Notes under the pieces: model-generated
The model's database searches: none
What the model was told of the DNA's origin: nothing
The model's input: only the letters and a program-made list of their open reading frames with translations
Program-made: the position numbers and the translations under genes
In this document: positions 1 through 64,000 of the stretch, in pieces
How positions within the stretch are numbered: position 1 is the first letter of the stretch
Layout of the letters: the number at the start of each line of letters is the position of its first letter
Assembly: GCA_052388025.1 (NCBI GenBank)
Contig: JBQTIP010000020.1
Coordinates: 14,332 to 78,331, forward strand
Direction of reading: 5' to 3'
Source of the DNA: Actinomycetota bacterium
GTDB lineage: Bacteria > Actinomycetota > UBA4738 > HRBIN12
Length of the DNA: 64,000 nucleotides

Positions 1-48
1 CAGCTTGAACACCATCGCTTCGCCGAAAGCGCCAGCGAAGGCCTTGCT
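1..48 (-). CDS. Partial N-terminus of a hypothetical protein that runs off the left edge (MGSKAFAGAFGEAMVFKL...)
   Basis: ATG at 48 on the minus strand with an open frame to position 1; no recognisable motif; only 16 codons visible. Confidence 0.15.
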
Positions 49-288
49 CCCCATCGAAGCACGAGAGGTCGTCTAGCGCGTCATCAATGGCAGTCGAACA
101 GGGCCGGTAGCACGGTGTGGCGCGACAAGTCGATGACCCGCCGCGCCCTCCGGAGCCTCACCTCCCGCCGGCCGCACGTCCTGGATCCGGCCGCCGCGGA
201 TCACGACCTCCCGGCCGGACACCACCTCCCCGGCGAGCACATCGAACGAGCCGGCCGGCCCGGATGACCACAACCTCGGGCCCCATCC

Positions 289-624
289 TCAGCTCACCGA
301 CTCGTCTATCCACCCGAGGTAGTCGGGAAGCCCGCCAACGATCGGAAGCGCGGTGATCTCCGGGACCTCATACGAGTGCTCCTCGCGGATCGCCCTGGCC
401 ACGTCCTCGAAGCGGCTCCCCCGGGTCTTCGCGATGCAGAGCCACTCCTCGGCCGACTCGACCTTGCCCGCCCATCGGTAGCGGCTCGCGATTGGGCCGA
501 CGATCTGCACGCACGCGGCGAGCCTCGCGTCGACCAAGCCGTTCGCGATCCGATCCGCCTCCCCCCTGCTGCCCACGGCCGTGAAGACCTGGATGTGCTC
601 GGCGTCCATGAGATCACTCCTCAC
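289..624 (-). CDS. cutA: Divalent-cation tolerance protein CutA
   Basis: 111-aa ORF; sequence IQVFTAVGS...RLAACVQIVGPIASRYRWAGKVESAEEWLCIAKT matches the CutA1 fold signature; alternative start at the internal Met at 609. Confidence 0.7.
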   Translation of the reverse strand: MRSDLMDAEHIQVFTAVGSRGEADRIANGLVDARLAACVQIVGPIASRYRWAGKVESAEEWLCIAKTRGSRFEDVARAIREEHSYEVPEITALPIVGGLPDYLGWIDESVS

Positions 625-1204
625 GGTGCTTTCCCGGGTGCCACGTGTCGCCCAGCCGGGCGGTCGCGAACTCGAGCGGCGCGTCCTCGAGGTCGGTCGC
701 CATCGAGTCGTTCCAGCGGTTCAGGAATCCGAACAGTCCGATGACCGCCAGCATCTCGACGATCTCGCCTTCGTCCCAGTGCTTCCGGAGGTCCTCGAAG
801 TGCTTCGACGTGACCGCGTTCGGGACGACCGAGGCGTCTCGCGCGAATCGCAACGCCGCGCGTTCGGCTTCCGTGTACAGCGGGCTCCGCTCGAAGTCCC
901 AGATCGCCGAGATCTTTTCGTTCGGAACCCCGCGCATCATCGCGTCGACCGCCTCATGCGCCTGGCAGTACCGGCAGCCCGCGGCCTTGCTGGCGACCAT
1001 CGCGATCAGCGGCTTCAGCCCGACGGGGACCGTCCCGGTGCGCCAGATCTGGGTGATGAGCTCCGAGAACGCCATCAGCACCTCCGGTCGCCTGGCCATG
1101 GTGAAGAGGCTGTTCGGCACGAAGCTCAGCGTGTCGTCGTAGAGCCGGAACAGCGACTCCAGCTCCGGATGATCTTCCCGCCGGAGCGGCTCCACGTTTG
1201 CCAT
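614..1204 (-). CDS. Carboxymuconolactone decarboxylase / AhpD-like peroxidase family protein
   Basis: 196 aa; AhpD-type CxxxH core (AAGCRYCQAHE); helical CMD-family composition; 11-nt overlap with the cutA start suggests an operon. Confidence 0.65.
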   Translation of the reverse strand: MANVEPLRREDHPELESLFRLYDDTLSFVPNSLFTMARRPEVLMAFSELITQIWRTGTVPVGLKPLIAMVASKAAGCRYCQAHEAVDAMMRGVPNEKISAIWDFERSPLYTEAERAALRFARDASVVPNAVTSKHFEDLRKHWDEGEIVEMLAVIGLFGFLNRWNDSMATDLEDAPLEFATARLGDTWHPGKHREE

Positions 1205-1271
1205 CGATCCCCCTTGCGCCGAGTACGGGCGGAACCGTCAGACTATCCCGCAAGCTCGGAAGGGGGGAACG

Positions 1272-2033
1272 ATGAGGTTCGAGGGCAAGACCGCATTCGT
1301 GACCGGCGCGGGGCACGGGATCGGCGCGGCCACCGCCGTGCGCCTGGCGAGCGAGGGCGCCGCAGTGCTCTGCCTCGACAAGAACGGCGAGACGGCGGCG
1401 AAGACCGCCGACGCGATCGTGGTCGAGGGCGGCCGGGCCGATAGCGCCGAGGCAGACGTCCGCGACCGCCGGTCGGTGACGGCCGCGCTCGACCTCGCGC
1501 TCGACCGATTCGACGCGGTCCACTACCTCGTGAACAACGCCGGGCTCGTAACGATGACGGGCTTCGACGACCTGACCGACGACGAGTGGGACCTGGTCCT
1601 GGACGTGAACCTGAAGGGGCAGTTCATCGTCGGGCAGATCGTTTCTCCGGCCATCGAGGCGGCGGGCGGCGGCGCCATCGTGAACCTGGCGACGATCGAA
1701 TCCGAGGTGGTGGTGGCCTCCGGGCCCACCTGCCAGCCGCACTACAACGCCTCCAAGGGCGGCGTGAAGATGCTCACGAAGGCGATGGCCCACGAGCTCG
1801 GACCGAAGGGCATCCGCGTGAACGCCGTCGAGCCCGGTCCGATCAACACGGGCTTCGCCGGTGGCGACATCGACACGCCCGAGGCTCGGGCGTCCTGGTT
1901 GCCGCGCATGATCATCAAGCGGGCCGGCCGGCCGGAGGACGTCGCGGCCGTGATCGCGTTCCTCCTTTCCGACGACGCGTCGTTCGTCACCGGGGCGATC
2001 CTGCCGGTGGACGGCGGCTTCCTCGTGCATTGA
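1272..2033 (+). CDS. Short-chain dehydrogenase/reductase (SDR) family oxidoreductase
   Basis: TGAGHGIGAA Rossmann motif, NNAG motif, catalytic YxxxK (HYNASKGG); 253 aa; RBS GGAAGGGGGGAAcg 7 nt upstream. Confidence 0.85.
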   Translation: MRFEGKTAFVTGAGHGIGAATAVRLASEGAAVLCLDKNGETAAKTADAIVVEGGRADSAEADVRDRRSVTAALDLALDRFDAVHYLVNNAGLVTMTGFDDLTDDEWDLVLDVNLKGQFIVGQIVSPAIEAAGGGAIVNLATIESEVVVASGPTCQPHYNASKGGVKMLTKAMAHELGPKGIRVNAVEPGPINTGFAGGDIDTPEARASWLPRMIIKRAGRPEDVAAVIAFLLSDDASFVTGAILPVDGGFLVH

Positions 2034-2057
2034 GATGGGCGCGAAGCGAGCCGACCG

Positions 2058-2986
2058 TGGTTGAGCGGACGGAGATCGAGGCGGCTCACGAGCGGATCGC
2101 GCCGTACATCCGCAAGACCCCCGTGCTCGATCTCGAGCCCGGCGCGTTCGGCGTGCCCGGCCGCCTCGTCCTCAAGCTGGAACTGTTGCAGCACACCGGT
2201 TCCTTCAAGGCGAGACCGGCCTTCAGCCGCATGCTGGCAGCCGAGGTGGGTGAGAGCGGGGTCATCGCCGCCTCCGGCGGGAACTTCGGCGCTGCCGTCG
2301 CCTACGCGGCCCGTCAGCTCGGGCATCGAGCGGAGATATTCTTCCCGAACACCTCCCCGGACGTGAAGATCGAGAGGCTCCGGGAGCTGGGCGCCCAGGT
2401 CAACGTGATCCCGGGGTTCTACTCGGACGCGGCGGCGGCCAGCCGCGCTCGCGCCGAGGAGACCGGCGCGCTCGTCCTTCACCCGTTCGACCAGCCGGAG
2501 GTCGTGGCCGGCGACGGCACGGTCGGGATCGAGCTCTCCGAGCAGGTGCCGGACGCCGACACGGTGCTGGTCGCCGTAGGGGGCGGGGGGTTGATCGCCG
2601 GAATCGCGTCCTGGTTCGCCGGCGAGGTCCGGGTGGTCGGCGTGGAACCGGAGCTCTGTCCGAGCCTCCACACAGCGCTGCAAGACGGAGAGCCGGTGGA
2701 CGTCGAGGTCGGCGGCATCGCGGTCGACTCGCTCGGACCCCGGCGCGTCGGGGACATCGCGTTCGAGACGGCGAAGCGATTCGTCGATCAGGTCGTGCTG
2801 GTATCGGACGAGGCCATCCACGACGCTCAGCGCAGGCTGTGGCGTGACCTCCGCCTGATCAGCGAGCCGGGCGGCGCGGCCGCGCTCGCGGCGCTCACGT
2901 CGGTTGGCTATCAACCGGAAGCGGACGAGCGCCTAGTGGTCTTGGTCTGTGGGGGGAACACCGATCCCGCGTCGATCGCCGTCTGA
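2058..2986 (+). CDS. PLP-dependent threonine/serine dehydratase family (fold-type II) enzyme
   Basis: SFKARPA (SFKxRG-type PLP lysine motif) and the glycine-rich GGGGLIAGIA loop; about 309 aa from GTG 2058. The 466-aa ORF in the track is an N-terminal over-extension in a GC-rich frame. Confidence 0.75.
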
Positions 2987-3425
2987 TCGAGGGCTCGCTC
3001 ACCGCCTCCGGGCTCTCCTCATTCTGCTCCTTCTCTCGCCCTTCACGATCAGGGTCGCCTCGGCCGGATGCAGTGGAGCCATCATCTTCGTGGACGCAAC
3101 GAGCGCGTCGCCCGGCGAGACGATCGTGATCACGGGCGACGGGTGGCGGGACGACTGCTCGGATACGAGCAGCGGACCTCGCGGGGCGTGCGCCGCCGAG
3201 CCCGAGCCGGACCATCCCCTGAGCGACATCGTGATCGAGATCAGGAGGATCGGCGATCCCAACACACTGCTCAGGCTCGCCGAGGACGTCGCCGCGGACG
3301 GAGAGTTCCAGTTCCGAGTCGAGGTGATCGTCCCGAATCTCGAACCCGGCGAGTACGTCTTGATGGCGCATACGGGATCGGTCTCGGGGTTCCCGCGGCC
3401 AAAGCTGCAGATCGAGACCGAGTAG
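2949..3425 (+). CDS. Secreted hypothetical protein with a signal peptide
   Basis: GTG start overlaps the dehydratase 3-prime end; the N-terminus has a basic n-region followed by LLILLLLSPFTIRVASA↓G (signal-peptidase-like site); the mature part is acidic with no recognisable domain; start is uncertain. Confidence 0.4.
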   Translation: MGGTPIPRRSPSDRGLAHRLRALLILLLLSPFTIRVASAGCSGAIIFVDATSASPGETIVITGDGWRDDCSDTSSGPRGACAAEPEPDHPLSDIVIEIRRIGDPNTLLRLAEDVAADGEFQFRVEVIVPNLEPGEYVLMAHTGSVSGFPRPKLQIETE

Positions 3426-3521
3426 CCGCCCGGTCCGTGCCTTCCCTGGCGGGGGCCGTGTAACTCCGTCGCCGACTAGGGAGTACCGTCTCAGGGTTAC
3501 TCAGCGCGAGGAGAACGAAAC

Positions 3522-4857
3522 ATGGCTTCCCTCTCCATCGAGGATCTGTCCCGCAAGGACTACGACACGGTCGTCGTCGCGGCGCCCGATGTCCAAGGGC
3601 GGCTGTTCGGCCGGCGGATCCCGGCGAGGCGGTTCCTCACGGAACCCAGCCAGCACGTCGACATCTGCGTCTGTGCGCTCGTGTGGGACATCGCCGAATA
3701 CCCGGGCTTCAAGATTCCGTTCGCCGGCGCCCACACGGGCTGGCAGGATTTCTTCCTCGCGCCGGACCTCTCCACCCTCCGGCCGTATCCGGGCGTCGAG
3801 GGCACAGCGATCTGCATCGCCGACATCCACGACGAGACGGGCGAGCTGCTGGAGATCGCGCCGCGCACGATGCTCCGGCGGCAGGTCGAGCGCGCGGCCG
3901 GTCTCGGCTACGACGCCGTTATGGCCTCGGAGCTCGAGTTCTACCTGTTCCATGGTGACCTGCGCACGGCCCGCCTGAACCGCTTCCGCGACCTCGAGCC
4001 CACCACGCTCGTCCGCTCCGACTACAGCATCGTCGGGCAGGCCGTCCAGGAGCCGTTCATCCGCCGCGTTCGGAACGAGATGGACGCGGCCGGCATCCCG
4101 ATCTGGGCGTGCCAGGCGGAGTACGGCCTCGGCCAGTGGGAGGTGAACCTCGAGCACGCCCACCCGATCGAGATGGCCGACCGCCAGGTGATCTACAAGT
4201 CCGGAGTCAAGGAGATGGCGCTCCAGTCGGACCTCGCCTGCACGTTCATGGCGCGCCCGAACGACGACATGGGCTCGTCGGGCCACTTCCACGTCTCGCT
4301 CTGGCAGGACGGCGAGCCCGTGTTCGCCGAGCCCGGCGCGCGGCTCTCCGCCGTTGCGAAGGGCTTCCTCGCCGGGCTGATGAAGCACCTCGACGAGACC
4401 GCGCTGTTCTTCGCGCCGTACGTGAACTCCTACAAGCGCCACCTCACAGAGGACTTCGGCGGCGGCATCAACGGGTGGGGGCTTCGACAACCGCACGATC
4501 GCGTTCCGCGTCGTCGGGCACGGCGGCTCGCTGCGCGTCGAGCACCGCTACCCCGGCGCCGACGCGAACCCGTACCTCGCCGCGGCCGCGATCCTGGCCG
4601 CGGGGCTCGACGGCATCGAGCGCTCGCTCGACCCGGGCCCTCCGTTCGTCGGCAACGCCTACGAGGACCCGGAGCTGCCCCGCACGCCCGAGTCGCTGCT
4701 GGATGCGCTTAGCGCCTTCGAGGCATCGGCGTTCGTCGCCGAGACCTTCGGGAAGGAGGTGGTCGAGCACTACGGGGCGCACGCCCGCGGGGAGTGGGCG
4801 GGCTACCTCCGCGCCGTTACCGACTGGGAGGTCCTGCGCGCCTTCGAGCAAGCGTGA
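3522..4857 (+). pseudogene. Glutamine synthetase-like gamma-glutamyl-amine ligase (GlnA3/PuuA/IpuC-like), interrupted by a +1 G insertion
   Basis: ATG 3522 with RBS AGGAGAacgaaac. GS catalytic-domain sequence runs through ...FGGGINGW, then the frame breaks at the G5 run 4476-4480; the protein resumes in the -1 frame (GFDNRTIAFRVVGHGGSLRVEHRYPGADANPYLAAAAILAAGLDGIE...) and ends with TGA at 4855-4857. Confidence 0.7.
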
Positions 4858-4941
4858 CCGAAGGGATCGAACGCCGCCGGTTGCCCGGAAGGTCGTTCCG
4901 GAGCAACATAGCTCCGTCCCGCTCGCTATCGGAGGAACGAC

Positions 4942-6183
4942 GTGCTCACAAGCGAGATCGATCTCGCGAATCCCGACGGCTACGTCGAGCGGATCCCATA
5001 CGAGTGGTTCGACTACCTGCGCCAGGAGCAGCCCGTGTACTGGCACGAGGAGCCGACGCCGAACCACGGTTTCTGGGCGGTCACCCGCTACGACGACCTT
5101 GTCGCGGTCCACATGGACTGGCGGACGTACTCCTCGGAGCTCGGCGCCGTATCGCTCGAGGAGCTCGACGAGGAACAGCTCCAGATCCGCAAGACGATGT
5201 TGGAGACCGATCCGCCCCGGCACCGCGAGATGCGCAACGTCTGCAACAAGAAGCTTTCGGCCCGCGCCGTCGGCAGGTACGAGGAGTTCATCCGCGGCGT
5301 GGCCCGAGACGTGCTCGACCGGGCGCTGCCAATGGGCGAGCTCGACTTCGTCCAGGAGATCTCCAGGGAGCTCCCGATCCGGTTCCTCTGCGCGATCCTC
5401 AAGGTGCCCCAGGAGGACGCCACGATGCTGATCGATTGGGGCGACCAGATGATCGGCAACCAGGACCCGGACTTCTCGAGGGCCGTCGTCGACCAGGTGG
5501 ACACGGAGGAGTTTCGCTACCTGCCGTTCCGCTCGCCTGCGGCCCTCGAGGCTTTCGAGTACGCCGACCGCCAGCGCGACCTCCGGCTTGAGGAGCCGAC
5601 CGACGACGTCATCGCCGCGCTCACGGTCGCCCAGTCCGAGGGGATCCTGACCGAGCACGAGTTCCACACGTACTTCACGCTCTTGATGATCGCGGGCAAC
5701 GAGACGACTCGGCACACGATCTCCCACGGGATCCTCGCGCTGATGGAGCACCCCGATCAGATGGAGCGACTGCGGAACGACACTTCGCTCATGCCGACGG
5801 CCGTCGAGGAGATGCTCCGGTGGGCCACGCCTGTCCTGCACTTCCGGCGCACGGCGTCGTGTGACACCGAGCTCCGCGGAACGAAGATCAGGAAGGGCGA
5901 CAAGATCGTCACCTGGTACATCTCGGCGAACCGCGATGAAGCGGTGTTCCCGGGCCCCTACCGGTTCGATATCTCGCGCTCGCCGAACGAGCACGTTACG
6001 TTCGGCCCCGGCGGCCCGCACTTCTGCCTTGGGGCGCACCTCGCGAGGCTCGAGACCCGGATCCTGTTCGAAGAGCTGCTCCCCAGGCTGAAGTCGATCG
6101 AGCTCACCGGACCGGTCCAGCGGATGCGCTCCAACTTCGTGAACGGCATCAAGCATATGCCCGTCAAGGTTCAGCTAGTCTGA
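4942..6183 (+). CDS. Cytochrome P450 monooxygenase
   Basis: Heme loop FGPGGPHFCLGAHLAR, I-helix AGNETT, EEMLRW (ExxR); 413 aa; GTG start with RBS GGAGGAacgac. Confidence 0.9.
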   Translation: MLTSEIDLANPDGYVERIPYEWFDYLRQEQPVYWHEEPTPNHGFWAVTRYDDLVAVHMDWRTYSSELGAVSLEELDEEQLQIRKTMLETDPPRHREMRNVCNKKLSARAVGRYEEFIRGVARDVLDRALPMGELDFVQEISRELPIRFLCAILKVPQEDATMLIDWGDQMIGNQDPDFSRAVVDQVDTEEFRYLPFRSPAALEAFEYADRQRDLRLEEPTDDVIAALTVAQSEGILTEHEFHTYFTLLMIAGNETTRHTISHGILALMEHPDQMERLRNDTSLMPTAVEEMLRWATPVLHFRRTASCDTELRGTKIRKGDKIVTWYISANRDEAVFPGPYRFDISRSPNEHVTFGPGGPHFCLGAHLARLETRILFEELLPRLKSIELTGPVQRMRSNFVNGIKHMPVKVQLV

Positions 6184-6194
6184 ACCAGACTAGC
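6174..6194. terminator. CTAG-rich palindromic hairpin (gCTAGTCTG-aac-CAGACTAGc) overlapping the P450 stop codon; candidate bidirectional terminator between convergent genes
   Basis: 9-bp perfect stem with a 3-nt loop; TGA of the P450 gene at 6181-6183 lies inside the left arm; related copies at 26977-26997 and 52299-52321. Confidence 0.45.
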
Positions 6195-6220
6195 GTTAGC
6201 TCACCGGAACCCCGGGCCCT

Positions 6221-7708
6221 TCAGCTCTTAGCAGCCAGACGGTTGCCGACCTCGCGAGAGACGTCGATGAGCGCGAGAACGTCGTCGTCCGTCGTGCGGT
6301 AGTTCACGAAGCACGGGCGCAGGTACACCTTGTCGTCGATCAGCGCCGAGGCGATGTAGACCCGTCCATCCTTCATCAGCTCCTGCGCCAACCGGTGGTT
6401 GTGCGCGTTCAGGTCTTCGACTCCCTCGGGCACGTGTCGGAACGGCACGATCGAGAGCACCGGCGGGCCGAGCGGCTCCAAGTCGTCGTACTGCCGGACC
6501 TCCCGGTACAGCAGCTCCGCCTCGTCGAGGTTCCGCTGGATCGCCGCGCGGAACGCAGGCGCGCCGTGTGCCCGGAACGCAAGCCAGAACTTGAGGGCCC
6601 GGAAGGGCCGCGAGTACTCCAACGTGATATCGACCGCGTGCAGCTCGTGCCGCTGGTGAGGCAGGTACCCCTCCTCGTGCTTGAAGGCGGCCTCGAGCTG
6701 CTCCCGACGCTTGACCAGCACCACGCCGCACGCCTTCGGCAGATACAGCCACTTGTGCGCGTCCACGGAGCACGAGTCGGCCCTCTCGAGCCCGGTGAAC
6801 AGGTGCGCCTTCGACGGGACCGCCGCCGCCGGCAGCCCGTACGCGCCGTCAACGTGGAGCCAGACTCCTCGCTTCTCGCACACTTCGGCGAGCGGTCCGA
6901 TCGGGTCGACCGCTCCGGTCAACGTCGTCCCGGCCGTCGCCACGACGGCGATGGGCACCACCCCCTCCGCCCGGTCCCGGTCGATCGCCTCCGCGACAGC
7001 CTCCGGCCGCACGCCCCGGTCCCGGCCGATCGGCAGCGCCCGAACGTTCGCCGCCCCGATGCCGAGTAGCTCGGCGGCGCGGATGACCGAGTAGTGCACC
7101 TCCTCCGAGCAGTACAGGGCGACGCGCCGGCCCACGAGCCCCTCCGTCCTGCTCCCCGGAAGCGCGTGCTCGCGCGCCGAGGCGAGCACCGTCGTGTTGC
7201 TGACCGTTCCACCGCTGGTGAACGCGCCGCTCCCCGCCGGGAAGCCGATGAACTCGGCCGCCCACCGGACGGCCTGCTGCTCGATCTCCGTCGCCGCGGC
7301 CGCGTAGACCGCGAGGTTCGCGTCATAGCAGGCGGCGAGCGCGTCGGCGATCGCGCCGATCTCCAAGCCCGACGATCCGATGAACGCGAAGTACCGCGGC
7401 CGGGGCTGGGCGATTGTCTCGTCGAGGATCCGGGCGGCGTCCTCGAGAACCTCGAAGACCGGAGCCGGTTCCTCCGGCAGCTCCGTCCGAAGCAGCGCTC
7501 GCACGCGCTCGTCGAGCGGCGGCTCCTCCGGCCGGAAGCGGTCGAAGCTCCGCCAGGCCTGCTCGATCAGCTCCGCCGCGCGGGCGAGCGCCTCTTCCCT
7601 CGGCGCGTCGAGTCGGAGAGGGCGCTCGCCCCAGATCCTGTGCGTGTGTTCCCCGTCCGTGCCCGGCTCAACTCCCCGGCATCGGCGCTGGCCGCGCGAC
7701 CTCCTCAC
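6221..7708 (-). CDS. Group II PLP-dependent amino-acid decarboxylase (aromatic-L-amino-acid / tyrosine / diaminobutyrate decarboxylase family)
   Basis: PLP-lysine motif SVDAHKWLYLPKACG and the GSSG/TSGGT decarboxylase fold pattern. Most likely start is the in-frame GTG at 7708 (about 495 aa), overlapping the upstream permease by 40 nt; the ORF-track start at 7786 is less likely. Confidence 0.8.
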   Translation of the reverse strand: MRRSRGQRRCRGVEPGTDGEHTHRIWGERPLRLDAPREEALARAAELIEQAWRSFDRFRPEEPPLDERVRALLRTELPEEPAPVFEVLEDAARILDETIAQPRPRYFAFIGSSGLEIGAIADALAACYDANLAVYAAAATEIEQQAVRWAAEFIGFPAGSGAFTSGGTVSNTTVLASAREHALPGSRTEGLVGRRVALYCSEEVHYSVIRAAELLGIGAANVRALPIGRDRGVRPEAVAEAIDRDRAEGVVPIAVVATAGTTLTGAVDPIGPLAEVCEKRGVWLHVDGAYGLPAAAVPSKAHLFTGLERADSCSVDAHKWLYLPKACGVVLVKRREQLEAAFKHEEGYLPHQRHELHAVDITLEYSRPFRALKFWLAFRAHGAPAFRAAIQRNLDEAELLYREVRQYDDLEPLGPPVLSIVPFRHVPEGVEDLNAHNHRLAQELMKDGRVYIASALIDDKVYLRPCFVNYRTTDDDVLALIDVSREVGNRLAAKS

Positions 7709-9161
7709 CGGACCCGACCGCGCCGGCCGCCTGGGCGGACAGACGGAACTTGCCCCGGCCGACCAGCGCCAACAGGATGACCACACCGATCACCGCCCAG
7801 CCCAGCAGGAACCAGTACACCGTGTTGAACGGCGAGGGGACCTTGTAGACGCTCGCGAAGATGGCTCCCGCTTGGATGAGGAATCCGACGGCGCCCGCAA
7901 CGACCAAGGAGCCGCTGCTGACCTTGCCCCACAATCCTCTGAAGGCCGCCAGGGCAACCGCCGCATACACCACAGCGAGCGTGAGCCCGCCGTATCCAGC
8001 CTCCCATAGGAATAGCGGGAAGTACTCTGGTCCCCCGCCGGTGTCGAGTACTCCGTGCGCGAGGCGGACCCAGGCGATCTCGGCCACGGCGATCCCCACG
8101 ACCAGCACGATCGACACGACCGGCGTGCCGTAGCGCGGCGAAACCTTCGCCAGCGCGCCCGGGATCCTCCGGTCCCTTGCCAGGGCGAAGATCAGCCGGC
8201 TGGCCGCCACAGACGCGCCGATCCCGACGGCCGCGATATCCAGGAGCAGAATGATGTTCATCAGGTCGAACAGGAAGTTCGATCCGAAGCCGCCATCCGC
8301 GGCCGGAAGCGCCAGGACCAGCACCGGCGCCCCGCTGCCGGCCCACGCCTTCGCGTCGAGCCCGAACCCGATGGCCTCCGCGTACGAGGCCACGAGGAAG
8401 TACACGGTGACGACGGCGATCGACAGGAGCACGGCTCGGGGAACTGTTCGCTTCGGGTTGGGGGTCTCCTCGGAGAGGTTCGCTGCCGACTCGAACCCTA
8501 CGAACAGCAGGATGGCGTAGAGCACGCCGTAGAACATGTTGCCGAAGCCCCCGGCCTCGCCCGGGTTGAAGGGCTCGATGCTGTTCCCGCCGTGTCCGCC
8601 CTTCACGATGATGTAGAGGAGGAAGATCGTGACGACGCTCGCGGAGAAGAGCACGAGCGCGAGCTGCGCGCGGGTCGAGATCCGGACGCCGAAGTACAGG
8701 ACGCAGAACAGGATCCCCGTGTAGACCAGGTCGAGGACCCAGTACGGGATGTTGATGTTGTAGGCCTGGCTCAGGAAGTCGGCCGTGAGCCCGCCGATCA
8801 GGAGCGGGATCGCCACGGCGAGGACGATGAGCCCGCCCGTGTATACCCACCCGAAGACGAACCCCACCCGCTCGCCGACGCCGGCGGTGATGTAGTCGTA
8901 CAACGCCCCGCAGGCGTGGATCCTCTTCGCGTACTCCGCGATGATCCAGCCGAGCGCCGCCACCCCGATGGCTGCGATGAGGATGGCGATGGGAGTGGCT
9001 ACACCCGCGCCCTTCCCGGCGTTGTTGGCGCCCACGACGAGCGACAGCAACAGGATCGCCCCGAACACTGGGCCCATGAACCCCACGGTCTGGGCGACGA
9101 CGTCGATGAACGAGAGTTTCCCTTCGCCCAGCTTCTCGTATTCAACCTGCTCGATGGCCAT
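7668..9161 (-). CDS. APC-family amino-acid/polyamine permease
   Basis: 497 aa with about 12 predicted TM segments and APC signature composition (GxG-rich helices, FGWVYTGG); translationally coupled to the downstream decarboxylase, which is the classic precursor/product antiport operon layout. Confidence 0.85.
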   Translation of the reverse strand: MAIEQVEYEKLGEGKLSFIDVVAQTVGFMGPVFGAILLLSLVVGANNAGKGAGVATPIAILIAAIGVAALGWIIAEYAKRIHACGALYDYITAGVGERVGFVFGWVYTGGLIVLAVAIPLLIGGLTADFLSQAYNINIPYWVLDLVYTGILFCVLYFGVRISTRAQLALVLFSASVVTIFLLYIIVKGGHGGNSIEPFNPGEAGGFGNMFYGVLYAILLFVGFESAANLSEETPNPKRTVPRAVLLSIAVVTVYFLVASYAEAIGFGLDAKAWAGSGAPVLVLALPAADGGFGSNFLFDLMNIILLLDIAAVGIGASVAASRLIFALARDRRIPGALAKVSPRYGTPVVSIVLVVGIAVAEIAWVRLAHGVLDTGGGPEYFPLFLWEAGYGGLTLAVVYAAVALAAFRGLWGKVSSGSLVVAGAVGFLIQAGAIFASVYKVPSPFNTVYWFLLGWAVIGVVILLALVGRGKFRLSAQAAGAVGSGEEVARPAPMPGS

Positions 9162-9256
9162 ACTCGCCCCTTTCCATTTGACCGGGCCGATGCAGCGCCC
9201 CGCGACGCCCGAATGCTAGGCGATGCTCTTTATCCGAGTCCAATTGGTCGGCGCAG

Positions 9257-10066
9257 TCAGCCAGAGAGCTCCTCCAGGAAGGTCAGAAGCGCAGCATTGA
9301 AGGCATCCGGCTCCTCGAGGAACGGGCAGTGGCTGGAGCGGTCGAAGATCTGGAGCCTGGAGTCCGGCAGGACCCCGGCCATCCACTTTCCGGCCTCGGG
9401 GCTCGTCGCCTTGTCGTCGCCCCCGAACAGGACGAGCGTCGGGATCTTGATCTCGGGGAGAAACGGGCGATAGTCCTGGAAGGTCTGGTTCACCAGGATC
9501 GAAGTGCCGATGACCGGTGGGACCTTCGTGATCTCCGCGACGAGCAGCGCCGTCATCTCGGGCGAGGGCTCGTGCAGCATGAGGCCGGCAAACCCCTCGG
9601 CCAGGGAGGGCAGATCCATCTGGATGTGCTCGACCGTCTCGCCCAACGCCTCCAGGGTGAACAGCCCGAACGGGTATCCGTCGCTCCACGCGAAGTCCGA
9701 CGGCGGCTGGTCCACGATCACGAGCCCGGCGACGTCGTCCTGGCCGAACTCCTTGAGGTATTCGTAGGCGACCATCGCCCCCATCGACCAGCCGACCAGG
9801 ACGGGCCGCTCCACGCCGATCGCCTCGAACAGCGCCCGCAGATCCCTAGCGTAGTTCGAGACCGTGTGCCCGGTCTGGGCCCTCTCGGAATCACCGTGCC
9901 CCCGGAGGTCCGGCACGACGACGCGGAATCCGCGGGAGAAGAACTCCAGCTGCCGGTCGAAGAACCGCCCGCTGCACATCACGCCGTGGATGAAGACGAT
10001 CGGCCTTCCCTCGCCGCGGTCCCGAACGTTCAGCGTGACGCCGTTAACGGTCACTCGGTCACCCAT
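9257..10066 (-). CDS. Alpha/beta-fold hydrolase
   Basis: HGxxxxxxxF oxyanion region (FIHGVMCSGRFF), nucleophile elbow GWSMGA, C-terminal SSHCP histidine; ATG at 10066 (270 aa). Confidence 0.8.
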   Translation of the reverse strand: MGDRVTVNGVTLNVRDRGEGRPIVFIHGVMCSGRFFDRQLEFFSRGFRVVVPDLRGHGDSERAQTGHTVSNYARDLRALFEAIGVERPVLVGWSMGAMVAYEYLKEFGQDDVAGLVIVDQPPSDFAWSDGYPFGLFTLEALGETVEHIQMDLPSLAEGFAGLMLHEPSPEMTALLVAEITKVPPVIGTSILVNQTFQDYRPFLPEIKIPTLVLFGGDDKATSPEAGKWMAGVLPDSRLQIFDRSSHCPFLEEPDAFNAALLTFLEELSG

Positions 10067-10083
10067 GGCCGCGCTTTCTCCCC

Positions 10084-10962
10084 TCAAGCCGCCCACCCCC
10101 CCTCGGGCCGCTCGAACCACACGTGGACCTGGCCGGTGCCGACCGAGGCCTCGTAGTCGGAGAACTGTTCCCCCGGCGCGGAGCACGCCGCCCCCCCGAG
10201 CGCGCCGATCATGATGAGATAGTGCCCGAACTTGCCCTCCGGGCCGAACTTCTTGTACTCCGGCATCCAGTCGATCAGTCCTGCGTGGTCGCCCGCCCGC
10301 AGGAGCTCGAGCACGTGCTCGTCGGCGGCGCGAGCCTCCGGCGAGTGGATGTTCTCGAGGCTCGAGGACTCGTTGCCGCGCAGCTCACGGAACGACAGGA
10401 ACTTGTGCGTTAGCCCGCCGGAGGCGAGCAGCACGACGCGGCGGTCGATCTCCGCGATCGCGTTCCTGATGAGCTCCCCCAGGAGCAGGAAGTCCTCCGT
10501 CTGCCCGCACTGGTTGATGCCGACCGAGACCCACCGCTCGCCGCCGTTCAGGTAGGTCCAGATGTTGACGGTGCCGTAGAAGATCGGCAGGTACGGATCG
10601 TCGGAGGCGAGCACCCACGTGTCGTCACGGCCGGCCGCCTGCTTCTCCAGGGCGAAGGCGAGCTCGGGGTCCCCGGGCATGTCGTAGGGGATCTGCCGCA
10701 TCCCACGCGGCAGCTCGTGCGAGGTGAACTTCCCGCTGCGGCGCTCGTGCGCCGTGATGATGTGCTCGAACGTGACCTCCCAGTGCGTGTCGAAGACCAC
10801 GATGGTGTCGGGCCGCAGCCGGTCGAGTACCTCCGACCTGAGGCGCCGCAGCCCGGGCACCAGGCTGATCTCCTTGCCCTCGTTGATCTCGAGCCTGATC
10901 GGCTCGGGCAGCATGATGGTCGGCACGTGGGAAACGAGGCCGGCCCCGGCGATCTCACCCAT
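10084..10962 (-). CDS. Class III extradiol ring-cleavage dioxygenase, LigB/HpaD family catalytic subunit
   Basis: 292 aa; LigB-family layout with conserved His residues (HVPTIM, FDTHWE, GGLTHKF); sits between an aldehyde dehydrogenase and a hydrolase, a meta-cleavage arrangement. Confidence 0.7.
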   Translation of the reverse strand: MGEIAGAGLVSHVPTIMLPEPIRLEINEGKEISLVPGLRRLRSEVLDRLRPDTIVVFDTHWEVTFEHIITAHERRSGKFTSHELPRGMRQIPYDMPGDPELAFALEKQAAGRDDTWVLASDDPYLPIFYGTVNIWTYLNGGERWVSVGINQCGQTEDFLLLGELIRNAIAEIDRRVVLLASGGLTHKFLSFRELRGNESSSLENIHSPEARAADEHVLELLRAGDHAGLIDWMPEYKKFGPEGKFGHYLIMIGALGGAACSAPGEQFSDYEASVGTGQVHVWFERPEGGWAA

Positions 10963-10977
10963 TGGCAGCTCCTTTGC

Positions 10978-12435
10978 TCACGTCGTCCACGGTGCGCTGC
11001 AGACGTTCTTGACGTCCGCGTAGAAGTCGAAGCTCCGCCTTCCACCTTCGCGGCCGATCCCCGAGTCCCGGGCGCCGCCGAACGGCGCTCGAAGGTCCCT
11101 GACGAAGAAAGAGTTCACCCAGACCGTCCCCGCTACGACGCGAGCCGAGACGCGCTCGGCCCGCTCCGGGTCGCCCGTGTAGACGATGGCGGCGAGCCCG
11201 TAGTCGGTCTGATTCGCCATCTCGACGCCCTCGGCCTCGTCGACGAAGCGCTGCAGCGTGAGAACCGGACCGAAGACCTCCTGGGTGAGGATCTCCGAGC
11301 CGGGCGCAGCGTCCACGAACAGCGTCGGCCGATAGTAGAGCCCGCCGAGCTCCTCGTTCGGGCCGCCGCCGAGGACGGCCTTCGCCCCGTCCTCCTTGGC
11401 GCGCTGCACGAACCCGTTGACCCGCTCGAAGTGCTCGGGTGTGATCTGCGGCCCGATGTCGGTCGAGTCGAGGCGGGGGTCGCCCTGGCGGATCGCGGAG
11501 GCCTTCTCAAGGAACCGGTCCAGGAACGTGTCGTACACGTCCTGTTGCACCAGCAGCCGCGTGCCCGCGAGACACACCTGGCCGGCGTTGTCGTACTGGT
11601 TCACGGCCTGGTCTACCGCGGCGTCGAGGTCGGCGTCGGCGAAGATCAGGAACGGCGACTTGCCGCCGAGCTCGAGCGACACGGGGGTGAGGTTCTTCGC
11701 AGCGGCGGCGCCGACTAGGCGGCCGGTGACCACGGAGCCGGTGAAGGCGATCCGATCCACGCCGGTGTGGGCCACGAGCGCCGCACCTGCCTCCTCACCG
11801 ATCCCCTGCACAACGTTGAGGACGCCGTCGGGGAGCCCGGCCGCGTGCGCGATGTCGGCGAGCATGGATGCGGTGAGCGGCGCCCACTCCGGAGGCTTCA
11901 GCACGACGGTGTCGCCGGCCGCGAGCGCGGGGGCGAGCCTCCAGGTCGCGAGCATCAGCGGCGCGTTCCACGGGGTGATGACCACGGCCACGCCGGCCGG
12001 CTCCCACCGGACGCGGTTCACGTGCTCTCGGATCTCGAAGTCATCCTCGTGCAGCGCCGCCAGCTGATCGGCGAAGAAGTGGAAGTTGTGCGCGACCCGG
12101 GGCATGACGCTGTTTCGCATCGAGCGAAGCAGGGAGCCGTTGTCGGTCGTCTCCACCACGGCCAGCTCGTTCACCCGCTGCTCGATGCCCTCCCCGATCG
12201 CGTGGAGGATGCGGGCTCGCTGGTCCGGCGCCGTGGCCGCCCAGCCGGGGAACGCGGCTCTGGCGGCAGCCACCGACGCTTCGGCCTCGCGCCCGCCGCC
12301 TCGCGCAACCATCGCGAGCAGCTCGCGGTCGATCGGTGAGTGGTCGAGGAACATGTCCGAGGAGGGGACGCGCGAGCCCCCGATCCAGTGATCGGCCGAG
12401 ACCCTGATGCCCTCGATCGTCGAGACGTTCGCCAT
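10978..12435 (-). CDS. NAD(P)-dependent aldehyde dehydrogenase (HpaE / 2-hydroxymuconic-semialdehyde dehydrogenase-like)
   Basis: ALDH signatures LELGGKSP (glutamate site) and catalytic Cys in QVCLAGTR; GxTxxG region FTGSVVTG; 485 aa. Confidence 0.9.
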   Translation of the reverse strand: MANVSTIEGIRVSADHWIGGSRVPSSDMFLDHSPIDRELLAMVARGGGREAEASVAAARAAFPGWAATAPDQRARILHAIGEGIEQRVNELAVVETTDNGSLLRSMRNSVMPRVAHNFHFFADQLAALHEDDFEIREHVNRVRWEPAGVAVVITPWNAPLMLATWRLAPALAAGDTVVLKPPEWAPLTASMLADIAHAAGLPDGVLNVVQGIGEEAGAALVAHTGVDRIAFTGSVVTGRLVGAAAAKNLTPVSLELGGKSPFLIFADADLDAAVDQAVNQYDNAGQVCLAGTRLLVQQDVYDTFLDRFLEKASAIRQGDPRLDSTDIGPQITPEHFERVNGFVQRAKEDGAKAVLGGGPNEELGGLYYRPTLFVDAAPGSEILTQEVFGPVLTLQRFVDEAEGVEMANQTDYGLAAIVYTGDPERAERVSARVVAGTVWVNSFFVRDLRAPFGGARDSGIGREGGRRSFDFYADVKNVCSAPWTT

Positions 12436-12484
12436 CGGCCTGCCAGCCCCAGCCGAATCCTACGCCGGGCCGCGCCTCGAGCGC

Positions 12485-13408
12485 CTAGCCGACCGGCGTG
12501 AGCCAGTCGAGGTACTTCTCGATCTCGCCCTTCGTGGCCCCGAAGAACGCCCCCTGGATCTCCTTGGTGATCGGGCCGCGCGTGCCCTCGCCCACCGTCC
12601 GGTCGTCGACCTCGCGGATCGGTGTGACCTCGGCCGCCGTCCCGGTGAAGAAGCACTCATCGGCGTTATAGAGGTCGGTACGCACGAGGTCGGCCTCGCG
12701 GACCTCGTACCCCAGGTCTCGCCCGATCGTGATCACCGACCCGCGGGTGATGCCGTCCAGGCAGCCCGCGGAGATCGGCGGGGTGAACAGGACGCCGTCG
12801 CGGACGATGAAGATGTTCTCGCCCGAGCCGTCGGTCACGTGGCCCGCCTGGTTCAGCATGATGGCTTCGTCGTAGCCGGCGTGGATGCTCTCGATCTTCG
12901 CCAGCACCCCGTTGATGTACTGACCCGTGGCCTTGGCCGAGGATGGAAGCGAGTTCTGGTCGTTGCGCTTCCAGGACGAGATCTTCACCCGGACGCCGGC
13001 CTCCAGGGCCCCCTCCCCCAGGTAGGCGCCCCAGGGCCAGACCGCGATCGTCACGTCGACCGGCGCCTGAAGGGGGTTCACCCCCATCTCGCCGTATCCC
13101 CGCAGGACGAGCGGTCGGATGTAGCAGGCCGAGAGACCGTTCGCCTTGATGGTCTCCTTGATCGACTCCCCGAGCGCCTCGAGAGAGTAGGGGATCTCCA
13201 TGTGGTAGAGCTTGGCGGAGCGCAGCAGTCGCTTGAGGTGCCCCTCGAGGTGCCACACGGCCGGACCGTTCTTCGTCTCGTAGCAGCGGATGCCCTCGAA
13301 CACGCCGCTGCCGTAGTGGACCGAGTGAGACAGCACATGGATCCTGGCGTCGTCCCAGGGGACGAGCTTCCCGTTCATCCAGATCTTCTCGACGGGCGTG
13401 ATGGGCAC
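12485..13408 (-). CDS. ilvE: Branched-chain amino-acid aminotransferase (class IV PLP)
   Basis: N-terminus IWMNGKLVPWDDARIHVLSHSVHYGSGVFEGIRCY and EVTPIREVDDRTVGEG are typical IlvE; about 307 aa from GTG 13408. The 608-aa track ORF is an upstream over-extension. Confidence 0.85.
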   Translation of the reverse strand: MPITPVEKIWMNGKLVPWDDARIHVLSHSVHYGSGVFEGIRCYETKNGPAVWHLEGHLKRLLRSAKLYHMEIPYSLEALGESIKETIKANGLSACYIRPLVLRGYGEMGVNPLQAPVDVTIAVWPWGAYLGEGALEAGVRVKISSWKRNDQNSLPSSAKATGQYINGVLAKIESIHAGYDEAIMLNQAGHVTDGSGENIFIVRDGVLFTPPISAGCLDGITRGSVITIGRDLGYEVREADLVRTDLYNADECFFTGTAAEVTPIREVDDRTVGEGTRGPITKEIQGAFFGATKGEIEKYLDWLTPVG

Positions 13409-13537
13409 CGGGGCCTCCCTTCGCGGCCCGAGGTGCGGGCCTGCTTCGGCGGTTTCGGGTACGACGCGAACAGGATACCGGCTGCGTGGGGCTCGCCGGG
13501 GCCTCCGGCTGGACTTGCGAGGAGCCCTCCCAATAGA

Positions 13538-14969
13538 GTGCGCCTCGTGACCCCCGCCGGGCGCTCGCGCTCCACGGCGCCGTCGAAGCGCGTGATCATC
13601 ATCGGAGCCGGCATCGCGGGGCTGGTCGCGGGCTTCGAGCTGCTCCGCCGGGGACACGAGCCGCTCGTCCTGGAGGCGCAGAACCGGGTGGGCGGCCGCA
13701 TCTACACGCTTCGGGACTTCGCGCCCGGGCTGTACGCGGAGGCCGGGGCAATGCGCATCCCGCGCGCGCACGAGCTCACGCTCGAGTACTGCCGGTTGTT
13801 CGGTCTGGAGCTGCGACCGTTCGTGATGGGCAATCCCAAGGGATTGGTCTACGTCGGCGGCGTCCGCATGAGCGCGGAGGAGGCGGATGCGCGCCCGGAG
13901 CGGCTGCCCTTCGCCCTCGCCGAGCACGAGGCCGGCCGCAACGCCGACCACCTGTGGCAGGAGGCCATCGCCGACATCCGCGAGCTGCTGGAGCGGGACG
14001 GCGACGCGGCCTGGGACGAGATCGTCCGGCGCTACGACCAGTACTCGCTGTACGAGTTCCTGAAGGTCAAGGGGTTCTCCGAGGGCGCCATCGAGTACTA
14101 CGCGGTCATGAACTTCGTCGAGGCCGACATGAACAACGCCGTCGTGGAGGTGCTGCGGGAGGACCTGGGAGGCGCATTCGAGGACATGCAGGAGATCGTC
14201 GGCGGCATGGACCGGCTGCCGAACGCCTTCTTCGAGCGCCTCCAGGGCAACGTCCGGCTGGGCGCCCAGGTCCACGCGATCGACCAGGACGAGCGCTCCG
14301 TCACGGTGCACGTGAAGACGGAGGCCTCGCGCTACTCCGTGACCGGGGAATACGCGATCTGCACGCTTCCCTTCCCCGTGCTCCGCTCCGTCGAGACGAT
14401 CGCGCCGTTCTCACGCGAGAAGCAGCGGGCCATCCGGCAGCTCAACTACCCACGCCTCGACGAAGGTTCTGTTCCAGGTCCGCCACCGGAGGTGGGAGAC
14501 CGAGGACGGGATCTTCGGCGGCGCGTCCGTCACCGACCTGCCGATCCGGCGGATGAACTACCCGACGCCCGACCTCACCAACGAGCGCGGGGTGCTTCTC
14601 GCTTCCTACACCTGGGGACAGGATGCGCTCCAGTGGGGTGCGATGGACGACGAGACGCGCCTCGAGGAGGCGCTCGACGACGTGTCGCGGATCCACCCGT
14701 GGATCCGCGAGGAGTACGAGGTGGGGGCATCGCACGCGTGGTACGGGGACCGCTGGGCTCGGGGAGCCTTCGCGCTCTTCGCCCCGGAGCAGCAGACGGC
14801 ACTCCAGGAAGCGATCGTGAAGCCCGAGGGCCGGATCCACTTCGCGGGCGAGCACTGCTCCCTGTACCACGCCTGGATCCATGGGGCGTTGGAATCGGGG
14901 ATCAGGGCGGCTCGAGAGATCCATGAGACCCCACCGGCCCCGGCCCCGATCCGGGCGGAACGACTCTAG
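13538..14969 (+). pseudogene. Flavin-containing amine oxidase (monoamine/putrescine oxidase or L-amino-acid oxidase family), interrupted by a frameshift
   Basis: FAD dinucleotide motif RVIIIGAGIAGLVAGFELLRRGHEPLVLEAQNRVGGRIYT. The frame is lost after ...AIRQLNY at about 14448-14458 (C-rich run); the protein continues in the +1 frame (STKVLFQVRHRRWETEDGIFGGASVTDLPIRRMNYPTP...HFAGEHCSLYHAWIHGALESG), ending with TAG at 14967-14969. Confidence 0.75.
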
Positions 14970-15754
14970 GGCAGGTCGTACGCCCGCCAGAGTATCGGGT
15001 ACTCCCGATCGATCAGCTCGTCCAGTCCCCCGAACCGCTCAACGGCCCAGGGTCGGAGCGACGCGACCGCCAGGCGCCGGGCCTCCTCGTCGACCCGCCA
15101 CGTCCAGGAGTGGAGGCCCTGAACGATCTGATCGAGGAAGGCGCCGACGGTGAGGTCGCCTTTCGCGAAGACCACGGGGAGCTCCCGGAGGCGGGCGCCG
15201 TGAGCCAACATCGCCCGCCCGAGAGCCTCCAGGTTCCTCCAGTGCAGACCGACCGGGGCCGCGAGCTCGCCGAGCTCCTCCTCCAGCCGGGAGAGGATGT
15301 CGGCGAACGGCTCCGTCATCAGCCCCTGGTTGATCAGAACCACGCCGCCGGGGCGAGCGACGCGGACGAGTTCTGCCACGGCCCGCTCCCAGTCCGGGAT
15401 CAGTTGGAGCACATGCCGGACCACCGCCCCCCCGAAGGCGCCGTCGTGGAACGGCAGAGCTGTGGCGTCTCCCAGGACCAGCGGGAAGGGGCGATGCCCG
15501 GCCTTCTCGACCAGTTTGGCCATCATCGCTATGGAGAGGTCCACACCGACCATGGCCACGCCGGCCTCGTACAGCGGCAGCGCGATCTGCCCGGTGCCGA
15601 CGCCGACGTCGACGGACGGGCCCCGTCCCTCCAGCTCGGCCAGGAGCAGGCCGATCACGCGGCGGTGGGCCTCCGGAGACGTCGGCCGCGTCCGGTCGTA
15701 GTACTCGGCGGCTCGGTCGAAGCTGAGCGAACCCGAACTCGACCCGCCGGTCAC
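14966..15754 (-). CDS. Class I SAM-dependent methyltransferase
   Basis: Motif I VDVGVGTGQIALPL, motif II VVLINQG; 262 aa; its stop codon overlaps the amine oxidase stop within the palindrome CTAG (14966-14969). Confidence 0.75.
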   Translation of the reverse strand: MTGGSSSGSLSFDRAAEYYDRTRPTSPEAHRRVIGLLLAELEGRGPSVDVGVGTGQIALPLYEAGVAMVGVDLSIAMMAKLVEKAGHRPFPLVLGDATALPFHDGAFGGAVVRHVLQLIPDWERAVAELVRVARPGGVVLINQGLMTEPFADILSRLEEELGELAAPVGLHWRNLEALGRAMLAHGARLRELPVVFAKGDLTVGAFLDQIVQGLHSWTWRVDEEARRLAVASLRPWAVERFGGLDELIDREYPILWRAYDLP

Positions 15755-15764
15755 GCGAGAAACC

Positions 15765-16913
15765 TCACGACCTCGGAATGTTCTTGCTCGGGTCCACGAA
15801 CGGGAGTGCCGCTACGGTGATGAGCACCGGTCCCGCGGGCGAGGCGGCCTCCAGCCGTGTCCCGGCCTCCGCGAGGCCGATCGGCACCCAGGCATAGCCG
15901 ATATTCCGGTCCAGGCGCGGTGACCACGTCCCCGCCGTGAGACACCCGATCTCCTCACCGTTGTCCTGCACGGGCCAGAAGTCAGAGAGCGCGCCCTCAG
16001 CCGTCATCGGCTCGCCGCCGATGTCCACACCGACGAGCTTGCGCTGCACGCCTTTCGCAGCAATGCGCGTCAGGGCCTCCTTGCCGATGTAGTCGGCTTC
16101 CTGGGGCTCGACGAGACGCTCGAATCCGGTCACCTCGAAGGGGGTGTTCTCCATCGTGATGTCCGAGCCGTAGTTGAAGATCCCGGCCTCGATGCGCCGA
16201 GCCTCCGAGGGCGCGATCGCGCGGATCCCGAACGGCTTGCCGGCCTCCATGACCCGCTCCCAGAGATCGTCACCTCGGCTGCCGTCACGGAGGTAGAGCT
16301 CGTAGCCGACCTCGCCTGTCCAGCCGGTCCGGCTCACGATCAGCGGGATGTCGTAAGGGGGCTCGTCACACCAGTAGTAGCGCAGGCCGGCGATCCCCTC
16401 CCCGAACAGGGCCACCATCACATCGGTCGATCGCGGCCCCTGGACCTGCAATGGCGACACGTCGGGCTGGTCGATGTCGATGTCCATGCCCGCGCAAGCC
16501 GCGACGCCTTTCGCGTAGAGCGCCGCGTCGCTATCGGCGAGCGCCAGCCAGAAGTGGCTCTCGCCGAGCCGAAGGAGTACCGGGTCGTTCACGATGCCGC
16601 CGCGCCTGGCGATGAGCGGTGCGTACTTGCACTGCCCCACCCGGCAGGTCGTGAGATCCCGGCACGTCAGCATGTTCGTGAAGTCGAACGCGTCAGGGCC
16701 GGTGATCTCCACGATCCGCTCCACGGCGACATCCCAGACCGTGACGTCGTTGAGCAGCGCCCAGTACTCGGTAACGGGGTCGTCGTAGAGCGTCGGGAGC
16801 AGCATGTGGTTGTAGAGGCCCCAGCTCTTGCACCCGTACCGCTTCGTCGCGTCGAAGAAGGGCGACTTCCGGTACCAGGGGGCGATGTAGAACGTGAACG
16901 TCTCCTGCGTCAC
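15765..16913 (-). CDS. Aminomethyltransferase (GcvT/DmdA family, folate-dependent) protein
   Basis: 382 aa; GcvT-fold composition with glycine-cleavage T-protein C-terminal barrel; co-transcribed with the methyltransferase (10-nt gap). Confidence 0.65.
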   Translation of the reverse strand: MTQETFTFYIAPWYRKSPFFDATKRYGCKSWGLYNHMLLPTLYDDPVTEYWALLNDVTVWDVAVERIVEITGPDAFDFTNMLTCRDLTTCRVGQCKYAPLIARRGGIVNDPVLLRLGESHFWLALADSDAALYAKGVAACAGMDIDIDQPDVSPLQVQGPRSTDVMVALFGEGIAGLRYYWCDEPPYDIPLIVSRTGWTGEVGYELYLRDGSRGDDLWERVMEAGKPFGIRAIAPSEARRIEAGIFNYGSDITMENTPFEVTGFERLVEPQEADYIGKEALTRIAAKGVQRKLVGVDIGGEPMTAEGALSDFWPVQDNGEEIGCLTAGTWSPRLDRNIGYAWVPIGLAEAGTRLEAASPAGPVLITVAALPFVDPSKNIPRS

Positions 16914-16947
16914 GGCCGCGGTCCTCCTTGGCGGTTGGGAGCGAACG

Positions 16948-18204
16948 CTACCCGACGGAGGTGGTTCGCTGCTCGCGCACGAGCCTCCGGACGGCCGGGA
17001 TGAGCACGGCCGAGGCCACCAGGCAGCTCAGCCCTCCGATCGCGTATGCACCTCGCGCCCCGATGGCCTCCACCAGCAGCCCGCCGAACGTGAACGACGC
17101 CGCGAACGCGATCAGGACCGCGGCGTCCGAGGCGCCCATCACTCTCGCCCGTACTGCGTCCGGCGCCCGTCGCTGGACGATGCCCGTTTCGGCGACGTGC
17201 GTAAAGCCCTCCCCGATGCCGGCCGCCAGCGTGAGGACGAGCGCCGCCGCGAACCACGGAGCGATGCTGGTGAGCCCGATTCCGAGCCCGATCACGACGG
17301 TACCGAACAGCAGGCTCCATGGCTCCCGGGCCGCGTTCAGATAGCGGGCGCCCAGGAGGGAGCCCAGCGCCGCGCCGCCCCCCCACAGCGCGGTCAGCGC
17401 GCCGTACCCGGTGGAGCCGGTGCCGAAGAGGTCGGCGAGCGCGACCTCGGCGACGAGCGTGAAGCCCGCACCGAGCAGCAGCACCACCCACGCCAGGGTG
17501 ATGATCCGAAGCACCGGCTCGCGAGCGAGGAACACCACGCCCGCCCGGAGGCCTCGGTACTCGTCGCCGCCCTCCACCCTCGCCTGTGAGAAGGGTGCCC
17601 GGATGCTCCGCACGATCAGGGCGGACACCACGAACGAGACGGCGTTCAGCCCGTACACCCAGTAGCCGGCGACGCGCAGCTCTGCTGCCGTGTTGTCGCC
17701 CGCCAGGATCCCGACGAGCCCGCCCCCGAGGAGCGGGCCCACGAAGAAGCCCAGGTTCACCCCGATCGAGACCATCCCGTTCGCCCATGAGAGGTCCTCC
17801 TCCCCAATGAGGTTCGGGATGGCTGCCCGCGAGACCGGGAAGAACGGGGTCTCCACGACCGCGGTCGCGAATGCGACCACGAGCATCTGCGTCGGGGTTC
17901 GGGCGAACGCGAGGACGAGGAACCCGACGGCTCCGAGGAGGTCGGAGCCGATCAAGACCCTCCGTCGGTCCAACCGGTCCCCGAGCGCCCCGGCGAGCGG
18001 CGTGAACAGACCCGAGGCCCCGAACGTCACCAGCAGCGCGGCAGAGACCCACGTCGCCGACTCGCCGGTCCGCCGGAAGATGATGTAGGCGAGCGCCGTG
18101 AAGGCGGCTCCGCTGCCGGTGAGCGAGATGGACCGCGCGAGCGCCAGGCGGCGCACGGCGATCCGCGGCTGCGTGCGCGCCCTCGGGGTTCGTTCGGTCT
18201 TCAT
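16948..18204 (-). CDS. MFS transporter
   Basis: 418 aa, 12 predicted TM segments, MFS motif A region GALGDRLDRRRVLIGSDLL; tandem paralog of the next gene. Confidence 0.8.
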   Translation of the reverse strand: MKTERTPRARTQPRIAVRRLALARSISLTGSGAAFTALAYIIFRRTGESATWVSAALLVTFGASGLFTPLAGALGDRLDRRRVLIGSDLLGAVGFLVLAFARTPTQMLVVAFATAVVETPFFPVSRAAIPNLIGEEDLSWANGMVSIGVNLGFFVGPLLGGGLVGILAGDNTAAELRVAGYWVYGLNAVSFVVSALIVRSIRAPFSQARVEGGDEYRGLRAGVVFLAREPVLRIITLAWVVLLLGAGFTLVAEVALADLFGTGSTGYGALTALWGGGAALGSLLGARYLNAAREPWSLLFGTVVIGLGIGLTSIAPWFAAALVLTLAAGIGEGFTHVAETGIVQRRAPDAVRARVMGASDAAVLIAFAASFTFGGLLVEAIGARGAYAIGGLSCLVASAVLIPAVRRLVREQRTTSVG

Positions 18205-18211
18205 GCCACCC

Positions 18212-19417
18212 CTACACCGGCTCGACGATGGTCTCGGCCGCCAGCGGCCCCCGACGGGTAGGGCGCAGCACCGCGACGAGGATCACGGCCGCCACTGCGG
18301 CTGTGGCTCCCCCGACCGCGTAGACGCCCTGCGGGCCGACCAGCTCGAGCGCGGGCCCGGCGAGCGCGAACCCCACGGCAAGCCCCGTGTGGACGATCCC
18401 GTCCGAGGCGGCCAGGACGCGGCTCCGGACGACATCGGGCGTCCTCCGCTGCCGGATGCCCTGCTCGGCAACGAGCGTGAGCGCGTCGCCGGTGCCCCAG
18501 GCGAAGGTCAGCGCCAGGATCGGGACGAACCAGGCGGATGCCCCGATGGCCAGGCCGCAGACGGCCACCACCGCCGTGCCGATCACCAGCCACCACGGCT
18601 CGGTCCGCTCGCTCATGAACCGCCCCCCGAGTGAGCCGAGCACCGACCCCGCACCCCAGCACGCGATGATCAACCCGAACCCGATGGAGCCGGTGCCGAA
18701 CAGCTCCGTGAGCGGACGGTCGGCCACCATCCCGGACCCGGCCCCGAGCACCAGAGCGAACCAGGCCAGCGTGATCGTGCGGAGCACGCGATCGCGAGCC
18801 AGGAAGACGAACCCGGCTCGCAGCCCCCTGTGCTCGGCCGCATCCGCTCGTTCGCCGGAGAAGCGGCCGCTCACCGTGAACACCAGGAGCGCGGAGAACG
18901 CGAAAGAGACCGCGTTCAGCACGAACACGGCCTGGGCCCCCACGGTCGCCGCGAGGACCCCTCCGATCGCCGGCCCAACCATGATGCCCATGTTCCGGCC
19001 GACGGCTATCAGTCCATTTGCCCAGCTCAGGTCCTTCTCCTCGACGAGGTTGGGGATGGCCGCCGCGGATGCCGACCAGAACGGCGTCTCCACGAGAGCG
19101 GAGGCCGTAGCGAGGACGAGGATCAGGCCAGGGTCGTGGGCCAGCGCCATGGCTCCGAAGGCGGCGATGCCCAGCAGGTCCGAGACGATCATGACCCGCT
19201 TCCTGTCGAACCGGTCGCCCAGGGCCCCGCTGAAGACGCTCGTCACTCCGAAAACGCCGAACGTGAGCAAGAGCGTGGCCGAGAGCCACGCCGAGGACCC
19301 GTCCGTCTCGCGGAACATGTAGTCCATGAGCGCCGTGTACGCCGCGGCGCCTCCGGTGATGGAGATCAGGCGCGCGGTGGCCAGGCGGCGCACTGCGGAT
19401 CTCGGCGATGTCGTCAT
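18212..19417 (-). CDS. MFS transporter (tandem paralog)
   Basis: 401 aa; about 50-55% identical to the preceding gene across the whole length (GALGDRFDRKRVMIVSDLL, LSWANG, FVFLARD...). Confidence 0.8.
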   Translation of the reverse strand: MTTSPRSAVRRLATARLISITGGAAAYTALMDYMFRETDGSSAWLSATLLLTFGVFGVTSVFSGALGDRFDRKRVMIVSDLLGIAAFGAMALAHDPGLILVLATASALVETPFWSASAAAIPNLVEEKDLSWANGLIAVGRNMGIMVGPAIGGVLAATVGAQAVFVLNAVSFAFSALLVFTVSGRFSGERADAAEHRGLRAGFVFLARDRVLRTITLAWFALVLGAGSGMVADRPLTELFGTGSIGFGLIIACWGAGSVLGSLGGRFMSERTEPWWLVIGTAVVAVCGLAIGASAWFVPILALTFAWGTGDALTLVAEQGIRQRRTPDVVRSRVLAASDGIVHTGLAVGFALAGPALELVGPQGVYAVGGATAAVAAVILVAVLRPTRRGPLAAETIVEPV

Positions 19418-19573
19418 GAAGCGGACTCCGTGCTGTCGTGGTGGGCGGTGGGTAGGGGCGAGTGACTCATCCCCGCGGGAGCGGGCGCCGCGCTAGGCGC
19501 GCGAGAGCGGAGTCACCCAGTGAGTCGCTTCATCACGCGGGCGAGTGTAGCAGCGCGGTCAAGCCCGGTGCGC

Positions 19574-21157
19574 TCATTCGGGGAGCACGATGAAACGCGT
19601 GCTCTCGGCCCCGATCGAGCGCGCGATCTCCTCCACCACATCGGGCGGGATCGGGCCGTCGACGGTGAGCCCCATGAGCGCCTGCCCGCCCGCGGACTTC
19701 CGGCCCACGTCCATCGTCGCGATGTTGATCTCGTGCTCGCCGAGGATCGTTCCCACCTTCCCGATCACCCCGGGCCGGTCCTCGTACGTGAAGAACAGCA
19801 TGTATTGAGCCGGCGGCATCTCCAGGTCGAAGTCGAACACGCGCGTCACCCTCTCGGCGTCGCTCTTGCCGACCAGCGTGCCTGCCACGGAGACCTCTCC
19901 GCCGTCGGTCTCGCCCCGGATCGCGATGAGGTTCACGTAGTCCCGGGATACCGCCGAGCGCGTCTCGGAGACCGCCACTCCCCGCTCCCGCGCGATGATC
20001 GGGGCGTTCACGAACGACAGCGGCTCGTGGACCACGCCCGAGAGGCATCCCTTGACGACGGCGAGCGTGAGCACGCGCGTGTCCGCCTCGGCGATCCGCC
20101 CGAGGTAACCGCACTCGATCGCGCGCACGGCGCCCTCGGCGAGGCCGGTGAGCAGCGCGCCCAGCCGCTCCGCGAGCGGCATGAACAGCCGAACGCTCTC
20201 GGACACCTCGGCGCCCGCCGGGACGTTCACCGCATGGGGGACGAACTCGCCGCGGAGCCCCAGGCGCACCATCTCCGCGATCGAGGCCCCGGCCTTGTCC
20301 TGGGCCTCGATCGTCGACGCGCCGAGGTGCGGCGTCACCACGACATCGTCCAGCCCGAAGAGCGGGCTCTCAGTGGTCGGCTCCTCGTCGAAGACGTCGA
20401 GGGCCGCCCCGGCAAGGTGGCCGTCCTTCAGCGCCTTCGCGAGTGCTTCCTCGTCCACGATCCCGCCGCGGGCCGTGTTCACGAGCCTCGAGCCCTCCTT
20501 CATCAAAGACAGCTCACGGTCGCCGATCAGTCCCTCGGTGTCGGCGGTGCGCGGGAGATGGATCGTCACGAAGTCGGCCTGAACGAGGGCGGCCTCGAGC
20601 GTCGGCATCAGCTCGACGCCCATCTCCTTCGCGTGCTCGCGGGGCACGTAGGGGTCGAACGCAATGACGCGCATCCCGAACGCCGCCGCGCGCTGCGCCA
20701 CCATGGAGCCGACGCGGCCCAGGCCGACGATCGCGAGCGTCTTGCCGGCGAGCTCCACCCCCTGGTACTTCGAGCGCTCCCACGTCCCCTGCTTCAGCGA
20801 GGCGCTGGCCTCGGGGATGTTCCGTGCCTGGGCGAGGAGGAGCGCGAACGTGTGCTCGGCCGCCGAGACGATATTCGACTGCGGCGCGTTAACCACAATC
20901 ACGCCGTGGCGCGTAGCGGCTTCGACGTCGACGTTGTCGAGGCCGATGCCGGCGCGGGCGACCACCTTCAGATTCCGGGCCGCCTCGATCACCTCAGCGG
21001 TCACGGAGGTCTGCGAGCGGACGACGAGCGCGTCGTAGGGGCCGATCGCCTCGGCCAGGCCGCCCGAGGCGAGCTCCGGGCGCACGTCGACCTGGAAGTC
21101 CTTCCGCAACAGGTCGAGGCCGCGCTCCGAGAGCGGCTCGGTGACCAGGACGCGCAC
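19574..21157 (-). CDS. serA: D-3-phosphoglycerate dehydrogenase
   Basis: 2-hydroxyacid dehydrogenase NAD motif GKTLAIVGLGRVGSMVA plus C-terminal ASB and ACT domains; about 528 aa from GTG 21157; 2-nt spacing after the upstream aminotransferase stop. Confidence 0.85.
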   Translation of the reverse strand: MRVLVTEPLSERGLDLLRKDFQVDVRPELASGGLAEAIGPYDALVVRSQTSVTAEVIEAARNLKVVARAGIGLDNVDVEAATRHGVIVVNAPQSNIVSAAEHTFALLLAQARNIPEASASLKQGTWERSKYQGVELAGKTLAIVGLGRVGSMVAQRAAAFGMRVIAFDPYVPREHAKEMGVELMPTLEAALVQADFVTIHLPRTADTEGLIGDRELSLMKEGSRLVNTARGGIVDEEALAKALKDGHLAGAALDVFDEEPTTESPLFGLDDVVVTPHLGASTIEAQDKAGASIAEMVRLGLRGEFVPHAVNVPAGAEVSESVRLFMPLAERLGALLTGLAEGAVRAIECGYLGRIAEADTRVLTLAVVKGCLSGVVHEPLSFVNAPIIARERGVAVSETRSAVSRDYVNLIAIRGETDGGEVSVAGTLVGKSDAERVTRVFDFDLEMPPAQYMLFFTYEDRPGVIGKVGTILGEHEINIATMDVGRKSAGGQALMGLTVDGPIPPDVVEEIARSIGAESTRFIVLPE

Positions 21158-21159
21158 GG

Positions 21160-22329
21160 CTACGCCTGAGCGAAGATGTCCTCGGCCGCGGCCACGGCCG
21201 CGCCGCGCTTCACCGGATAGCCCATACGCTCGAGCGTGATCTCGAGGGCGGCAAGGCCCCGGATCATGTCCAGCCGGTCGTAGTAGCCGAGGTGGCCGAT
21301 CCGGAAGACCTTCCCCTTCAGCGGCCCCTGCCCCGGGGCGAGGATCACGCCGTGGTCGGCGCGCACGGCGGCCACCAGCTCGTCGCCGTCGATCCCTTCG
21401 GGGGCCCGGATCGCCGTCACGGCCCACGCCCGCTCGGGGTGATCCCCGAACAGGTCGAGGCCGAGCGCCTTCACGCCGTTCTTCACGGCCCTCGACAGCA
21501 GCTCCTGGCGAGCGAGCGCCGCCTCGATCCCGTCCTGGAAGTACAGGCGAAGCGCCGCCTGAAGCCCTTGCATAAGCGAGATGGCCGGCGTGAACGGGTT
21601 CTCCGGGTTCTTGAGCTCGTAGGAGGCCTTGTACATCGCCCAGTCGAAGTAGAAGCGCGGGTTCTGGGCGCTCTTCGTCGCCTCCCACGCGGCCGGAGAG
21701 ATCGCGACGAACGAGAGCCCGGGAGTCGCCGACAGCGCCTTCTGTGAGCCGCTCACGGCCACGTCGATCCCCCAGGCGTCCGTCTCGAAGGGAACCGCGC
21801 CGAGAGAGGAGACGCAGTCCACGACGGTCAGGGCGCCGGCCGACCTCGCCGCGCGCGCCACGGCTTCGACGTCGTGGATCACCCCGGTCGATGTCTCGCT
21901 CTGCTGGACGAGCACCGCCTTGGTCGGTCCCTCGGCGAGCGCCGCCTCGACGTCCAGCGGGACGACGGCCCGGCCCCACTCGTAGTCGATGGTGCGCACG
22001 TCGAGCTTGAACGCCCGCCCGATCTTCGCGAAGCGCTCCCCGAAGAACCCCGCCACGGGCACGACCACGCGGTCGCCGGGGGAGAACAGGTTCGCGACCG
22101 CCGACTCCAGCCCGCCGGTGCCCGACGACGCGAAGATCAGCACGTCGTTCTCGGTCTTGTAGAGGCGCTTCAGGTCCTCGGTGACCTCGCGGAGCAGGTT
22201 CCCGTAGCCGGGGCCCCGGTGGTACACGAGGGGACTGCCCTGGGCGAGGAAGACCTCAGGGGGAACGGGGGTCGGACCGGGGGCCAGGATGATCTCGGGC
22301 CTGTGCATCGTTCGGGTCACTCCTTGCAA
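21160..22329 (-). CDS. Class V aminotransferase (serine-pyruvate / alanine-glyoxylate / phosphoserine aminotransferase family)
   Basis: PLP fold-type I class V pattern (SGSQKAL lysine region); immediately upstream of serA, so a phosphoserine aminotransferase role is plausible; start could be the internal Met (MHRPEIIL). Confidence 0.75.
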   Translation of the reverse strand: MQGVTRTMHRPEIILAPGPTPVPPEVFLAQGSPLVYHRGPGYGNLLREVTEDLKRLYKTENDVLIFASSGTGGLESAVANLFSPGDRVVVPVAGFFGERFAKIGRAFKLDVRTIDYEWGRAVVPLDVEAALAEGPTKAVLVQQSETSTGVIHDVEAVARAARSAGALTVVDCVSSLGAVPFETDAWGIDVAVSGSQKALSATPGLSFVAISPAAWEATKSAQNPRFYFDWAMYKASYELKNPENPFTPAISLMQGLQAALRLYFQDGIEAALARQELLSRAVKNGVKALGLDLFGDHPERAWAVTAIRAPEGIDGDELVAAVRADHGVILAPGQGPLKGKVFRIGHLGYYDRLDMIRGLAALEITLERMGYPVKRGAAVAAAEDIFAQA

Positions 22330-22378
22330 TGATCAGTTTGCCGGACCGAACGCCAGCGGGCCAGCGTATCATCTGGTG

Positions 22379-22402
22379 GCCGCCTCACCGGGCGGCGCTT
22401 TT
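22379..22402 (+). promoter_or_regulatory. GC hairpin (GCCGCC-n6-GGCGGC) followed by a TTTT tract, 6 nt before the FtsX permease start codon
   Basis: Seen directly in the sequence; intrinsic-terminator-like, or an RBS-occluding leader structure. Confidence 0.25.
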
Positions 22403-22407
22403 CGCGT

Positions 22408-25400
22408 ATGGCGACCATCGTGTTCCTGCTGAAGCGCTTCGTCGCCCAGCGGCTGCTGGGACTGGCGATCGTGGTCACGCTGGCGTTCACGGTCGGCGTG
22501 TTGGTGGCCGGCCCGATCTACGCGGAGGCGGCGCGGGAGGCGATCCTGTCCTCCGCCCTCAGCACGGCGCCCGTGCAGATCAAGAACGTCCGGTTCGCGA
22601 CGTATGGCGACGCCGAGTTCGCCTGGGTCGACGCGGACGCGATCGTGCAGGGCGCGACCGCGGGGCTGCCGGTGATGAAGATCGTGCGGCAAGGCCGGGC
22701 CACGATCCGGCTTGAAGCCGGCGCGGAGCCGATCTCGGTCCCGGTGCTGTTCAGGGACGGCGCCGCCGACCACCTTCCGTTCAAGGGGGAGCCGCCGGAG
22801 GGACCCGGGGAGATGGCCCTCCCAGTGACCGTCGCGAGGTTCCTTGACATCCGGGTAGGCGACGCCGTGACCGTCACCGGCCCGACCGGCGTGCAGGCAG
22901 AGCTCGATGTCACCGGCACGTTCGGCGACCCCGACCGCGGTGACCCGTTCTGGTACGGCCCACTGATCCCGTTCCCCTCGCAGGACTCCACCGAGCTGCC
23001 GCCCGTGCTGCTCGACCGGAGCGGCTATCTCCCACTGGCGAAAGACGTCGACCTGGTGACGGAGTTCGTCTGGGACGACTACCTCACGCTGGAAGCAGTG
23101 CCGTTCGTCGGGGCCGAGCGGATCCCCGGCCTCATCCGGCAGGCGAACGACCAGCTCCGCCTGACCCCCGAGTTCCGGCGGCTCAGAACGACGAGCGGCC
23201 TCGCAACGCTCATGGAGCTGGTCCGCCAGCGCATCGCGAACCTGCGGGTGCCGATCTACCTCGTCGTGTTCCAGATCGGGGCCGTGACCCTGGCAGTGCT
23301 GGCCGGCGTCGGCTCGCTCACGCTCACGCGACAGTCCTTCGAGCTGGCGGTCCTTCGGAGCCGGGGGTTCTCGCGCGGGAAGCTCATCGCCGCCCAAGGG
23401 GTGCAGGCGGTGCTGTCGGCGGCCGTCGCCTTCCCGCTCGGCCTCTTGATCGGCGTGGCGCTCGCACGCCTGGCATCGGAGTCGAACGGCCCGTCGCTCC
23501 CGGGCGTGCTGTTCCCGGTCCGGATCACCGGCATCGCGCAGATCCTCGGGCTCGTCGGCGCCGCGCTCGGCGCGCTCATCCTGCTGCTGCTCTCGCTCCC
23601 CCACGTCGCCCGCACGATCCTGGAGGAGCGGCGCCTCCTGTCCCGGGAGGCGCGGCCGCTGCTCGCGCGCTACCCGGTCGAGGCGTTCGTGGCTCCCCTC
23701 GGCATCTTCGCGTTCATCGAGGTGCGCAACCGCGGGTTCCTGCCGGTCACGCAGCGGGGCTCGCTCGATCCGCTCGTGCTGCTCGCGCCGACGCTGCTCC
23801 TGTTTGCGGCCTCGTTCCTGGCGCTCCGGCTGCTTCTGCTGCTGCTTCGCCGGTTCGACCGCTCGATCGGCCGGGTGCGCAGCCTGCCGCTCTACCTTGC
23901 CGGCCGGCGGCTCGGGCGCTCGCCGGGCGCGAGCTTCGCGACGTCGCTGCTGTTGGTCCTGTCGGTCGGCCTGCTCGTCGTTTCGACGTCCTACCGGGCG
24001 ATCGTCATCCGCAACCACGAGGACAGCGCGCACCAGCAAGTCGGCTCGGACTGGAACATCCAGGTGGCTGCGCCGGAGCAGACGTTGCTAGCGCTCCAGG
24101 GCGTGCCGCCCGGCATGACGCCGGTCGTGCGCACCCAGCCGTCGTTCGAGACCGGCAGCTTCCCGACCTCCCCGACGGCCCTCGGGATCGACCCCGCGAC
24201 GTTCGCCTCGGGGGGCTGGTGGCGCGAGGACTACTCCGACATGTCGCTCGCCGAAATCCTGTCCCGCCTGCAGTCGCCGGTGCCCGGCCAGCCGCTTCCG
24301 CCGGGCGCCGGGACGCTCCGCGCCACCGTCGATGCCACCAAGGAGATCGACGGCCTGGTCCTGCTCGCCACCGTCGAGGGGCCGGGGGCGCGGGTCTCGG
24401 TGCTCTCGATGGGCGCGCTTCGCCCCGGAGCCAACACCTACGAGGTCGGCCTGGAGGGAGCCGATCGCGTCCTGTCGATCGCCGTCCAGGACCCGGGCAC
24501 GCGTGACCTGCCGGGGAAGGTTCGGCTCACGATCGAAGGTGTCGAGGCCGACAGCCAGGCGGTGAGCCTCTCGGGCTGGGAGCCGATCGGATGGCGGAGC
24601 AGCGAGGGGATGATCCGCCCGGAGGGCGGGGGCCTCAAGCGAACTATCCGACGCGGCGCCGGGCACGGGATCGGAGGCATCGCACCGGCCCTGGGACCAC
24701 TCCCGGCCCTCGCGTCGCCCGGGATCGTTGCGTCTCAGGGCGAGGTCTTCGAGGCCACGGTCGGCGCGCAGCTGCTGGAGTTCCGGACCGTGGCCGAGGC
24801 GGACGCCTTCCCCACCGTCTCAGGCGAGTTCATCGTGGTCTCGACTCCGGCCCTGCTCTCCGCCGCGGCGCGCATCCCCGAGGCGGGGCTGTCCCTCTCC
24901 GAGATGTGGGCCATGGGTGACCGCGACCCGCGGCCCGCCCTCTCCGCCGCCTCGTTCATCGTGGGGCGAACCCAGAACGCGGCGCCGATCGTCGCCATCC
25001 TGTCGCAGCTCCCACAGAGCCTCGCGGTCGGCATGCACTTCGCCGCGGCGGCCGGCGGCCTGGGCCTGGTCGTGATCGGCGTGGCGGTCGGCCTGTACTT
25101 CGGAGAGCGGCGGCGCGAGTTCGAGTTCGCGTCGCTCCGCGGGATGGGGACCGAGCCCGGGCAGATCTCCCGCGTGCTGCTGCTGGAGCAGAGCCTGCTG
25201 ATCGGCTTCGCGATCGTGGCCGGCGCCGGACTCGGCTTCGCGATCCTGCGGCTGATGATCCCCTACGTCGGCAAGAGCCTCGGCGCCGCCTTCCCCGCCC
25301 CGGTCCTGGTGGTCGACTGGCGCTCCCTCGGCATCTCCTGGCTCGCCATCGTGCTTGCGACGGGGATCGGCCTTCTTGCGGCGCTCCGGGCGCTGCTCCG

Positions 25401-25440
25401 CTCGTCGGTTACGTCGGTGCTTCGAGGCGAGGCGGAATGA
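22408..25440 (+). CDS. Large ABC transporter permease with two FtsX-like domains (MacB/YbbP-like)
   Basis: 1010 aa; two 4-TM FtsX-type blocks separated by large extracytoplasmic regions; ATGA overlap with the downstream ABC ATPase. Confidence 0.8.
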   Translation: MATIVFLLKRFVAQRLLGLAIVVTLAFTVGVLVAGPIYAEAAREAILSSALSTAPVQIKNVRFATYGDAEFAWVDADAIVQGATAGLPVMKIVRQGRATIRLEAGAEPISVPVLFRDGAADHLPFKGEPPEGPGEMALPVTVARFLDIRVGDAVTVTGPTGVQAELDVTGTFGDPDRGDPFWYGPLIPFPSQDSTELPPVLLDRSGYLPLAKDVDLVTEFVWDDYLTLEAVPFVGAERIPGLIRQANDQLRLTPEFRRLRTTSGLATLMELVRQRIANLRVPIYLVVFQIGAVTLAVLAGVGSLTLTRQSFELAVLRSRGFSRGKLIAAQGVQAVLSAAVAFPLGLLIGVALARLASESNGPSLPGVLFPVRITGIAQILGLVGAALGALILLLLSLPHVARTILEERRLLSREARPLLARYPVEAFVAPLGIFAFIEVRNRGFLPVTQRGSLDPLVLLAPTLLLFAASFLALRLLLLLLRRFDRSIGRVRSLPLYLAGRRLGRSPGASFATSLLLVLSVGLLVVSTSYRAIVIRNHEDSAHQQVGSDWNIQVAAPEQTLLALQGVPPGMTPVVRTQPSFETGSFPTSPTALGIDPATFASGGWWREDYSDMSLAEILSRLQSPVPGQPLPPGAGTLRATVDATKEIDGLVLLATVEGPGARVSVLSMGALRPGANTYEVGLEGADRVLSIAVQDPGTRDLPGKVRLTIEGVEADSQAVSLSGWEPIGWRSSEGMIRPEGGGLKRTIRRGAGHGIGGIAPALGPLPALASPGIVASQGEVFEATVGAQLLEFRTVAEADAFPTVSGEFIVVSTPALLSAAARIPEAGLSLSEMWAMGDRDPRPALSAASFIVGRTQNAAPIVAILSQLPQSLAVGMHFAAAAGGLGLVVIGVAVGLYFGERRREFEFASLRGMGTEPGQISRVLLLEQSLLIGFAIVAGAGLGFAILRLMIPYVGKSLGAAFPAPVLVVDWRSLGISWLAIVLATGIGLLAALRALLRSSVTSVLRGEAE

Positions 25441-26276
25441 TCGACGACCCGCTCGTCCGCTTCCGCCACGTGTACAAGGTCTACCGCGTCGCCGATACCG
25501 GCGTCGTGGCGCTCGGCGGGGTCGACTTCGAGGTCCACCGGAGCGAGTTCCTGGCGGTCGTGGGCCCGAGCGGGTCGGGGAAGTCGACCATCCTGAACAT
25601 GGTTGGCGGCCTCGACCGCCCGACGGCGGGCGTCGTGGAGGTGGACGACCACGACCTGGGACGTCTGAGCGAGGAGGAGCTCACCGTCTACCGACGAGAC
25701 AAGGTCGGGTTCGTGTGGCAGGGCACGGCGCGGAACCTGGTTCCGTACCTGACGGTACGCGGGAACGTGGAGCTGCCGCTCACGGCCAAACAACAGGTCG
25801 GCGTGACCCGCCGCCGACGCTCCGATGAGCTCCTGGAGGTCGTCGGGCTCCGTGACCGGGCGCAACACAGGCCCGGGCAGCTCTCCGGCGGCGAGCAGCA
25901 ACGCGTGGCGGTGGCCGTGGCGCTGGCCAACGTCCCGAAGCTCCTGCTCGCCGACGAGCCCACGGCCGAGCTGGATAGCGAGTCCGCCGAGCTCGTCCTT
26001 TCCGCCTTCCGCGCCGTGAACCGGGAGTTCGGCGTCACGATCGTCATGGTGACGCACGACCTGATCGCCGCTCGCAGCGCCGGCCGTGCCATCCGGCTAC
26101 GCGACGGACGCCTGCTTGCGGAGGGAGTCGCCGTCGAGCCGGTCGGCGACGACGGGCGGCTTCGACTCCCCGAGGAGGCCGTGGAGACGCTCCTCGGCCA
26201 CGACCTCGAGGTGGAGGTCGTAGGTGGGGAGGTCCGCGTCCGGCGCCGGGGCGAGCGGGGGGCGGATCATGGCTGA
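25437..26276 (+). CDS. ABC transporter ATP-binding protein 1
   Basis: Walker A GPSGSGKST, signature LSGGEQQRVAVAVAL, Walker B LLLADEPT, H-loop VTHD. Confidence 0.85.
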   Translation: MIDDPLVRFRHVYKVYRVADTGVVALGGVDFEVHRSEFLAVVGPSGSGKSTILNMVGGLDRPTAGVVEVDDHDLGRLSEEELTVYRRDKVGFVWQGTARNLVPYLTVRGNVELPLTAKQQVGVTRRRRSDELLEVVGLRDRAQHRPGQLSGGEQQRVAVAVALANVPKLLLADEPTAELDSESAELVLSAFRAVNREFGVTIVMVTHDLIAARSAGRAIRLRDGRLLAEGVAVEPVGDDGRLRLPEEAVETLLGHDLEVEVVGGEVRVRRRGERGADHG

Positions 26277-26982
26277 GCCGCTGCTCCAGGCGACGGCCAT
26301 CGTGCGCCGGTACCGAGGCGCTCATGGAGTGACGGCCGTGCGTGGAGCGTCGCTCGAGCTGCATCCCAAGAGCTTCGTCGCGCTCATGGGGCCATCGGGG
26401 TCGGGCAAGACCACCTTCCTCGGGGTGCTGTCCGGCCTCGACCGGCCCGACGCCGGGGAGATCCGCTGGCACGGCCGGCCGATCGGAGACATGTCCTTCC
26501 GGGAAGGGGTCGTCCTTCGCCGGTCCGGCATGGGAATCGTCTTCCAGAGCTTCGGACTGCTTCCCACGCTATCGGCGGTGGAGAACGTGGAGCTGCCGCT
26601 CCGGGTCGCAGGAGCGGACCTCGAAGAGAGCCGCGAGCGGGCGGCCACGTGGCTCACCCGACTCGGGCTCGCCGACCGGCTGGAGAATCGGACCTTCGAG
26701 CTGTCGGCCGGACAGCAGCAGCGCGTGGCCGTGGCCCGTGCGCTGATAACGGAGCCGGAGGTAGTGCTGGCCGACGAGCCGATCGCCGAGGTCGACACCG
26801 AGAACGCGGACCTGATCCTAGACGCGCTCTGGGAGGTCATCCGCCGCGGCGGCGCCGTGCTCGCCGCCACCCACAACCCCGAGGCGCTGCTGTACGCGAA
26901 CCGCGTCGTCCTGTTTCGCGACGGGCAGATAGAGGCCGAGGGAACGCCGGCGGAGCTCGCCTCGCGCGTGACGACCGACTAG
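26269..26982 (+). CDS. ABC transporter ATP-binding protein 2
   Basis: Walker A GPSGSGKTT, signature LSAGQQQRVAVARAL, Walker B VLADEP; ATG at 26269 overlaps the upstream stop by 8 nt. Confidence 0.85.
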   Translation: MAEPLLQATAIVRRYRGAHGVTAVRGASLELHPKSFVALMGPSGSGKTTFLGVLSGLDRPDAGEIRWHGRPIGDMSFREGVVLRRSGMGIVFQSFGLLPTLSAVENVELPLRVAGADLEESRERAATWLTRLGLADRLENRTFELSAGQQQRVAVARALITEPEVVLADEPIAEVDTENADLILDALWEVIRRGGAVLAATHNPEALLYANRVVLFRDGQIEAEGTPAELASRVTTD

Positions 26983-26997
26983 TCCATCCCAGACTAG
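26977..26997. repeat. Degenerate copy of the CTAG palindromic element (gACTAGTCC-atcc-CAGACTAG) overlapping the TAG stop of the ABC ATPase
   Basis: Shares the CAGACTAG right arm with the 6174 and 52299 copies and the ACTAGTCC left box with the 52281 copy; the stem is only 6 bp. Confidence 0.35.
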
Positions 26998-27094
26998 ATA
27001 GGTGCGGGGGCCTTCGCTCCGCTTGCCTTTCCATCCCCAACCCCGCTCCGCGAAGCCCCCCGCACCCCAAGCCGCCACGGCTCCAAGGGTCGGG

Positions 27095-27244
27095 TCAGAA
27101 CCGGAGGGACTTCCAGACGTCCTCGCCGCGGTCGCGTAGATCCTCGGCGAAGTCCTCGCGGACTCGCGGGGTGCGGCCGAGCACGCGGTCCATCAGGGAC
27201 CGATGCCCCTTCCGCCGGCCGACCGACCGAGCCACCGCGTCCAT
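27095..27244 (-). CDS. Small hypothetical ORF (49 aa) downstream of the ferredoxin reductase
   Basis: ATG-initiated, basic/acidic mixed composition (MDAVARSVGRRKGHRSLMDRVLGRTPRVREDFAEDLRDRGEDVWKSLRF); weak RBS; no motif. Confidence 0.15.
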   Translation of the reverse strand: MDAVARSVGRRKGHRSLMDRVLGRTPRVREDFAEDLRDRGEDVWKSLRF

Positions 27245-27323
27245 CTTCGCGTCTCGGATGCGGCGCTGGAGGTTGAGGTCTCAGGTGGGGTGCGTCGCAA
27301 TCGGGCTGAACACGCTGGCCCTT

Positions 27324-28550
27324 TCAGTCGGTCTCTTGAGGCAGGAGCTTGCGGACGTCGACGTCGGGGTCCCGGAGGGCGGCTGGGTCCGGGCGAGCTC
27401 GGGCCTTGATCAGCGACATCGAGCGTCGCACGTCGCGCGGCCAGTTGAGACTCACCGTGGAGAGGACGACGCCGTCCTTCAGCAGGAAGGCCGCGAAGCT
27501 CCGTTCCTCGAGGCTTCCGCGGATCACCGTCTCGTCCCACTCCCTGGCGAACCCGGCCATCTGGAGGTTGGCGTCGTACTGATCGGACCAGAACCAGTGA
27601 GGGTCGTCGAAGACCTGGCCGCGACCGAGCATGTTGCGCGCGGCGACCTCTCCCATCTTGATCGCGTTGTCGTAGTGCTCGACCCGGATGCGGCCGAACA
27701 CCGGGTGATCGTGGCTGGCAACGTCGCCGGCCGCGAACACTCCGGGCACGCTCGTCTCGAGGCGCGCGTCCACTTCGATGCCCCGGTCGGCCGCGACCGC
27801 CAGGCCCTCGGCCGGCTCGGTCACCGGCTCGACACCGACGCCGACCACTGCGAAGTCGCACTCGATCTTGCGGCCCTCCTTCGTCACGACCGCTTCGACA
27901 CGGCCGTTCCCATCGAAGCGCTCCACGGTTTCTTTGAATATCATCTCGACGCCGTGATCGCGGTGCAGCCCCTCCAGGACCCGGCCGATCTCGGGGCCGA
28001 GAACTCGATAGAGCGGAGTCTCGAAGGGCTCGACGACCGTTACGTCCACGCCGAGATGGCGGAGCGAGGCCGCCACCTCGGCGCCGATGAAGCCCATGCC
28101 GGCGAGAACGACCCGTCCGCCGCGCGCGGCGGCCTCTCGGATGCGATCGGCATCCTGGGCAAAACGCAGGTCCAGCACTCCCGGAAGGTCCGCCCCGGAG
28201 ACAGAGAGGCGCCGGTTCCGGCTCCCGGTCGCGATGAGGGCCCTGTCGAACGCCACCAGCTCGTCGCCCTGCAGCACGACCGCGCGATCCACCACGTCGA
28301 TCCGCTCTGCCCGGGTTCCGAACCGCATCTCGATGCCGTGCTCCGCCCACCAGCCCTCCGGGCGAACGAAGCCTCTCTCCAGCGGCTGCTCGCCGCGCAG
28401 GTATTCCTTCGACAGAGGGGGCCGCTCGTAGGGCGGCAGCGGCTCCGCGCCGATCAGCACGAGGCGGCCCTCGAAGCCCTCCTCGCGAAGCGTCGCCGCC
28501 GCCGTCCCGCCGCAGAGGCTGGCGCCGACGATGGCGAACGTATCCCTCAT
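27324..28550 (-). CDS. FAD-dependent NAD(P)H:ferredoxin reductase (pyridine nucleotide-disulfide oxidoreductase family)
   Basis: FAD motif FAIVGASLCGGTAAATL, NAD motif VVLAGMGFIGAEVA, second FAD motif VFAAGDVA; 408 aa. Confidence 0.85.
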   Translation of the reverse strand: MRDTFAIVGASLCGGTAAATLREEGFEGRLVLIGAEPLPPYERPPLSKEYLRGEQPLERGFVRPEGWWAEHGIEMRFGTRAERIDVVDRAVVLQGDELVAFDRALIATGSRNRRLSVSGADLPGVLDLRFAQDADRIREAAARGGRVVLAGMGFIGAEVAASLRHLGVDVTVVEPFETPLYRVLGPEIGRVLEGLHRDHGVEMIFKETVERFDGNGRVEAVVTKEGRKIECDFAVVGVGVEPVTEPAEGLAVAADRGIEVDARLETSVPGVFAAGDVASHDHPVFGRIRVEHYDNAIKMGEVAARNMLGRGQVFDDPHWFWSDQYDANLQMAGFAREWDETVIRGSLEERSFAAFLLKDGVVLSTVSLNWPRDVRRSMSLIKARARPDPAALRDPDVDVRKLLPQETD

Positions 28551-28553
28551 CGG

Positions 28554-28865
28554 CTAGTCGACCGCGACCTGGAGGTCGACCCCCTCCTCACGGACTTCGT
28601 AGGTCGCGACCGGCTCGGTGGCCGGCCCGTTCACGACGGCGCCGGTAGTCACGTCGAACTGGCTTCCGTGGCAGGGACACTCCACCACACCGCCGTCGAG
28701 CTCCCCTTCGGCGAGCGAGCACTGCTGGTGGGTGCAGATGTCGTCGAACGCGTAGAGCGTGCCGCCGACGTTGGCGACGGCGACGGTAAGCTCGCCGACC
28801 GGATAGGAAGCGACGTCGCCGGAAGCGACGTCGCCGGCCTCCCCGACCCTCACGAAGTCTGCCAT
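28554..28865 (-). CDS. Rieske [2Fe-2S] ferredoxin
   Basis: CTHQQC ... CPCHGSQF (CxH-n-CxxH Rieske ligands); 103 aa; 3-nt gap to the downstream reductase. Confidence 0.8.
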   Translation of the reverse strand: MADFVRVGEAGDVASGDVASYPVGELTVAVANVGGTLYAFDDICTHQQCSLAEGELDGGVVECPCHGSQFDVTTGAVVNGPATEPVATYEVREEGVDLQVAVD

Positions 28866-29203
28866 CTCGATTCCTCCTCCCGTTCTTATCCGCAGATTCT
28901 CTACCAGAACGGGTCCGGCCCGTGCGGCTCAAGCATCGCGGCCGGCCTGACGATGCGATGCGTCGTGAAGCTCAACGCACGCCTCCGCGGGTGGGCGTTC
29001 TCTGCGCGCTGGCGGTCCTCGCCGGGGGCCGTCTGCGAGCGGGGGGGCGGGCGCAGCCCGACCTCTCGAACCCGCCCGGCGAAGGCGGCATCGAGCAGGC
29101 ATACGCCCACCTCACGCGGGAGCTGGAGAGCTGGGCCCAGGGTCACCCGGCCGAAGCCGCGATGGCGCTCGCTCAGTACGGGACGAAACGCCTCGGGTCC
29201 GAT

Positions 29204-30481
29204 TCACCTGCGAGGCTCGATCGGCGCCCTCGGACGGCTCTTCTCGAGGTAGGGACGCCCCAGGTACACGAGGCCGAGGACCACGTAGAACGCGGCGAGC
29301 GCAAGGATCCCGCCTCGGAAGTCGAGCGGGAGCATCGCGGGAAGGATCGCTCCGGCCACCCACGCCAGCTGGAAGATGACCTCGTAGCGAACGAACACCC
29401 GACCGTAGGCGCCGCCCGGCGCGTGGCGCTGCATGAGGCTCTGGAACGCGAGGCGGCCGAACTCGGTCGACACTCCGACGATCAGTCCGAAGGCCGCGAG
29501 CACGGGCAGGGAGAAGGCCTGGAACGCGAGCAGCGCCGCGACACCAGCCCCTACCACGCACCCGATCACGACTGCCTCCTCCCGAAGACGCGTCGGAAGT
29601 CGCGGCGCAACGATGTCCCCGAGCAGCCCACCGGCGGTCCCGGCCGCCGCGAGCACGCCGAACCAGTACGTCGGCTGCATGTCGCGCCGAAGCGCGAACG
29701 CGAGCAGGAACAGGAGGAACCCGCTGGCGGCCCGCAACCCTGCGGCCCCAACCGCCGGCTCGGCCAACGCCGGGACGCGACCGCGCCGGCCTACCTGCCC
29801 CTCCACCCCGGGCATCCGTGGATGCGGGAGACGTATGTTCATCAGCGTGCAGAGGCCGTAGATCGCCGCCGCCGCGTAAAGGACCGTCGTGGCCCCGCCG
29901 AGCTTCAGAAGCGCGATGCCCGGCCCCGCCACGAGGATCACCCCCGCGACGGCGAGCCGCCCCAGCCGAGCGTTCGAGCGCACGAGCCCCTCCTCCGGGC
30001 CCGAGTACGCCATCGTGAGCCCGTTCTTGGTGATCGCGTGCACGCGAGACAGCACGAGCAGCAAGAACGCGGCCGGAAAGAGCAGGAGCGTCGAGAACCG
30101 GGGCGCCGCGTATATCGTCACGGCGGCGCGGCCGGCCGCCGCCGCAACCGAGATGGCGCGCCGGGGTCCGGCGCGGTCGAGCAGAGGGACGAGGAACGGC
30201 CCGGCCACCGCGAGCGGCGCCATCGTGAGCCCCAGGTAGATCGCCACCTTCGACGCCGCCTGATCGACCGGGAGCGAGAAGAACACCGAGTCGGCGAGGG
30301 CGATCGCGACCAGCGCGTCGCCGGCCACGCTGCTCATATGGACGAGGCCGTACGTGTCGAGCGGCTCGTCGGAGGACCACATCCGGCGGACCGGCTGGAC
30401 GATGGCCTCGAGGAGCCCGACGAACCCCAGCAGGATGAGCTGCCACCAGGGGTACCGCCGGCGCCGGTCGTCCACCCTCAC
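29204..30481 (-). CDS. MFS transporter
   Basis: 425 aa, 12 TM pattern, hydrophobic glycine/alanine-rich helices. Confidence 0.7.
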   Translation of the reverse strand: MRVDDRRRRYPWWQLILLGFVGLLEAIVQPVRRMWSSDEPLDTYGLVHMSSVAGDALVAIALADSVFFSLPVDQAASKVAIYLGLTMAPLAVAGPFLVPLLDRAGPRRAISVAAAAGRAAVTIYAAPRFSTLLLFPAAFLLLVLSRVHAITKNGLTMAYSGPEEGLVRSNARLGRLAVAGVILVAGPGIALLKLGGATTVLYAAAAIYGLCTLMNIRLPHPRMPGVEGQVGRRGRVPALAEPAVGAAGLRAASGFLLFLLAFALRRDMQPTYWFGVLAAAGTAGGLLGDIVAPRLPTRLREEAVVIGCVVGAGVAALLAFQAFSLPVLAAFGLIVGVSTEFGRLAFQSLMQRHAPGGAYGRVFVRYEVIFQLAWVAGAILPAMLPLDFRGGILALAAFYVVLGLVYLGRPYLEKSRPRAPIEPRR

Positions 30482-30496
30482 GGCGATGCCCGCGCG

Positions 30497-31933
30497 CTAC
30501 CGCCCCGAAAGGCGCTCGCGGAGCAGGTCCCCGGCGACCTGCGGGTTCGCCGAGCGGCCGGTCTTCTTCATGACCTGGCCGACAAGGAAGCCGATCACGT
30601 TCTCCTTCCCCTTCCGGAACTGCTCGGCGGGGTCGGGGTTCTCCGCGATCACCTCGTCGACGATGGCGCCGATGGCGGACGCGTCGGACACCTGCCTGAG
30701 CCCGCGCTCTTCCACGATCGCCTCGACCTTCCGCCCAGTCTCTATCGCTGCGCTCAAGACCTCCTTGCCAACCAAGGCGGATACCACTCCTTCATTGAGG
30801 AGCCGGAGGACGTCCACGATGTGGTCGACCTGGCGACGAATCTCGGCTGGCCCTCTGGGCTCGTTGATGAGCCAGTTGGCGATCATGCGAGGACCTACCT
30901 TCAGCCTCTCGAATACCTCGTCGAAGGCTTCCGATAGGTCTCGCGAAGACGCCAGAATCCGAGCTTGGTCCGCGGGCAGTTCGTGGAGTTCCTCGTACCT
31001 ACGCCGGCGCCGATCGGGGAGCTCCGGGAGGTCGGCCTCGATCTGCTTCACCCATCCCGCGTCGGGCGCGAGCGGTGGGAGGTCCGGCTCCGGGAAGTAG
31101 CGGTAGTCGAACGCGTACTCCTTCGAGCGCAGCGGCGTCGTCTTGCCCGCGTCCTCGTCCCAGTGGCGCGTCTCCTGTACGAGCCGTTCGCCGGCGGCGA
31201 GGACCGCGCGTTGGCGCCCCTCCTCGTGCTTCAGGGCCCGTTCCAGCGAGCGGACCGAGTTGAGGTTCTTGATCTCCACCTTCACGCCGTACCCGTCGCT
31301 TCCCCGAGAGCGCGTCGAGATGTTCGCGTCGCAGCGGAGCGACCCCTCCTCCATGCGGACGTCGGAGACACCGAGCGCCTCGAGCGTCGCGCGGAGCTCA
31401 ATCAGGTAGGCGCGGGCCTCCCCGGCCGAGCGCATGTCGGGCTCGGACACGACCTCGACCAGGGGCACGCCCGCGCGGTTGTAGTCGACGAGCGCGTACT
31501 CCGCGTCGGCGATGCGTCCGGTCGTGCCGGCGTGGATCGTCTTGCCCGTGTCCTCCTCCATGTGCACGCGTGTGATCCCGATCCGCCGGGTCTCCCCCCC
31601 GACATCGATGTCCAGGTGGCCGCCGACACATACGGGCAGGTCGTATTGGGAGATCTGGAAGTTCTTGGGCATGTCCGGGTAGAAGTAGTTCTTCCGGTGG
31701 AACAGGGACTGCGGCGCGATCCTGCAGCCGAGCGCGAGCCCGATCCGCGCGATGTACTCGATGGCCTTCTCGTTCGGCACCGGGAGCGACCCGGGGTGGC
31801 CGAGGCACACCGGGCAGACGTTCGTGTTCGGCGGCGCGCCGAACACGTTCCGGCAGCCGCAGAACATCTTGGTCTCGGTGGAGAGCTCGACGTGGCACTC
31901 CAGCCCGATGATGGTCTCGAACTCATCGGCCAT
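30497..31933 (-). CDS. gatB: Asp-tRNA(Asn)/Glu-tRNA(Gln) amidotransferase subunit B
   Basis: Canonical GatB N-terminus ETIIGLECHVELSTETKMFCGC ... NVCPVCLGHPGSLP; 478 aa. Confidence 0.95.
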   Translation of the reverse strand: MADEFETIIGLECHVELSTETKMFCGCRNVFGAPPNTNVCPVCLGHPGSLPVPNEKAIEYIARIGLALGCRIAPQSLFHRKNYFYPDMPKNFQISQYDLPVCVGGHLDIDVGGETRRIGITRVHMEEDTGKTIHAGTTGRIADAEYALVDYNRAGVPLVEVVSEPDMRSAGEARAYLIELRATLEALGVSDVRMEEGSLRCDANISTRSRGSDGYGVKVEIKNLNSVRSLERALKHEEGRQRAVLAAGERLVQETRHWDEDAGKTTPLRSKEYAFDYRYFPEPDLPPLAPDAGWVKQIEADLPELPDRRRRRYEELHELPADQARILASSRDLSEAFDEVFERLKVGPRMIANWLINEPRGPAEIRRQVDHIVDVLRLLNEGVVSALVGKEVLSAAIETGRKVEAIVEERGLRQVSDASAIGAIVDEVIAENPDPAEQFRKGKENVIGFLVGQVMKKTGRSANPQVAGDLLRERLSGR

Positions 31934-31988
31934 GGCGGCCCTACCTTACCGAACGTGCCTCAGAGATCGGGGCCCCTATCATCACCGC

Positions 31989-32963
31989 ATGTCACGTGTC
32001 CGCCTGTCGACGCCCGCGCCGACCCAGGCCTCGCCCGCCCTCATCTGGGCCGGGCTCGGGACCGTTTACATCGTTTGGGGTACCACTTACCTCGCCATCC
32101 GAGTCGTGAACCAGACGCTCCCACCGCTCCTCACGGCCTCGGTGCGGTTCCTGATCTCGGGCGCGATCCTCTACGCCTGGTCGATCCGGCGCGGCGACCG
32201 CGCCGCCGACCGGCCGGGCCCCAGGCAGTGGCGGGCGGCACTCTTCACCGGCGGCCTCCTGCTACTCGGCGGGAACGGGGGCGTCGTGCTCGCCGAGCGA
32301 TCCATCCCCTCCGGGCTTCAGGCGCTGCTGTTCGCGCTCGTCCCCCTGTGGATGGCGCTGCTCGACCGAGTGTTCGGGAAGCGCCGGCTCAGGTGGACCG
32401 CGGTGTTGGGTCTGGCTGCGGGGTTCGGCGGCGCCGCGCTCCTTCTCGGGGGAGCGGTTCGGGGCCACATCGACCCCGTCGGGCTGGTCTTCGGAACAAG
32501 CGCGTCACTGTGTTGGGCTATCGGCTCCCTCTACTCGCGCCACGCGCCGCTGCCGTCGCGGCCGCTGGTCGGCACCGGCATGCAGATGCTCGCCGGAGGC
32601 GCGCTTATGGGGATCGCCGGCCTCGCGTTCGGTGAGCTGGACGGCATCCACCCCGAGCGGTTCTCGAGGGCATCGCTCCTCGGCTTCGCCTATCTGGTCG
32701 TCGTCGGGTCGTTCGTCGGATTCACGGCGTACCTGTGGCTGCTCCGGAACGCCCGGACGTCGCTGGTCTCGACCTACGCGTTCGTGAACCCGGTCGTGGC
32801 GGTGACGCTCGGTTGGCTGCTCCTCGGCGAAACGATCGGTACTCGAACGATCGTGGGTGGAGGGATCATCGTCGTGTCGGTTGCCCTCATCATCTCGGCC
32901 GGGGAGGTCGTGAGCCCGCCGGACGTCACCTCGGGAGCCGAGGTGCCCAAAGGATCAGGCTGA
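31989..32963 (+). CDS. EamA/DMT-family transporter
   Basis: Two EamA repeats, 10 predicted TM segments; ATG at 31989; sits between gatB and gatA on the opposite strand. Confidence 0.8.
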   Translation: MSRVRLSTPAPTQASPALIWAGLGTVYIVWGTTYLAIRVVNQTLPPLLTASVRFLISGAILYAWSIRRGDRAADRPGPRQWRAALFTGGLLLLGGNGGVVLAERSIPSGLQALLFALVPLWMALLDRVFGKRRLRWTAVLGLAAGFGGAALLLGGAVRGHIDPVGLVFGTSASLCWAIGSLYSRHAPLPSRPLVGTGMQMLAGGALMGIAGLAFGELDGIHPERFSRASLLGFAYLVVVGSFVGFTAYLWLLRNARTSLVSTYAFVNPVVAVTLGWLLLGETIGTRTIVGGGIIVVSVALIISAGEVVSPPDVTSGAEVPKGSG

Positions 32964-32973
32964 GGGCTCGGCC

Positions 32974-34449
32974 TCAGGCGGCGAGATCGTCCAGCAGTGG
33001 CGGCCGCGCCGTGAGCGCCAGCTCCTGTTCGAGCTCATGCGCGGCTCGCAGGATCGTCGGCTCGCCCAGGACCCTCCCCGTGAACTGGAGCCCCACGGGC
33101 AGCCCGGCGTCGTCCAGGCCGCACGGCACGGAGACGGCCGGCACCCCGGCGAGGTTCGCCGGGATCGTGAACACGTCCGATAGGTACATCGCGAGCGGAT
33201 CGTCCGCGCGTTCGCCGATCCGAAACGCGGTCGTCGGCGAGGTGGGCGACACCAGCACGTCGAAGCGCTCGAAGGCCCGCTCGTAGTCGCGGATGATGAG
33301 CGTCCGCACCTTCTGGGCTTGTCCGTAGTAGGCGTCGTAGTAGCCGGCGGAGAGCGCGTAGGTCCCGAGCATGATGCGGCGCTTGACCTCGGGCCCGAAG
33401 CCCTGCCCGCGCGTCCTCATCATCATCTCGACCGAGTCCTTCCCGTCGACCCTCAGGCCGTAACGGACACCGTCGTACTTGGCGAGGTTCGAAGACGCCT
33501 CGGAGGGCGCGATCAGGTAGTACGCGGAGAGCGCGTAGTCGGTGTGAGGCAGCGAGGCCTCCCCGATCTCGGCGCCGAGCCCTGCCAGCCGATCGACGGC
33601 GGCCTGGACGCTCGCCCGCACCCCGGTCTGCACGCCCTCGCCGAACGCCTCCTTCACGACGCCGACCCGTAGACCGGAGACGCCCTCCCCTATCCCTTCG
33701 GAGTAATCGCGCCGCGGCTCGTCGAGGCTCGTCGCGTCCATCGGGTCCTTTCTCGCGATGGCCGACAGCAGCAGCGCCGCGTCGCGGACGCTCCGGGTGA
33801 AGGTGCCCACCGTGTCGAGCGACGAGGCGAACGCGATCAGTCCGTACCGAGAGACGAGCCCGTACGTTGGCTTGAGCCCCACGACCCCACAGAGCGACGC
33901 AGGCTGGCGGACCGAGCCGCCGGTGTCGGTCCCCAGCGCCCAGACCGCTTCGCCGGAAGCCACGGACGCGGCCGAGCCGCCGGAGGAGCCGCCGGGGACG
34001 GCATCGAGGTCCCAGGGGTTGTGCACGGGTCCGAACGCCGAATTCTCGTTCGAGGAGCCCATCGCGAACTCGTCGCAGTTCGTCTTGCCGAGCAGGACCG
34101 ACCCGGACTCGGACAGGCGAGCCCACGGTGTGCAGTCGTACGGCGGCACGTATCGCTCGAGGATCCGTGACCCGCAAGTGGTCCGGATTCCACGAGTCGT
34201 CAGGACGTCCTTCAGGGCGACCGGAATGCCGGCAACCGGCGGGAGCGGCTCGCCGGCGCGCAGCCGTTCGTCGATCGAAGCCGCCTGCTGCCGCGCCGGG
34301 CCGTCGGTCCTCGTGAGGAACGCCTTCACACGGTCGTCGACGGCGTCGATCCGGGCCAGACACGACGCGGTCAGCTCGGCCGACGTGACCTCGCCGGCGC
34401 GCAGCGCTGCCGCGAGGTCGGTGGCGGTCCGGTCGCAGAGCTCGGGCAC
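32974..34449 (-). CDS. gatA: Asp-tRNA(Asn)/Glu-tRNA(Gln) amidotransferase subunit A
   Basis: Amidase signature [14 protein letters not shown] with Ser-cisSer-Lys triad context; 491 aa. Confidence 0.95.
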
Positions 34450-34455
34450 CGGCGC

Positions 34456-34746
34456 CTACTCCTGCTCCACGACCCGAGGCACCTTGAAACGCCCGTCCTC
34501 CACCTGGGGGGCGCCCGCCATCGCCTCTTCGTGCGAGAGGGACGGCGCCGGCTCGTCCGGACGGAGGACATTCTGTCGCGGGATCGCGTAGGCGGTGGGA
34601 GGCACGTCCTCGGCCGCCACCTCGCCGACCTTGGCGGCGTGCTCGAGGATCAGTCCCAGCTGCTCGCGCAGGCGCTCCTTCTCCTCTTCCGTGAGCTCGA
34701 GGCGGGCGAGGCGGGCGAGGTGATCGATGTCGATCTCAACCGGCAC
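34456..34746 (-). CDS. gatC: Asp-tRNA(Asn)/Glu-tRNA(Gln) amidotransferase subunit C
   Basis: HLARLARLELTEEEKERLREQLGLILEHA is the GatC signature; 96 aa from GTG 34746; 6-nt gap to gatA. Confidence 0.85.
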   Translation of the reverse strand: MPVEIDIDHLARLARLELTEEEKERLREQLGLILEHAAKVGEVAAEDVPPTAYAIPRQNVLRPDEPAPSLSHEEAMAGAPQVEDGRFKVPRVVEQE

Positions 34747-34756
34747 GGCCGCAAGT

Positions 34757-35017
34757 CTACCGGCGGTAGAAGTCGCGCCGGTGCTTGATGCGACTGACCA
34801 GGACCCTTTGGCCCGCGTCGTCGATGCGAAAGATGATCCGGTAATCCCCCACCCGCTTTCGATACGCGTTCTCGCCCTCGAGCTTCTGGGACTGACTCCC
34901 TGGATCCTCTTGGAGCGCAAGCACGGCCGCTCTCACACTGGAACGATGCTCAGGTGGCACGCGCCGGTAGTCGCGTTCGCCTGCGGGGGTGGTTAGGACT
35001 CGTAGGCCAAGCGTCAC
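34757..35017 (-). CDS. Type II toxin, RelE/ParE family
   Basis: C-terminal YRKRVGDYRIIFRIDDAGQRVLVSRIKHRRDFY matches the RelE/StbE consensus; GTG start at 35017 placed 5 nt after the antitoxin stop. Confidence 0.75.
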   Translation of the reverse strand: MTLGLRVLTTPAGERDYRRVPPEHRSSVRAAVLALQEDPGSQSQKLEGENAYRKRVGDYRIIFRIDDAGQRVLVSRIKHRRDFYRR

Positions 35018-35022
35018 TCGAG

Positions 35023-35247
35023 CTATTCGAATGGGACAGCGCCCTCCCACGTCCCCTCGAGCGCGTCGAGTGAATCCTCCAAGAACTCCAGGCGATCGAT
35101 CAGCTGGTTATAGCGGTCGAGCTCCATGAGAACGGCCTTCCCCTCGCCGCGCTGGGTCACGATGATCTCACCCACCTCCGACAGGTCGTCCATGACCGAT
35201 GCAAGCTCGTCGCGGAGTTGCGCGACGCCGATCACCCTGAGCGCCAC
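35023..35247 (-). CDS. Type II antitoxin, Phd/YefM family
   Basis: 74 aa; ...QLRDELASVMDDLSEVGEIIVTQRGEGKAVLMELDRYNQLIDRLE matches the YefM/Phd fold; strong RBS AGGAGGtacaGTG. Confidence 0.75.
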   Translation of the reverse strand: MALRVIGVAQLRDELASVMDDLSEVGEIIVTQRGEGKAVLMELDRYNQLIDRLEFLEDSLDALEGTWEGAVPFE

Positions 35248-35360
35248 TGTACCTCCTAACGTACGTTCTGGGGTACTGTTAACGGTACCAGATCGGAGCC
35301 GATTGGGACACGCGCATGCCGCCTCGACCGCGTCGCCCGGGTCGACCGCCGGTGGTTCCA

Positions 35361-38068
<2,708 letters not shown>

Positions 38069-38083
38069 ACGAACCCCTCGCCG

Positions 38084-38203
38084 CTACGAGCCGCCGACGA
38101 GAGCATCGAGCTCCGCCCGGTTCTCGTTGTGGGTCCAGGCGTGCCGGATCCAGAACGCTTCGTGGCCCCGCAGGACCATCTCCACGTTGGGATGCTCCGC
38201 CAT
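38084..38203 (-). CDS. 39-aa mini-ORF, a deletion remnant of an NTF2-like paralog (N-terminus MAEHPNVE... fused to a C-terminus ...ELDALVGGS)
   Basis: N-terminal 17 aa and C-terminal about 20 aa align to the two ends of the 38800-39195 paralog, with about 90 internal residues missing; retains a strong SD AAGGAGAGGAGAG 8 nt upstream. Confidence 0.35.
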   Translation of the reverse strand: MAEHPNVEMVLRGHEAFWIRHAWTHNENRAELDALVGGS

Positions 38204-38381
38204 CGGCGCTCTCTCCTCTCCTTCGCGGGAGGAATCCTGGCCCGCGAGGCTCGATGATAACCGGGCCCTGTGACACACCCCTTGATCGACGACCACCGAT
38301 GTTCGGGAGCCCTTGTCGGTTGCGCGCCGCCGCCGCCTGCGACTACGCTCCGTGCGGCACACGACCCGGGGGGAGGCCCCG

Positions 38382-38774
38382 ATGGCACATCCGAACGAGG
38401 ACCGGTTCCGCGCGGGCTACGCCGCGTTCTCCACCGGTGACATGGACGCGCTCCGCAACGAGTACTTCACGGAGGACATCGTCTGGCACGCGCCGGGACG
38501 CAACACGCTTTCCGGCGACTTCAAGGGCGTGGACGAGGTGCTCGCCACCTTCGCGAAGACCTTCGAGCTCTCCGGAGGCACCTTCAGCGTGGAGATCCAC
38601 GACTGCCTGGCCAACGACGAGCACGGCGTCGTGCTTGGGGTGGCACGTGGCCGGCGCGAGGGGAAGACCCTCGAGGACAAGTACGCCCACGTCGTGCACT
38701 TCCGTGACGGGAGGGTATCCGAGTCCTGGGTCCACTCCGGGGACCAGTACGCGGACGACGAGTTCTGGTCCTAG
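38382..38774 (+). CDS. NTF2-like / SnoaL-like (ketosteroid-isomerase fold) protein
   Basis: 130 aa from ATG 38382 (RBS GGGAGG); N-terminus MAHPNEDRFRAGYAAFSTGDMDAL...VWHAPG is typical of SnoaL-like polyketide-cyclase / limonene-epoxide-hydrolase folds. Confidence 0.6.
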   Translation: MAHPNEDRFRAGYAAFSTGDMDALRNEYFTEDIVWHAPGRNTLSGDFKGVDEVLATFAKTFELSGGTFSVEIHDCLANDEHGVVLGVARGRREGKTLEDKYAHVVHFRDGRVSESWVHSGDQYADDEFWS

Positions 38775-38799
38775 CCGGGCAGCGCTTCCGCCGGGTCGA

Positions 38800-39195
38800 T
38801 CAGCCGCCGACGATCGCGTCGAACGCGGCCTGGTCCTGGTTGAAGGCCCAGACCTCGCTCAGCTTGCCGTCCCGCACGTGATAGACCTGCACCTGGTGGC
38901 CGTCGTACGTCCGGCCGTCGGGACCCGCGAGGTGGAACTCCACGAGCGCCGCTACGTGATCGTCGCTGCCGATGACGTCGTGGATGTCGAATGAGATCTG
39001 GATCCCGGCGTCGTGTAGCTTCCCCATCCGGGCCATCGTCTCGGCCTTGCCCTGGAAGTCCCCGCTGAACGGATTGCTCCCCGGCGCGTGCCAGACGACG
39101 TCGTCGGCGACGGTTGCCGCGAAGGCCTCCACGTCGCCCTTGATGAACGCCTCGAGGGCTCCACGCGCGGCTTCGACGTTAGGGTGCTGGACCAT
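38800..39195 (-). CDS. NTF2-like / SnoaL-like protein (convergent paralog)
   Basis: 131 aa; MVQHPNVEAARGALEAFIKGDVEAF...VVWHAPGSNPFSGDFQG is parallel to the 38382 gene (FSTGDMDAL / VWHAPGRNTLSGDFKG). Confidence 0.6.
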   Translation of the reverse strand: MVQHPNVEAARGALEAFIKGDVEAFAATVADDVVWHAPGSNPFSGDFQGKAETMARMGKLHDAGIQISFDIHDVIGSDDHVAALVEFHLAGPDGRTYDGHQVQVYHVRDGKLSEVWAFNQDQAAFDAIVGG

Positions 39196-39267
39196 CCCCT
39201 CTCCCCTTTCCAGTAGGAACAATCGCTCAGTCTTCCACGGGCGGGGCGATCGGAGCAAGCGCTCAGT

Positions 39268-40362
39268 TCAACGGCGCGCTTCGACGATACGAGCCCCGCC
39301 GAGGAGCTCATCGCCCCGGTAGAACACGACGCTCTGACCGGGTGCGACGCCGCGCTGGGGTACGCGGAACTCGACATGAAGGCGGTCGCCGTCGGTCTCG
39401 ACAACGGCCGGCACGTCGTCTCCCCTGTAGCGCAGCCGGACCTCGGCCTCGAACGGTCCACCCGACGGCGACTCACCGACGACCCACGACGCCCGGTCGG
39501 CCACCAGCCCTCGGCGGGCCAGCAGCTCACCGGGCCCGACCAAGACGCGATTCCGGTCCCCTTCGATGTCGATCACGTACGTACGCTCGCCGGTGGAGAC
39601 GCCCAGACCGCGACGCTGGCCGATCGTGTACCGGAACGAGCCGCGATGTGTACCCACGATGGTCCCGTCCGGGTCCACGATCTCCCCGTCGCGGACGAGG
39701 TGCGGCGCATGCTCCTCGAGGAACGCGGCGTGATCGGCGCCCGGTACGAAGCACACCTCCTGCGAGTCCGGCTTCCGTGCCACACGTAGGCCTAAGCGCT
39801 CGGCGTGAGCCCGCGTCTCGGCCTTCGGCATCGAGCCGACCGGGAACAGCGACCGCGCGAGCTGCTCCTGGCCGAGCATGTGCAGCATGTAGGACTGGTC
39901 CTTGCCGCGGTCGACGCCCTTGTGCAGGTGCCAGCGACCGCCCGGGTCCCCTTCGGTTCGCACGTAATGACCGGTCGCGACGAAGTCGACCCCGAGCTCG
40001 TCGGCGCGCTCGAGGAACGCCCCGAACTTGATGTGCTCGTTGCAGCGGGCACATGGGTTCGGCGTCCGCCCGGCCTCGTGCTCGGCGAAGAAATCCGCCA
40101 GCACCGTCCGCTCGAAGACCGGCGACATGTCCACGACCTCGAAAGGGAACCCGCCGATCCGGGCGACTTCGGCCGCGTCGGCCCGGGCCTCCGGGCCGCA
40201 GCAGCCGTGCTCTACGCCGTCCAGGTACACGAGGTTCATGTGCGACCCCAGCACCTCGTAGCCCCGCTCGGCGAGCAGGCAGGCGGCGACCGACGAGTCC
40301 ACCCCGCCCGACATCGCGACCAGGACCGATCCTTTGGAACCCACGGCGTTCGAGGCTAGCAC
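39268..40362 (-). CDS. mnmA: tRNA-specific 2-thiouridylase
   Basis: PP-loop VAMSGGVDSSVAA, catalytic Cys region NPCARCNEHIKF; 364 aa. Confidence 0.9.
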   Translation of the reverse strand: MLASNAVGSKGSVLVAMSGGVDSSVAACLLAERGYEVLGSHMNLVYLDGVEHGCCGPEARADAAEVARIGGFPFEVVDMSPVFERTVLADFFAEHEAGRTPNPCARCNEHIKFGAFLERADELGVDFVATGHYVRTEGDPGGRWHLHKGVDRGKDQSYMLHMLGQEQLARSLFPVGSMPKAETRAHAERLGLRVARKPDSQEVCFVPGADHAAFLEEHAPHLVRDGEIVDPDGTIVGTHRGSFRYTIGQRRGLGVSTGERTYVIDIEGDRNRVLVGPGELLARRGLVADRASWVVGESPSGGPFEAEVRLRYRGDDVPAVVETDGDRLHVEFRVPQRGVAPGQSVVFYRGDELLGGARIVEARR

Positions 40363-40374
40363 GGGGCGGCGACG

Positions 40375-41007
40375 CTACCGGGTGCGAACGGCCGAGCCAA
40401 GGACGTGGGGCTTCGCCAGCAGCGTGCCCGGCTCGTCGAACCGCTCGATCTCCTCGATCTCGAAGCCGGCCGCCCCGATAGCGGCCACCGAGTCCCGGTT
40501 CGGGTGGCAGCCGGCGCCGAAGAATCCCCACGGGCGCTCGAAGCGGTCCTGCCATCGGGCAAATCCCGCGGCCTGCGCCCGGACGTGCTCATAGAACAGC
40601 AGCCGCCCACCGGGTTTCAGCACCCGGCGGGCTTGCCCGAGCGAGGCCTGCACGTCCGTGACCGAGCAGAGCACGAGGGTCGCGACGACCGTATCCGCGG
40701 AGCCATCTGGCAGCGGGAGCGACTCGGCGCCGGCCTCGACCACGCGGACCGGGACCCGCGACTCCGCCGCCGCCGCGCGCAGGCGCTTCAGCATGTGCGG
40801 GTCGGGCTCGGTGGCTAACACCTCGGTCACACCGGCCGGGTAGTGGGGGAAGTTGAGGCCTGTCCCGGCCCCGATCTCGACGACGACTCCCTCGGCCCGC
40901 GAGAGCAGCTTCCGTCGATGTTCGGCAGCGCCTCTCCGCTCGGCGCCCGGCGACAGATGTGCGTAGAACCACGCGAAGACCCGATGGCCCTTGTCCGAGC
41001 CCTCCAT
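40375..41007 (-). CDS. Class I SAM-dependent methyltransferase (Methyltransf_11-like)
   Basis: Motif I VVEIGAGTGLNF, post-I acidic region, motif II LKPGGRLLFYEH; ATG 41007. Confidence 0.75.
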   Translation of the reverse strand: MEGSDKGHRVFAWFYAHLSPGAERRGAAEHRRKLLSRAEGVVVEIGAGTGLNFPHYPAGVTEVLATEPDPHMLKRLRAAAAESRVPVRVVEAGAESLPLPDGSADTVVATLVLCSVTDVQASLGQARRVLKPGGRLLFYEHVRAQAAGFARWQDRFERPWGFFGAGCHPNRDSVAAIGAAGFEIEEIERFDEPGTLLAKPHVLGSAVRTR

Positions 41008-41008
41008 A

Positions 41009-44000
41009 TCACGAGACCCGGGCCGCGCCGACCCCCGTCCGTTCCAGCCGCTCGAGCCAGGGCCTTGCCCGCAATCGCTCGAAGATCTCGCGGGCCTCAT
41101 CGAGCAACGACTTGGCTTCATCGCTACGGCCCTGAGCGACGAGCCACTCGCCGTGCTCGAGAAGCGTCACGGCCATCCAGAACGGGACGGCCATCTCCCG
41201 GAACATGCCGGTAGCGTTCTTGAAGCCCGGCTCGACCCGATCGGATTCGCCGCGCGACGCCGCGAGGCGAGAGCGAAATCGGCGCGAGTGCGCGTCCAGA
41301 TACTGGGGGCGTCGTCCCTGCGGAAGCCCATCGACCACGCCGAGAAGTCGCTCGACCGTGCCTGTGTCTTCGACCGCGAAGGCGGCCTCCACGGCTTCGA
41401 CGAACCCATCTTTGACGGCCTCGTGCCCGATTCCCAGATCGTCCCATGCTTCGAAGGCGGCCGACGCCAGCTCCAGGGCCTCTGCGGCTCTGCCCTCCGC
41501 TCGGGCCAGGGCGGCGTCCCCGACGGCGGAGCTGGCACGCTCCTGGACGTCCGCGGACTTGTCGACCTCGCCGAAGAGCTCGTGGGCTCTCCTCGCTTGC
41601 CCGATCTCGCCTCGATGGATGTGGATAAGGGGCACAGCGGCGAGGAGGCAGATGAAGGGGAGCCGAGCTTGCTGACCGGCCTCCTGCGGGAGCCCGGAGG
41701 CCATGTCCAGCGCCTCGTCCCATTCGCCGAGCGCCACCATCGGATATATCTGACCCAGGAACTGCCACTCCTGCTGGCGGTGGCCGACCCTCCGAGCGAG
41801 GGTAAGGCCCTTCACCAGGTACTCGCGCGCCTCCTGGAACACGTCGGACTGGATCCCGGCGTCGACGAGGTTGAAATAGGCACGGAGGGCCGCCGAGGGG
41901 ACCTCGTTCTCCAGAGCCATGTCGAGGGCCTTCTGCAACAGCGCGGACGCTTCACGCTTTCGGCCCCTCACGAGCAGCGTGATGCTCTTCGTGTTCAGCG
42001 CTTGCGAGAGCACCTCCGGGAGCCCCAGCGCCTCGGCGATGTCGAGCGCGGTCTCGATCCGCTCGGCGGCCGCTTCCGCGTCGCCGGAGAAGTACAGCAG
42101 CCGGCCCACCTCCGCAGCGAGCGTCGCCAGGTCTTCGTCCGGCTCCTCGCCGGAGAGCACCTTGAAGGAGCCATCCATCCGCTCGACGGCCTCGGCGAAG
42201 CGGCCCTGTCCCACATGACCTCCGCGAGCCGCGCCGAGACGCGAGCCGCCGGATGGGTCTGCCCGTGCGCCTCGAACGCAGCGATCGACCGCTCGAAACG
42301 CTCGGTCGCCACCTCGCCCCTCCCTCCCTTCCACGCCATCATGCCCGCGCGCTCGAGCAGCCCGGCTTCTTCCAGGGGCTCCTCCGCGAGCTCCGCCGCC
42401 TGCTCGAAGTGGCGCTGCGCCTCCGCGCTGGCGGCCAGCGACTCCGCGCGCTCCCCGGCCCTGATCAGCATCTCCTTCGCCTTGACCCTGATCGCATCCG
42501 CGTCGTCCGCGTCGGGGGCTGTCCGATACGCGTCGAGGTAATGCGCCGCGACCACCTCGACGATCTCCTCCTCCTCGGCGCCCAAGCCGGATTCGAGGAA
42601 CGTCGCCGCGGCGAGGTGGCGCCCCCTACGCTCCTTCTTCGACATCGTGTCGTAGGCGACCTTCTTCACCAGGTCCTGGAGGAAGCCGTACTGCCCTCGC
42701 TCGGGCGACATCGGGTCGGCGGAGAGCGAGAGCACCTCCTTCCGGACCAGGGACGACAGAAGCGCCTCCAGCTCGTCCTCGGCGAAGCCCGTCATCGCCG
42801 AGAGCCCCCGGATCGTGAACGTGCGGCCCAGGACGGAAGCGTCCTGAAGCATGCGGCGCTCCTCCGCCGCGAGGCCGTCGAGGCGCGCGGCGATCAACGC
42901 CTGGAGCGTCTCGGGCACCTCCAGCGTCTCGATCGGTCCCTCGGTTCGGTACGCGTTCCCCTCGCGGACGATGAGCCCCCGGTCGAGCAACATCCGCACC
43001 GTCTCGACCGCGTAGAACGGGACGCCCTCGGCCCGATCGAGAATCCGCGCCCGGAGGTCGTCGGGTAGGCCGGGGACCGGTCCCGTCAGGAGCGTCTCCA
43101 TCGCCTCCGGCGGCAGCGGCTCGAGGAACTGGGACGTGAACGCCCTCTTGCCGGCTCCCCAGGTCGGACGTCGCTCCATCAGCTCGGGCCGGGCGAGCGT
43201 GAGCACGAAGATCGGGTGGTCGCGGGACCAGTCCAGCACGTATTCGACGAAGTCCAGCAACGCGCTGTCCGCCCAATGGACGTCCTCGAAGACCAGCACC
43301 ACCGGCAGGGTCTCCGACATGCGCTCGAAGAGGATCCGCCAGGCCGAGAACAGGTTCTCCTGGTCGCCGGGGCCGCGGTCTTCGAGGCCGAGCAGCTGGG
43401 CGAGGCGCGGCTCGACGAACCGGCGCTCGGCGGGATCCGGTACGTGCTCGTCGATGGCGGCCCGGAGCTTCTCGGAGGCGGACCGCGCCTCCTCGTCCTC
43501 GACGATCCCGGCGCGCATGCGCACCATCTCGGCCAGCGCCCAGAAGGCGACGCCCTCGCCATAGGCCAGGCAGCGGCCGTGGTGCCATCACGCGTCGACG
43601 GCCAAACCGTCGATGTACTTCTCGAATTCCCAGGCCAGGCGGGACTTCCCAATCCCCCCGATCCCCATGACCGAGACGATGTGCGCCTTGCGCTCCTCAG
43701 CGCAGGCGTGGAAGAGCTCCTTGATCAGACGTAGCTCCCTGTCGCGCCCGACGAACGGGGGCTCGATGCCGGCCGACTTCACCGCGCCGCGGCGCAACCC
43801 GACGACGCGGACGGCTCGCCAAAGCGGTATCGGCTCCGCTTTCCCCTTCAGCTCGTGTGCGCCGGCCTCCTCGTAGACGATCGCGGCCTCGGAGGCCCGC
43901 CTAGTGGCCTCGCCTACGTAAACCGCTCCTGGCGGCGCGACGGACTGGGCCCTTGAAGCCGTGTTGACGAGGTTACCGGCCACCATGCCCTGGCCCTCGG

Positions 44001-44547
44001 CGCCGATCGTCACGGCGGCCTCGCCGGTCAGCACACCGGCGCGGGCCCGAAGGTCGGGCGCTCCCACCTCCTGCCCGAGGGCCGCCACGGCGGCGGTGAG
44101 GTCGAGGGCGGCGCGGACCGCCCGCTCGGGGTCGTCCTCGTTGGCGGTGGGCGCGCCCCATACCGCCATGACCGCGTCACCGATGAACTTCTCGATCGTG
44201 CCTCCGTAGCGCACGATCAGCTGGCGGCAGGTGTCGAAGTACCGCGTGAGGAGCTCGCGGACCTCCTCGGCGTCCCTGTCCTCCGACAACGTGGTGAATC
44301 CCACGAGATCGGCGAACAGGACCGAGACCAGGCGGCGCTCGGCGACTGGCGCCTCGCGCGCGGCTGCGGTCGGGGGCGGTGAGGCCGACGCGACTGCCGA
44401 CAGCGCACCGCCGCATTCGCCGCAGAACTTCAGGCCGGGAGCATTGGCCGTCCCGCAGCTTGGACAGGCGACCGCGAGCGGCTTCCCGCACTCTCCGCAG
44501 AACTTCCGGCCCGGTTCGTTCTCCGTGCCGCACGCCGTGCAGCGCAT
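41009..44547 (-). pseudogene. Large multidomain signalling protein, disrupted: double zinc-ribbon, class III adenylate/guanylate cyclase, AAA/STAND NTPase and TPR domains
   Basis: From ATG 44547: CxxC zinc ribbons (CTACGTENEPGRKFCGECG, CPSCGTANAPGLKFCGECG), cyclase core (VLFADLVGFT...FIGDAVMAVWGAP), P-loop GIGGIGKSRLA, then TPR-rich helical region. An in-frame TGA at 43588-43590 (...YIDGLAVDA*WHHGRCLAYGEG...) and a frameshift near 42194-42212 split it into three ORFs. Confidence 0.7.
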
Positions 44548-44654
44548 GTGCTCCCCTCGACGGACTGCCAGGGGAGAGCGTATCGGAGGCGCCCCGGTCC
44601 GTGCGGCCCTCCCGCTGCGGGTATCCTCCCCTCTATCGCTCGTCCCGAGGAACG

Positions 44655-45428
44655 GTGTTATTGAACGTCGTCGTCCTAGCGAAGTACGTTCCGGAGCCCC
44701 AGGGCGTCCCGAAGATGGGCCCCGACTTCCTGCTCGTCCGGGAGGGCGTGGAGGGAGCGCTCGACCCGGGCGACGAGTACGCCCTCGAGGCCGGGCTCCA
44801 GATCGCCGAGTCATCCGGCGGCGAGGTCACGGTCGTCTCCATGGGCCCGGAGCCGGCCATGGCCGCCATCCGCCGGGCCCTTTCGATGGGCGCCCACCGG
44901 GCCGTTCTCGTCACCGACGACGCCCTGCGGGGCGCCGACGCGTTGGTGACAGCCAGGGTCCTCGCGGCGGCCGTCCGGCGTGCCCCGTTCGACCTCGTCA
45001 TCGCGGGCGTGGAGTCCACCGACGGCTACACGGGGACGCTCGCCATGACCGTCGCGGAGCTGCTCGGGGTACCGAGCGCCACCTTCGCCCGACGCCTCGA
45101 GGTCGCCGACGGAGCCCTCCGCGTCGAGCGGCAGACCGAGGCCGGATACGACGTCGTCGAGTGCCCGCTCCCGGCAGTCGCCACCGTGACGGCCGGCGCC
45201 ACCGAGCCCCGATACCCCACGCTGAAGGGGATCATGCAGGCGAAGCAGAAGCCCGTCGAGCGGCTCTCCGTCGCCGACCTCGGCCTGTCGCCCGGCCAGG
45301 TGACGCCGACGCAAGCGGTCGTCGCCGTCGAGGCCGCGCCCGAGAAGGGACCGGGCGAGGTGATCCAGGGCGGGGACGACGCAGCCGCCCGGGTCGCCGA
45401 CCTCCTCTCCGAGGCGAAGGTGATCTGA
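44655..45428 (+). CDS. etfB: Electron transfer flavoprotein beta subunit
   Basis: N-terminus NVVVLAKYVPEP and C-terminal region PRYPTLKGIMQAKQKP are canonical EtfB; GTG 44655 (TTG 44661 is an alternative start). Confidence 0.85.
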   Translation: MLLNVVVLAKYVPEPQGVPKMGPDFLLVREGVEGALDPGDEYALEAGLQIAESSGGEVTVVSMGPEPAMAAIRRALSMGAHRAVLVTDDALRGADALVTARVLAAAVRRAPFDLVIAGVESTDGYTGTLAMTVAELLGVPSATFARRLEVADGALRVERQTEAGYDVVECPLPAVATVTAGATEPRYPTLKGIMQAKQKPVERLSVADLGLSPGQVTPTQAVVAVEAAPEKGPGEVIQGGDDAAARVADLLSEAKVI

Positions 45429-45429
45429 C

Positions 45430-46389
45430 GTGGCGAAGGTGTGGGTGTACGCGGACGTAGGCTCGAACGGGGCGAGCCCCGGCGCCCTCGAGCTGCTCAC
45501 GAAGGCCCGGTCCCTGGCCGACACCGTCGAGGCCGTCGCCCTGGGACCGGGAGCCACGGACGCCGCGCCCGCCCTCGGCAAGCACGGGGCGCAGACGGTT
45601 TACGCAAGCGACGACGGCGTCTATCGCGAGTACCTCGCCCAGCCCGCGGCCCACGCGCTCGCCGAGCTGGCCGCCGAGCACAGCCCGAACCTGATCCTCT
45701 TCGCGATGAGCTACGACTCACGGGACGTGGCCGGGCGCCTCCAGGCGAAGACCGGCTCCACTCTCATGAGCAACGCCACCGACGTGCTCGGCCTCGATCG
45801 GGCCCGGACGGAGATCTTCGGCGGGACGAAGATCGTGGACGTCGAGCTCGGCGGCCCCGACCCCAAGCTCGTCGCCGTCCGGCCGAAGTCGTTCCCCGCC
45901 GAGCCGTCGGGAGAAACGGCGAACGTCGTCGCCGTCACGATCGAGATCCCGAATGACCTGCGGCTGGCCCGTCGGACGGAGCAGCACGAGGAAACCGCAA
46001 CGGGGCCGAAGCTCGAGGAGGCCAAGGTCGTGATCGCGGGCGGCCGGGGCCTTCAGGACCCCTCGAACTTCGCCCTACTGGACCAGCTCGCGGCCTCCAT
46101 CGGCCACGCCGCGGTGGGCGCTAGCCGCGCCGTTGTGGACTCGGGCTGGGTGCCGTACAACCGCCAGATCGGGCAGACCGGCAAGACCGTGAAGCCCGAG
46201 GTCTACATCGCCGTCGGGATCAGCGGCGCGACGCAGCATCTCGTGGGCATGAAGCAGTCCAAGCGGATCGTCGCGATCAACAAGGACCCAGACGCCCCGA
46301 TCTTCAAGATCGCGGACCTCGGGGTCGTGGGCGACGCGCTTACCTTGATACCACGGGTCATCGAGCAGATCCAGGCCCGCAAGGGCTGA
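45430..46389 (+). CDS. etfA: Electron transfer flavoprotein alpha subunit
   Basis: FAD-binding C-terminal domain (PEVYIAVGISGATQHLVGM, KDPDAPIF); GTG start 1 nt after the etfB stop. Confidence 0.9.
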   Translation: MAKVWVYADVGSNGASPGALELLTKARSLADTVEAVALGPGATDAAPALGKHGAQTVYASDDGVYREYLAQPAAHALAELAAEHSPNLILFAMSYDSRDVAGRLQAKTGSTLMSNATDVLGLDRARTEIFGGTKIVDVELGGPDPKLVAVRPKSFPAEPSGETANVVAVTIEIPNDLRLARRTEQHEETATGPKLEEAKVVIAGGRGLQDPSNFALLDQLAASIGHAAVGASRAVVDSGWVPYNRQIGQTGKTVKPEVYIAVGISGATQHLVGMKQSKRIVAINKDPDAPIFKIADLGVVGDALTLIPRVIEQIQARKG

Positions 46390-46428
46390 GCGCCGGATGG
46401 GCGCCCTCTCCCGCTCCGGAGCTTCGCA

Positions 46429-48204
46429 GTGATCGAGGTGCGGTTCGACGACCTGACGCCGGGCGGCTCCTCGTTCCGGCTCGTCGGACCGGTCGGCGTC
46501 GTGGAGGCCCACCGGACGGACGAGGTTCCGTCCGCGATCGAAGCGCTCGAGGCCGCCGCAGTCCGGGGGCTGTGGGGGGCCGGGTTCGTCGCCTACGAGG
46601 CCGCCCCCGGGCTCGATCCCGCTCTCACCGTTCGCCCGCGTGAGCCGAAGGGCCCGTTCGCCCGCCTCCCGCTCGTGTGGTTCGCCATGTTCGAAGGCCG
46701 GGAGGAGCACGCCCCGCCCGAGCCCCCGCCCGACGGGCCGGTCCAGCCGGTGGAGTCCCCATGGCGCCCGTCGATCGGCCGCGCGACCTACGACTCATCG
46801 ATCGCGCGCATCCGCGAGCACATCGCCGACGGCGACACGTACCAGATCAACTACACGTTCCGGCTCCGGGCCGAGTCCCAAGGCGAGGAACGCGATTTCT
46901 ACCGCGACCTCTGCCTCGCGCAGCGAGCGGCGTACTGCGCCTACCTGAGCACGGGCCGGTATCGCGTGCTGTCGGCCTCCCCGGAGCTGTTCTTCCGGAT
47001 CGACGGCCCGCGGATCACCACCCGGCCGATGAAGGGCACGGCGCCCCGCGGACGCTGGCCGGCTGAGGACGAGGCGGCGGCCGGGCGCCTGCAAGCCTCC
47101 GCGAAGGATCGCGCGGAGAACGCGATGATCGTCGACCTGCTCCGCAACGACCTCGGCCGCATGGCCGAGACCGGCTCGGTCGAGGTTGACCACATGTTCG
47201 AGGCCGAACGGTACGAGACGGTCTGGCAGCTCACCTCGACGATCGGCGCACGCCTCCGGCCCGGGACCGGGCTGGCCGGCGTCTTCCGCGCTCTCTTTCC
47301 CAGCGGCTCCGTGACGGGCGCGCCCAAGGTGAGCAGCACGCGGATCATCGCCGGCCTCGAGGACTCGCCGAGGGGCGTCTACACGGGCGCAGTCGGCTGG
47401 GTCGCGCCGCACGGCTCGGGCGGTCCGTCGGCCTCGTTCAACGTCGCCATCCGGACCGTGGTCCTCGACACGGAGGCGGGCATCGCGGAGTACGGGACCG
47501 GCGGCGGCATCACGTGGGATTCCTCGGCCGCAGGGGAGTACGACGAGGCCGTGACCAAGGCCCAGGTGCTCACTCTGAGGCGCCCGCGCTTCGACCTGCT
47601 CGAGACGCTTCGACACGAGCCGGAGCGAGGGTTCCTCCGGCTCGCCGAGCACCTCGAGCGCCTCTCCGGATCTGCGCGCTACTTCGGGTTCCGGTTCGAC
47701 CCCGAGGCGGCTTCACGGGCCCTCGAGAAGGCGGCGGCCGATCTGGGCGAGGAGGTCGCGCGCGTCCGCCTCACGCTGGCGAAGTACGGCGACGTGGCCG
47801 CGTCGGCCACACGGCTCCCGCCGGCGCCGGACGGACCCGTACGTCTCGCGGTGGACGACGAGCCGGTCGACCCCGACGACGTGATGCTCTTCCACAAGAC
47901 CACTCACCGCGACGCCTACCTTCGGCGGGAGCGGCGGCACCCGGAGGCCGGCGACGTGATCCTGGTGAACACGCGAGGAGAGGTCACCGAGACCACCATC
48001 GCCAACCTCGCCGTCCGCCTGGACGGACGCTGGTGGACCCCGCCGCTCGACTCGGGGCTCCTCCCCGGCGTCTACCGGACCGTGCTGCTACGTGAGGGGA
48101 AGCTCGACGAGCGGCCCATCAGGATCGAGGACCTCGCGGCTGCGGAGGAGATCGCGCTGGTCTCCTCGGTAAGGCTGTGGCGGAAGGCGGTACTGATCGG
48201 ATGA
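46429..48204 (+). CDS. Aminodeoxychorismate synthase component I fused to aminodeoxychorismate lyase (PabB-PabC fusion)
   Basis: Chorismate-binding domain (TYQINYTFRL, PSGSVTGAPK, GGGITWDS), then a class IV aminotransferase-fold C-terminal domain of about 200 aa; 591 aa. Confidence 0.85.
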   Translation: MIEVRFDDLTPGGSSFRLVGPVGVVEAHRTDEVPSAIEALEAAAVRGLWGAGFVAYEAAPGLDPALTVRPREPKGPFARLPLVWFAMFEGREEHAPPEPPPDGPVQPVESPWRPSIGRATYDSSIARIREHIADGDTYQINYTFRLRAESQGEERDFYRDLCLAQRAAYCAYLSTGRYRVLSASPELFFRIDGPRITTRPMKGTAPRGRWPAEDEAAAGRLQASAKDRAENAMIVDLLRNDLGRMAETGSVEVDHMFEAERYETVWQLTSTIGARLRPGTGLAGVFRALFPSGSVTGAPKVSSTRIIAGLEDSPRGVYTGAVGWVAPHGSGGPSASFNVAIRTVVLDTEAGIAEYGTGGGITWDSSAAGEYDEAVTKAQVLTLRRPRFDLLETLRHEPERGFLRLAEHLERLSGSARYFGFRFDPEAASRALEKAAADLGEEVARVRLTLAKYGDVAASATRLPPAPDGPVRLAVDDEPVDPDDVMLFHKTTHRDAYLRRERRHPEAGDVILVNTRGEVTETTIANLAVRLDGRWWTPPLDSGLLPGVYRTVLLREGKLDERPIRIEDLAAAEEIALVSSVRLWRKAVLIG

Positions 48205-48452
48205 GCCGCCGACGGGTTCCCCACGATCCGAACGTCGTCACCGTCTACCTCGGTCAATTCACGCGTGAAGGCGCGAACCGGATCGCCGGCGAGCTGGAGA
48301 AGGCCGGGATCGTCTGGTGGTACAAGGAGCCGGGGCTCATCAGCCAGATCTGGGAGTACGGCGTTCGCCTCTTCGTCGACAGGAATCGCCTGGCGGACGC
48401 CAAGTCGATCGTCGACCGGTTGCGGACGAAGAGCGAGAGCCCCGGCGGCTGA
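48201..48452 (+). CDS. Small hypothetical protein (DUF2007-like)
   Basis: 83 aa; ATG overlaps the pabBC stop (ATGA); sequence VVTVYLGQFTREGANRIAGELEKAGIVWWYK resembles small putative signal-transduction DUF2007 proteins. Confidence 0.4.
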   Translation: MSRRRVPHDPNVVTVYLGQFTREGANRIAGELEKAGIVWWYKEPGLISQIWEYGVRLFVDRNRLADAKSIVDRLRTKSESPGG

Positions 48453-48613
48453 GGCTCGGGCGCGGAGCTCCCCTGAGACGGTTTCGTTCCGGCGACACGC
48501 CCCAGGTCGCGCACGAACCGCCTCTCCCCGAGACCGCGATCCGGGGGGAGCGGTCTCTCCCAGAGTGCTCGGCCTCACGGCGCACAGCCGTTACCCGAGA
48601 GGCCCGGAAAGCC

Positions 48614-48641
48614 GGAAGCCCTCCCGGCCGGGAGGGCTTCC
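48614..48641. terminator. Perfect 28-bp GC-rich palindrome (GGAAGCCCTCCCGG|CCGGGAGGGCTTCC), candidate bidirectional terminator between convergent genes
   Basis: Read directly from the sequence; a second 8-bp-stem hairpin (GAGACCGC...GCGGTCTC) lies at about 48532-48564. Confidence 0.5.
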
Positions 48642-48668
48642 TGTGGGGCCTGGGTCGATCGCTCGGCG

Positions 48669-48872
48669 CTAGGCCGCTTCCTTGCGCCTGCGCTTTCCTC
48701 GCGAGATGAACTCGTGCACGGGTTCGTGCTGCCAGCAGAACTGCCAGCGGTTGTATATCGACAGCTTCGTCTGGCATCCCTCGGCCGCGCAGACGCGGCC
48801 CTCCGGATAGGTGCGGTTCGCTCGCGGGAGCTCGCGGATCCGCGCCCCCCGGTAGACGCTGTCTGATGGCAT
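48669..48872 (-). CDS. Small basic Cys-rich (zinc-ribbon-like) hypothetical protein
   Basis: 67 aa; CAAEGCQTKLSIYNRWQFCWQHE (C-x4-C ... C-x2-H) and a lysine/arginine-rich C-terminus; family not identified. Confidence 0.4.
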   Translation of the reverse strand: MPSDSVYRGARIRELPRANRTYPEGRVCAAEGCQTKLSIYNRWQFCWQHEPVHEFISRGKRRRKEAA

Positions 48873-49002
48873 CGTTCTGTCCCTCGCTTCGGGCTACGGG
48901 CGGGTCCCGCGCTGAAGATTCCTCATGTATTCGAACGATGAGGGGCTACGGTTCGTTCCCGAGTGGAGATGCGGAACTAGCGGAAAACCCGGGGTGACCG
49001 CC

Positions 49003-49491
49003 TCAGTCGGTCTCCAGGCGGCTCATCAGCGCCTCCGTCGAGGACGTGAGCTGCACGACCCGGGGCGTGAAACCGAGGCCCTCCCAGAAGCTGAGCGCAC
49101 CCTCGTTGGGCGCGAACGTCTTCAGCTCGATCCAGCCGACACCGCGCTCCGTCGCGAAGCGACCGGCCTCCTGGAGCAAGGCCCGCCCGACTCCGCGCCC
49201 GCGGTACCCGGCCCGCACTACGACGCCGGAGATCTCCAGCGCTCGTTCGTCGGAGAAGCGGGAGGGCGTGTGGATCTCGCCGTAGGCCATGCCCACGACC
49301 TCGCCCTCGTGCTCGGAGACCAGGACCACGGCATCCGGCGTCTCCATGGCCTCCCGGTACTTCGTGCCGACCTCGTCGTAGAAGCCGGGCCGCGGGGTGA
49401 AGACCCGCCAGTCCCGCTGCATCCGGTCGAGCTCCTGGAACAGCGCCACCAGGGCTGGGAGGTCCTCTGGGGTCGCCTGCCTGACCTTCAC
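49003..49491 (-). CDS. GNAT-family N-acetyltransferase
   Basis: Acetyl-CoA motif A RGYRGRGVGRALL; 162 aa. Confidence 0.8.
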   Translation of the reverse strand: MKVRQATPEDLPALVALFQELDRMQRDWRVFTPRPGFYDEVGTKYREAMETPDAVVLVSEHEGEVVGMAYGEIHTPSRFSDERALEISGVVVRAGYRGRGVGRALLQEAGRFATERGVGWIELKTFAPNEGALSFWEGLGFTPRVVQLTSSTEALMSRLETD

Positions 49492-49504
49492 GCCGTCTCG
49501 CCTC

Positions 49505-50278
49505 CTACCTTCCCTTGAAGTCCGGCTCGCGCTTGTCTAGGAAGGCGCGCATGCCCTCCTTCTGGTCCTCCGTCTCGAACAGCTCGCAGAACAGGTCGCG
49601 CTCCAGCGCCAGTCCCTCGCGCTGGTCGCCTCTCGCCACCGCGTTTACCGCCGCCTTCGCGGCAGCGAGGGCCCTGGTGGGCCCTCGAGCGTAGCGGAGG
49701 GCGTCCTCTAGGGCCCGCTCGTACAGCTCTTCGCCCGCATGCACGCGGTCGACCAGCCCGATCGCCAGGGCCTCCTCAGCGTCCAACCGCCTGCCCGAAT
49801 AGATCAGCTCCTTGGCGCGCGCCGCCCCAACGAGTCGCGGCAGCCGCTGGGTGCCGCCCGCGCCGGGGATGATCCCGAGGGCGATCTCCGGCTGACCGAG
49901 CTTCGCGTCCTCGGCCGCGTACCGGAGGTCGGCCGCGAGCGCCAGCTCGCAGCCCCCTCCCAGGCAGTATCCGTTGATCACAGCGATGGTGACCTTCGGG
50001 ATCTCCTCGATGACCACGAGCGCTTCGCCGAGTGCCGTCACCTCGGGGCGGACTTGCTCCGGGCCGTACCCGGCCATCGACTTGATGTCGGCGCCGGCCG
50101 CGAAGATCTTAGGGCCTCCCCAGATGAGCACCGCCCGCACGTCCTCGCGAGCGCCGGCCTCGAGCGCCGCGTCGCGCAGCTCCCCGGAGACCTCCTCGTT
50201 GATGGCGTTCGCCGGCGGGCGGTCGAGCCGGATCGTGGCTACGTCGTCCTCGACCTCCATCCGGACGAACTCACCCAT
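49505..50278 (-). CDS. Enoyl-CoA hydratase/isomerase (crotonase family)
   Basis: Oxyanion/catalytic region FAAGADIKSM, VINGYCLGGGCELALAAD; 257 aa. Confidence 0.9.
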   Translation of the reverse strand: MGEFVRMEVEDDVATIRLDRPPANAINEEVSGELRDAALEAGAREDVRAVLIWGGPKIFAAGADIKSMAGYGPEQVRPEVTALGEALVVIEEIPKVTIAVINGYCLGGGCELALAADLRYAAEDAKLGQPEIALGIIPGAGGTQRLPRLVGAARAKELIYSGRRLDAEEALAIGLVDRVHAGEELYERALEDALRYARGPTRALAAAKAAVNAVARGDQREGLALERDLFCELFETEDQKEGMRAFLDKREPDFKGR

Positions 50279-50311
50279 CGGGTTCCCTCCTCGGATCGGC
50301 TCGGGCGACGC

Positions 50312-51199
50312 CTATCTTTCCAGACCGGCCTCGAAGGCGCGTTCCATGGTGCGGTCGAGGCCCACCCGGAGCGGGGTGCGCTCGACGCCGAACTCGGCCG
50401 CGGCATCGGCGTCGTCGGCCAAGCTGTCGTTTGCCATCACTTCGACGGCCGTGCCGGAGATCGGCCGGTCCAGGAGGCGGCTCAGCTCGTCGGCGCGGTC
50501 GGGGGGCAGGTGCCGCTTCTCGCGTGGCTCCTCGGCCAGCAGGTCGGCGAACGCGTCGGCGGTGAGCCGCTCGGGTCCCTCCAGGCCCCACGTCCCCGAA
50601 ACCGGCGCGCTCCGGTCGTCCGCCGCCGCAAGCACCCCGGCCACGTCGTCGACGAAGACCGGGGCCACGACCTGCTCGCCGGAGCCCACGACGAGCGCGG
50701 GGTCCCGCGTCGTTCCCTCCACGATGTCGGCGAACCACTCGCCGCCGACCCCGTAGATGTGGGTCGATCGCACGATGGCGTGCTCGAGTCCCGAGGCCGC
50801 AATCTCCCGCTCGGCCATCCCCTTGGCGCGCAGGAACGGGTTCGCTGCGCCGGGATCGGCACCCACGTAGGAGAGGAACAGGAAGCGCCTGACGTTCGCC
50901 CGGCGGGCGGCCGCGAGGGCTCGTTGAACCGAGACCAGGTTCGCTTGCTCGTAGCTTGCCTCGTCGGGGAAGTTCAGGCCGCCCACCAGGTGACACACGG
51001 TGTGCGCGCCCCTCATCACGGTCTCGAGGGTGCCGAGGTCGTCGATGTCCCCCACCGCGACCTTCGCTCCCAGGGCTCGGAGGGGTTCTGCCACCTCTCT
51101 TCGACGGACGAGGCCGCGGACCCCCGGGAATCGCCTCGCGAAGGCCGCGACCGCCGCCCGCCCGACGAGGCCCGACGCTCCCGTAACCACGACCGCCAT
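50312..51199 (-). CDS. NAD(P)H-binding protein (NmrA/atypical SDR-like)
   Basis: N-terminal Rossmann motif VVVTGASGLVGRAAV; 295 aa; no YxxxK at the canonical spacing, so an atypical SDR. Confidence 0.8.
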   Translation of the reverse strand: MAVVVTGASGLVGRAAVAAFARRFPGVRGLVRRREVAEPLRALGAKVAVGDIDDLGTLETVMRGAHTVCHLVGGLNFPDEASYEQANLVSVQRALAAARRANVRRFLFLSYVGADPGAANPFLRAKGMAEREIAASGLEHAIVRSTHIYGVGGEWFADIVEGTTRDPALVVGSGEQVVAPVFVDDVAGVLAAADDRSAPVSGTWGLEGPERLTADAFADLLAEEPREKRHLPPDRADELSRLLDRPISGTAVEVMANDSLADDADAAAEFGVERTPLRVGLDRTMERAFEAGLER

Positions 51200-51257
51200 G
51201 GCCTCGATGCTACTCGCCTCGCCGCCGGCTCATCATCGTGGGCTACCCTCGTCCATC

Positions 51258-51700
51258 ATGGAACCAAGCCTCGGGGACGTCGAGCGCGCGACGAAGGCCC
51301 TTCGGGCCCGCCCGGAATCGTGGCGCCTGGTCCCGGCCCACAGCTCGCTGGCGACGCGCCGGTGGATCGTCGCCCTCCAGGAGGATCGGACGGCCTTCGT
51401 CAAGATCGCCGCCCACGACGATTCGGCGTCGTGGCTCCGGGACGAGCACATGATGTACGCTCGCTTGAAGGCAGACTTCATGCCCAGGCTTCTGGGCTGG
51501 CACGATGACGGCGATAGCCGGGGGACGCGCTCCTCCACTTCGACGTCCGAAGCGACAGCCTCTGCTTCCGGGACGGGCGGGCCCCGTTGATCGACTGGAA
51601 CTGGGCCTGCGTCGGGAACCCGGTCCCGGACGTCGCCGCTTGGCTCTCGAGCCTCCACGCGGAGGACGGCCCGCGCCCGATGAGATCCTGCCGGATGGTC
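51258..51700 (+). pseudogene. Phosphotransferase (APH/CHK kinase-like) family gene fragment, broken by a -1 deletion in a G run; true 3-prime end uncertain
   Basis: N-lobe with the conserved Lys (FVKIAA) and Glu (WLRDEHMMY); frame is lost at the G5 run 51520-51524; the next frame carries the catalytic-loop-like LLHFDVRSDSLCF and the APH signature LIDWNWACVGNPVPDVAAWL; no convincing C-terminal lobe follows. Confidence 0.45.
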
Positions 51701-51832
51701 CCCGGGACTGCCGGCGCCTCACGTTCGGCCGCTTCAGCTGGCGCAGGCAAGGAAGGCACTCCCTTGGGCGGCCACGGCACTGGGGCTTCCCCTTCTCGGC
51801 TGAGCGAGTTGCAGTTGCAAGCCGCTGCTACA

Positions 51833-52285
51833 ATGCGGGCCGTGAAGCAGGTAACCGGGACCGATGAGGGGATCATCAAGGCCCTACGTTCACAGGGCCT
51901 TCGGATGACGCCGCAGCGACGCGCGATCCTCTCGGAGGTGATGCGGACCAAGGGCCACATCTCTCCCACCGCCCTTGCACGGAAGGTCCAGGGCGAAATG
52001 CCCGGCGTGAACGCCTCCACGATCTACCGGACGCTCTCGATGCTGGAGGACGCCGGGGTCCTCGCGCACGCCCACCTGGAGAGCGGACCCGAGTATCACC
52101 GAACGGAGGAGGCTGGGCACGTCCATCTCACGTGCTCCCGTTGCGGCGCGGAGGACGACCTCTCGCTCACGGAGGCGAAGGCGCTTCAGAGGCTGATCGA
52201 GCGCCACCACGGGTTTCTGCCCGACCTCACGCACTTCGCCATCTCCGGGCTCTGCGCCGACTGCCGGCGTAGGAGCGGAAACTAG
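51833..52285 (+). CDS. Fur-family metalloregulator (probable Zur)
   Basis: RMTPQRRAILSEVMRTKGHISPTAL DNA-binding helix; metal sites HAHLESGPEYH / HVHLTCSRCG / CADC; 150 aa; convergent with the znuACB operon. Confidence 0.85.
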   Translation: MRAVKQVTGTDEGIIKALRSQGLRMTPQRRAILSEVMRTKGHISPTALARKVQGEMPGVNASTIYRTLSMLEDAGVLAHAHLESGPEYHRTEEAGHVHLTCSRCGAEDDLSLTEAKALQRLIERHHGFLPDLTHFAISGLCADCRRRSGN

Positions 52286-52298
52286 TCCGGAGTTTAGA

Positions 52299-52321
52299 CA
52301 CTAGTCTGTCTCAGACTAGTG
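52299..52321. terminator. CTAG palindromic hairpin (CACTAGTCTG-tct-CAGACTAGTG), best-preserved copy of the repeat family, preceded by an ACTAGTCC box on the Fur-family stop codon
   Basis: 10-bp perfect stem with a 3-nt loop between convergent genes; the upstream box aACTAGTCCggagttt (52280-52297) contains the TAG stop of the Fur-family gene. Confidence 0.5.
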
Positions 52322-52335
52322 TAATGGGCGCCCTC

Positions 52336-53361
52336 TCAGACCGGAACCGCCCAGACGCCGTGGGGTCCCGCCCCCACTGTGATCTGGTCCACCCGCCGAC
52401 GAGTCCGCTCGTTGTACACGATCAGCCGGCCGTGGTCATGATCGGCCACGACGGCCCACCGTCCGTCCGCCGTAATCGCGACGTGGTGCGGGGCTCCGGG
52501 GAAGCGAAGGGAGGCGACGACTCGCAGCGTGCGGACGCGGACCACGAAGACGCGCGCCGCCCCGTGGTCGGTGATCCAGGCGAACCGCCCGTCCGGCGTG
52601 AACGCCAGATGGTGAGCCTCGACCCCTAGCTCGATCGACCGCAGCAGCTCACCCTTGGGGGTGGAGAAGACGTGGAGCTCCCCCGCCCAGTCGGTGACCC
52701 ACAGGTTCCCGTCGGGGGCGAACAGGAGGTCGTGCGGTCGCTCGCCCGTCGAGACGTAGCGAACGCGGGCCCGCCGGACGAGGTTCACGACCGCGAGGTC
52801 ATCCCGCCCCTCGAGCGAGACCCACGCCCGCCGGCCCGTGGGATCCACGGCCACGTCGTGAGGGTCAGTAACAAGCGGGATCGTGCGGCGCAGCCTCCCG
52901 TCGAAGCGCACCAGCTGGACACGCGCGGAGCCCTGGTTGGCGACGACGACGAGGTTCCCCGCGATCTTGACATCGTGGGGAGCGCCGCCGAGCTCCACGA
53001 ACTCGACATCTCCATTCCGAACGATCGCGATCCGGTCCGAGGCCCAGAGCGCGACGGCCACCGAGCCGTACCGCGCCACCGTGATGTTGTGGGGGCCGCC
53101 GGGCGTCTCGATTCGTTCGATCACCCGCCCGGCAGCCACGTCCACCTCCGCGACCCGCTCCGCGCCCTCCACAGCGACCCACACCAAGGCGGATAGATCG
53201 GGCCCGGCCTCTGGTGCGGAGGACGGGAGCGCGGACGTCCCGGTCGAGTCCAGCCGGACGGGCTGCGATCCATTCGGCTCCGGCGCGGCCATGCCCGTGG
53301 AGGTGGCGGACGCCACGGCCAGGGCCAGGGCGACCGCGGCGAGCAGTCGGCATGGGCTCAC
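52336..53361 (-). CDS. Secreted YVTN-type beta-propeller repeat protein
   Basis: Signal peptide MSPCRLLAAVALALAVASA, then repeated 40-residue blocks (GxxPHxVAV.. / PDG..W.TD); last gene of the znu operon; start is GTG 53361 (or 53379). Confidence 0.65.
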   Translation of the reverse strand: MSPCRLLAAVALALAVASATSTGMAAPEPNGSQPVRLDSTGTSALPSSAPEAGPDLSALVWVAVEGAERVAEVDVAAGRVIERIETPGGPHNITVARYGSVAVALWASDRIAIVRNGDVEFVELGGAPHDVKIAGNLVVVANQGSARVQLVRFDGRLRRTIPLVTDPHDVAVDPTGRRAWVSLEGRDDLAVVNLVRRARVRYVSTGERPHDLLFAPDGNLWVTDWAGELHVFSTPKGELLRSIELGVEAHHLAFTPDGRFAWITDHGAARVFVVRVRTLRVVASLRFPGAPHHVAITADGRWAVVADHDHGRLIVYNERTRRRVDQITVGAGPHGVWAVPV

Positions 53362-53422
53362 ACCGAAGCTGACTTCCACCGGGACGGCCGGGTTCCCGCG
53401 GGTTGTTGGCTCGCCCGCCCGA

Positions 53423-54274
53423 TCAGCCCACGTGGGCGTCGGCCGCGGCCGCCGGCAGTCGCCGGTGGCGTGTCCCCGATATGACGAACGCGACCAGGAA
53501 CACCGCGGCGGCGGCCAGCACCACCGACGCTCCCGAGGACCAATCCAGGTAGTAGGAGAGGTACACGCCGAAGAACCCGCATAACGTGCCGACGACGACG
53601 GAGATCCAGAGCATGCGCTTGAAGCTGTCGGTGAGAAGGCGGGCGATCACCGGCGGGATCACCAGGACCGCCGCGATCATCGTGACCCCCATGATGTTCA
53701 TGGTCGCGGTGATAGTCGCCGCCAGGGTGATGGCCAGCCAGACGTCGGCGGCCGCGGTGCTCACCCCCGAGACCTCGGCGACCTCGGGATCGAAGGTCGA
53801 GAACAGGAGCTGGCGGTAGCGGAAGAATACGACGCCGGCGGCGAAGACCATCACCGCAGCTACGACATACACGTCGCCGATAGTCACGCCCAGGACGTTC
53901 CCGAACAGAGCCGCCTCGAAGTTCCTCGTGAAGCTCCCGATGACCGAGATGATCGCGATCCCGACGGCGAAGCTCGCGGACGTGACCACGCCGATCGCGG
54001 CGTCGGCCCCGATGCTCCGCCGGCGGGCAACCCGGTTGATGAGGAGCGCGGACACGAGCCCCCATGCTCCGGCGCCCAGGTAGAAGTTGATGCTGAGCGC
54101 GTAGCTCGCGACGGCGCCGCCGAAGATCGCGTGCGAGAGGCCGTGGCCGATATAGCTCATGCCTCGCAGCACGACGTATACGCCGACGAGCCCGCAGAGG
54201 GCGCCGCCGAGGACCGACACCACGAGGGCGTGCCGGAAGAACCCGTACTGGAACGGCTCAAGCAGGGTGTCCAT
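53423..54274 (-). CDS. znuB: Metal (Zn/Mn) ABC transporter permease
   Basis: ABC-3 family, 8-9 TM segments, 283 aa. Confidence 0.85.
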   Translation of the reverse strand: MDTLLEPFQYGFFRHALVVSVLGGALCGLVGVYVVLRGMSYIGHGLSHAIFGGAVASYALSINFYLGAGAWGLVSALLINRVARRRSIGADAAIGVVTSASFAVGIAIISVIGSFTRNFEAALFGNVLGVTIGDVYVVAAVMVFAAGVVFFRYRQLLFSTFDPEVAEVSGVSTAAADVWLAITLAATITATMNIMGVTMIAAVLVIPPVIARLLTDSFKRMLWISVVVGTLCGFFGVYLSYYLDWSSGASVVLAAAAVFLVAFVISGTRHRRLPAAAADAHVG

Positions 54275-55061
54275 GGTGTCCCTCCCTCAGGGGCACGACG
54301 GTGGCGCCCGCTTCCTCGACCTCCGGGTAGTGCTCCACGACCACGGGCATGCCGCCGTGGGACAGCACCTCAAGCGGCGCGCCGTAGGTGCGCTCGAGCA
54401 CCTCGGGCGTGATCACGTCGCGGGGCGCGCCCGTTGCGATGACCTCCTTGTTCAGGCAGACGAGCCTCGGCAGGTGCGCGGCGATCCCGTTCAGGTCGTG
54501 CGTCGTCAGCACGATCGCCAGGCCGTCGTGGTGCAGCTCGTGGATGAGGTGCATCACGTCGTGGCGGGTGCGCACGTCGACGCCGCTGGTCGGCTCGTCG
54601 AGCAGAAGGAGCCCGGGCCGGCGGAGCAGCGCCCGCGCGACGAAGACGCGCTGCTGCTGGCCTCCCGACAGCTCGCGGATGTGCCGCCCGGAGAGCTCCG
54701 CCAACCCCAGGCGCTCCAGCATCTCCTCGGCCTCGCGGACGTCCGCCTTCGAGGACCACGGGACCACCCGGCCGTCGATCCTGGCCATCAGGACGGCCTC
54801 GCGGACAGTGACCGGGAAGTACCAGTTCACGGTCTCGACCTGGGGCACGTAGCCGACCGGCGCCGAGCGATCCCGCACGATCTTCCCGGCGATCGGCTCG
54901 ACGGATCCGGCGATCGCCCGAAGCAGCGTCGTCTTCCCGCTGCCGCTCGGGCCGACGATGCCGACGAACTCGCCCTCGCGGATCGACAGGTCGACGTTGA
55001 CCAGGACCGGTTCGCGCCCGTACCGGCACGTGACCTTCTCGAAGCGGACCAGCTCGTTCAA
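54258..55061 (-). CDS. znuC: Metal ABC transporter ATP-binding protein
   Basis: Walker A GPSGSGKTT, signature LSGGQQQRVFVARAL, Walker B LLLDEPTSGVD. Confidence 0.85.
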   Translation of the reverse strand: MNELVRFEKVTCRYGREPVLVNVDLSIREGEFVGIVGPSGSGKTTLLRAIAGSVEPIAGKIVRDRSAPVGYVPQVETVNWYFPVTVREAVLMARIDGRVVPWSSKADVREAEEMLERLGLAELSGRHIRELSGGQQQRVFVARALLRRPGLLLLDEPTSGVDVRTRHDVMHLIHELHHDGLAIVLTTHDLNGIAAHLPRLVCLNKEVIATGAPRDVITPEVLERTYGAPLEVLSHGGMPVVVEHYPEVEEAGATVVPLREGHHGHPA

Positions 55062-56056
55062 TAGCGGTAGTTCGCCGTGTCGCCGGCGACGAGGTTGCTC
55101 GTATCGATGCCGTCGAAGGCCGACGTGTCCCCGCCCAGGGCGCCCATGAAGGTCCGGAAGTCGAACACCATCAGCCCGAAGTAGCTGTGCTCGGGATCGC
55201 CGTTCTCACCGGGCAGGTCGTCGTCGCGAAGGTCGTCGAGATAGGCGGCCCCGGTCTCGGCAGCGATCTGCTCGAGCACGGGGCTCGGGAACACCTCGGA
55301 GCCGAAGATCGCCGGGATGCCCTCGTCCCTGATCTGATCGATCAGGCCCGCGACCTCCTGGGGGGTCGGGTCGGCGAAGTCGGAGGGCTGGATCGCGCCG
55401 ATGATCTCCCAGCCGTATTCGCGGGCGAAGTACGGGAAGGAGTCGTGGTAAGTGAGGAGCTTCCGATTCTCGGGAGGCACGGTCGCCGTCGCCTCGCGGA
55501 CCACGGCATCGAGCTCGTCCAGCCGGGCCGCCAGCCGGTCGTAGTTCTCCCCGTAGTAGCTCGCGTTTTCGGGATCCACCGCCGACAGCTCGTCCCTGAT
55601 GATCTCCGCATAGCGCTTGGCGTGCAGTGGGTTGGTCCATAGGTGCGGGTTCGGGTCCCCGCCGGACTCGGGGAAGCTGAAGTCGTAGATGTACTGCTCC
55701 GGTGTGATCGTCCGGGCGCCGAGCTCGACGATGGGAACGCCGGAGCGCACGTTCGCCTCGGCGAGCTCCCGGGTCGGCTCCTCCAGGTGCAGCCCGTTCA
55801 CGAAGACGATGTCGGCTTCCGCCATCACGGCGGCATCGGACGGCGCGGGTTCGAAGGTGTGGCTGTTGGTCCCCTCCGGTACGATCCCGGTGACCTGCAC
55901 CCTCTCGCCGCCCACGTTCTGGACAAGGTTCGTGATCGGCGAGACGGTCGTGACCACTTGCAGGAGGCCGGACGGGTCACCCCCGCCCGCCCCCTCACTA
56001 GAGCACGCACCAGCTACCAGGGCGGCCAGAGCCGTCGCTGCGATCGCGTTCCGCAC
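55058..56056 (-). CDS. znuA: Metal ABC transporter substrate-binding lipoprotein (ZnuA/TroA family)
   Basis: Lipobox LVAGAC after the signal peptide; cluster-9 SBP fold with His-rich metal site candidates; 332 aa. Confidence 0.85.
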   Translation of the reverse strand: MRNAIAATALAALVAGACSSEGAGGGDPSGLLQVVTTVSPITNLVQNVGGERVQVTGIVPEGTNSHTFEPAPSDAAVMAEADIVFVNGLHLEEPTRELAEANVRSGVPIVELGARTITPEQYIYDFSFPESGGDPNPHLWTNPLHAKRYAEIIRDELSAVDPENASYYGENYDRLAARLDELDAVVREATATVPPENRKLLTYHDSFPYFAREYGWEIIGAIQPSDFADPTPQEVAGLIDQIRDEGIPAIFGSEVFPSPVLEQIAAETGAAYLDDLRDDDLPGENGDPEHSYFGLMVFDFRTFMGALGGDTSAFDGIDTSNLVAGDTANYRY

Positions 56057-56161
56057 AGAGCCTCCCGGCGACGCCAGTCGCCTGAATGAGCAGATACTCT
56101 AATGGCTACCTGCAGTGTAGTGCAAATAGCTGGGCTCGTAGAAAGCGACTCGGGCGACCCG

Positions 56162-57851
56162 TCAGTTGTGGGAGGGCTCCTCGGCTCGGATCCCCATCTC
56201 CTCGGCGGCGATCTCCTCGAGGCGGCGCCCCTGCGTCTCGATTCCGCGCGCGGCAAGCACAGCGGCGGCCACCGAGAGCGGGATCGCCGAGAAGAGCGCC
56301 GGCCCGGTGATCCCTGGCCACAGGCCTAGGATCGCCGCGGCTGCGGGCGGCCCGAGTATCCCGCCCAGCTTGCTGCTGCCGGCGGCGAGGCCGCTTCCCG
56401 TGCCGCGGAGCTCCGTTGGATAGACCTCCGCCGTGTAGGGCGAGAGCATGGAGATCACGCCACCGCTCGTCACCAGCAGCAGCATCACGAGGATCGTGAG
56501 GATGAAGCCACGGCTGGGGTCGGCCGGACGGAGCGTCGCGAAGCCCACCAGTGTGATCGCCGTGGCCACCGCATAGATGATCATGCTCTTCTTGCTGCTC
56601 CACATCCCGTACAGGTAGGAGACCAGGACGGTACCTGGCACGGCCAGGAGCGAGGAGGTGAACAGGAGCCGGCTGGCGCTCTGGAACCTCAAGCCCTGGT
56701 CCTCGAGGATCGTCGGCAGGAACGTAAGGAACCCCCAGTTCACCAGCCCCCAGCCCAGCCCGTACAGACCCACGCAGATCGTCTGTGGGAGGTACGGCTG
56801 GCGGAAGACCCGGCTGAGGCCGGCGAAGTGCGAGTGCCGCACGGCGGCCGGAGCCACCGATTGCTCCGCGTCACCGGGCTCATCCCGCTCGATGGTCACG
56901 CCGTAGCGGGCCATCACATTGCCGGCCTCCTCCACCCTCCCCCGCTCGAGCAGGAACCGCGGCGACTCCGGGATCCATCGGTTCAGGAGCAGCAAAGAGG
57001 GCGCCGGTCGGGAGGTTCATAAACCACAGGATGCGCCAGCTGAAGTGCGGCACGAGCCACGCGGCGATGGCGCTCGCCGCGAGGTAGCCGCCAACCGTGC
57101 CCATGCCCCCGTGCAGCACCACGAGCCAGCCGCGCTTCTTGGCGGGGATGGACTCGGCCATCAGAGCGTAGACGATGGGGAGCATGCCGCCCGCCGCCAG
57201 GCCCATGAAGAAGCACATGAACAGGTTGAACCTGAAGCTCGGCATGAAGCCGCAGATCGCCGTCCCCATGAACATCAACGAGGCGAGCAGGATCGCCGCT
57301 CGTCGCCCCAGTCGATCCGACCAGATGCCCCACAGGAAGGAGCCGATCGTAGTACCGGTCAAGGCGCTGAGGGGCAAGAGCGAGACCGCGGCGGTGGACA
57401 GGCCGTACTCCGCCTTCATCCCCGGCACGGAGAACCCGAGGCTGGCCGGCTTCATCACGTCTACGATCAGCGCGACGCCAAGGACGAACAGGAGACCGTA
57501 GTGCGCGCCGGTGAGGGGCGCGTCGTCCATCGCCTTCAGGCGATAGCCGTGGGCCGTCTTCGCGCCCCCAAGCTGATCCTTTCGCGGGAAGAGGCCGAAG
57601 GCTGCAAGCGTGATCCCCACGACGATCAGTCCAGTCCCGAACTGCATAGGACCGGAGAACGACATCCCTTCCAAGCGGAACTGGACCCCGCTCTGATCGA
57701 TGAAGTCCGGCAGGTGCAGCAGCACGCCGGCCATGATGGCGAATGTCCCGAGCCAGAAGGCCGACGGGTGGTGGAAGGCGATTCCCACATGGGCCCGCTT
57801 CCGGCGATCCCCGTTCGTCGAGGGATTAGCTGCGTCGATGCGGCTCTTCAT
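56162..57851 (-). pseudogene. MFS transporter (sugar-porter-like, PESPRF motif), interrupted by a +1 insertion in a T run
   Basis: The two overlapping track ORFs join as ...RILWFMNLPTGAL|LLLLNRWIPESPRFLLERG...; the frame breaks at the homopolymer at 56994-56996 (TTT on the coding strand). Confidence 0.7.
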
Positions 57852-57923
57852 CAGCTCACGCTCCTTTCCAGGAGCGAGGGCAGGAGTCGCTCGCCGGCTT
57901 GAGGATGTACGGGGGGAAGAGGA

Positions 57924-58667
57924 TCAAGGGAGACCTCCTTCATGGGACCGGACCAGGGTTCGTGCGGACGGCCGCGGTGACCGAACACGGCGGGCGCCGC
58001 GCTTGGTCAGGAACCACAGCTCGGGCTCGATGCAGAAGAGGCGACGGACCTTGTCCACCGCGACCCGGCGCCGCGCGTTCACCGCCCGACGGGTGGTGAA
58101 CGGGTCCGGCCGGCGGGCCACGTGGGCTCCTGGGACCCGGCAGCCCTCGTGCGCGACGAGCACGACTCGGGAGGGCGCGCCTCCGCCCGTACCGACGGCC
58201 ATCGCGGCCAGGATCGGGCCCGCATCGGGACCCGCCAGCGCGGCGCTCCCCCCCGGCCAGAGGAGGATCTCCGCCCCACCAAGCAGCCCCTCCGCGGCCA
58301 GGAGGTCGCGCAGCGGCTCCTGGTAGCGATGGTCGCTGCAGGCGAGGGCGACGGCCTTCAGGGGGGCGTCGGCCGGCCCGATCCGGTGCTCGGACTCAAG
58401 GGCGTGAAGGACATCGGACGCGTTGTGCGCCTCGGTCAGCGGGTGCCGGAGCGGCCGGTCGCCGCGAACCACGTACCGGTTGCGACGGCCCTCGCGCCGC
58501 TTCTCCAGGTACCCGGCTTCGACCAGATCGCTCACGATCGCCTGCGTCTGACGGAGCGTGATGCCCACCTCTTCAGCCACTTCTCTCAGCCTGAGGTCCG
58601 GGCGTCGAGCCACGGCCATCAGGACGAAGCCGTGGTTGTTGAAGAAGGTCCAGGAGCGCCCCGGCAT
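57924..58667 (-). CDS. Transcriptional regulator: N-terminal winged-helix (MarR/ArsR-like) domain fused to a beta-carbonic-anhydrase-like domain
   Basis: wHTH region LREVAEEVGITLRQTQAIVSDLVEAGYLEKRREGRRNRYV; the C-terminal domain carries the beta-CA zinc-ligand pattern CSDHR ... about 65 aa ... HEGC; last gene of the meaB-mcm operon. Confidence 0.5.
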   Translation of the reverse strand: MPGRSWTFFNNHGFVLMAVARRPDLRLREVAEEVGITLRQTQAIVSDLVEAGYLEKRREGRRNRYVVRGDRPLRHPLTEAHNASDVLHALESEHRIGPADAPLKAVALACSDHRYQEPLRDLLAAEGLLGGAEILLWPGGSAALAGPDAGPILAAMAVGTGGGAPSRVVLVAHEGCRVPGAHVARRPDPFTTRRAVNARRRVAVDKVRRLFCIEPELWFLTKRGARRVRSPRPSARTLVRSHEGGLP

Positions 58668-58729
58668 GATCGGGCGAATATAGGAAGTTTCGTTCCTATA
58701 TTCAAGTGCTAGGGGCTGGGGGTTTCCCC

Positions 58730-60382
58730 TCAGAACCGTGGGGTCTCTGTGTACCCGCCGAAGACTTCACGCAGCGTCTCGATGATCTCCCCCTCCGTGC
58801 AGTAGGCACGGGCGCAATCTACGAGCGGCTCGATCAGGTTCTCATCGGTCCGGGCGGCCGCGCCCAGACGAGCGAGGGCCGCCTCCGCCTCCGGGCCGTC
58901 CCGATCCGATCGCATGTCCCGTACCGCCCGGATCTGTGCCTCCTCGGTCTCGGGCGCGATGACGAGCGTGTCGATCGGCTCCTCGCCCTCCTCGACGAAC
59001 TCGTTGACGCCGACCTTGATCCGCCGAACCTTCTCGTAGAGGGTCTGCTCGCGGTAGGCGGCCTCGGCGATCTCCCCCTGAAAGTACCCACGCTCGATGC
59101 CGGCCAGCACGCCTTCGAGGATCGAGCCCCCTCCCATGGCGTCGATCCTCGCGAAGTACTCCTCGGCCAGGGCCTCCATCCTGTTCGTGAGGGACTCGAC
59201 GAAGTACGCCCCTCCCAGCGGGTCGATCACGTTCGCGACGCCGGTCTCGTATGCGATGACCTGCTGGGTCCGAAGCGCGATCCGAGCGGCGTCCTCGGTG
59301 GGAAGCGCGAGCACCTCATCGAGCGCGTTCGTGTGGAGCGACTGCGTCCCGCCCAGCACGGCGGCCAGAGCCTCGAGCGCGGTTCGCACGATGTTGCTCT
59401 CCGGCTGCTGCGCCGTCAGAGAGACCCCGGCGGTCTGCGTGTGGAACCGAAGCCGGAGCGACTCGTCGTCCTTCGCGCCGTATCGCTCGCGAAGCCACCG
59501 CGCCCAGATGCGACGCGCGGCGCGGTACTTCGCGATCTCCTCGAAGAAGTCGATGTGCGCGTTGAAGAAGAAGGACAGGCCCTGCGAGAAGCGGTCGATG
59601 TCCATCCCACGCTGCTGGCCGAGCTCAACGTAGGCGAACCCGTCGGCCAGCGTGAACGCGAGCTCCTGCGCCGCCGTCGAGCCGGCTTCGCGGATGTGGT
59701 ATCCGGACACGCTGATCGGGTGCCACTTCGGGCACCGTCGCTCGCAGAACTCGATCAGGTCGCCGATCAGGCGGAGATGCGGCCGCGGCGGGAAGATCCA
59801 CTCCTTCTCGGCGATGTACTCCTTCAGGATGTCGGTCTGGAGTGTCCCGCCTAACCTGGCCCAGTCCACACCCTGCCGCTCGGCCGCGGCGAGGAAGAAC
59901 GCGAAGATCACGACGGCCGGCCCGCTGATAGTCATCGACGTCGAGATGTCTCCGAGCGGGATGTCGTCGAACAGCGCCTCGAAGTCGGCGAGCGAGTCGG
60001 TCGCCACGCCGCAACGCCCGACCTCGCCCTCCGACAGGGGATCGTCGGAGTCGCGCCCCATGAGGGTCGGCATGTCGAACGCAACCGAGAGCCCGCCCTG
60101 CCCCTGCGCGAGAAGGAACTTGTAGCGGGCGTTGGTCTCGGCGGCGGAGCCGAAGCCGGCGAACTGCCGCATGGTCCACAGCCGGCCGCGATACATGGTC
60201 GGGTAGACGCCGCGGGTGAACGGGTAGCGCCCCGGCTGGCCGAGGTCGCGGTCGTGATCGAGGTCGGCGACGTCCTCGGGGGTGTAGAGCGGCTTCAGCG
60301 GCTCTCCCGAGAGCGTCTCGAAGTCCGCGTCGCGCTCACCGGCGCGCCGGTACTGATCCTCCCACCGCTCGTTTTCGGCCAT
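58730..60382 (-). CDS. Methylmalonyl-CoA mutase family catalytic (substrate-binding TIM-barrel) subunit, without a B12-binding domain
   Basis: 550 aa from ATG 60382; canonical MCM N-terminal domain (RxFAGFGxAxxTN, FDxPTxxG...); no C-terminal cobalamin-binding DxHxxG domain is present. Confidence 0.9.
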   Translation of the reverse strand: MAENERWEDQYRRAGERDADFETLSGEPLKPLYTPEDVADLDHDRDLGQPGRYPFTRGVYPTMYRGRLWTMRQFAGFGSAAETNARYKFLLAQGQGGLSVAFDMPTLMGRDSDDPLSEGEVGRCGVATDSLADFEALFDDIPLGDISTSMTISGPAVVIFAFFLAAAERQGVDWARLGGTLQTDILKEYIAEKEWIFPPRPHLRLIGDLIEFCERRCPKWHPISVSGYHIREAGSTAAQELAFTLADGFAYVELGQQRGMDIDRFSQGLSFFFNAHIDFFEEIAKYRAARRIWARWLRERYGAKDDESLRLRFHTQTAGVSLTAQQPESNIVRTALEALAAVLGGTQSLHTNALDEVLALPTEDAARIALRTQQVIAYETGVANVIDPLGGAYFVESLTNRMEALAEEYFARIDAMGGGSILEGVLAGIERGYFQGEIAEAAYREQTLYEKVRRIKVGVNEFVEEGEEPIDTLVIAPETEEAQIRAVRDMRSDRDGPEAEAALARLGAAARTDENLIEPLVDCARAYCTEGEIIETLREVFGGYTETPRF

Positions 60383-60392
60383 GGACCTGGTC

Positions 60393-61337
60393 CTACCCGG
60401 GATCTCGGGTCGCTTTCCCAACCAGGATAACCGCGGCCTGATAAGGGTCGATCCGGCGCCCCTCCAGCTCGTCCGCCAATCCCGCCTGCGCGGCCAGCAG
60501 CCCGCCGATCCTCCCCCGCAGGCGCTCCGTCGCGAGGGTTTCCACCTCGCGGAGCAGCCGCCCGCGCCGTCTGAGGGCAAGTCCGCCGCTCTCCTCCAGG
60601 TGCTCGCGGTGCCGCTCGATGACCGACCACAGCTCCTCGATGCCCTCGGAGTCCCTCGCCGACGCCGGTAGTACAGGCGGAACCCAGTCGAGCTCCGGGC
60701 CCATGCGGATCATGTTCTCCAGCTCACGGACGGCCTCCTCCGCGCCCTCGCGGTCGGCTTTGTTGACGACGAAGACATCGGCGATCTCGAGGATTCCCGC
60801 CTTCGCGACCTGGACGGCGTCGCCCCAGCCCGGCGAGACCACCACGAGCGTCGTGTCGGTCGCGGCCGCGACCTCCACCTCCGCCTGGCCGACGCCAACG
60901 GTCTCGACCAGCACGAGGTCCTTGCCCGACGCGTCGAGGATCCGCACGGCCTCGGGCGCTGCCAGCGCCATTCCGCCGAGATGCCCCCGCGTCGCCATCG
61001 AGCGGATGAACACGCCCGGGTCTGTGGCGTGCCCTTGCATCCGGAGCCGATCGCCGAGCAGCGCGCCTCCGGTGAACGGCGAAGTGGGATCGATCGCGAG
61101 CACGGCCACGTTCCTGCTTCGCTCGCGAGCGGCCGCCACGAGAGCCCCCGCCAGCGTCGACTTCCCGACGCCCGGCGAGCCCGTCAGCCCGACCGTGTAC
61201 GCGCGCCCGGTGTGCTCGTACAGCGAGGCCGAGAGCTCCTCCAGGCCATCCGCCCCGTCCTCGACCATCGAGATGGCGCGAGCCACCGCACGAGGATCAC
61301 CGATCAGGATCCCGTCGACGATCGAGGCCACGTCCAT
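60393..61337 (-). CDS. meaB: Methylmalonyl-CoA mutase-associated GTPase
   Basis: P-loop GSPGVGKST, G3 ETVGVGQ, G4 NKAD; 314 aa. Confidence 0.9.
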   Translation of the reverse strand: MDVASIVDGILIGDPRAVARAISMVEDGADGLEELSASLYEHTGRAYTVGLTGSPGVGKSTLAGALVAAARERSRNVAVLAIDPTSPFTGGALLGDRLRMQGHATDPGVFIRSMATRGHLGGMALAAPEAVRILDASGKDLVLVETVGVGQAEVEVAAATDTTLVVVSPGWGDAVQVAKAGILEIADVFVVNKADREGAEEAVRELENMIRMGPELDWVPPVLPASARDSEGIEELWSVIERHREHLEESGGLALRRRGRLLREVETLATERLRGRIGGLLAAQAGLADELEGRRIDPYQAAVILVGKATRDPG

Positions 61338-61624
61338 CTCGGAAGGGTACCCCGGGCCGGCCGGATGTAGGTGCGGGAGGAAGGCGAAGGGAGGGCTCCG
61401 GAGCCGGGGCGAGCATCACACCCCATCGCCGCGGCCTCGGGGCTACTTCCGAAGGAGTCTCCCCTTAGGCCCCCCGAAGGAGGCGATGCGGCGAAGAAGG
61501 GCGTTCAGCGCGTCCCAGCCTCCGCAACCCTCCCCTCGCCAGATCAGGTACGCGGGTACCTGAAGACGTGCCGGCGTCGCTGGAAGTATGCCACGATCAC
61601 CGTTCGCGTGCGTGGTCAGGCTGG

Positions 61625-62323
61625 TTACTTGCCGGAGGCCAGCAGAGCTCCGCCGGCCGCAGCGACGTACACCCCCGCGCCCAGCGCCGAGAAAACGTCG
61701 CCGACGTCGCCCCCAAAGGCGTTCAGGGCCCTGATCAGCTGGACCACGAAGGCGACGACCATCGCGAGGGCCAGGCCTCCACCCAGCCGTCGGAGGCTCG
61801 ACGACTTCGGGACGAACGCCAGGGCGGCGCCGCCGGCACCCACGATCAGGAGAGCGACGCCGAGCTTGAAGGCCCCGGAGGTCGCGTCGAAGTCGTAGAG
61901 CGCGTTGAAGGCGATGTCGAATGCCTTCGTCGAGCCGAACCGACCGCTGAGCCACGGTAGGAACGAAGCGACCGCTACAGCCACGCCGCCGATCAGCGCC
62001 AGCGGCGCTGCCTTGAGTCCCGCCACAGAGGGTCGTGCGGGCGCCGACGCCGTTCCAGGAACGGCCGTCGGGAAGACCTGAGTTGGCTGCTGGTCGCTCG
62101 GATGCGCGGCGGGGATGGGCGGAGGGGGCGGCGGAGGGGGAAGGTGGAGCGGCGGCGGAGGCGGGGGAGCCAGTGGCGGAAGCTCAGGGCTCGCGGACGG
62201 CTCCCCAGCAACAGGCTCGGGGACCGGTCCGCCCTCCTCGAATCGCGCACCGCAGTTGCTGCAGAAGACGACCCCGGGCCGCCTGCGCGTCCCGCACCTG
62301 GAACAGAAAGCCGCCTCGGACAT
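61625..62323 (-). CDS. Zinc-ribbon domain membrane protein with a proline-rich linker
   Basis: N-terminal CSRCGTRRRPGVVFCSNCG double CxxC, poly-Pro tract (PPPPPPLHLPPPPPPPP), four predicted C-terminal TM helices. Confidence 0.6.
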   Translation of the reverse strand: MSEAAFCSRCGTRRRPGVVFCSNCGARFEEGGPVPEPVAGEPSASPELPPLAPPPPPPLHLPPPPPPPPIPAAHPSDQQPTQVFPTAVPGTASAPARPSVAGLKAAPLALIGGVAVAVASFLPWLSGRFGSTKAFDIAFNALYDFDATSGAFKLGVALLIVGAGGAALAFVPKSSSLRRLGGGLALAMVVAFVVQLIRALNAFGGDVGDVFSALGAGVYVAAAGGALLASGK

Positions 62324-62401
62324 CCCGGTCCTCCCGCGCTCGACTCCGCCGCATCATGGCAGGACGCCCGTCCGGAGCGCAACGAGATTCCTCGTGGGGG
62401 T

Positions 62402-63661
62402 TCAGCCCAGCGGCGGATGTGGGGCGCCGGCAGGAGCCGCACCCGGGATGGCCATCAGGGCGTCCCGTAGCGACTTGCAGTACTCGCGCTGACGAACGAG
62501 ATCCGGGTGGTCCGCCGCATCGACCCTGGTCCGGACCATCGCGAGGTTCACCTGCTCGCGCTGCAGCCGCTTCAGGAGGCCCGCCGCCTTCGAGCCGGCT
62601 CGCTTCTGCATGTCGCGTCGAGCGAGGCGCCGCGAGGCCGGGTCCTGGAGGATGGCGAGCTCGGACTGCCAGAGCCCGATCGCCCCGGCCTCCGAGGCGA
62701 GCGCCGACCGCAGCCAGCGGCTCTCGCGCCGGCGAGCCAACACGACGGCAACCGCGACGCAACCGAGCAGCGGCATCCCCTTCACCGCCGCGGCCAGCGG
62801 GATCGTGAGCCAGTCCCCGACGGAGCTGAGGCGGCTCGGGAAGAAGTCGAGCCAGGGGGAGTTCCAGAGGAAGTGCCCGGTCATCGCGGACAGGAACAGC
62901 CCCGCTGCCACGAGCGCCCGCCTCCGGAACGGGGCTTCCTCCCGCCTTGCGACGAAGTACGCGATGCCCATCCCGGCGAGCCCCGTGTACAGCACGTGTC
63001 CGTACAAGCCGCTCGAGAGCACCCGGATGTAGAAGCCGGCGAGCACGCCCGAGAGCTCTCCGCCGAAGATCCCGATGAAGTAGAAGACATCCTCGACGAC
63101 GGCGAACCCCAGGCCGCAAACGGCTCCGTACACGAACCCGTCCATCACGTCGTCGATCTCGCTCCGGGCGATCAGGTAGATCAGCACGACGCCGGCCGCC
63201 TTCAGGGTCTCCTCGACGAACGGGGCGGTGAGCGCCGCCGTCCAGCGCGAGGCGAACTCGGGACCGCCTACCCGGGCGACGACGAGTCCCCAGCCGTGGT
63301 TGGCCAGGCCGGCCAGAGTCGTCGCCGCCACGGCACCCCACAGGAGCGCGCCGATGAGGACCGACATCGGTTCGCGCTCATACAGGTCGAGGAAGTAGAT
63401 CGCTAGGAACACCGGTAGCGCGTACACCACAAGCAAGATCCACGAGAGCGCCCAACCCGACGGCGAGATCCGCTGGAACACCGTCTGCTCCGAGATCGCG
63501 AAGATCCCGGTTCCGAGCATGACGACGACGTAGACCCAGAACCCCGGCTGCCGGGGTTGGAACAGCGAGGCCCTGTGCCCCCATCGCCGGCGGATAGACG
63601 GCGGTTGCACCGTCGGGGGCGGCGGGGCGGCGGGAGGCGGAGCGATCGGCTGCTGCCCCAA
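62402..63661 (-). CDS. PrsW-family intramembrane metalloprotease
   Basis: EETLK motif (FVEETLKAAGV), FxxxE and HxxxN/D region (GHVLYTGLAG, HFLWN); polytopic; proline-rich N-terminus. Confidence 0.75.
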   Translation of the reverse strand: MGQQPIAPPPAAPPPPTVQPPSIRRRWGHRASLFQPRQPGFWVYVVVMLGTGIFAISEQTVFQRISPSGWALSWILLVVYALPVFLAIYFLDLYEREPMSVLIGALLWGAVAATTLAGLANHGWGLVVARVGGPEFASRWTAALTAPFVEETLKAAGVVLIYLIARSEIDDVMDGFVYGAVCGLGFAVVEDVFYFIGIFGGELSGVLAGFYIRVLSSGLYGHVLYTGLAGMGIAYFVARREEAPFRRRALVAAGLFLSAMTGHFLWNSPWLDFFPSRLSSVGDWLTIPLAAAVKGMPLLGCVAVAVVLARRRESRWLRSALASEAGAIGLWQSELAILQDPASRRLARRDMQKRAGSKAAGLLKRLQREQVNLAMVRTRVDAADHPDLVRQREYCKSLRDALMAIPGAAPAGAPHPPLG

Positions 63662-63662
63662 G

Positions 63663-64000
63663 TCAGCGAACCTCCGCGGTCTCGATCATCTCGTGGATGT
63701 CCCCCCCCACGTAGTCCAGCAGGCCGGCCGGCGCCCACCCATCGAACACCACTCCGACGCCGCTCGGGGAGACGACCGTCGTGACTTCTCCCTCGATCGG
63801 GGTCTGGCCCCGGCCGAACACCCCTATGTAGAAGATCCGCACCGCGCTGAGGCCGGACCGCAGCTCGATCCGCTGGATCCGCTGCGATACCGACAGCCGC
63901 TCGGCACCGGGCTCCAGGACCTGCGTCACGAACTCGCGGACGATCGAGGCGGCGTCTCCAGCGAACCCGATCGCTATGACGTCCAGGTTGCCGCCCCCTC
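63663..64000 (-). CDS. Hypothetical protein, 5-prime partial (open frame continues beyond the right edge)
   Basis: No stop upstream of GTG 63929 within the window; C-terminal 88 aa have no recognised motif; 1-nt gap to the PrsW gene. Confidence 0.35.
   Translation of the reverse strand, partial: GGGNLDVIAIGFAGDAASIVREFVTQVLEPGAERLSVSQRIQRIELRSGLSAVRIFYIGVFGRGQTPIEGEVTTVVSPSGVGVVFDGWAPAGLLDYVGGDIHEMIETAEVR

Follow-up and report, generated by a model that had tools for sequence, protein, structure and literature searches.

A glutamine synthetase-like ligase gene followed by a cytochrome P450 gene: a candidate amine-degradation module in an Actinomycetota genome

In the 64-kb stretch of Actinomycetota DNA analysed here (the window) a gene for a glutamine synthetase (GS)-like ligase, named GS-A in the following, is followed on the same strand by a cytochrome P450 gene, and together they probably form an amine-degradation module, so far uncharacterised, whose product would enter an aromatic ring-cleavage pathway. 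We assign a probability of roughly 0.55 to the reading that the two genes represent, in this genome, a conserved module of two genes that serves as the 'upper pathway' of an amine catabolism. The adjacency of GS-like and P450 genes is more than chance, as it is kept in relatives and tracks a sequence signature of the P450. From this linkage and from family membership we infer that γ-glutamylation of an amine would be followed by its hydroxylation. The initial annotation had described an Ipu-like module; the logic of glutamylation and oxidation as well as the branch of the ligase were retained, whereas homology to the Ipu system was not (the P450s share 29% identity), and neither the hydrolase nor a small ferredoxin was found in the window.

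GS-A (3522..4857, + strand) has its ATG start at 3522, runs in a single frame to about position 4480 and then in the +1 frame to a TGA at 4855–4857, as seen from the ORF listing and its translation. Once repaired it encodes 444 aa and aligns over 100% of its length with homologues of 444–448 aa. The product scores 296 bits against Pfam Gln-synt_C, which is the sole domain found, the N-terminal β-grasp domain Gln-synt_N being undetected by the Pfam search. It stays under every NCBIfam cut-off, including the GlnA, PuuA and type III models, with 197 bits against TIGR00653 (cut-off 429), 91 bits against PRK09469 (cut-off 845) and 206 bits against the PuuA equivalog NF045547 (cut-off 650). GS-A is 96.8% identical, without gaps, to the intact protein P0243, 90% to P0001, 40% to the annotated IpuC of plasmid pTC1, 29% to E. 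coli PuuA and 27% to E. coli GlnA, and E137, E139, E200, E207, H257, R306, R324, E340 and R342 are invariant in the family alignment. A ligase phylogeny had been suggested as a check in the initial annotation, and in our neighbour-joining tree of GS-A, its homologues, IpuC, PuuA, GlnA and the different GS paralogue GS-B, GS-A groups with its homologues, IpuC and PuuA apart from GlnA and GS-B (88.5% bootstrap), with a sister relation to IpuC at 53.5%. The comparison supports a placement of GS-A in the branch of γ-glutamyl-amine ligases (GoaS, IpuC/PuuA type) and not among the true glutamine synthetases. An assignment as type I GlnA was rejected on the basis of scores below the cut-offs, the undetected Gln-synt_N, the low identity and the separate position in the tree, and one as PuuA on the basis of its NF045547 score and identity.

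The change of frame was located by comparison with seven relatives to a G-run with an extra G (4476..4481, + strand) after codon 320. At this site the window reads TGGGGGCTTCGAC and the loci L084, L087, L085, L001 and L002 read TGGGGCTTCGAC; L086 and L003 show the identical four-G run within a diverged context, giving TGGGGC in 7/7 relatives versus TGGGGGC in the window. Removal of one G restores the 444-aa protein, and a truncated GS-A would be without the conserved DNR...R, E340 and R342 motifs. We consider an assembly error somewhat more likely than a real and very recent inactivation, because the 64 kb contain at least three further frame defects and the gene is unbroken in a relative of 97% identity. 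Two of the at least four defects, GS-A included, are one-base homopolymer insertions (in GS-A and in the amine oxidase gene described below) and two others lie in unrelated places, namely an in-frame TGA and a probable additional frameshift in the gene at 41998–44700, which is a pattern typical of assembly errors. The alternative that the ligase and the amine oxidase genes are true pseudogenes, with the P450 decaying or served by a GS-like ligase encoded elsewhere, has to be taken seriously even if we lean against it. The inserted base would leave 320 of the 444 residues, a frameshift is also present in the amine oxidase gene of this island, and neither the repaired nor the truncated GS-A is present in a collection of 15 billion proteins, which would fit a gene recorded publicly as a pseudogene. 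Independent contigs (Logan, SRR34758880) agree with the window at 99.9% but are interrupted between 3217 and 4508 and thus leave the frameshift site unconfirmed. A relic is argued against not only by the distribution of the defects but also by the codon bias of GS-A, which is normal on either side of the frameshift, and by a sequence that is otherwise free of lesions and aligns gap-free with its intact orthologue. A single homopolymer indel can thus hide a ligase gene from genome annotation, as in this window.

The P450 gene begins 85 nt past the final nucleotide of the ligase's stop codon, in agreement with the arrangement noted initially. The spacer of 84 nt (4858..4941, + strand) contains a Shine-Dalgarno sequence GGAGGA and the promoter-like hexamers TTGCCC-N17-CAACAT, and hexamers and spacing are kept in L084, L085 and L086 whereas the remaining spacer diverges. 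Its predicted RNA fold was no better than that of shuffled sequence and a consensus promoter scan of the spacer gave no match. Because the promoter-like element is conserved, ligase and P450 need not be co-transcribed.

The P450 (4942..6183, + strand, GTG start, Pfam p450) is an intact protein of 413 aa with the motifs AGNETT in the I-helix, EMLR (ExxR) and FGPGGPHFCLG at the heme, and it is 100% identical to a protein in an NCBI Actinomycetota MAG. It belongs to the CYP125-related clan, its structural relatives among the PDB matches being CYP125MRCA, CYP125, CYP124, CYP126 and CYP142. The best match is the reconstructed CYP125MRCA (436 bits, 50% identity), and 35% is shared with the sequence of an extant CYP125A1-type enzyme that was rebuilt from a PDB alignment, so the two values fall on either side of the more than 40% identity to named members that defines a P450 family (cited in PMC12100521). 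Between the F and G helices the window protein carries a 12-residue loop insertion TEEFRYLPFRSP with the motif RxLPFRSPA (residues 188–199; 5503..5538, + strand), placed at positions 196/197 of CYP125MRCA. This insertion was found in every GS-linked P450 examined and was absent from CYP125MRCA, the CYP125A1-type enzyme, unlinked P450s of 42–49% identity and the P450 of Rhodococcus pR8L1. We define a GS-associated P450 subfamily by two features, the insertion motif R-x-[LM]-x-P-F-x-[SH]-P-A and the presence of a GS-like gene no more than 5 kb away, and the window P450 was assigned to it with FRYLPFRSPA and the ligase directly upstream. A CYP125-type F-G region in a sterol-catabolic neighbourhood was also considered; we found the insertion and amine and aromatic catabolic neighbours instead.

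Co-conservation of the pair, proposed in the initial annotation as a further check, was borne out among relatives, and neither of the outcomes that would have spoken against the initial reading (a ligase within GlnA1/GlnA2, a pair without synteny in related genomes) was seen. Close relatives of GS-A (73–97% identical) have a P450 adjacent or nearby: 83 nt 3' of GS-A on the contig of P0243, 79–106 nt in L085 and L086, 389 nt in L087, 1.4 kb downstream in L001 and 4.9 kb in L002. No P450 was found near relatives at 63% identity (L003) or at 39–48% identity (80 genomes). Seen from the P450, a GS-like gene lies just upstream in 31 of the 33 assessable loci with the insertion and in 0 of 30 related P450s without it, a count that overstates the independent observations as there are many close relatives among the linked loci. 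GS-B is the gene that usually accompanies this P450 subtype; it is directly upstream in about 24 metagenome loci and is not adjacent to the P450 in the window. In L085 and L086 the gene immediately after GS-A is that of the other P450 subtype with the insertion. In L087 a CutA1-CMD-SDR-PALP-GS-A block separates GS-B from the P450, and in this lineage GS-A could thus have come to adjoin the P450 as the by-product of an insertion.

Six cultured examples of the GS-P450 arrangement were found across two phyla, and its frequent companions in cultured strains are ferredoxin and reductase, a γ-glutamyl-hydrolase-type amidotransferase, an APC permease, or ring-cleavage genes. On the S. canus plasmid, ferredoxin and ferredoxin reductase genes lie on one side and GS followed by P450 on the other, adjoined by genes for an HpaD-like enzyme, an aldehyde dehydrogenase (ALDH), and acetoacetate-decarboxylase- (ADC) and FAA-hydrolase-family (FAAH) enzymes; Embleya also has the pair. 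The gene order is GS, class I glutamine amidotransferase (GATase), P450 in Sagittula; GATase, P450, GS in Ruegeria TM1040, adjoining paaABCD; P450, GS, ALDH in Novosphingobium, with ADC and FAAH close by; and P450, reductase, APC permease, GS in Mesorhizobium. In L153 an ALDH gene directly follows the GS-P450 pair. A Rhodococcus P450 accompanied by ferredoxin, ferredoxin reductase and fatty-acid genes served as negative control and has neither a GS gene nor the insertion. Strains carrying the pair that are available in culture include Streptomyces canus NBC_00633, Ruegeria sp. TM1040, Sagittula stellata E-37 and Mesorhizobium loti NZP2037.

Upstream of the ligase the window encodes an SDR oxidoreductase (1272..2033, + strand; Pfam adh_short), whose gene is close to GS-A also in L087, L001, L002 and L003, and a PLP-dependent protein of the serine/threonine-dehydratase family (2057..2986, + strand, boundaries taken from L173; 439 bits against NCBIfam NF006094, cut-off 331), whose gene abuts the ligase in L084 and L087. 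A segment of about 490 bp (2984..3472, + strand), recognised by breaks in blastn collinearity, is missing from these last two loci; it carries a lipoprotein-like ORF of 158 aa (2949–3425) without Pfam or NCBIfam match, and the contig of P0243 has a 101-aa ORF at the equivalent position. Convergent with the P450 gene lies that of an aromatic-L-amino-acid-decarboxylase-like PLP enzyme (6221..7786, − strand, likely start 7645–7708; Pfam Pyridoxal_deC), with the tryptophan decarboxylase 4obu and the DOPA decarboxylase 7xin as best PDB matches and a position kept in L087, L090 and L091. At higher coordinates lie the genes of an APC-family amino-acid/amine permease (7668..9161, − strand; Pfam AA_permease and AA_permease_2), a LigB-type, homoprotocatechuate-dioxygenase-like extradiol dioxygenase (10084..10962, − strand; Pfam LigB) and an HpaE-like aldehyde dehydrogenase (10978..12435, − strand; 526 bits against TIGR02299 HpaE, below the cut-off of 638). 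The LigB enzyme scores 146 bits against TIGR02298 HpaD_Fe, below the cut-off of 316, has the 3,4-dihydroxyphenylacetate 2,3-dioxygenase 8iq8 as best PDB match and shares 53% identity with its counterpart in the S. canus cluster, while the dehydrogenase is 63% identical to the ALDH of that cluster and 51% to the one of Novosphingobium. The flavin amine oxidase gene (approximately 13548..14969, + strand) is frameshifted by an extra C near 14449–14451, with Pfam Amino_oxidase restricted to the C-terminal ORF and the frame switch at RQLNY|HASTKV; its counterpart in L087, with which this whole gene arrangement is collinear, reads through intact.

Decarboxylase, permease and amine oxidase are thus located near the pair as initially described, and the redox partners also agree with that description: a ferredoxin reductase (27324..28550, − strand; Pfam Pyr_redox_2 and Reductase_C), which shares 35% identity with the S. 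canus cluster's FAD reductase, and a Rieske ferredoxin (28554..28865, − strand; Pfam Rieske) are the only candidate electron-transfer pair in the window, 21 kb from the P450. No small ferredoxin was found next to the P450 or anywhere else in the 64 kb. A tblastn search of the window with the pTC1, Sagittula and Ruegeria amidotransferases gave no γ-glutamyl hydrolase of the class I GATase type, and the FAAH and ADC genes of the relatives are missing from it.

The family membership of the ligase suggests that it would join the γ-carboxyl of glutamate to a primary amine with ATP and thereby mask the reactive amino group, and the conserved linkage points to the resulting γ-glutamyl amide as the substrate to be oxidised by the P450. 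Judging from the conserved neighbours, the product may then enter a ring-cleavage route with the LigB-type dioxygenase and the HpaE-like dehydrogenase, in relatives complemented by the FAAH and ADC enzymes. The ring-cleavage neighbours argue for an aromatic amine rather than a small alkylamine, and the combination of decarboxylase, permease, amine oxidase, LigB dioxygenase and HpaE-like dehydrogenase makes an arylethylamine such as tyramine or dopamine the most likely substrate in the window. The amine would be supplied by the decarboxylase-like enzyme from an amino acid imported via the APC permease, the flavin amine oxidase might provide a parallel direct route, and electrons for the P450 would come from partners encoded elsewhere. 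The P450 could attack the ring at C-3, giving a protected catechol for extradiol cleavage, or the carbon beside the amide nitrogen, giving an aldehyde and glutamine. Only tentatively do we extend this to a so far undescribed, widespread route by which Actinomycetota of soil and Alphaproteobacteria of soil and sea would degrade arylethylamines (tyramine, dopamine, phenethylamine). In it the ligase would glutamylate the amine and a CYP125-derived P450, its Arg-bearing F-G insertion gripping the glutamyl moiety, would make the catechol or aldehyde for a LigB/ALDH/FAAH/ADC lower pathway. By blocking the amino group, the glutamyl cap might prevent its cyclisation or polymerisation with the catechol and the ring-fission products. 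If extradiol cleavage acts on γ-glutamyl-dopamine, the end product would be γ-glutamyl-4-aminobutanal, an intermediate of the Puu pathway.

The ligase step would be the same if the P450 hydroxylated the carbon beside the amide nitrogen, so that this oxidative N-dealkylation would be an ATP-driven substitute for an amine oxidase, yielding aldehyde and glutamine and not a ring- or ω-hydroxylated amide. We think this rather doubtful, even if several loci agree with it: paaABCD next to the Ruegeria trio belong to the degradation of phenylacetate, the expected dealkylation product of phenethylamine, the GATases of Sagittula and Ruegeria could hydrolyse glutamine or the amide, and ALDH genes directly follow the pair in Novosphingobium and L153. 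In the piperidine pathway of Pseudomonas sp. KU43P a P450 reportedly acts on γ-glutamylpiperidide in this manner. For the same job, however, a flavin amine oxidase is already encoded in the window and in L087, the compact S. canus cluster has one ALDH only, and N-dealkylation of tyramine would still require a 3-hydroxylase for the catechol of LigB, which Pfam and NCBIfam searches did not find in the window.

It is unlikely that two independent functions merely lie side by side, i.e. a CYP125-type side-chain hydroxylase of sterols, terpenoids or methyl-branched lipids next to a P450-free ligase, SDR and dehydratase-like system for small alkyl- or alkanolamines as in Ipu or GlnA4. The P450's relatives in the sterol/lipid hydroxylase clan, the SDR-PALP-GS-A block that travels together and includes the ipu-like SDR, the promoter-like element in the spacer and the apparent insertion of the block in L087 would fit such a separation. 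Against it stand the GS linkage of insertion-bearing P450s in two phyla, the position of GS-A directly before the other subtype in L085 and L086, a window without sterol or lipid catabolic genes and the mere 35% identity to the extant CYP125A1-type enzyme. Least probable is a biosynthetic role, in which γ-glutamyl would temporarily act as a protecting or carrier group during the tailoring of a small natural product by the P450. Such carrier logic occurs in some actinobacterial pathways and one copy of the pair resides on a Streptomyces plasmid, but no NRPS, PKS or other core biosynthetic genes were found in any of the loci and the genes nearby are those of catabolism (ring-cleavage dioxygenase, ALDH, FAAH, paa genes, permeases, TetR/MarR/GntR regulators). 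We prefer the amine-catabolic module. The comparison of loci shows a P450 subfamily of its own, recognisable by sequence, whose genes accompany those of GS-like ligases in two phyla and adjoin genes of aromatic ring cleavage. If the proposed module is real, it would assign a role to hundreds of proteins from MAGs that now carry the label 'cytochrome P450' or 'glutamine synthetase', set these P450s apart from the sterol-oxidising CYP125 enzymes they resemble and extend biogenic-amine turnover in soil and sea by a branch that depends on a P450.

Glutamylation followed by oxygenation is known in a handful of cases, among them, reportedly, cyclic amines. The pip genes of Pseudomonas sp. KU43P and pipA/CYP151 of Mycobacterium smegmatis are said to combine a GS-like gene with a neighbouring P450 that oxidises a γ-glutamylated amine, and both clusters reportedly have their own ferredoxin and reductase and cyclic secondary amines as substrates. 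The other cases are isopropylamine, anilines and naphthylamine (PMC1713258, PMC11335346). The ipu pathway for isopropylamine was described in Pseudomonas sp. KIE171, and an annotated ipu cluster is present on plasmid pTC1 of Paenarthrobacter aurescens TC1 (L172), whose sequences and not those of KIE171 were used here (PMC1713258). Both systems have a GS-family ligase for a γ-glutamyl amide and a P450 in one cluster, and the ligases (40%) and SDRs (42%) are related. The P450s on the other hand belong to different families, the ligase gene precedes the P450 gene in the window, and the pair there is set among genes of aromatic ring cleavage instead of alanine and pyruvate metabolism. In pTC1 ferredoxin, ferredoxin reductase and two class I amidotransferase-type hydrolases lie beside the P450, which they do not in the window. 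With its CYP125-related P450 and neither an IpuF-type hydrolase nor ferredoxin and reductase flanking it, the pair was rejected as an ipu homologue.

CYP125 enzymes are sterol C26-monooxygenases, and the reconstructed CYP125MRCA (PDB 8vxi) is the closest solved relative of the window P450 (PMC12100521). Both share the AGNETTR I-helix and C-terminal motifs, yet the window P450 differs by the 12-residue F-G cap insertion, the lack of sterol-catabolic neighbours and the consistent linkage to GS-like genes. Amine catabolism also starts with γ-glutamylation in the Puu pathway of E. coli (PuuA, PuuP, PuuD) and with GlnA2, GlnA3 and GlnA4 of Streptomyces (PMC5403932, PMC8998196, PMC6529630). An APC-type permease is again nearby and SDR and ALDH would oxidise the protected intermediate, but those pathways are P450-free and the window ligase is distant from PuuA, the comparison with GlnA2-4 being by description. 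In the systems of AtdA1, TdnQ and NpaA1 an aromatic amine is glutamylated and a Rieske dioxygenase turns the amide into a catechol for ring cleavage (PMC11335346). The window matches them in its general scheme and in the type of genes that act downstream; as far as descriptions of these systems allow them to be set apart, a P450 would replace the Rieske dioxygenase and the likely substrate would be an arylalkylamine made by the decarboxylase instead of aniline.

The plus-strand region 3522–6183, in a window with a G+C content of about 69%, contains two genes, both with a strong third-position GC bias. The first one starts with an ATG at 3522 preceded by a GAGGAG ribosome-binding site, ends with a TGA at 4855–4857 and encodes a glutamine synthetase (GS)-like ligase, in which Pfam recognizes the glutamine-synthetase catalytic domain (Gln-synt_C, 296 bits). 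The second one, an intact cytochrome P450 of 413 aa, runs from a GTG at 4942, preceded by GGAGGA, to 6183 and possesses intact AGNETT, EMLR and FGPGGPHFCLG motifs; a protein with 100% identity is found in a MAG named ‘Actinomycetota bacterium’ at NCBI. From both gene calls and the Pfam domains we could therefore confirm the ligase–P450 pair of the initial annotation, including its coordinates and the distance of 85 nt between the ligase stop and the P450 start.

The reading frame of the ligase switches near 4480, where the upstream frame leads into an Arg/Pro-rich nonsense tail with a stop at 4712 and the +1 frame past ~4480 carries the family motifs FDNRTIAFRV...EHRYPGADANPYL up to the TGA at 4855–4857. 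In silico deletion of one G from the run at 4476–4481 resulted in a ligase of 444 aa that aligns end to end with metagenome proteins of 444–448 aa, the best representative being 90% identical, and the intact ligase of a close relative (P0243), which belongs to the same protein cluster, is 96.8% identical to the repaired ligase with zero gaps. Programmed +1 frameshifting at GGG-GGC-TT could be ruled out because in all relatives, including the 97%-identical one, the ligase is encoded in one uninterrupted frame and the run is shorter by one G, the site being TGGGGGC in the window vs TGGGGC in 7 relatives.

The frameshift is not the only lesion in the window. The flavin amine oxidase gene (13548–14969, plus strand) contains an extra C near 14449–14451 (TACCCACGCC), where the related locus L087 reads through as RQLNYHASTKV, and this is the second one-base homopolymer +1 insertion of the same catabolic island. 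A large regulator-type gene on the minus strand (41998 to ~44700) with zinc-ribbon, adenylate/guanylate-cyclase-like and AAA ATPase regions is interrupted by an in-frame TGA at 43588–43590 (…GLAVDA*WHHGRCLAYGEG…) and probably by a further frameshift, with a frame change near 42150–42360, past which the C-terminal part seems to have left the frame. Added to the two frameshifts described above, these lesions suggest that either the assembly is error-prone or the genes are really decaying. Independent Logan contigs (SRR34758880) end at 3217 and resume at 4508, with the frameshift site outside their coverage, the P0243 contig was compared by its gene calls, and neither the repaired nor the truncated version of the ligase is present in the public protein collection searched. 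A real frameshift in the ligase is a possible reading but the less probable one. As the 64 kb contain four lesions, of which two are one-base homopolymer insertions, a pattern more like assembly error than decay, and as the ligase is otherwise free of defects and its 97%-identical orthologue is intact, we favour an assembly error as the origin of the extra G (probability about 0.6).

To which family the ligase belongs was analyzed by scores, identities and phylogeny. All scores were far under the curated cut-offs for type I GlnA (197 vs 429 bits), type III GS (234 vs 470 bits) and PuuA (206 vs 650 bits), a Gln-synt_N domain was not detected in the Pfam search, and the identity is 27% to E. coli GlnA, 29% to PuuA and 40% to the annotated IpuC of plasmid pTC1 from Paenarthrobacter aurescens TC1. 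In a neighbour-joining tree with bootstrap values from a direct bipartition count, the window ligase groups with its close relatives (83%) inside a widely distributed ‘glutamine synthetase family protein’ group (98.5%), which in turn joins IpuC weakly (53.5%). The window-type ligases (GS-A) together with IpuC and PuuA are split from E. coli GlnA and the second local paralogue family (88.5%), so that, in this tree with E. coli GlnA, PuuA and IpuC as references, the ligase does not fall within the true glutamine synthetases, in agreement with the initial annotation. Judged by these scores, identities and the tree placement, the ligase is assigned to the gamma-glutamyl-organic-amine ligases, which have been described as incapable of ammonium use (PMC11335346).

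The P450 is classified by its sequence as a CYP125-clan enzyme, with 50% identity to the reconstructed CYP125 ancestor (CYP125MRCA) and 35% to an extant CYP125A1-type enzyme. It carries an insertion of 12 residues, TEEFRYLPFRSP, at CYP125MRCA positions 196/197, which is present in every GS-linked P450 and missing from unlinked P450s (42–49% identity), from CYP125MRCA and from the CYP125A1-type enzyme. When only loci with enough upstream sequence were counted, a GS-like gene was located within 5 kb upstream on the same strand for 31 of 33 insertion-bearing P450s vs 0 of 30 without the insertion, a count that overstates independence because many of the loci are close relatives. The same rule of insertion and GS linkage is also seen in cultured organisms from two phyla. 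On a plasmid of Streptomyces canus (L176, NZ_CP107732.1) a GS gene is followed by the P450, divergent from an opposite-strand row encoding TetR, a FAA-hydrolase-family protein, an HpaD-like dioxygenase, an ALDH, an ADC-family protein, an FAD reductase and a ferredoxin, and Embleya is another cultured example of an insertion-bearing P450 with a GS-like gene. The order is GS, class I amidotransferase, P450 in Sagittula stellata, amidotransferase, P450, GS beside paaABCD in Ruegeria sp. TM1040, P450, GS, ALDH in Novosphingobium (L180), where ADC-family and FAAH-family genes are nearby, and P450, 2Fe-2S reductase, APC permease, GS in Mesorhizobium loti. As a control, a Rhodococcus plasmid P450 (40% identity) with its own ferredoxin and reductase amid fatty-acid genes lacks both the insertion and a neighbouring GS gene. 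ADC-family and FAAH-family genes accompany the GS–P450 pair across phyla (L176, L180, L088, L090, L093–L096, L118), and the ADC proteins of Actinomycetota and Novosphingobium are 56–62% identical.

Within the lineage of the window there are two ligase types, GS-A and GS-B (~32% identical to each other), as well as two P450 subtypes, P450-1 of the window (relatives 72–81% identical) and P450-2 (54% identical). Past GS-A, the distance to the P450 is 83 nt on the P0243 contig and 389 nt in L087; it amounts to 106 nt in L085 and 79 nt in L086, both with a P450 of the P450-2 type, and to 1.4 kb in L001 and 4.9 kb in L002. No P450 was found near the 63%-identical GS-A of L003. A contig scan by ligase alignment revealed no P450 within 10 kb of 80 genomic homologues (39–48% identical) among the matches listed, which shows that the wider ligase family, among these matches that missed the close relatives, is not P450-linked. 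The view from the P450 side is stronger, as a metagenome scan identified about 24 loci in which a 72–79%-identical P450 has GS-B directly upstream, in most of them with a gap of 18–130 nt, and in L088–L090 the order is GS-B, permease, saccharopine-dehydrogenase-like gene, P450. From the GS-A and GS-B loci, the insertion counts and the cultured examples it is therefore evident that the pair is syntenic in relatives, a point on which the initial annotation had made its proposal depend.

As a rule, the gene directly upstream of the window P450 subtype is GS-B (L087:1088–2395; L093–L118; L088–L090), which is slightly nearer to the PuuA model than the window ligase; its frequent companions are a GNAT acetyltransferase, an APC permease, a carboxynorspermidine-synthase-like gene, an N-methyltryptophan-oxidase-like flavoprotein and class III aminotransferases. 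Because a block CutA1-CMD-SDR-PALP-GS-A separates GS-B from the P450 in L087, the adjacency of GS-A to P450-1 in the window lineage may be secondary. A GS-B just before the window start, as in L087, is ruled out within the first 228 nt, since window 1–228 is non-homologous to the matching part of L087 and synteny starts at 229; this segment shows no clear coding signal, and the L087 counterpart holds the end of GS-B.

The spacer between ligase and P450 (4858–4941) contains two hexamers, TTGCCC and CAACAT, which are separated by 17 nt. Hexamers and spacing are kept in L084, L085 and L086 (TTGCCn-N17/18-CAAnAT) and the remaining spacer has diverged; judging from this pattern, the element may be an own promoter for the P450 alone. 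The window is free of Rfam matches over its whole length, and the spacer folds no better than shuffled sequences, so that a riboswitch or a leader RNA was ruled out there. A consensus promoter and terminator scan of 900–6400 found none and is uninformative at 69% GC.

Upstream of the ligase and on the same strand are genes for an SDR (1272–2033) and a serine/threonine-dehydratase-family PLP enzyme (~2057–2986), as well as a 158-aa lipoprotein-like ORF (2949–3425, plus strand) with the signal …VASAGC… and no family match. A segment of ~490 bp (2984–3472) between the dehydratase-like gene and the ligase, which carries this ORF, is missing from the 89–90%-identical L084 and L087, and in the 97%-identical relative the place of the 158-aa ORF is occupied by one of 101 aa. 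Convergent with the P450 is a minus-strand row of genes for a group II PLP decarboxylase, with tryptophan and DOPA decarboxylases as best solved relatives, an APC permease, a LigB-type extradiol dioxygenase closest to 3,4-dihydroxyphenylacetate 2,3-dioxygenase, an HpaE-like aldehyde dehydrogenase and an IlvE-type transaminase. An alpha/beta hydrolase gene between permease and dioxygenase (9257–10186, minus strand) is intact in the window and is probably dispensable for the island, since a deletion of ~480 bp (window 9526–10006) has reduced the L087 copy to a 78-aa fragment. No small ferredoxin gene was found in the whole 64-kb window, and the only electron-transfer genes are those for a ferredoxin reductase and a Rieske ferredoxin (27324–28865, minus strand). 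No Rieske oxygenase is located near them, an 81-aa ORF lies at 28901–29146, and the reductase is 35% identical to that of the S. canus GS–P450 cluster. Gene and domain calls thus bear out the context described initially, namely decarboxylase and permease, amine oxidase, the lack of an adjacent ferredoxin and the redox pair at 27.3–28.9 kb.

The analysis established both genes with their families, the conservation of their linkage, the signature insertion of the P450 and the catabolic nature of the neighbours, and on this basis a sequence of reactions can be proposed. As expected for its family, the ligase would couple glutamate to an organic amine with consumption of ATP, and the P450, in view of the conserved linkage, would then oxidise the resulting gamma-glutamyl amide, which would parallel the ipu system and the GS-like/oxygenase systems for anilines. 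The product is probably an aromatic compound bound for ring cleavage or the phenylacetate route, because the recurrent neighbours are such genes (LigB dioxygenase, ALDH with 51–63% identity across phyla, members of the FAAH and ADC families and, in Ruegeria, paa genes). For the window, the aromatic-amino-acid-decarboxylase-like gene and the permease point to an amine that would be made intracellularly from an aromatic amino acid, which makes tyramine or dopamine the leading, and still rather doubtful, candidates. The P450 might either hydroxylate the ring to give a protected catechol or hydroxylate next to the amide nitrogen to give an aldehyde and glutamine. Catechols with a free amine undergo cyclisation or polymerisation, as do the aldehydes formed from them by ring fission, which would be a chemical rationale for a protecting group.

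The pairing of ligase and P450 is undescribed in the literature searched, which also contained no link between a GS-like gene, a P450 and homoprotocatechuate or tyramine. The general logic of glutamylation and oxygenation is already known and the pairing is unsurprising in principle; new are the different P450 family with its diagnostic insertion, the different ligase clades and the aromatic-amine context, in a module that is broad, unannotated, has cultured representatives and is directly testable. In the ipu cluster of pTC1 the order is SDR, amidotransferase, P450, ferredoxin, reductase, ipuC. In contrast to this cluster, the window has no amidotransferase-type hydrolase and no ferredoxin/reductase pair beside the P450, which shares no more than 29% identity with the P450 of the ipu cluster and belongs to the CYP125 clan instead, and in these respects the description as Ipu-like does not hold; common to both are the ligase and the SDR, which are 40% and 42% identical to their pTC1 counterparts.

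Follow-up and report, generated by a model that had tools for sequence, protein, structure and literature searches.

We analyzed the region from position 3522 to 16913 of a 64-kb stretch of DNA, hereafter the window, from an uncultured soil Actinomycetota lineage of ~70% G+C. With moderate confidence, we favor a reading in which six of its genes would encode an arylethylamine catabolism that depends on gamma-glutamylation and a P450 and feeds a homoprotocatechuate-type meta-cleavage; in this reading the neighborhood is stable and the frameshifts within it are most likely artefacts. Families were assigned with Pfam and NCBIfam scans and reading frames with GC3 frame analysis, which recovered every gene family named in the original prediction where it had been placed:

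3522-4857, plus strand: GS-like ligase, in two frames (extra G)
4942-6183, plus strand: P450
6221-7672, minus strand: group II PLP decarboxylase
7668-9161, minus strand: APC permease
9257-10066, minus strand: alpha/beta hydrolase
10084-10962, minus strand: LigB dioxygenase
10978-12435, minus strand: aldehyde dehydrogenase (ALDH)
12485-13408, minus strand: IlvE
13547-14969, plus strand: flavin oxidase, in two frames (extra C)
14966-15754, minus strand: methyltransferase
15765-16913, minus strand: GcvT-family protein

Three kinds of gene make up the region: a functional core, conserved neighbors, and insertions specific to this genome. The six core genes form two convergent units. One runs from the GS-like ligase to the P450 across 84 nt, and the other from the ALDH through LigB, the intervening hydrolase, and the permease to the decarboxylase. 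Gaps read from the sequence are 15 nt between ALDH and LigB and 17 nt between LigB and the hydrolase. The permease stop and the GTG start of the decarboxylase share the sequence GTGA, suggesting translational coupling of these two genes, and the decarboxylase and P450 converge with their stops 38 nt apart. The core gene order is kept across related uncultured soil Actinomycetota genomes, for which our synteny set comprised 45 loci of at least 15 kb each; the genes between decarboxylase and P450 vary.

Within the core, the ALDH and LigB genes point to ring cleavage. The dioxygenase carries a LigB Pfam domain (95 bits; class III extradiol dioxygenase superfamily), its only NCBIfam match is HpaD_Fe (146.5 bits against a cut-off of 316), and it scores 92 bits against PDB entry 8iq8, a 3,4-dihydroxyphenylacetate 2,3-dioxygenase. 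Its metal ligands (two His and one Glu) and catalytic His are invariant in the alignment. At 31.8% identity to E. coli HpaD, it appears HpaD-like but in a separate subfamily, with homologs 71 to 93% identical in the top 80 GTDB loci and 52 to 55% identical in Streptomyces, Embleya, and Novosphingobium. The neighboring dehydrogenase (Aldedh, 507 bits) best matches HpaE (526 bits against a cut-off of 638), followed by 2-hydroxymuconic semialdehyde dehydrogenase (454 bits) and StyD (380 bits), and is thus predicted to be HpaE-like, of the type that acts on ring-fission semialdehydes. It shares 43% identity with E. coli HpaE and 62 to 67% with its counterparts in Streptomyces and Embleya, adjoins LigB in 44 of the 45 related loci, and lies upstream of it, as hpaE does of hpaD in E. 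coli.

The second unit ends in genes for uptake and decarboxylation. AA_permease_2 and AA_permease both match the permease at ~113 bits, all NCBIfam scores fall below their cut-offs, and we assign it as a putative APC-superfamily transporter of an amino acid or amine. Its slot is filled in 39 of the related loci, though by proteins that share only 40 to 55% identity with the one in the window; the nearest match (68%) adjoins a hydrolase homolog in locus L052. The decarboxylase (Pyridoxal_deC, 202 bits) is best matched in the PDB by the R. gnavus tryptophan decarboxylase (210 bits), with a DOPA decarboxylase at 190 bits. It keeps the PLP lysine (DAHKW) and the equivalent of His192, and is predicted to be a group II PLP-dependent enzyme resembling aromatic amino acid decarboxylases (AADC). 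It occurs in 37 related loci at 62 to 78% identity, usually directly after the permease.

In the first unit, a ligase of the glutamyl organic-amide synthetase type stands directly upstream of the P450. The ligase falls below every NCBIfam cut-off for GS and PuuA; its best PDB matches are 5dm3 and 11zs (~310 bits), with a glutamate-methylamine ligase at 155 bits. It is 41 to 45% identical to a "type B" GS paralog found at this position in some related MAGs. Against the GS encoded beside P450 orthologs of Streptomyces, Novosphingobium, and roseobacters, identity falls to 27 to 35%, so the window's gene looks like a divergent paralog relative to the GS of cultured clusters. Previous work offers precedents for such a ligase: arylamines are gamma-glutamylated by GS-like enzymes before an oxygenase acts, and a GAT-like hydrolase accompanies them (PMC11335346), and PauA7 glutamylates aromatic monoamines (PMC6529630). 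The P450 matches Pfam p450, has the haem-thiolate motif FGPGGPHFCLG, and in the PDB resembles a reconstructed ancestral CYP125 (436 bits) and M. tuberculosis CYP125 (~269 bits) and CYP124 (~261 bits). We therefore class it as CYP125/124-like by similarity. The P450s closest to it are sterol and lipid omega-hydroxylases, and no ferredoxin gene adjoins it in the window; both points weigh against the favored pathway. Orthologs at 70 to 77% identity occur in 32 related loci, 31 of which have a GS gene upstream, and an exact copy lies on an independent Logan contig (L093). Gulosibacter overexpresses PipA- and BioI-type P450 systems along with GS genes whose numbers differ by two from those of the P450 system genes, and the precedent for a GS-associated P450 is oxidation next to nitrogen (PMC9477822). 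The original prediction had the P450 replacing HpaBC, which is possible.

Synteny within the MAG lineage alone proves little, because unrelated housekeeping genes (PepN, IlvE) are syntenic as well. Evidence that goes beyond inherited gene order comes from shuffled or single-strand arrangements elsewhere. In a plasmid database of 72,556 records, P450 and LigB find their best homologs in one shared set of four: two Embleya strains, S. canus, and Novosphingobium EMRT-2. Gene order differs in each, yet a LigB ortholog always lies within 12 kb of the P450 (50 to 52% identical to ours in Embleya and S. canus, 42% in Novosphingobium), and a GS-family gene is always beside it. By homology, the six core genes thus appear to belong to a cross-phylum cluster common to Streptomyces and Novosphingobium. 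Elsewhere, this cluster adds a class I glutamine amidotransferase (GATase) and/or a PuuD-like gamma-glutamyl hydrolase, a PuuC-like second ALDH, an HpaG-like FAH, an MppR-like ADC-family enzyme, an HpaR-like MarR regulator, and a ferredoxin with its reductase. In the related MAG L029, genes for FAH, GS, P450, GATase, Peptidase_C26 (PuuD-like), ALDH, LigB, and permease run head to tail on one strand, with an ADC gene divergent from them. A MarR homolog is present in 38 of the related loci, and the same MarR family occurs in the Streptomyces and Embleya clusters. In S. lunaelactis, a tyrosine-decarboxylase-like Pyridoxal_deC gene (125 to 129 bits against tyrosine decarboxylases) follows FAH.

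These observations bear on the possibility that the genes are independent modules, neighbors only through inherited gene order. The GS-like enzyme and P450 would then oxidize an aliphatic or alicyclic amine or a lipid, ALDH and LigB would be a stand-alone catechol-cleavage pair, and permease and decarboxylase a separate amine-forming unit. The CYP125/124-like character of the P450 fits this, as do the variable genes between decarboxylase and P450 and a lineage synteny that takes in PepN, IlvE, and SerA. Roseobacters also keep GS, GATase, and the same P450 family as a triad without a LigB gene; in Ruegeria TM1040, this triad lies beside paaABCD, which could be a coincidence. However, such independence would not be expected to give reciprocal P450-LigB co-occurrence in shuffled orders in Embleya, S. 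canus, and Novosphingobium, a single-strand array with GATase genes between P450 and ALDH in L029, or one MarR family shared by the MAG lineage and the Streptomyces and Embleya clusters. We consider independent modules unlikely.

The original prediction linked nearly all genes of the region in one route on an accessory island in decay: the decarboxylase forms an amine, the flavin amine oxidase an aldehyde, and ALDH a hydroxyphenylacetate, whose ring LigB cleaves, with the P450 standing in for HpaBC, two branches after cleavage, and IlvE and the GcvT-methyltransferase pair participating. The named families are all there, the HpaD- and HpaE-like affinities are real, the decarboxylase is AADC-like, and both frameshifts exist. 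What survives is an aromatic amine or amino acid route through the six linked genes; the other genes find no support as steps. The oxidase is indeed a flavoprotein, but it matches ancestral L-amino-acid oxidases (LAAOs; 308 bits) and snake-venom LAAOs (254 to 268 bits) far better than monoamine, cyclohexylamine, and other amine oxidases (about 60 to 72 bits). With no homolog in any of the 45 related loci, it is best described as a predicted FAD-dependent, LAAO-like enzyme inserted in this genome, and a role as substitute for TynA or MAO is not supported. Similarly, the hydrolase (Abhydrolase_1 and Abhydrolase_6) gives no support to the second meta-cleavage branch proposed for it. It scores far below cut-off for BphD (51 against 462) and HsaD (44 against 400), its best NCBIfam match is PcaD (104 against 256), and its PDB matches are led by esterases, arylesterases, and non-haem haloperoxidases; none at E<=1e-12 is a meta-cleavage-product hydrolase. 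Homologs occur next to LigB in two of the 45 loci, on the opposite strand. It seems to be an esterase-, arylesterase-, or perhydrolase-like insertion, specific to this genome, between LigB and permease that probably contributes no step to the pathway. The ALDH also fits the original route poorly: its score is 380 bits for an arylacetaldehyde dehydrogenase but 526 bits for the ring-fission semialdehyde type, its best match.

The remaining genes are conserved neighbors with other roles, namely IlvE, a demethylase with its methyltransferase, two MFS transporters, and SerA. IlvE scores above two NCBIfam equivalog thresholds (440 against 279 and 433 against 246) and is, as named, a true BCAT, but we do not assign it to the pathway: it abuts ALDH only in this window (gap of 50 nt), and in 39 of the 45 relatives the aminopeptidase PepN, sometimes with a Ser/Thr dehydratase, separates the two. 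The GcvT-family protein scores 331 bits against DMSP demethylase (cut-off 410) and 171 against GcvT (cut-off 300), and in the PDB 234 bits against DmdA (3tfh) versus 144 for GcvT, so the family stands while the GcvT label gives way to a predicted DmdA-like, tetrahydrofolate-dependent demethylase in a separate conserved block. Logan contig L094 carries an exact copy, and in closer relatives the gene sits within an array of FAD-oxidoreductase, GcvT, and Ring_hydroxyl_A genes. Its neighbor, a class I SAM-dependent methyltransferase (Methyltransf_11 and Methyltransf_25; no NCBIfam cut-off met), is syntenic in relatives at 40 to 54% identity.

Island status and decay fare no better. By GC, GC3, codon usage, and tetranucleotide composition, the region is indistinguishable from the rest of the window, no tRNA gene lies within the 64 kb, and no integrase or transposase is among the region's genes scanned. 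With core order kept in relatives, horizontal acquisition finds no compositional signal here; the region is a stable chromosomal neighborhood and not a decaying foreign island. The two frameshifts are present in the sequence as homopolymer indels, an extra G in the G5 run at 4478 to 4482 of the GS-like gene and an extra C in TACCCAC at ~14450 of the oxidase gene. Removing one base restores an uninterrupted full-length Gln-synt_C (296 bits, residues 112 to 437) in the former and an uninterrupted Amino_oxidase (251 bits, residues 23 to 458) in the latter. Because homopolymer frameshifts, at least two of them, also occur outside the region, making four, possibly five, single-base indels spread across the window, both are most likely assembly errors. 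The decaying-island route is thus already contradicted on oxidase, hydrolase, island status, and decay, and we regard it as very unlikely.

A biosynthetic role would make LigB a DOPA- or dopamine-type dioxygenase producing a seco-DOPA or betalamic-acid-like block, with decarboxylase and P450 as tailoring enzymes and a pigment or secondary metabolite as the end product. DOPA dioxygenases of the LigB family are known (PMC11926856), the decarboxylase is of a suitable type, and the S. lunaelactis copy is on a plasmid near condensation-domain and aromatase/cyclase genes. Against this, the partner genes are catabolic in type: ALDH1 is best matched by HpaE (518 to 526 bits), LigB proteins solely by HpaD (127 to 147 bits), FAH by the HpaG C-terminal domain (185 to 212 bits), MarR by HpaR (49 to 50 bits), ALDH2 by PuuC (568 bits), Peptidase_C26 solely by PuuD (83 bits), and ADC by MppR (178 bits). 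In addition, a Sphingobium homolog (43% identity) belongs to a complete hpa-like cluster that includes aldolase and hydratase genes, the window holds no scaffold-forming biosynthetic genes, and the cluster consists of single-copy chromosomal genes across the whole soil lineage, all of which makes biosynthesis extremely unlikely. We give almost no credence to a tyrDC-tyrP-type antiport for acid resistance or proton-motive force merely beside catabolic genes, as first suggested by the coupled permease and group II decarboxylase, given scores of 46 bits against 905 for enterococcal TyrDC (TIGR03811) and 21 to 25 against 409 to 560 for PotE-type antiporters, the pair's co-orientation and tight spacing with ALDH-LigB, the HpaR-like MarR gene after it in relatives, and close relatives in which 5 to 8 kb separate decarboxylase and permease.

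How, then, might the gamma-glutamylation and P450 pathway work? Each step is drawn from homology and gene context, and we found no published description of glutamylation, a P450, and ring cleavage in combination. Because the family scores of the proposed pathway all fall below curated equivalog cut-offs, the substrates are guesses; L-DOPA or dopamine is the most economical, with tyrosine or tyramine as the alternative. The permease would import the aromatic amino acid or its amine, the decarboxylase would yield the arylethylamine, and the GS-like enzyme would gamma-glutamylate it with ATP. The P450 would then oxidize the gamma-glutamyl amide. In the variant we prefer, it attacks the carbon next to nitrogen, freeing an arylacetaldehyde that would next be oxidized to homoprotocatechuate; in the other, it hydroxylates the ring to give a gamma-glutamyl catecholamine. 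LigB would cleave the catechol ring in extradiol fashion, the HpaE-like ALDH would oxidize the resulting semialdehyde, and FAH and ADC-family enzymes, encoded outside the window, may complete the final steps. The GATase or PuuD-like protein, second ALDH, FAH, ADC, and MarR are absent from these 64 kb, so only part of the proposed pathway is encoded here. The best scores to HpaD, HpaE, HpaG, and HpaR make it reasonable to propose that an amino acid or amine is channelled into homoprotocatechuate-type cleavage. Altogether, the cluster probably serves to degrade an aromatic amine or amino acid, which would be tagged with glutamate, oxidized by a P450, and opened by ring cleavage.

Eleven genes were recovered between positions 3522 and 16913, from a GS-like (glutamine synthetase-like) ligase to a GcvT-family gene. 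The window has a G+C content of about 70%, so genes were called from third-position GC content together with a frame-aware Viterbi pass. The resulting map is as follows.

3522-4857, + strand: GS-like gene
4942-6183, + strand: P450
7672-6221, - strand: group II decarboxylase, whose GTG start overlaps the permease stop
9161-7668, - strand: APC permease
10066-9257, - strand: alpha/beta hydrolase
10962-10084, - strand: LigB dioxygenase
12435-10978, - strand: aldehyde dehydrogenase (ALDH)
13408-12485, - strand: IlvE
13547-14969, + strand: flavin oxidase
15754-14966, - strand: methyltransferase
16913-15765, - strand: GcvT-family gene

IlvE heads a tightly spaced run that extends through the decarboxylase and is convergent with the GS-like and P450 genes. 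Beyond the GcvT-family gene, the - strand carries two MFS transporters, SerA, and a class V aminotransferase. The gene list of the original prediction was largely correct, with every family it named recovered by Pfam and NCBIfam. NCBIfam equivalog cut-offs were passed only by IlvE and, outside the region, by SerA and a Ser/Thr dehydratase; none of the pathway enzymes reached a curated family threshold. A scan of 3000-17500 for promoters and terminators found none, as is expected at this G+C content. Elsewhere in the window (53423-56056 and 58730-60580, - strand), we recognized by eye, from translations only, a ZnuABC-like metal ABC transporter (permease, ATPase, and binding protein) and a methylmalonyl/isobutyryl-CoA-mutase-like gene.

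The region had been described as an accessory and decaying island. That framing is wrong, as there is no compositional, tRNA, or mobility signature and the core genes are syntenic in relatives. Codon usage in the region does not deviate (distance of 0.084, against 0.091 for the genes outside it; p = 0.71), the region's tetranucleotide distance falls inside the range of all equal-sized windows, and GC3 of the region's genes (0.89-0.95) is similar to that of correctly framed flanking genes. The whole 64 kb contains no tRNA genes, and the proteins scanned, those of the region and of its immediate flanks, include no integrase, transposase, or other mobility gene. Looking at one window by itself is what made the region seem to be an island in decay; both flags were artefacts.

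It is true that two genes of the region are frameshifted. Both carry single-base homopolymer insertions, in a G5 run at 4478-4482 (GS-like gene) and at CCC near 14450 (flavin oxidase), and removing one base gives full-length, uninterrupted domain matches in genes that are otherwise undamaged. A whole-window census added at least two homopolymer indels outside the region. A large regulator-like gene (about 41012-43585, - strand) is one G short in a G run near 42207, where the frames join ...ARLAEVMWDR to GRFAEAVERMDG... An MFS sugar-transporter-like gene (56162-57851, - strand) is split near 56994 by an extra T in CTCTTTG; its N-terminal part stops at ...NLPTGAL and its C-terminal part resumes at LLLLNRWIPESPRFL. 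A possible fifth frameshift, near 51519, would fall in the G5 run of a kinase-like gene with an HFDVRSD motif (51255-52285, + strand), but the shortness of the N-terminal part leaves this one in doubt. Four or five such indels among about 58 genes, scattered over the window, are better explained by errors of assembly than by decay of this region. Of the related metagenome-assembled genomes (MAGs), many originate from a long-read soil survey. Three contigs of the independent Logan assembly of SRR34758880 (L001, L093, and L094) each encode a protein identical to that of a window gene, and L093 has 2 mismatches to the window DNA in 4658 nt; thus, the window's organism is present in that sample. 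None of the three contigs covers a frameshift site, with L093 beginning 26 nt past the GS site. Further exact-protein look-ups gave no match, an absence that is uninformative for the truncated GS and MFS transporter products.

A search of GTDB species-representative genomes gave 313 stretches with a LigB homologue, and the best 80 of these (71-93% identity) all belong to MAGs of uncultured Actinomycetota, with soil surveys the source of many. Across the 45 related loci that are at least 15 kb long, the order kept is GcvT-like, methyltransferase, IlvE, PepN, ALDH, LigB, permease, decarboxylase, a variable stretch, and then P450 with GS upstream of it. Synteny of the core genes extends to 32-44 of the 45 loci. 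ALDH is found in 44 of the 45, IlvE in 40, PepN in 39, the decarboxylase in 37, P450 in 32, and the GcvT-like gene in 31. Only the hydrolase and the L-amino-acid-oxidase (LAAO)-like flavin oxidase gene are patchy (2/45 and 0/45 loci, respectively), and both are peculiar to this genome. It also differs from its relatives in having lost PepN between IlvE and the ALDH gene, and in the window it is missing an HpaR-like MarR gene that overlaps the decarboxylase stop in relatives. No homologue of MarR, FAH, ADC, PuuD/GATase, SRPBCC, PepN, or quinone oxidoreductase was found in the whole window. Synteny within one lineage cannot tell function from inheritance, because PepN and IlvE are also part of it. 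It is the shuffled linkage across genomes, the shared gene set, and the array in one related MAG (L029) that separate function from inherited synteny.

The LigB homologues that score best in a plasmid collection, at 52-55% identity, belong to two Embleya strains, Streptomyces lunaelactis pSLUN1, a Streptomyces canus plasmid, and Novosphingobium sp. EMRT-2, whereas true HpaD is only about 32% identical to the window LigB. The best P450 homologues are in the same Embleya and S. canus (50-52%) and Novosphingobium (42%) records. There, the P450 lies within 12 kb of LigB and each P450 gene has an adjoining GS-family gene, in differing gene orders. These cultured clusters also share an FAH protein (best match, the HpaG C-terminal domain), an MppR-like ADC-family protein, a MarR regulator (best match HpaR; 45% identical to the MAG MarR), an APC permease, and a ferredoxin with its reductase. 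A second ALDH, best matching PuuC (568 bits), overlaps a Peptidase_C26 gene whose only match is PuuD. The S. lunaelactis cluster contains a tyrosine-decarboxylase-like PLP enzyme. In S. lunaelactis (pSLUN1, L082) and S. canus (L083), the cluster is on linear plasmids beside IS5-family transposase and integrase genes; the Streptomyces cluster does look accessory and mobile, unlike that of the MAG lineage.

The most compact form is in L029 (JBJTYK010000117.1, 2792-12275), a MAG of the window's own lineage with a 77% identical LigB. Here, FAH, GS, P450, class I GATase, Peptidase_C26, ALDH, LigB, and permease follow one another on one strand, with ADC divergent. Triads of GS, GATase, and P450 (41-45% identical to the window P450) also occur in roseobacters, at 5479-14680 of the Ruegeria sp. 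TM1040 megaplasmid stretch (L091) and at 9929-13236 of the Sagittula stellata E-37 plasmid stretch (L092). The Ruegeria triad adjoins paaABCD and a branched-chain aminotransferase gene, a context that hints at phenylethylamine as a possible substrate of the roseobacter triad.

The sole NCBIfam match of LigB is the HpaD model TIGR02298 (146.5 bits, below the 316 cut-off), and its identity to E. coli HpaD is 31.8%. We aligned LigB homologues from the window, MAG, Streptomyces, Embleya, Novosphingobium, and Sphingobium with E. coli HpaD. The LigB-fold active site is invariant in this alignment, at the positions of the two His and one Glu metal ligands and the catalytic His. A large protein search with LigB returned close relatives only (78-93% identity) and did not reach characterised enzymes. 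The ALDH scores best, among 43 ALDH families, against the HpaE model TIGR02299 (526 bits, below the 638 cut-off), ahead of XylG-type (454 bits) and StyD (380 bits) families, and it is 43% identical to E. coli HpaE. Its gene is directly upstream of LigB, with a 15-nt gap in the window, and adjacent to it in 44 of the 45 loci. From these affinities, we infer that LigB would cleave a homoprotocatechuate-type catechol.

The ALDH-LigB pair resembles the E. coli Hpa system (hpaR/hpaGEDFHI, L090) in that ALDH followed by LigB is the order hpaE-hpaD, the dioxygenase metal ligands are conserved, and the cluster's ALDH, dioxygenase, FAH enzyme, and MarR score best against HpaE, HpaD, HpaG, and HpaR, respectively. 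However, identities to HpaD and HpaE are low, and all scores fall under equivalog cut-offs. Searches of the window and all loci found no homologue of HpaF, HpaH, HpaI, HpaB, or HpaX; with HpaF, HpaH, HpaI, and HpaBC absent from the window and related loci, there is instead an MppR-like ADC-family protein. In addition, the pair is joined here to GS-like, P450, GATase, decarboxylase, and amino acid permease genes, which Hpa is without.

The GS-like protein, once its frame is repaired, has the GS catalytic domain (Gln-synt_C, 296 bits) but falls below genuine glutamine synthetase cut-offs (GS I, 197 vs 429; GS III, 234 vs 470). It scores 206 bits against the PuuA model, whose cut-off is 650, and 155 bits against glutamate-methylamine ligase in the PDB; PA5508 (4HPP) is absent from its PDB matches at E<=1e-20. 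The window gene is a divergent paralogue of the GS genes in the other clusters. GS homologues are known to gamma-glutamylate aniline, naphthylamine, putrescine, and aromatic monoamines (PMC11335346; PMC6529630), the last of these reported for PauA7 (PMC6529630). In the AtdA1-A5 and TdnQTA1A2B (aniline) and NpaA1-A5 (1-naphthylamine) systems, a GS-like "glutamyl organic amide synthetase" and a GAT-like gamma-glutamyl hydrolase are combined with an oxygenase that requires the glutamylated amine, and the catechol ring is then cleaved (PMC11335346). The GS, GATase, and oxygenase triads of L029, Sagittula, and Ruegeria are like these. In contrast, the oxygenase here is a CYP125/124-like P450 and not a Rieske dioxygenase, the amine oxidised would presumably be an arylethylamine from the decarboxylase step in place of an arylamine, and ring cleavage is HpaD-type. 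The window lacks a GATase gene and, from the set of GS-like ligase, GAT-like hydrolase, and Rieske dioxygenase, has only the first.

The Puu/Pau systems (PuuA-D of E. coli, PauA1-7 of P. aeruginosa, GlnA2-4 of Streptomyces) likewise rely on ATP-dependent gamma-glutamylation of an amine by a GS homologue (PMC6529630; PMC11335346), and mutually overlapping PuuC-like and PuuD-like genes are found in the clusters of cultured strains. They differ in that their oxidation is by the FAD oxidase PuuB, whereas here it would be by a P450 and coupled to aromatic ring cleavage, and in that the GS here is below the PuuA cut-off.

The P450 is CYP125/124-like: among its PDB matches, a reconstructed ancestral CYP125 scores 436 bits and the CYP125 of M. 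tuberculosis about 269. Its conserved neighbours across genomes are GS-like, GATase, ALDH, and LigB genes, with no steroid genes. The GS near P450 systems of the PipA and MorA type has a gamma-glutamyl role. These are the cyclic-amine P450s of actinobacteria, PipA for piperidine/pyrrolidine and MorA for morpholine, and a GS gene is co-expressed with each P450 system, nearby and two genes from the ferredoxin reductase by locus-tag numbering (PMC9477822). The likeness lies in a soluble P450 with ferredoxin and reductase and a nearby GS gene, and oxidation adjacent to nitrogen in those systems leads to C-N cleavage. However, their P450s are described as PipA/MorA homologues and act on alicyclic substrates, unlike the CYP125/124-like enzyme here, and they have no associated ring-cleavage dioxygenase or decarboxylase. 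In the window, a ferredoxin reductase (Pyr_redox_2 and Reductase_C) lies beside a Rieske-type ferredoxin at 27324-28928 (- strand), 21 kb from the P450. The reductase is 36% identical to that of the S. canus cluster, and the two proteins could be redox partners of the P450.

Several aromatic-amino-acid decarboxylases are equally close to the decarboxylase of the region (R. gnavus TrpDC, 210 bits; a DOPA decarboxylase, 190). As in the tyrDC-tyrP systems of enterococci and lactobacilli, an APC-superfamily transporter gene adjoins a group II PLP decarboxylase gene, and the two had been read as such a system. By score, neither protein belongs to those families (46 vs 905 for the enterococcal TyrDC model TIGR03811; 21-25 vs 409-560 for PotE-type antiporter models), and the context here is catabolic, in a soil actinobacterium. 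We also considered the decarboxylase as an aromatic aldehyde synthase, which would need no amine oxidase. The His192 equivalent is present, and the eukaryotic catalytic-loop Tyr falls inside a 3-4 residue deletion common to R. gnavus TrpDC and DesA; because true bacterial decarboxylases share this deletion, the residue test is not diagnostic. The window permease shares only 40-55% identity with its positional counterpart in most relatives, but 68% with one in locus L052 that adjoins, on the opposite strand, a 67%-identical homologue of the hydrolase. This comparison (window 7668-10066 with L052 and L043) suggests that a hydrolase-permease pair may have replaced the original permease in the window.

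Some other genes of the region had been given roles that their scores do not bear out. The hydrolase, proposed as a meta-cleavage branch, is not a meta-cleavage-product hydrolase, as it falls short of BphD (51 vs 462 bits) and HsaD (44 vs 400 bits). Its top PDB matches are esterases, arylesterases, and non-haem haloperoxidases/perhydrolases, with no meta-cleavage-product hydrolase among matches at E<=1e-12. The supposed flavin monoamine oxidase matches LAAOs (254-308 bits) rather than monoamine, cyclohexylamine, or other amine oxidases (61-72). IlvE is a branched-chain aminotransferase, above the cut-offs of NF005146 (440 vs 279) and TIGR01122 (433 vs 246). The GcvT-family protein is not GcvT (171 vs 300; 146 vs 236) and is closest to DmdA (331 vs 410), as it is in the PDB (DmdA, 234 bits; GcvT, 144 bits). 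In loci L087 (475-4169) and L088 (1-3620), the DmdA-like gene has an FAD-dependent amine-oxidase-like gene (about 530 aa) on one side and a Ring_hydroxyl_A gene (317 aa) on the other, a block that looks like methylated-amine or betaine demethylation. The window has lost both genes that flank the DmdA-like gene in closer relatives.

How might the conserved genes work together? The analysis establishes the order and spacing of the genes, their family affinities, the conservation of catalytic residues, and co-occurrence across phyla; the pathway that follows is a proposal. The permease would import an aromatic amino acid or amine, the decarboxylase would produce an arylethylamine, and the GS-like enzyme would gamma-glutamylate it for oxidation by the P450. 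LigB would then open a homoprotocatechuate-type catechol, and the HpaE-like ALDH would oxidise the semialdehyde. For six of the eleven genes, the outline of the aromatic-amine route in the original prediction holds. Glutamylation and P450 oxidation are a more likely way of handling the amine than flavin amine oxidation.

The P450 step could take two forms. In variant B, the P450 would hydroxylate the carbon beside the amide nitrogen, as PipA/MorA-type P450s do beside nitrogen, and the arylacetaldehyde released would be converted by a second ALDH to homoprotocatechuate; with L-DOPA or dopamine, a ring hydroxylase would be unnecessary. In variant A, the P450 would hydroxylate the ring, and the gamma-glutamyl catecholamine would itself be cleaved. 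By Hpa carbon bookkeeping, the last aldol cleavage would yield pyruvate and gamma-glutamyl-gamma-aminobutyraldehyde, a PuuC/PuuD-type substrate, which would explain the PuuC/PuuD-like genes in the cluster. On balance we prefer variant B, which has precedent and would also work where no GATase gene lies nearby, as is the case for the Novosphingobium cluster and most MAG loci; variant A is the more novel of the two.

It is tempting to go further and see in the cluster a previously undescribed "gamma-glutamyl-protected catecholamine meta-cleavage" pathway, though we think this improbable. Tyramine or dopamine would be gamma-glutamylated, the P450 would complete the catechol, and the HpaD-like dioxygenase would cleave N-gamma-glutamyl-dopamine, with the glutamyl group preventing a cyclisation of the amine with the aldehyde formed by ring fission. 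Next would come HpaE-, HpaG-, and MppR-like steps, and a final aldol cleavage, by the same carbon bookkeeping, would give pyruvate and 4-(gamma-glutamylamino)butanal, the PuuC substrate, which PuuC-like and PuuD-like enzymes would convert to GABA and glutamate. Such a route would explain why Puu-like and Hpa-like genes are united in the Streptomyces, Embleya, and L029 clusters.

The window encodes only part of variant A or variant B, as the GATase, second ALDH, FAH, ADC, and MarR are not within the 64 kb. Its copy of the cluster is incomplete and locally rearranged, and the interest rests on the cross-phylum cluster. The parts are already known, namely Hpa-type meta-cleavage, gamma-glutamylation of the Puu/Pau and Atd/Npa types, and P450 amine oxidation with a nearby GS. 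In the open-access literature, we found no description of a cluster of GS, P450, and HpaD/HpaE, nor of the full combination of GS-like, CYP125/124-like P450, GATases, HpaD/E/G/R-like, and decarboxylase genes, nor of bacterial gamma-glutamyl-tyramine or -dopamine catabolism; subscription journals may have a description of the GS, P450, and HpaD/HpaE cluster.

Since there are cultured carriers (S. canus NBC_00633, S. lunaelactis MM109, two Embleya strains, and Novosphingobium sp. EMRT-2), the pathway idea is directly testable. If it is true, soil bacteria of at least two phyla would break down aromatic amines and amino acids of plant or microbial origin (L-DOPA, dopamine, tyramine, or phenylethylamine, for example) without a copper or flavin amine oxidase, by coupling a glutamate tag and a P450 straight to HpaD-type ring cleavage. 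The P450 would be a third oxygenase type in gamma-glutamylation-dependent amine catabolism, and a CYP125/124-like clade that always adjoins a GS homologue would gain a physiological role. A function would also be assigned to a conserved operon of an abundant lineage of uncultured soil Actinomycetota.

Follow-up and report, generated by a model that had tools for sequence, protein, structure and literature searches.

The question raised by this locus is whether its broken genes record mutations in the organism or errors in the assembly. The stretch analyzed, hereafter the window, is 64 kb of an 82-kb contig (locus-tag prefix ACT4PO_, proteins MGQ0668228-258) from a MAG deposited at NCBI as "Actinomycetota bacterium", and its source is a deep-branching, uncultured lineage of soil Actinomycetota. 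Five genes and one small gene remnant (probably SnoaL-like) are disrupted within it, and the broken genes amount to about 9-10% of the genes in the window. In all five, the disruption is real in the sequence, and Pfam profile coordinates run on from one frame or ORF into the next. At least two of the broken genes are genuine decayed genes, not sequencing errors, and our verdict on the window as a whole is ordinary pseudogenization, possibly mixed with a few consensus errors.

The disrupted features are as follows:

3522..4857, plus strand: glutamine synthetase (GS)-family gene, split by an additional G that lengthens the run at 4477-4481 (G4→G5), otherwise full length
13547..14969, plus strand: flavin amine oxidase gene, split by an additional C that lengthens the run at 14449-14451 (C2→C3; TAC CAC → TACCCAC)
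38084..38203, minus strand: probable SnoaL-like remnant, a 39-aa ORF from which ~100 internal codons are gone, with 17 N-terminal and ~20 C-terminal residues kept
41009..44547, minus strand: Zn-ribbon / class III cyclase / AAA_16 / TPR regulator, with a TGA at 43588-43590 and a 1-nt deletion at 42204-42206
51258..51803, plus strand: APH-family kinase relic, with ~93 codons missing at 51516-51520, a 1-nt deletion, and a second internal deletion
56162..57851, minus strand: MFS transporter gene, with one extra T in a coding-strand TTT (plus-strand AAA at 56994-56996; T2→T3)

The surroundings are not the "accessory region" that an earlier note on this DNA had proposed: the window carries gatCAB, ligA, mnmA, etfBA, and serA, all intact and in synteny conserved with the relative L093. 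The same note's suggestion of "reductive decay" is too strong because coding density is 93% and Pfam scans of the window found no transposase or IS domain. A GC3 of ~0.9 is retained even in the broken genes. No tRNA or Rfam family turned up when the window was scanned for structured RNAs in which indel errors would have been recognizable. The collections searched yielded no second, independent assembly of this population. The 90% clusters of GatA and GatB are singletons, with no relative above 90% amino acid identity among ~15 billion proteins, and clustering by exact protein likewise gave singletons for GatA, GatB, the MFS fragment, and ECH.

Genes split by one extra base

In the GS-like gene, the Pfam domain Gln-synt_C matches at profile positions 2-219 and then, after the frame change, at 218-341. 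The window reads GGGGG where the relatives L001 and L002 read GGGG. Once one G is removed, the protein aligns without gaps over residues 14-443 to PDB 11zs_A/5dm3 and keeps all family-conserved residues, with 0 deviations at 54 columns (conserved at >=85% among 82 family members). The gene is intact in L001, and the related MAG L002 has its own 1-nt insertion in it. The GS-like protein falls below the cut-off of every NCBIfam GS equivalog, and NCBIfam gave no equivalog-level name for the GS, amine oxidase, or MFS proteins.

The amine oxidase gene, whose start codon is uncertain (GTG at 13547 or 13592), is covered by Pfam Amino_oxidase at profile positions 1-283 and then 280-442 across the break. 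At the break site, the commonest DNA among homologs is AACTACCACGCC (22 loci), with AACTACCACGCG in nine more, and the window reads AACTACCCACGCC. By tblastn, each of the 80 metagenome homolog loci gives a single segment without a change of frame; 73 of them are full-length and stop-free, and the remainder run into a contig end. The corrected protein shows one deviation at 125 columns conserved at >=97%, which is at the background level (homolog mean 0.89). Neither this gene nor the GS-like gene has any other defect once its extra base is removed.

In the MFS gene, matches to MFS_1 (13-165 / 179-347) and Sugar_tr (38-182, then 184-449) likewise continue across the break. With the extra T removed, residues 24-482 of the protein match plasmid-borne MFS genes as a single stretch, and TIGR00895 is matched over 109-507. 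The N-terminal fragment stands in the deposited annotation as MGQ0668258.1.

For these three genes, the earlier note had described an extra G in a G5 run, an indel in a C-rich run, and an extra T in a T3 run, and all three descriptions are confirmed by the comparisons above. On sequence alone, a recent mutation and an assembly error would look the same here.

The regulator, the kinase, and the SnoaL remnant

The regulator bears two lesions, a frameshift in a G/C run and an in-frame TGA, just as the earlier note had read it; both sites could be aligned to homologs. The frameshift comes from the loss of one G from AGGGGC within the conserved MWDRGR motif (plus-strand CCC; G4→G3), and the TGA replaces a TGG at a conserved Trp that most homologs have. 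Pfam matches are present on three pieces of the gene, of which two were deposited as separate proteins (MGQ0668241.1 and MGQ0668242.1). The repaired regulator, of 1179 aa, is colinear with homologs of 1170-1180 aa at up to 72% identity. Its syntenic ortholog in L093 is intact (1171 aa) and adjoins mnmA, and N-terminal identity between the two is 77%, comparable to that of GatA and GatC. With two unique deviations at invariant columns (homologs: mean 0.5, maximum 4), the repaired protein gives no clear sign that constraint has relaxed. A stop would arise from only 2.7% of random substitutions, and among five random lesions a pair would fall in one and the same gene with a probability of 0.21.

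The kinase has decayed much further. Its homologs are 293-296 aa long, and the ortholog in L093 is intact (296 aa) and adjoins FUR. DNA alignment to that ortholog locates the deletions: residues 89-181 (~279 nt) are absent inside GATAGCCGGGGGACGCG (51513-51529), the 1-nt deletion lies within 51672-51684, near 51679, and the second internal deletion, of roughly 18-22 codons, lies within 51693-51712, near 51700-51710. Segments corresponding to residues 4-88, 182-234, 230-256, and 260-290 map by tblastn to three different frames. Five of 52 columns conserved at >=95% are changed, the catalytic Asn included (HFDVRSDS), compared with 0-3 in controls. The earlier note had attributed the break to loss of a G from a G5 run. 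Inserting a G does rejoin two frames, but comparison with the full-length homologs reveals that ~93 codons are absent at that site, so we rejected a simple loss of G. Because of this deletion, two further frame breaks, and the changed residues, the gene is not explained by consensus errors; it is an old, genuine pseudogene. The deposited annotation enters its 110-aa stub as an ordinary protein.

The 39-aa ORF is probably a second deletion relic. It has weak colinear matches to both ends of the SnoaL genes of the window and of L093, and the matches end within 1-2 residues of the VGG* terminus of the window's SnoaL protein. It lies directly upstream of an AbpE-like gene, and L093 has an intact SnoaL gene at that place. 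We had also considered a nonsense lesion in the AbpE-like frame at 38084; this was rejected, and the stop belongs to the separate relic. Four apparently non-coding stretches (61390-62445, 34748-35365, 48438-49005, and 28871-29239) were rejected as evidence of decay: where anything could be recognized in them, it was a conserved 69-aa ORF, a Zn-ribbon protein, or an intact Phd-ParE pair.

Sequencing error or mutation

Four of the lesions are single-base indels in mononucleotide runs, which under random placement has a joint p of ~3e-5. The earlier note's count of at least four indels in homopolymers therefore stands as above chance, but the runs are short, with true lengths of only 4, 2, 2, and 4 nt (GS, amine oxidase, MFS, regulator), and the kinase is not among them. 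For a random insertion, the chance is p = 0.20 for a run of >=3 nt and p = 0.018 for a run of >=5 nt; for a random deletion in a run of >=4 nt it is p = 0.043. Long-read errors would be expected to concentrate in the longest homopolymers, at a risk that increases with run length, whereas here runs of 2-4 nt are hit and all 28 runs of >=6 nt (20 of 6, seven of 7, and one of 8) are spared, 19 of them inside intact genes, including gatB, gatC, and ligA. Such errors would also be expected to strike essential genes. No core gene is hit, which is weak evidence given that five random lesions would miss the core genes with a probability of 0.42. Lesion density is ~1 per 13-16 kb, and frame switches per kb are far more frequent in two related MAGs whose isolate names point to Microflora Danica (MFD) and which we take to be nanopore-derived.

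The five genes differ in how much else is wrong with them. GS and amine oxidase each carry an isolated indel in an otherwise intact gene, and MFS probably does too; several independent lesions are found in the kinase (three, with drift) and the regulator (two). The lesions in the three single-hit genes are all +1 insertions that duplicate the adjacent base, and the proven relics show deletions. Both the kinase and the regulator have an intact ortholog in the same gene order in L093. Our constraint test, which counted unique deviations at family-conserved columns and has little power for recent events, gave a signal for the kinase only and none for the regulator, amine oxidase, or GS.

The location of a break in a homopolymer is not enough to tell mutation from sequencing error. 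An estimate for a neutral tract in Mycobacterium tuberculosis put frameshifts at 100 times the rate of substitutions, and genuine frameshifts in high-GC actinobacteria are concentrated in homopolymer tracts (PMC10334774). The earlier note assumed that true pseudogenes seldom break at homopolymers; that premise is wrong, since slippage favors runs. The long-read error profile that it saw is possible for the +G in GS, the +C in amine oxidase, and the +T in MFS. As a general explanation it fails because the kinase has deletions and drift, the regulator combines a frameshift with a nonsense codon, and none of the 28 longer runs is broken.

On balance, we lean toward the view that the lesions are genuine inactivating mutations of different ages in dispensable genes of this uncultured soil actinobacterium. 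The kinase and probably the SnoaL remnant would be old relics that have lost internal segments, the kinase having also drifted at conserved residues. The regulator, GS-like, amine oxidase, and MFS genes would be young pseudogenes, hit recently and with too little time for other changes. The likely mechanism would be slippage during replication of short runs of G, C, or T (+1, +1, +1, -1), with an additional G→A transition making the stop codon in the regulator. The lesions and what they consist of, the decay of the kinase, and the intact orthologs of relatives are seen directly in the sequences; we infer that GS, amine oxidase, and MFS are inactivated in the organism and are not products of mis-assembly, and also that slippage was the mechanism. 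Genes that are flawless but for one base, as GS and amine oxidase are, and an unrelaxed regulator also have the look of consensus errors, and ~9% broken genes is high for a free-living bacterium; both observations count against genuine mutation.

The evidence on the three single-hit genes also allows a mixed origin, which we hold to be possible but doubtful: the kinase, SnoaL, and regulator would be true pseudogenes, and the +1 insertions would be consensus errors in functional genes, from a source such as low-coverage PacBio or nanopore contigs. The unchanged conserved columns of GS, the background-level deviation of amine oxidase, and the colinearity of the corrected MFS with its homologs would all fit, as would insertions that copy the adjacent base, unlike the deletions of the proven relics, and the separate insertion of L002 in the same GS gene. 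In low-coverage long-read bins, polishing is needed to remove such indels (PMC9262707). Yet such errors would have struck runs of 2-4 nt while every run of 6-8 nt was read correctly, and would have fallen all three times in accessory catabolic or transport genes; moreover, the real pseudogenes in the window raise the prior that these lesions are real as well. The tag ACT4PO_01015, at about gene 203, and the contig dimensions may further indicate that the largest contigs are ~100 kb or less, which is common for short-read assemblies.

A broader role for error, the reading that the earlier note favored, seems quite unlikely. If all single-base lesions, including the regulator frameshift and TGA, were uncorrected long-read errors and only the large kinase deletion were biological, the placement of all four indels in runs would be accounted for, and the lesion density would be one that long-read MAGs reach when polishing is imperfect (PMC9262707). 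However, a nonsense error in an already frameshifted gene would be a coincidence of ~0.03 × 0.06 per substitution error, and the longer runs would again have escaped. The extra 1-nt deletion and drift in the kinase imply that real small indels do occur in the window, which is also much cleaner than the two related MAGs that we take to be nanopore-derived.

Finally, the indels could be functional, as phase-variable contingency tracts or programmed ribosomal frameshift sites, with full-length protein still made. Their position in mononucleotide runs and the otherwise perfect conservation of GS and amine oxidase would agree with this, but we consider it highly improbable and rejected both versions. 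Phase-variable tracts are typically >=7 nt, variable in length, and often near the 5' end or promoter. The tracts here, of 3-5 nt, are far below that length and lie mid-gene in five unrelated genes; at the corresponding positions, homologs show neither an expanded run nor a frameshift, and no slippery heptamer or stimulatory signal was evident on reading the junctions by eye.

Comparison with known systems and significance

Mycobacterium leprae is the familiar case of reductive genome evolution with massive gene decay, and pseudogene decay in bacteria has a deletional bias. The window resembles M. leprae in having several pseudogenes in one neighborhood, including relics with internal deletions. 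It differs in its high coding density, the lack of transposase or IS domains in the Pfam scans, and the GC3 of its broken genes; only about a tenth or slightly less of its genes are hit, and its accessory clusters as well as a toxin-antitoxin pair remain intact.

The closer parallel is with ordinary bacterial pseudogenes, such as those arising from tract indels in M. tuberculosis (PMC10334774). As there, run frameshifts, a G→A nonsense change, and internal deletions occur together, only dispensable genes are hit, orthologs are intact in a syntenic relative, and at least one gene shows relaxed constraint. The difference is that inactivation of the three single-hit genes in the organism is putative here. 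Homopolymer errors in long-read MAGs (Sereika et al. 2022, PMC9262707) are similar in that single-base indels in runs split otherwise intact genes, at a few per 100 kb and in a MAG source. They are unlike the pattern seen here in that short runs are hit, longer ones are read correctly, and no housekeeping gene is affected, and in that the window has a nonsense substitution in one gene and multi-codon deletions plus drift in another. Altogether, the finding is an ordinary one.

Its value is mainly practical. For annotation, the MFS fragment, the kinase stub, and at least two regulator pieces are fragments of pseudogenes or mis-assembled genes, not new short families. For method, more can be learned from run length, from how many lesions a gene has, from drift at invariant residues, and from the intactness of syntenic orthologs than from location in a homopolymer. 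A more far-reaching reading, on which every lesion is real and ~10% of genes are inactivated in a core chromosomal neighborhood of this deep-branching lineage, seems unlikely. It would mean that a free-living high-GC bacterium is losing genes in a burst that began recently and still continues, in which new single-hit pseudogenes coexist with deletion relics. If all the lesions are real, the pseudogene load of the genome is somewhat raised, a point of modest interest for how such an uncultured actinobacterium lives in soil.

Gene map and genomic setting

Because the window has a G+C content of ~69-70%, ORFs are present in every frame. Coding frames were assigned by a GC3 hidden Markov model, and each fragment was then checked against Pfam, which gave 57 genes and 93% coding sequence across the whole window. 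The stretches modelled as non-coding contain an undisrupted Phd-ParE pair, together with a Zn-ribbon protein and a small conserved ORF, and the Pfam check of the window fragments found no transposase domain. Reductive decay in the strong sense, one of two explanations offered in the earlier note, is unsupported at this coding density, with GC3 near 0.9 even in broken genes. No tRNA genes or Rfam families were found in the 64 kb. A and T runs of at least 4 nt are nearly absent (4 each in 64 kb), and there are 28 G/C runs of 6-8 nt.

The window includes the core genes gatCAB, ligA, mnmA, etfBA, serA, and a methylmalonyl-CoA mutase-family gene with meaB, and it has gene order in common with L093, a syntenic JGI metagenome contig. 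The window thus belongs to the core chromosome, into which accessory clusters have been inserted, and is not the accessory region that had been proposed. GatA and GatB form singleton 90% clusters and thus have no close relative among ~15 billion proteins. The block at 52336-57851 (beta-propeller, znuABC-like transporter, and MFS genes) is missing in L093, as are etfBA and the methyltransferase gene beside the cyclase regulator, so accessory insertions break up an otherwise conserved core gene order. Between ligA and gatC lies the intact Phd/YefM antitoxin and ParE toxin pair (34757-35240, minus strand), which has low GC3; in L093, this position is occupied by folD and a DUF4328 gene.

Single-base indels and a stop codon in four genes

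Four single-base indels and one stop codon are truly present in the sequence, in these genes:

3522..4857, plus strand: GS-like gene
13547..14969, plus strand: amine oxidase gene
41009..44547, minus strand: regulator gene (Zn-ribbon, class III cyclase, AAA_16, TPR)
56162..57851, minus strand: MFS transporter gene

The Pfam Gln-synt_C match in the GS-like gene changes frame between profile positions 2-219 and 218-341. The DNA at the break reads AAC GGG TGG GGG CTT CGA C, and deleting one G of 4477-4481 gives back W-G-F-D-N-R-T. The site is GGGG in two related MAGs (76-77% nucleotide identity), and residues 14-443 of the repaired protein align, ungapped at the site, with the GS-like PDB entries 11zs and 5dm3. 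The amine oxidase profile is split over two frames (1-283 and 280-442); at the break, the window has AACTACCCACGCC, as compared with AACTACCACGCC in the commonest homologue DNA (22 loci) and AACTACCACGCG at nine further homologue loci. In the MFS transporter, Sugar_tr is matched in two pieces (38-182, then 184-449). The window reads CTC TTT GCT where CTC TTG CTG is expected, and after repair the protein aligns to homologues as a single unbroken match.

The regulator carries both a frameshift, from the loss of one G in the AGG GGC of the conserved MWDRGR motif, and an in-frame TGA. Since the TGA sits at a Trp common to most homologues (VDAWWH in the closest), the stop is a TGG-to-TGA transition. 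Once repaired, the regulator (1179 aa) aligns colinearly with homologues that are 1170-1180 aa long and up to 72% identical to it, and its N-terminal 773 residues share 77% identity with L093, on a par with GatA (75%) and GatC (77%). The regulator is very probably a genuine pseudogene. At 43576-43590 (minus strand), the gene departs from the family consensus by two G-to-A changes within a 10-nt stretch: TGG to TGA and CGC to CAC (WWHRGRC to stop-WHHGRC). A third unique change elsewhere in this gene, D to N in the cyclase motif, would also be G to A if the ancestral codon was GAC.

We computed for the window the chance that a random indel makes or falls in a mononucleotide run. A random insertion gives a run of at least 3 with p = 0.20 and of at least 5 with p = 0.018, and a random deletion falls within a run of at least 4 with p = 0.043. 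The association of indels with runs is therefore real, and it is predicted by slippage mutations and sequencing errors alike.

Constraint was assessed by counting deviations at family-conserved columns, with every homologue as a control. The GS-like gene has none at 54 columns conserved at ≥85% (82 diverse family members), the amine oxidase has 1/125 at columns conserved at ≥97% (homologue mean 0.89), and the regulator deviates at two of ~160 invariant columns (homologue mean 0.5, maximum 4). These three genes are pristine outside their lesions. The lesions are either very recent or not real, and the count fits both.

Deletion relics of a kinase and, probably, a SnoaL_2 gene

The APH-family kinase relic (51258..51803, plus strand) has homologues of 293-296 aa and was recovered by tblastn in four pieces:

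51264-51515: residues 4-88
51521-51679: residues 182-234
another frame: residues 230-256
third frame: residues 260-290

As the pieces jump from residue 88 to 182, ~93 codons are absent exactly at the "G5" site. Downstream are a 1-nt deletion near 51679 (CCG GAT to CCGAT) and then a further internal loss of roughly 18-22 codons near 51700-51710. Among the 52 columns of the remaining sequence that are conserved at ≥95%, five are altered (0-3 in 116 homologues), one being the catalytic-loop Asn (HFDVRSDN to S). L093 has an undamaged syntenic orthologue of 296 aa, which lies upstream of FUR. The kinase is certainly an old, genuine pseudogene, as such a pattern is beyond consensus errors. The gene-disrupting lesions listed in the earlier note largely stand, but the runs involved are short, and its account of the kinase as a G missing from a G5 run was wrong.

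A second, probable relic lies among SnoaL genes:

38084-38203, minus strand: 39-aa ORF, MAEHPNVEMVLRGHEAF joined to WIRHAWTHNENRAELDALVGGS, then a stop
38379-38774, plus strand: intact SnoaL paralogue
38800-39195, minus strand: intact SnoaL paralogue

The ORF matches the first 17 and last ~20 residues of SnoaL_2 proteins in both the window and L093. It lies directly upstream of an AbpE-like gene, where L093 has an intact SnoaL. It is probably a SnoaL_2 gene that has lost ~100 internal codons and kept both termini, graded only as probable because the individual matches are weak. The kinase (51513-51529) and SnoaL (38130-38160) relics show similar mid-gene losses of ~280-300 nt with both ends kept.

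Mutation, consensus error, and annotation

Long-read consensus errors are described as a homopolymer problem that worsens with run length, and R10.4 consensus handles runs to ~10 nt (PMC9262707). The lesion-bearing runs here have true lengths of 4, 2, 2, and 4. Counted by length, the window's runs number 112 (5 nt), 20 (6 nt), 7 (7 nt), and 1 (8 nt); none of the 28 runs of at least 6 nt in the whole window is broken, and 19 of these are inside intact genes (e.g., C7 in gatB, G6 in gatC, C6 in ligA). Lesions also cluster within genes (three in the kinase, two in the regulator), and we consider it improbable that every point lesion is artefactual. If substitutions fell at random in these genes, 2.7% of them would create a stop; a stop within an already frameshifted gene is natural if the gene is dead and an improbable coincidence if the lesions are errors. 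Dispensable genes take all hits, which is weak evidence because five random lesions would miss core genes with P = 0.42. Two related MAGs named for Microflora Danica (MFD; loci L001 and L002), which we take to be nanopore assemblies, switch frame many times within 21 kb and differ from each other by numerous 1-nt gaps, suggesting a high indel load in both; the window is much cleaner in frame switches than either. The GS orthologue in L002 (10001-11348; MFD00392.bin.2.136) has its own 1-nt insertion (GACGC-TGCGG versus GACACTTGCGG).

A mixed origin, with some lesions real and others consensus errors, is possible but doubtful. It would accord with the three single-hit genes all having a +1 insertion that duplicates a neighbouring base, while the proven relics have deletions. 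We slightly favour the reading that all lesions are real. The lesions of the GS-like gene, amine oxidase, and MFS transporter would then be recent slippage mutations, which for these three we consider somewhat more probable than consensus errors. The earlier note had reasoned that true pseudogenes in a small window would seldom all be broken at homopolymers. This premise fails, since real frameshifts favour runs; a neutral homopolymer tract of M. tuberculosis, for example, was estimated to undergo frameshifts at 100x the substitution rate (PMC10334774).

Fragments of the broken genes deposited as separate proteins:

MGQ0668242.1: 319-aa cyclase, regulator
MGQ0668241.1: 507-aa "ATP-binding protein," regulator
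MGQ0668251.1: 110-aa hypothetical protein ACT4PO_01015, kinase stub (51258-51590)
MGQ0668258.1: 323-aa "MFS transporter," MFS transporter

Whichever reading holds, broken genes are a known kind of phenomenon of low scientific novelty; their value is practical, for annotation, because these fragments were deposited as separate proteins.
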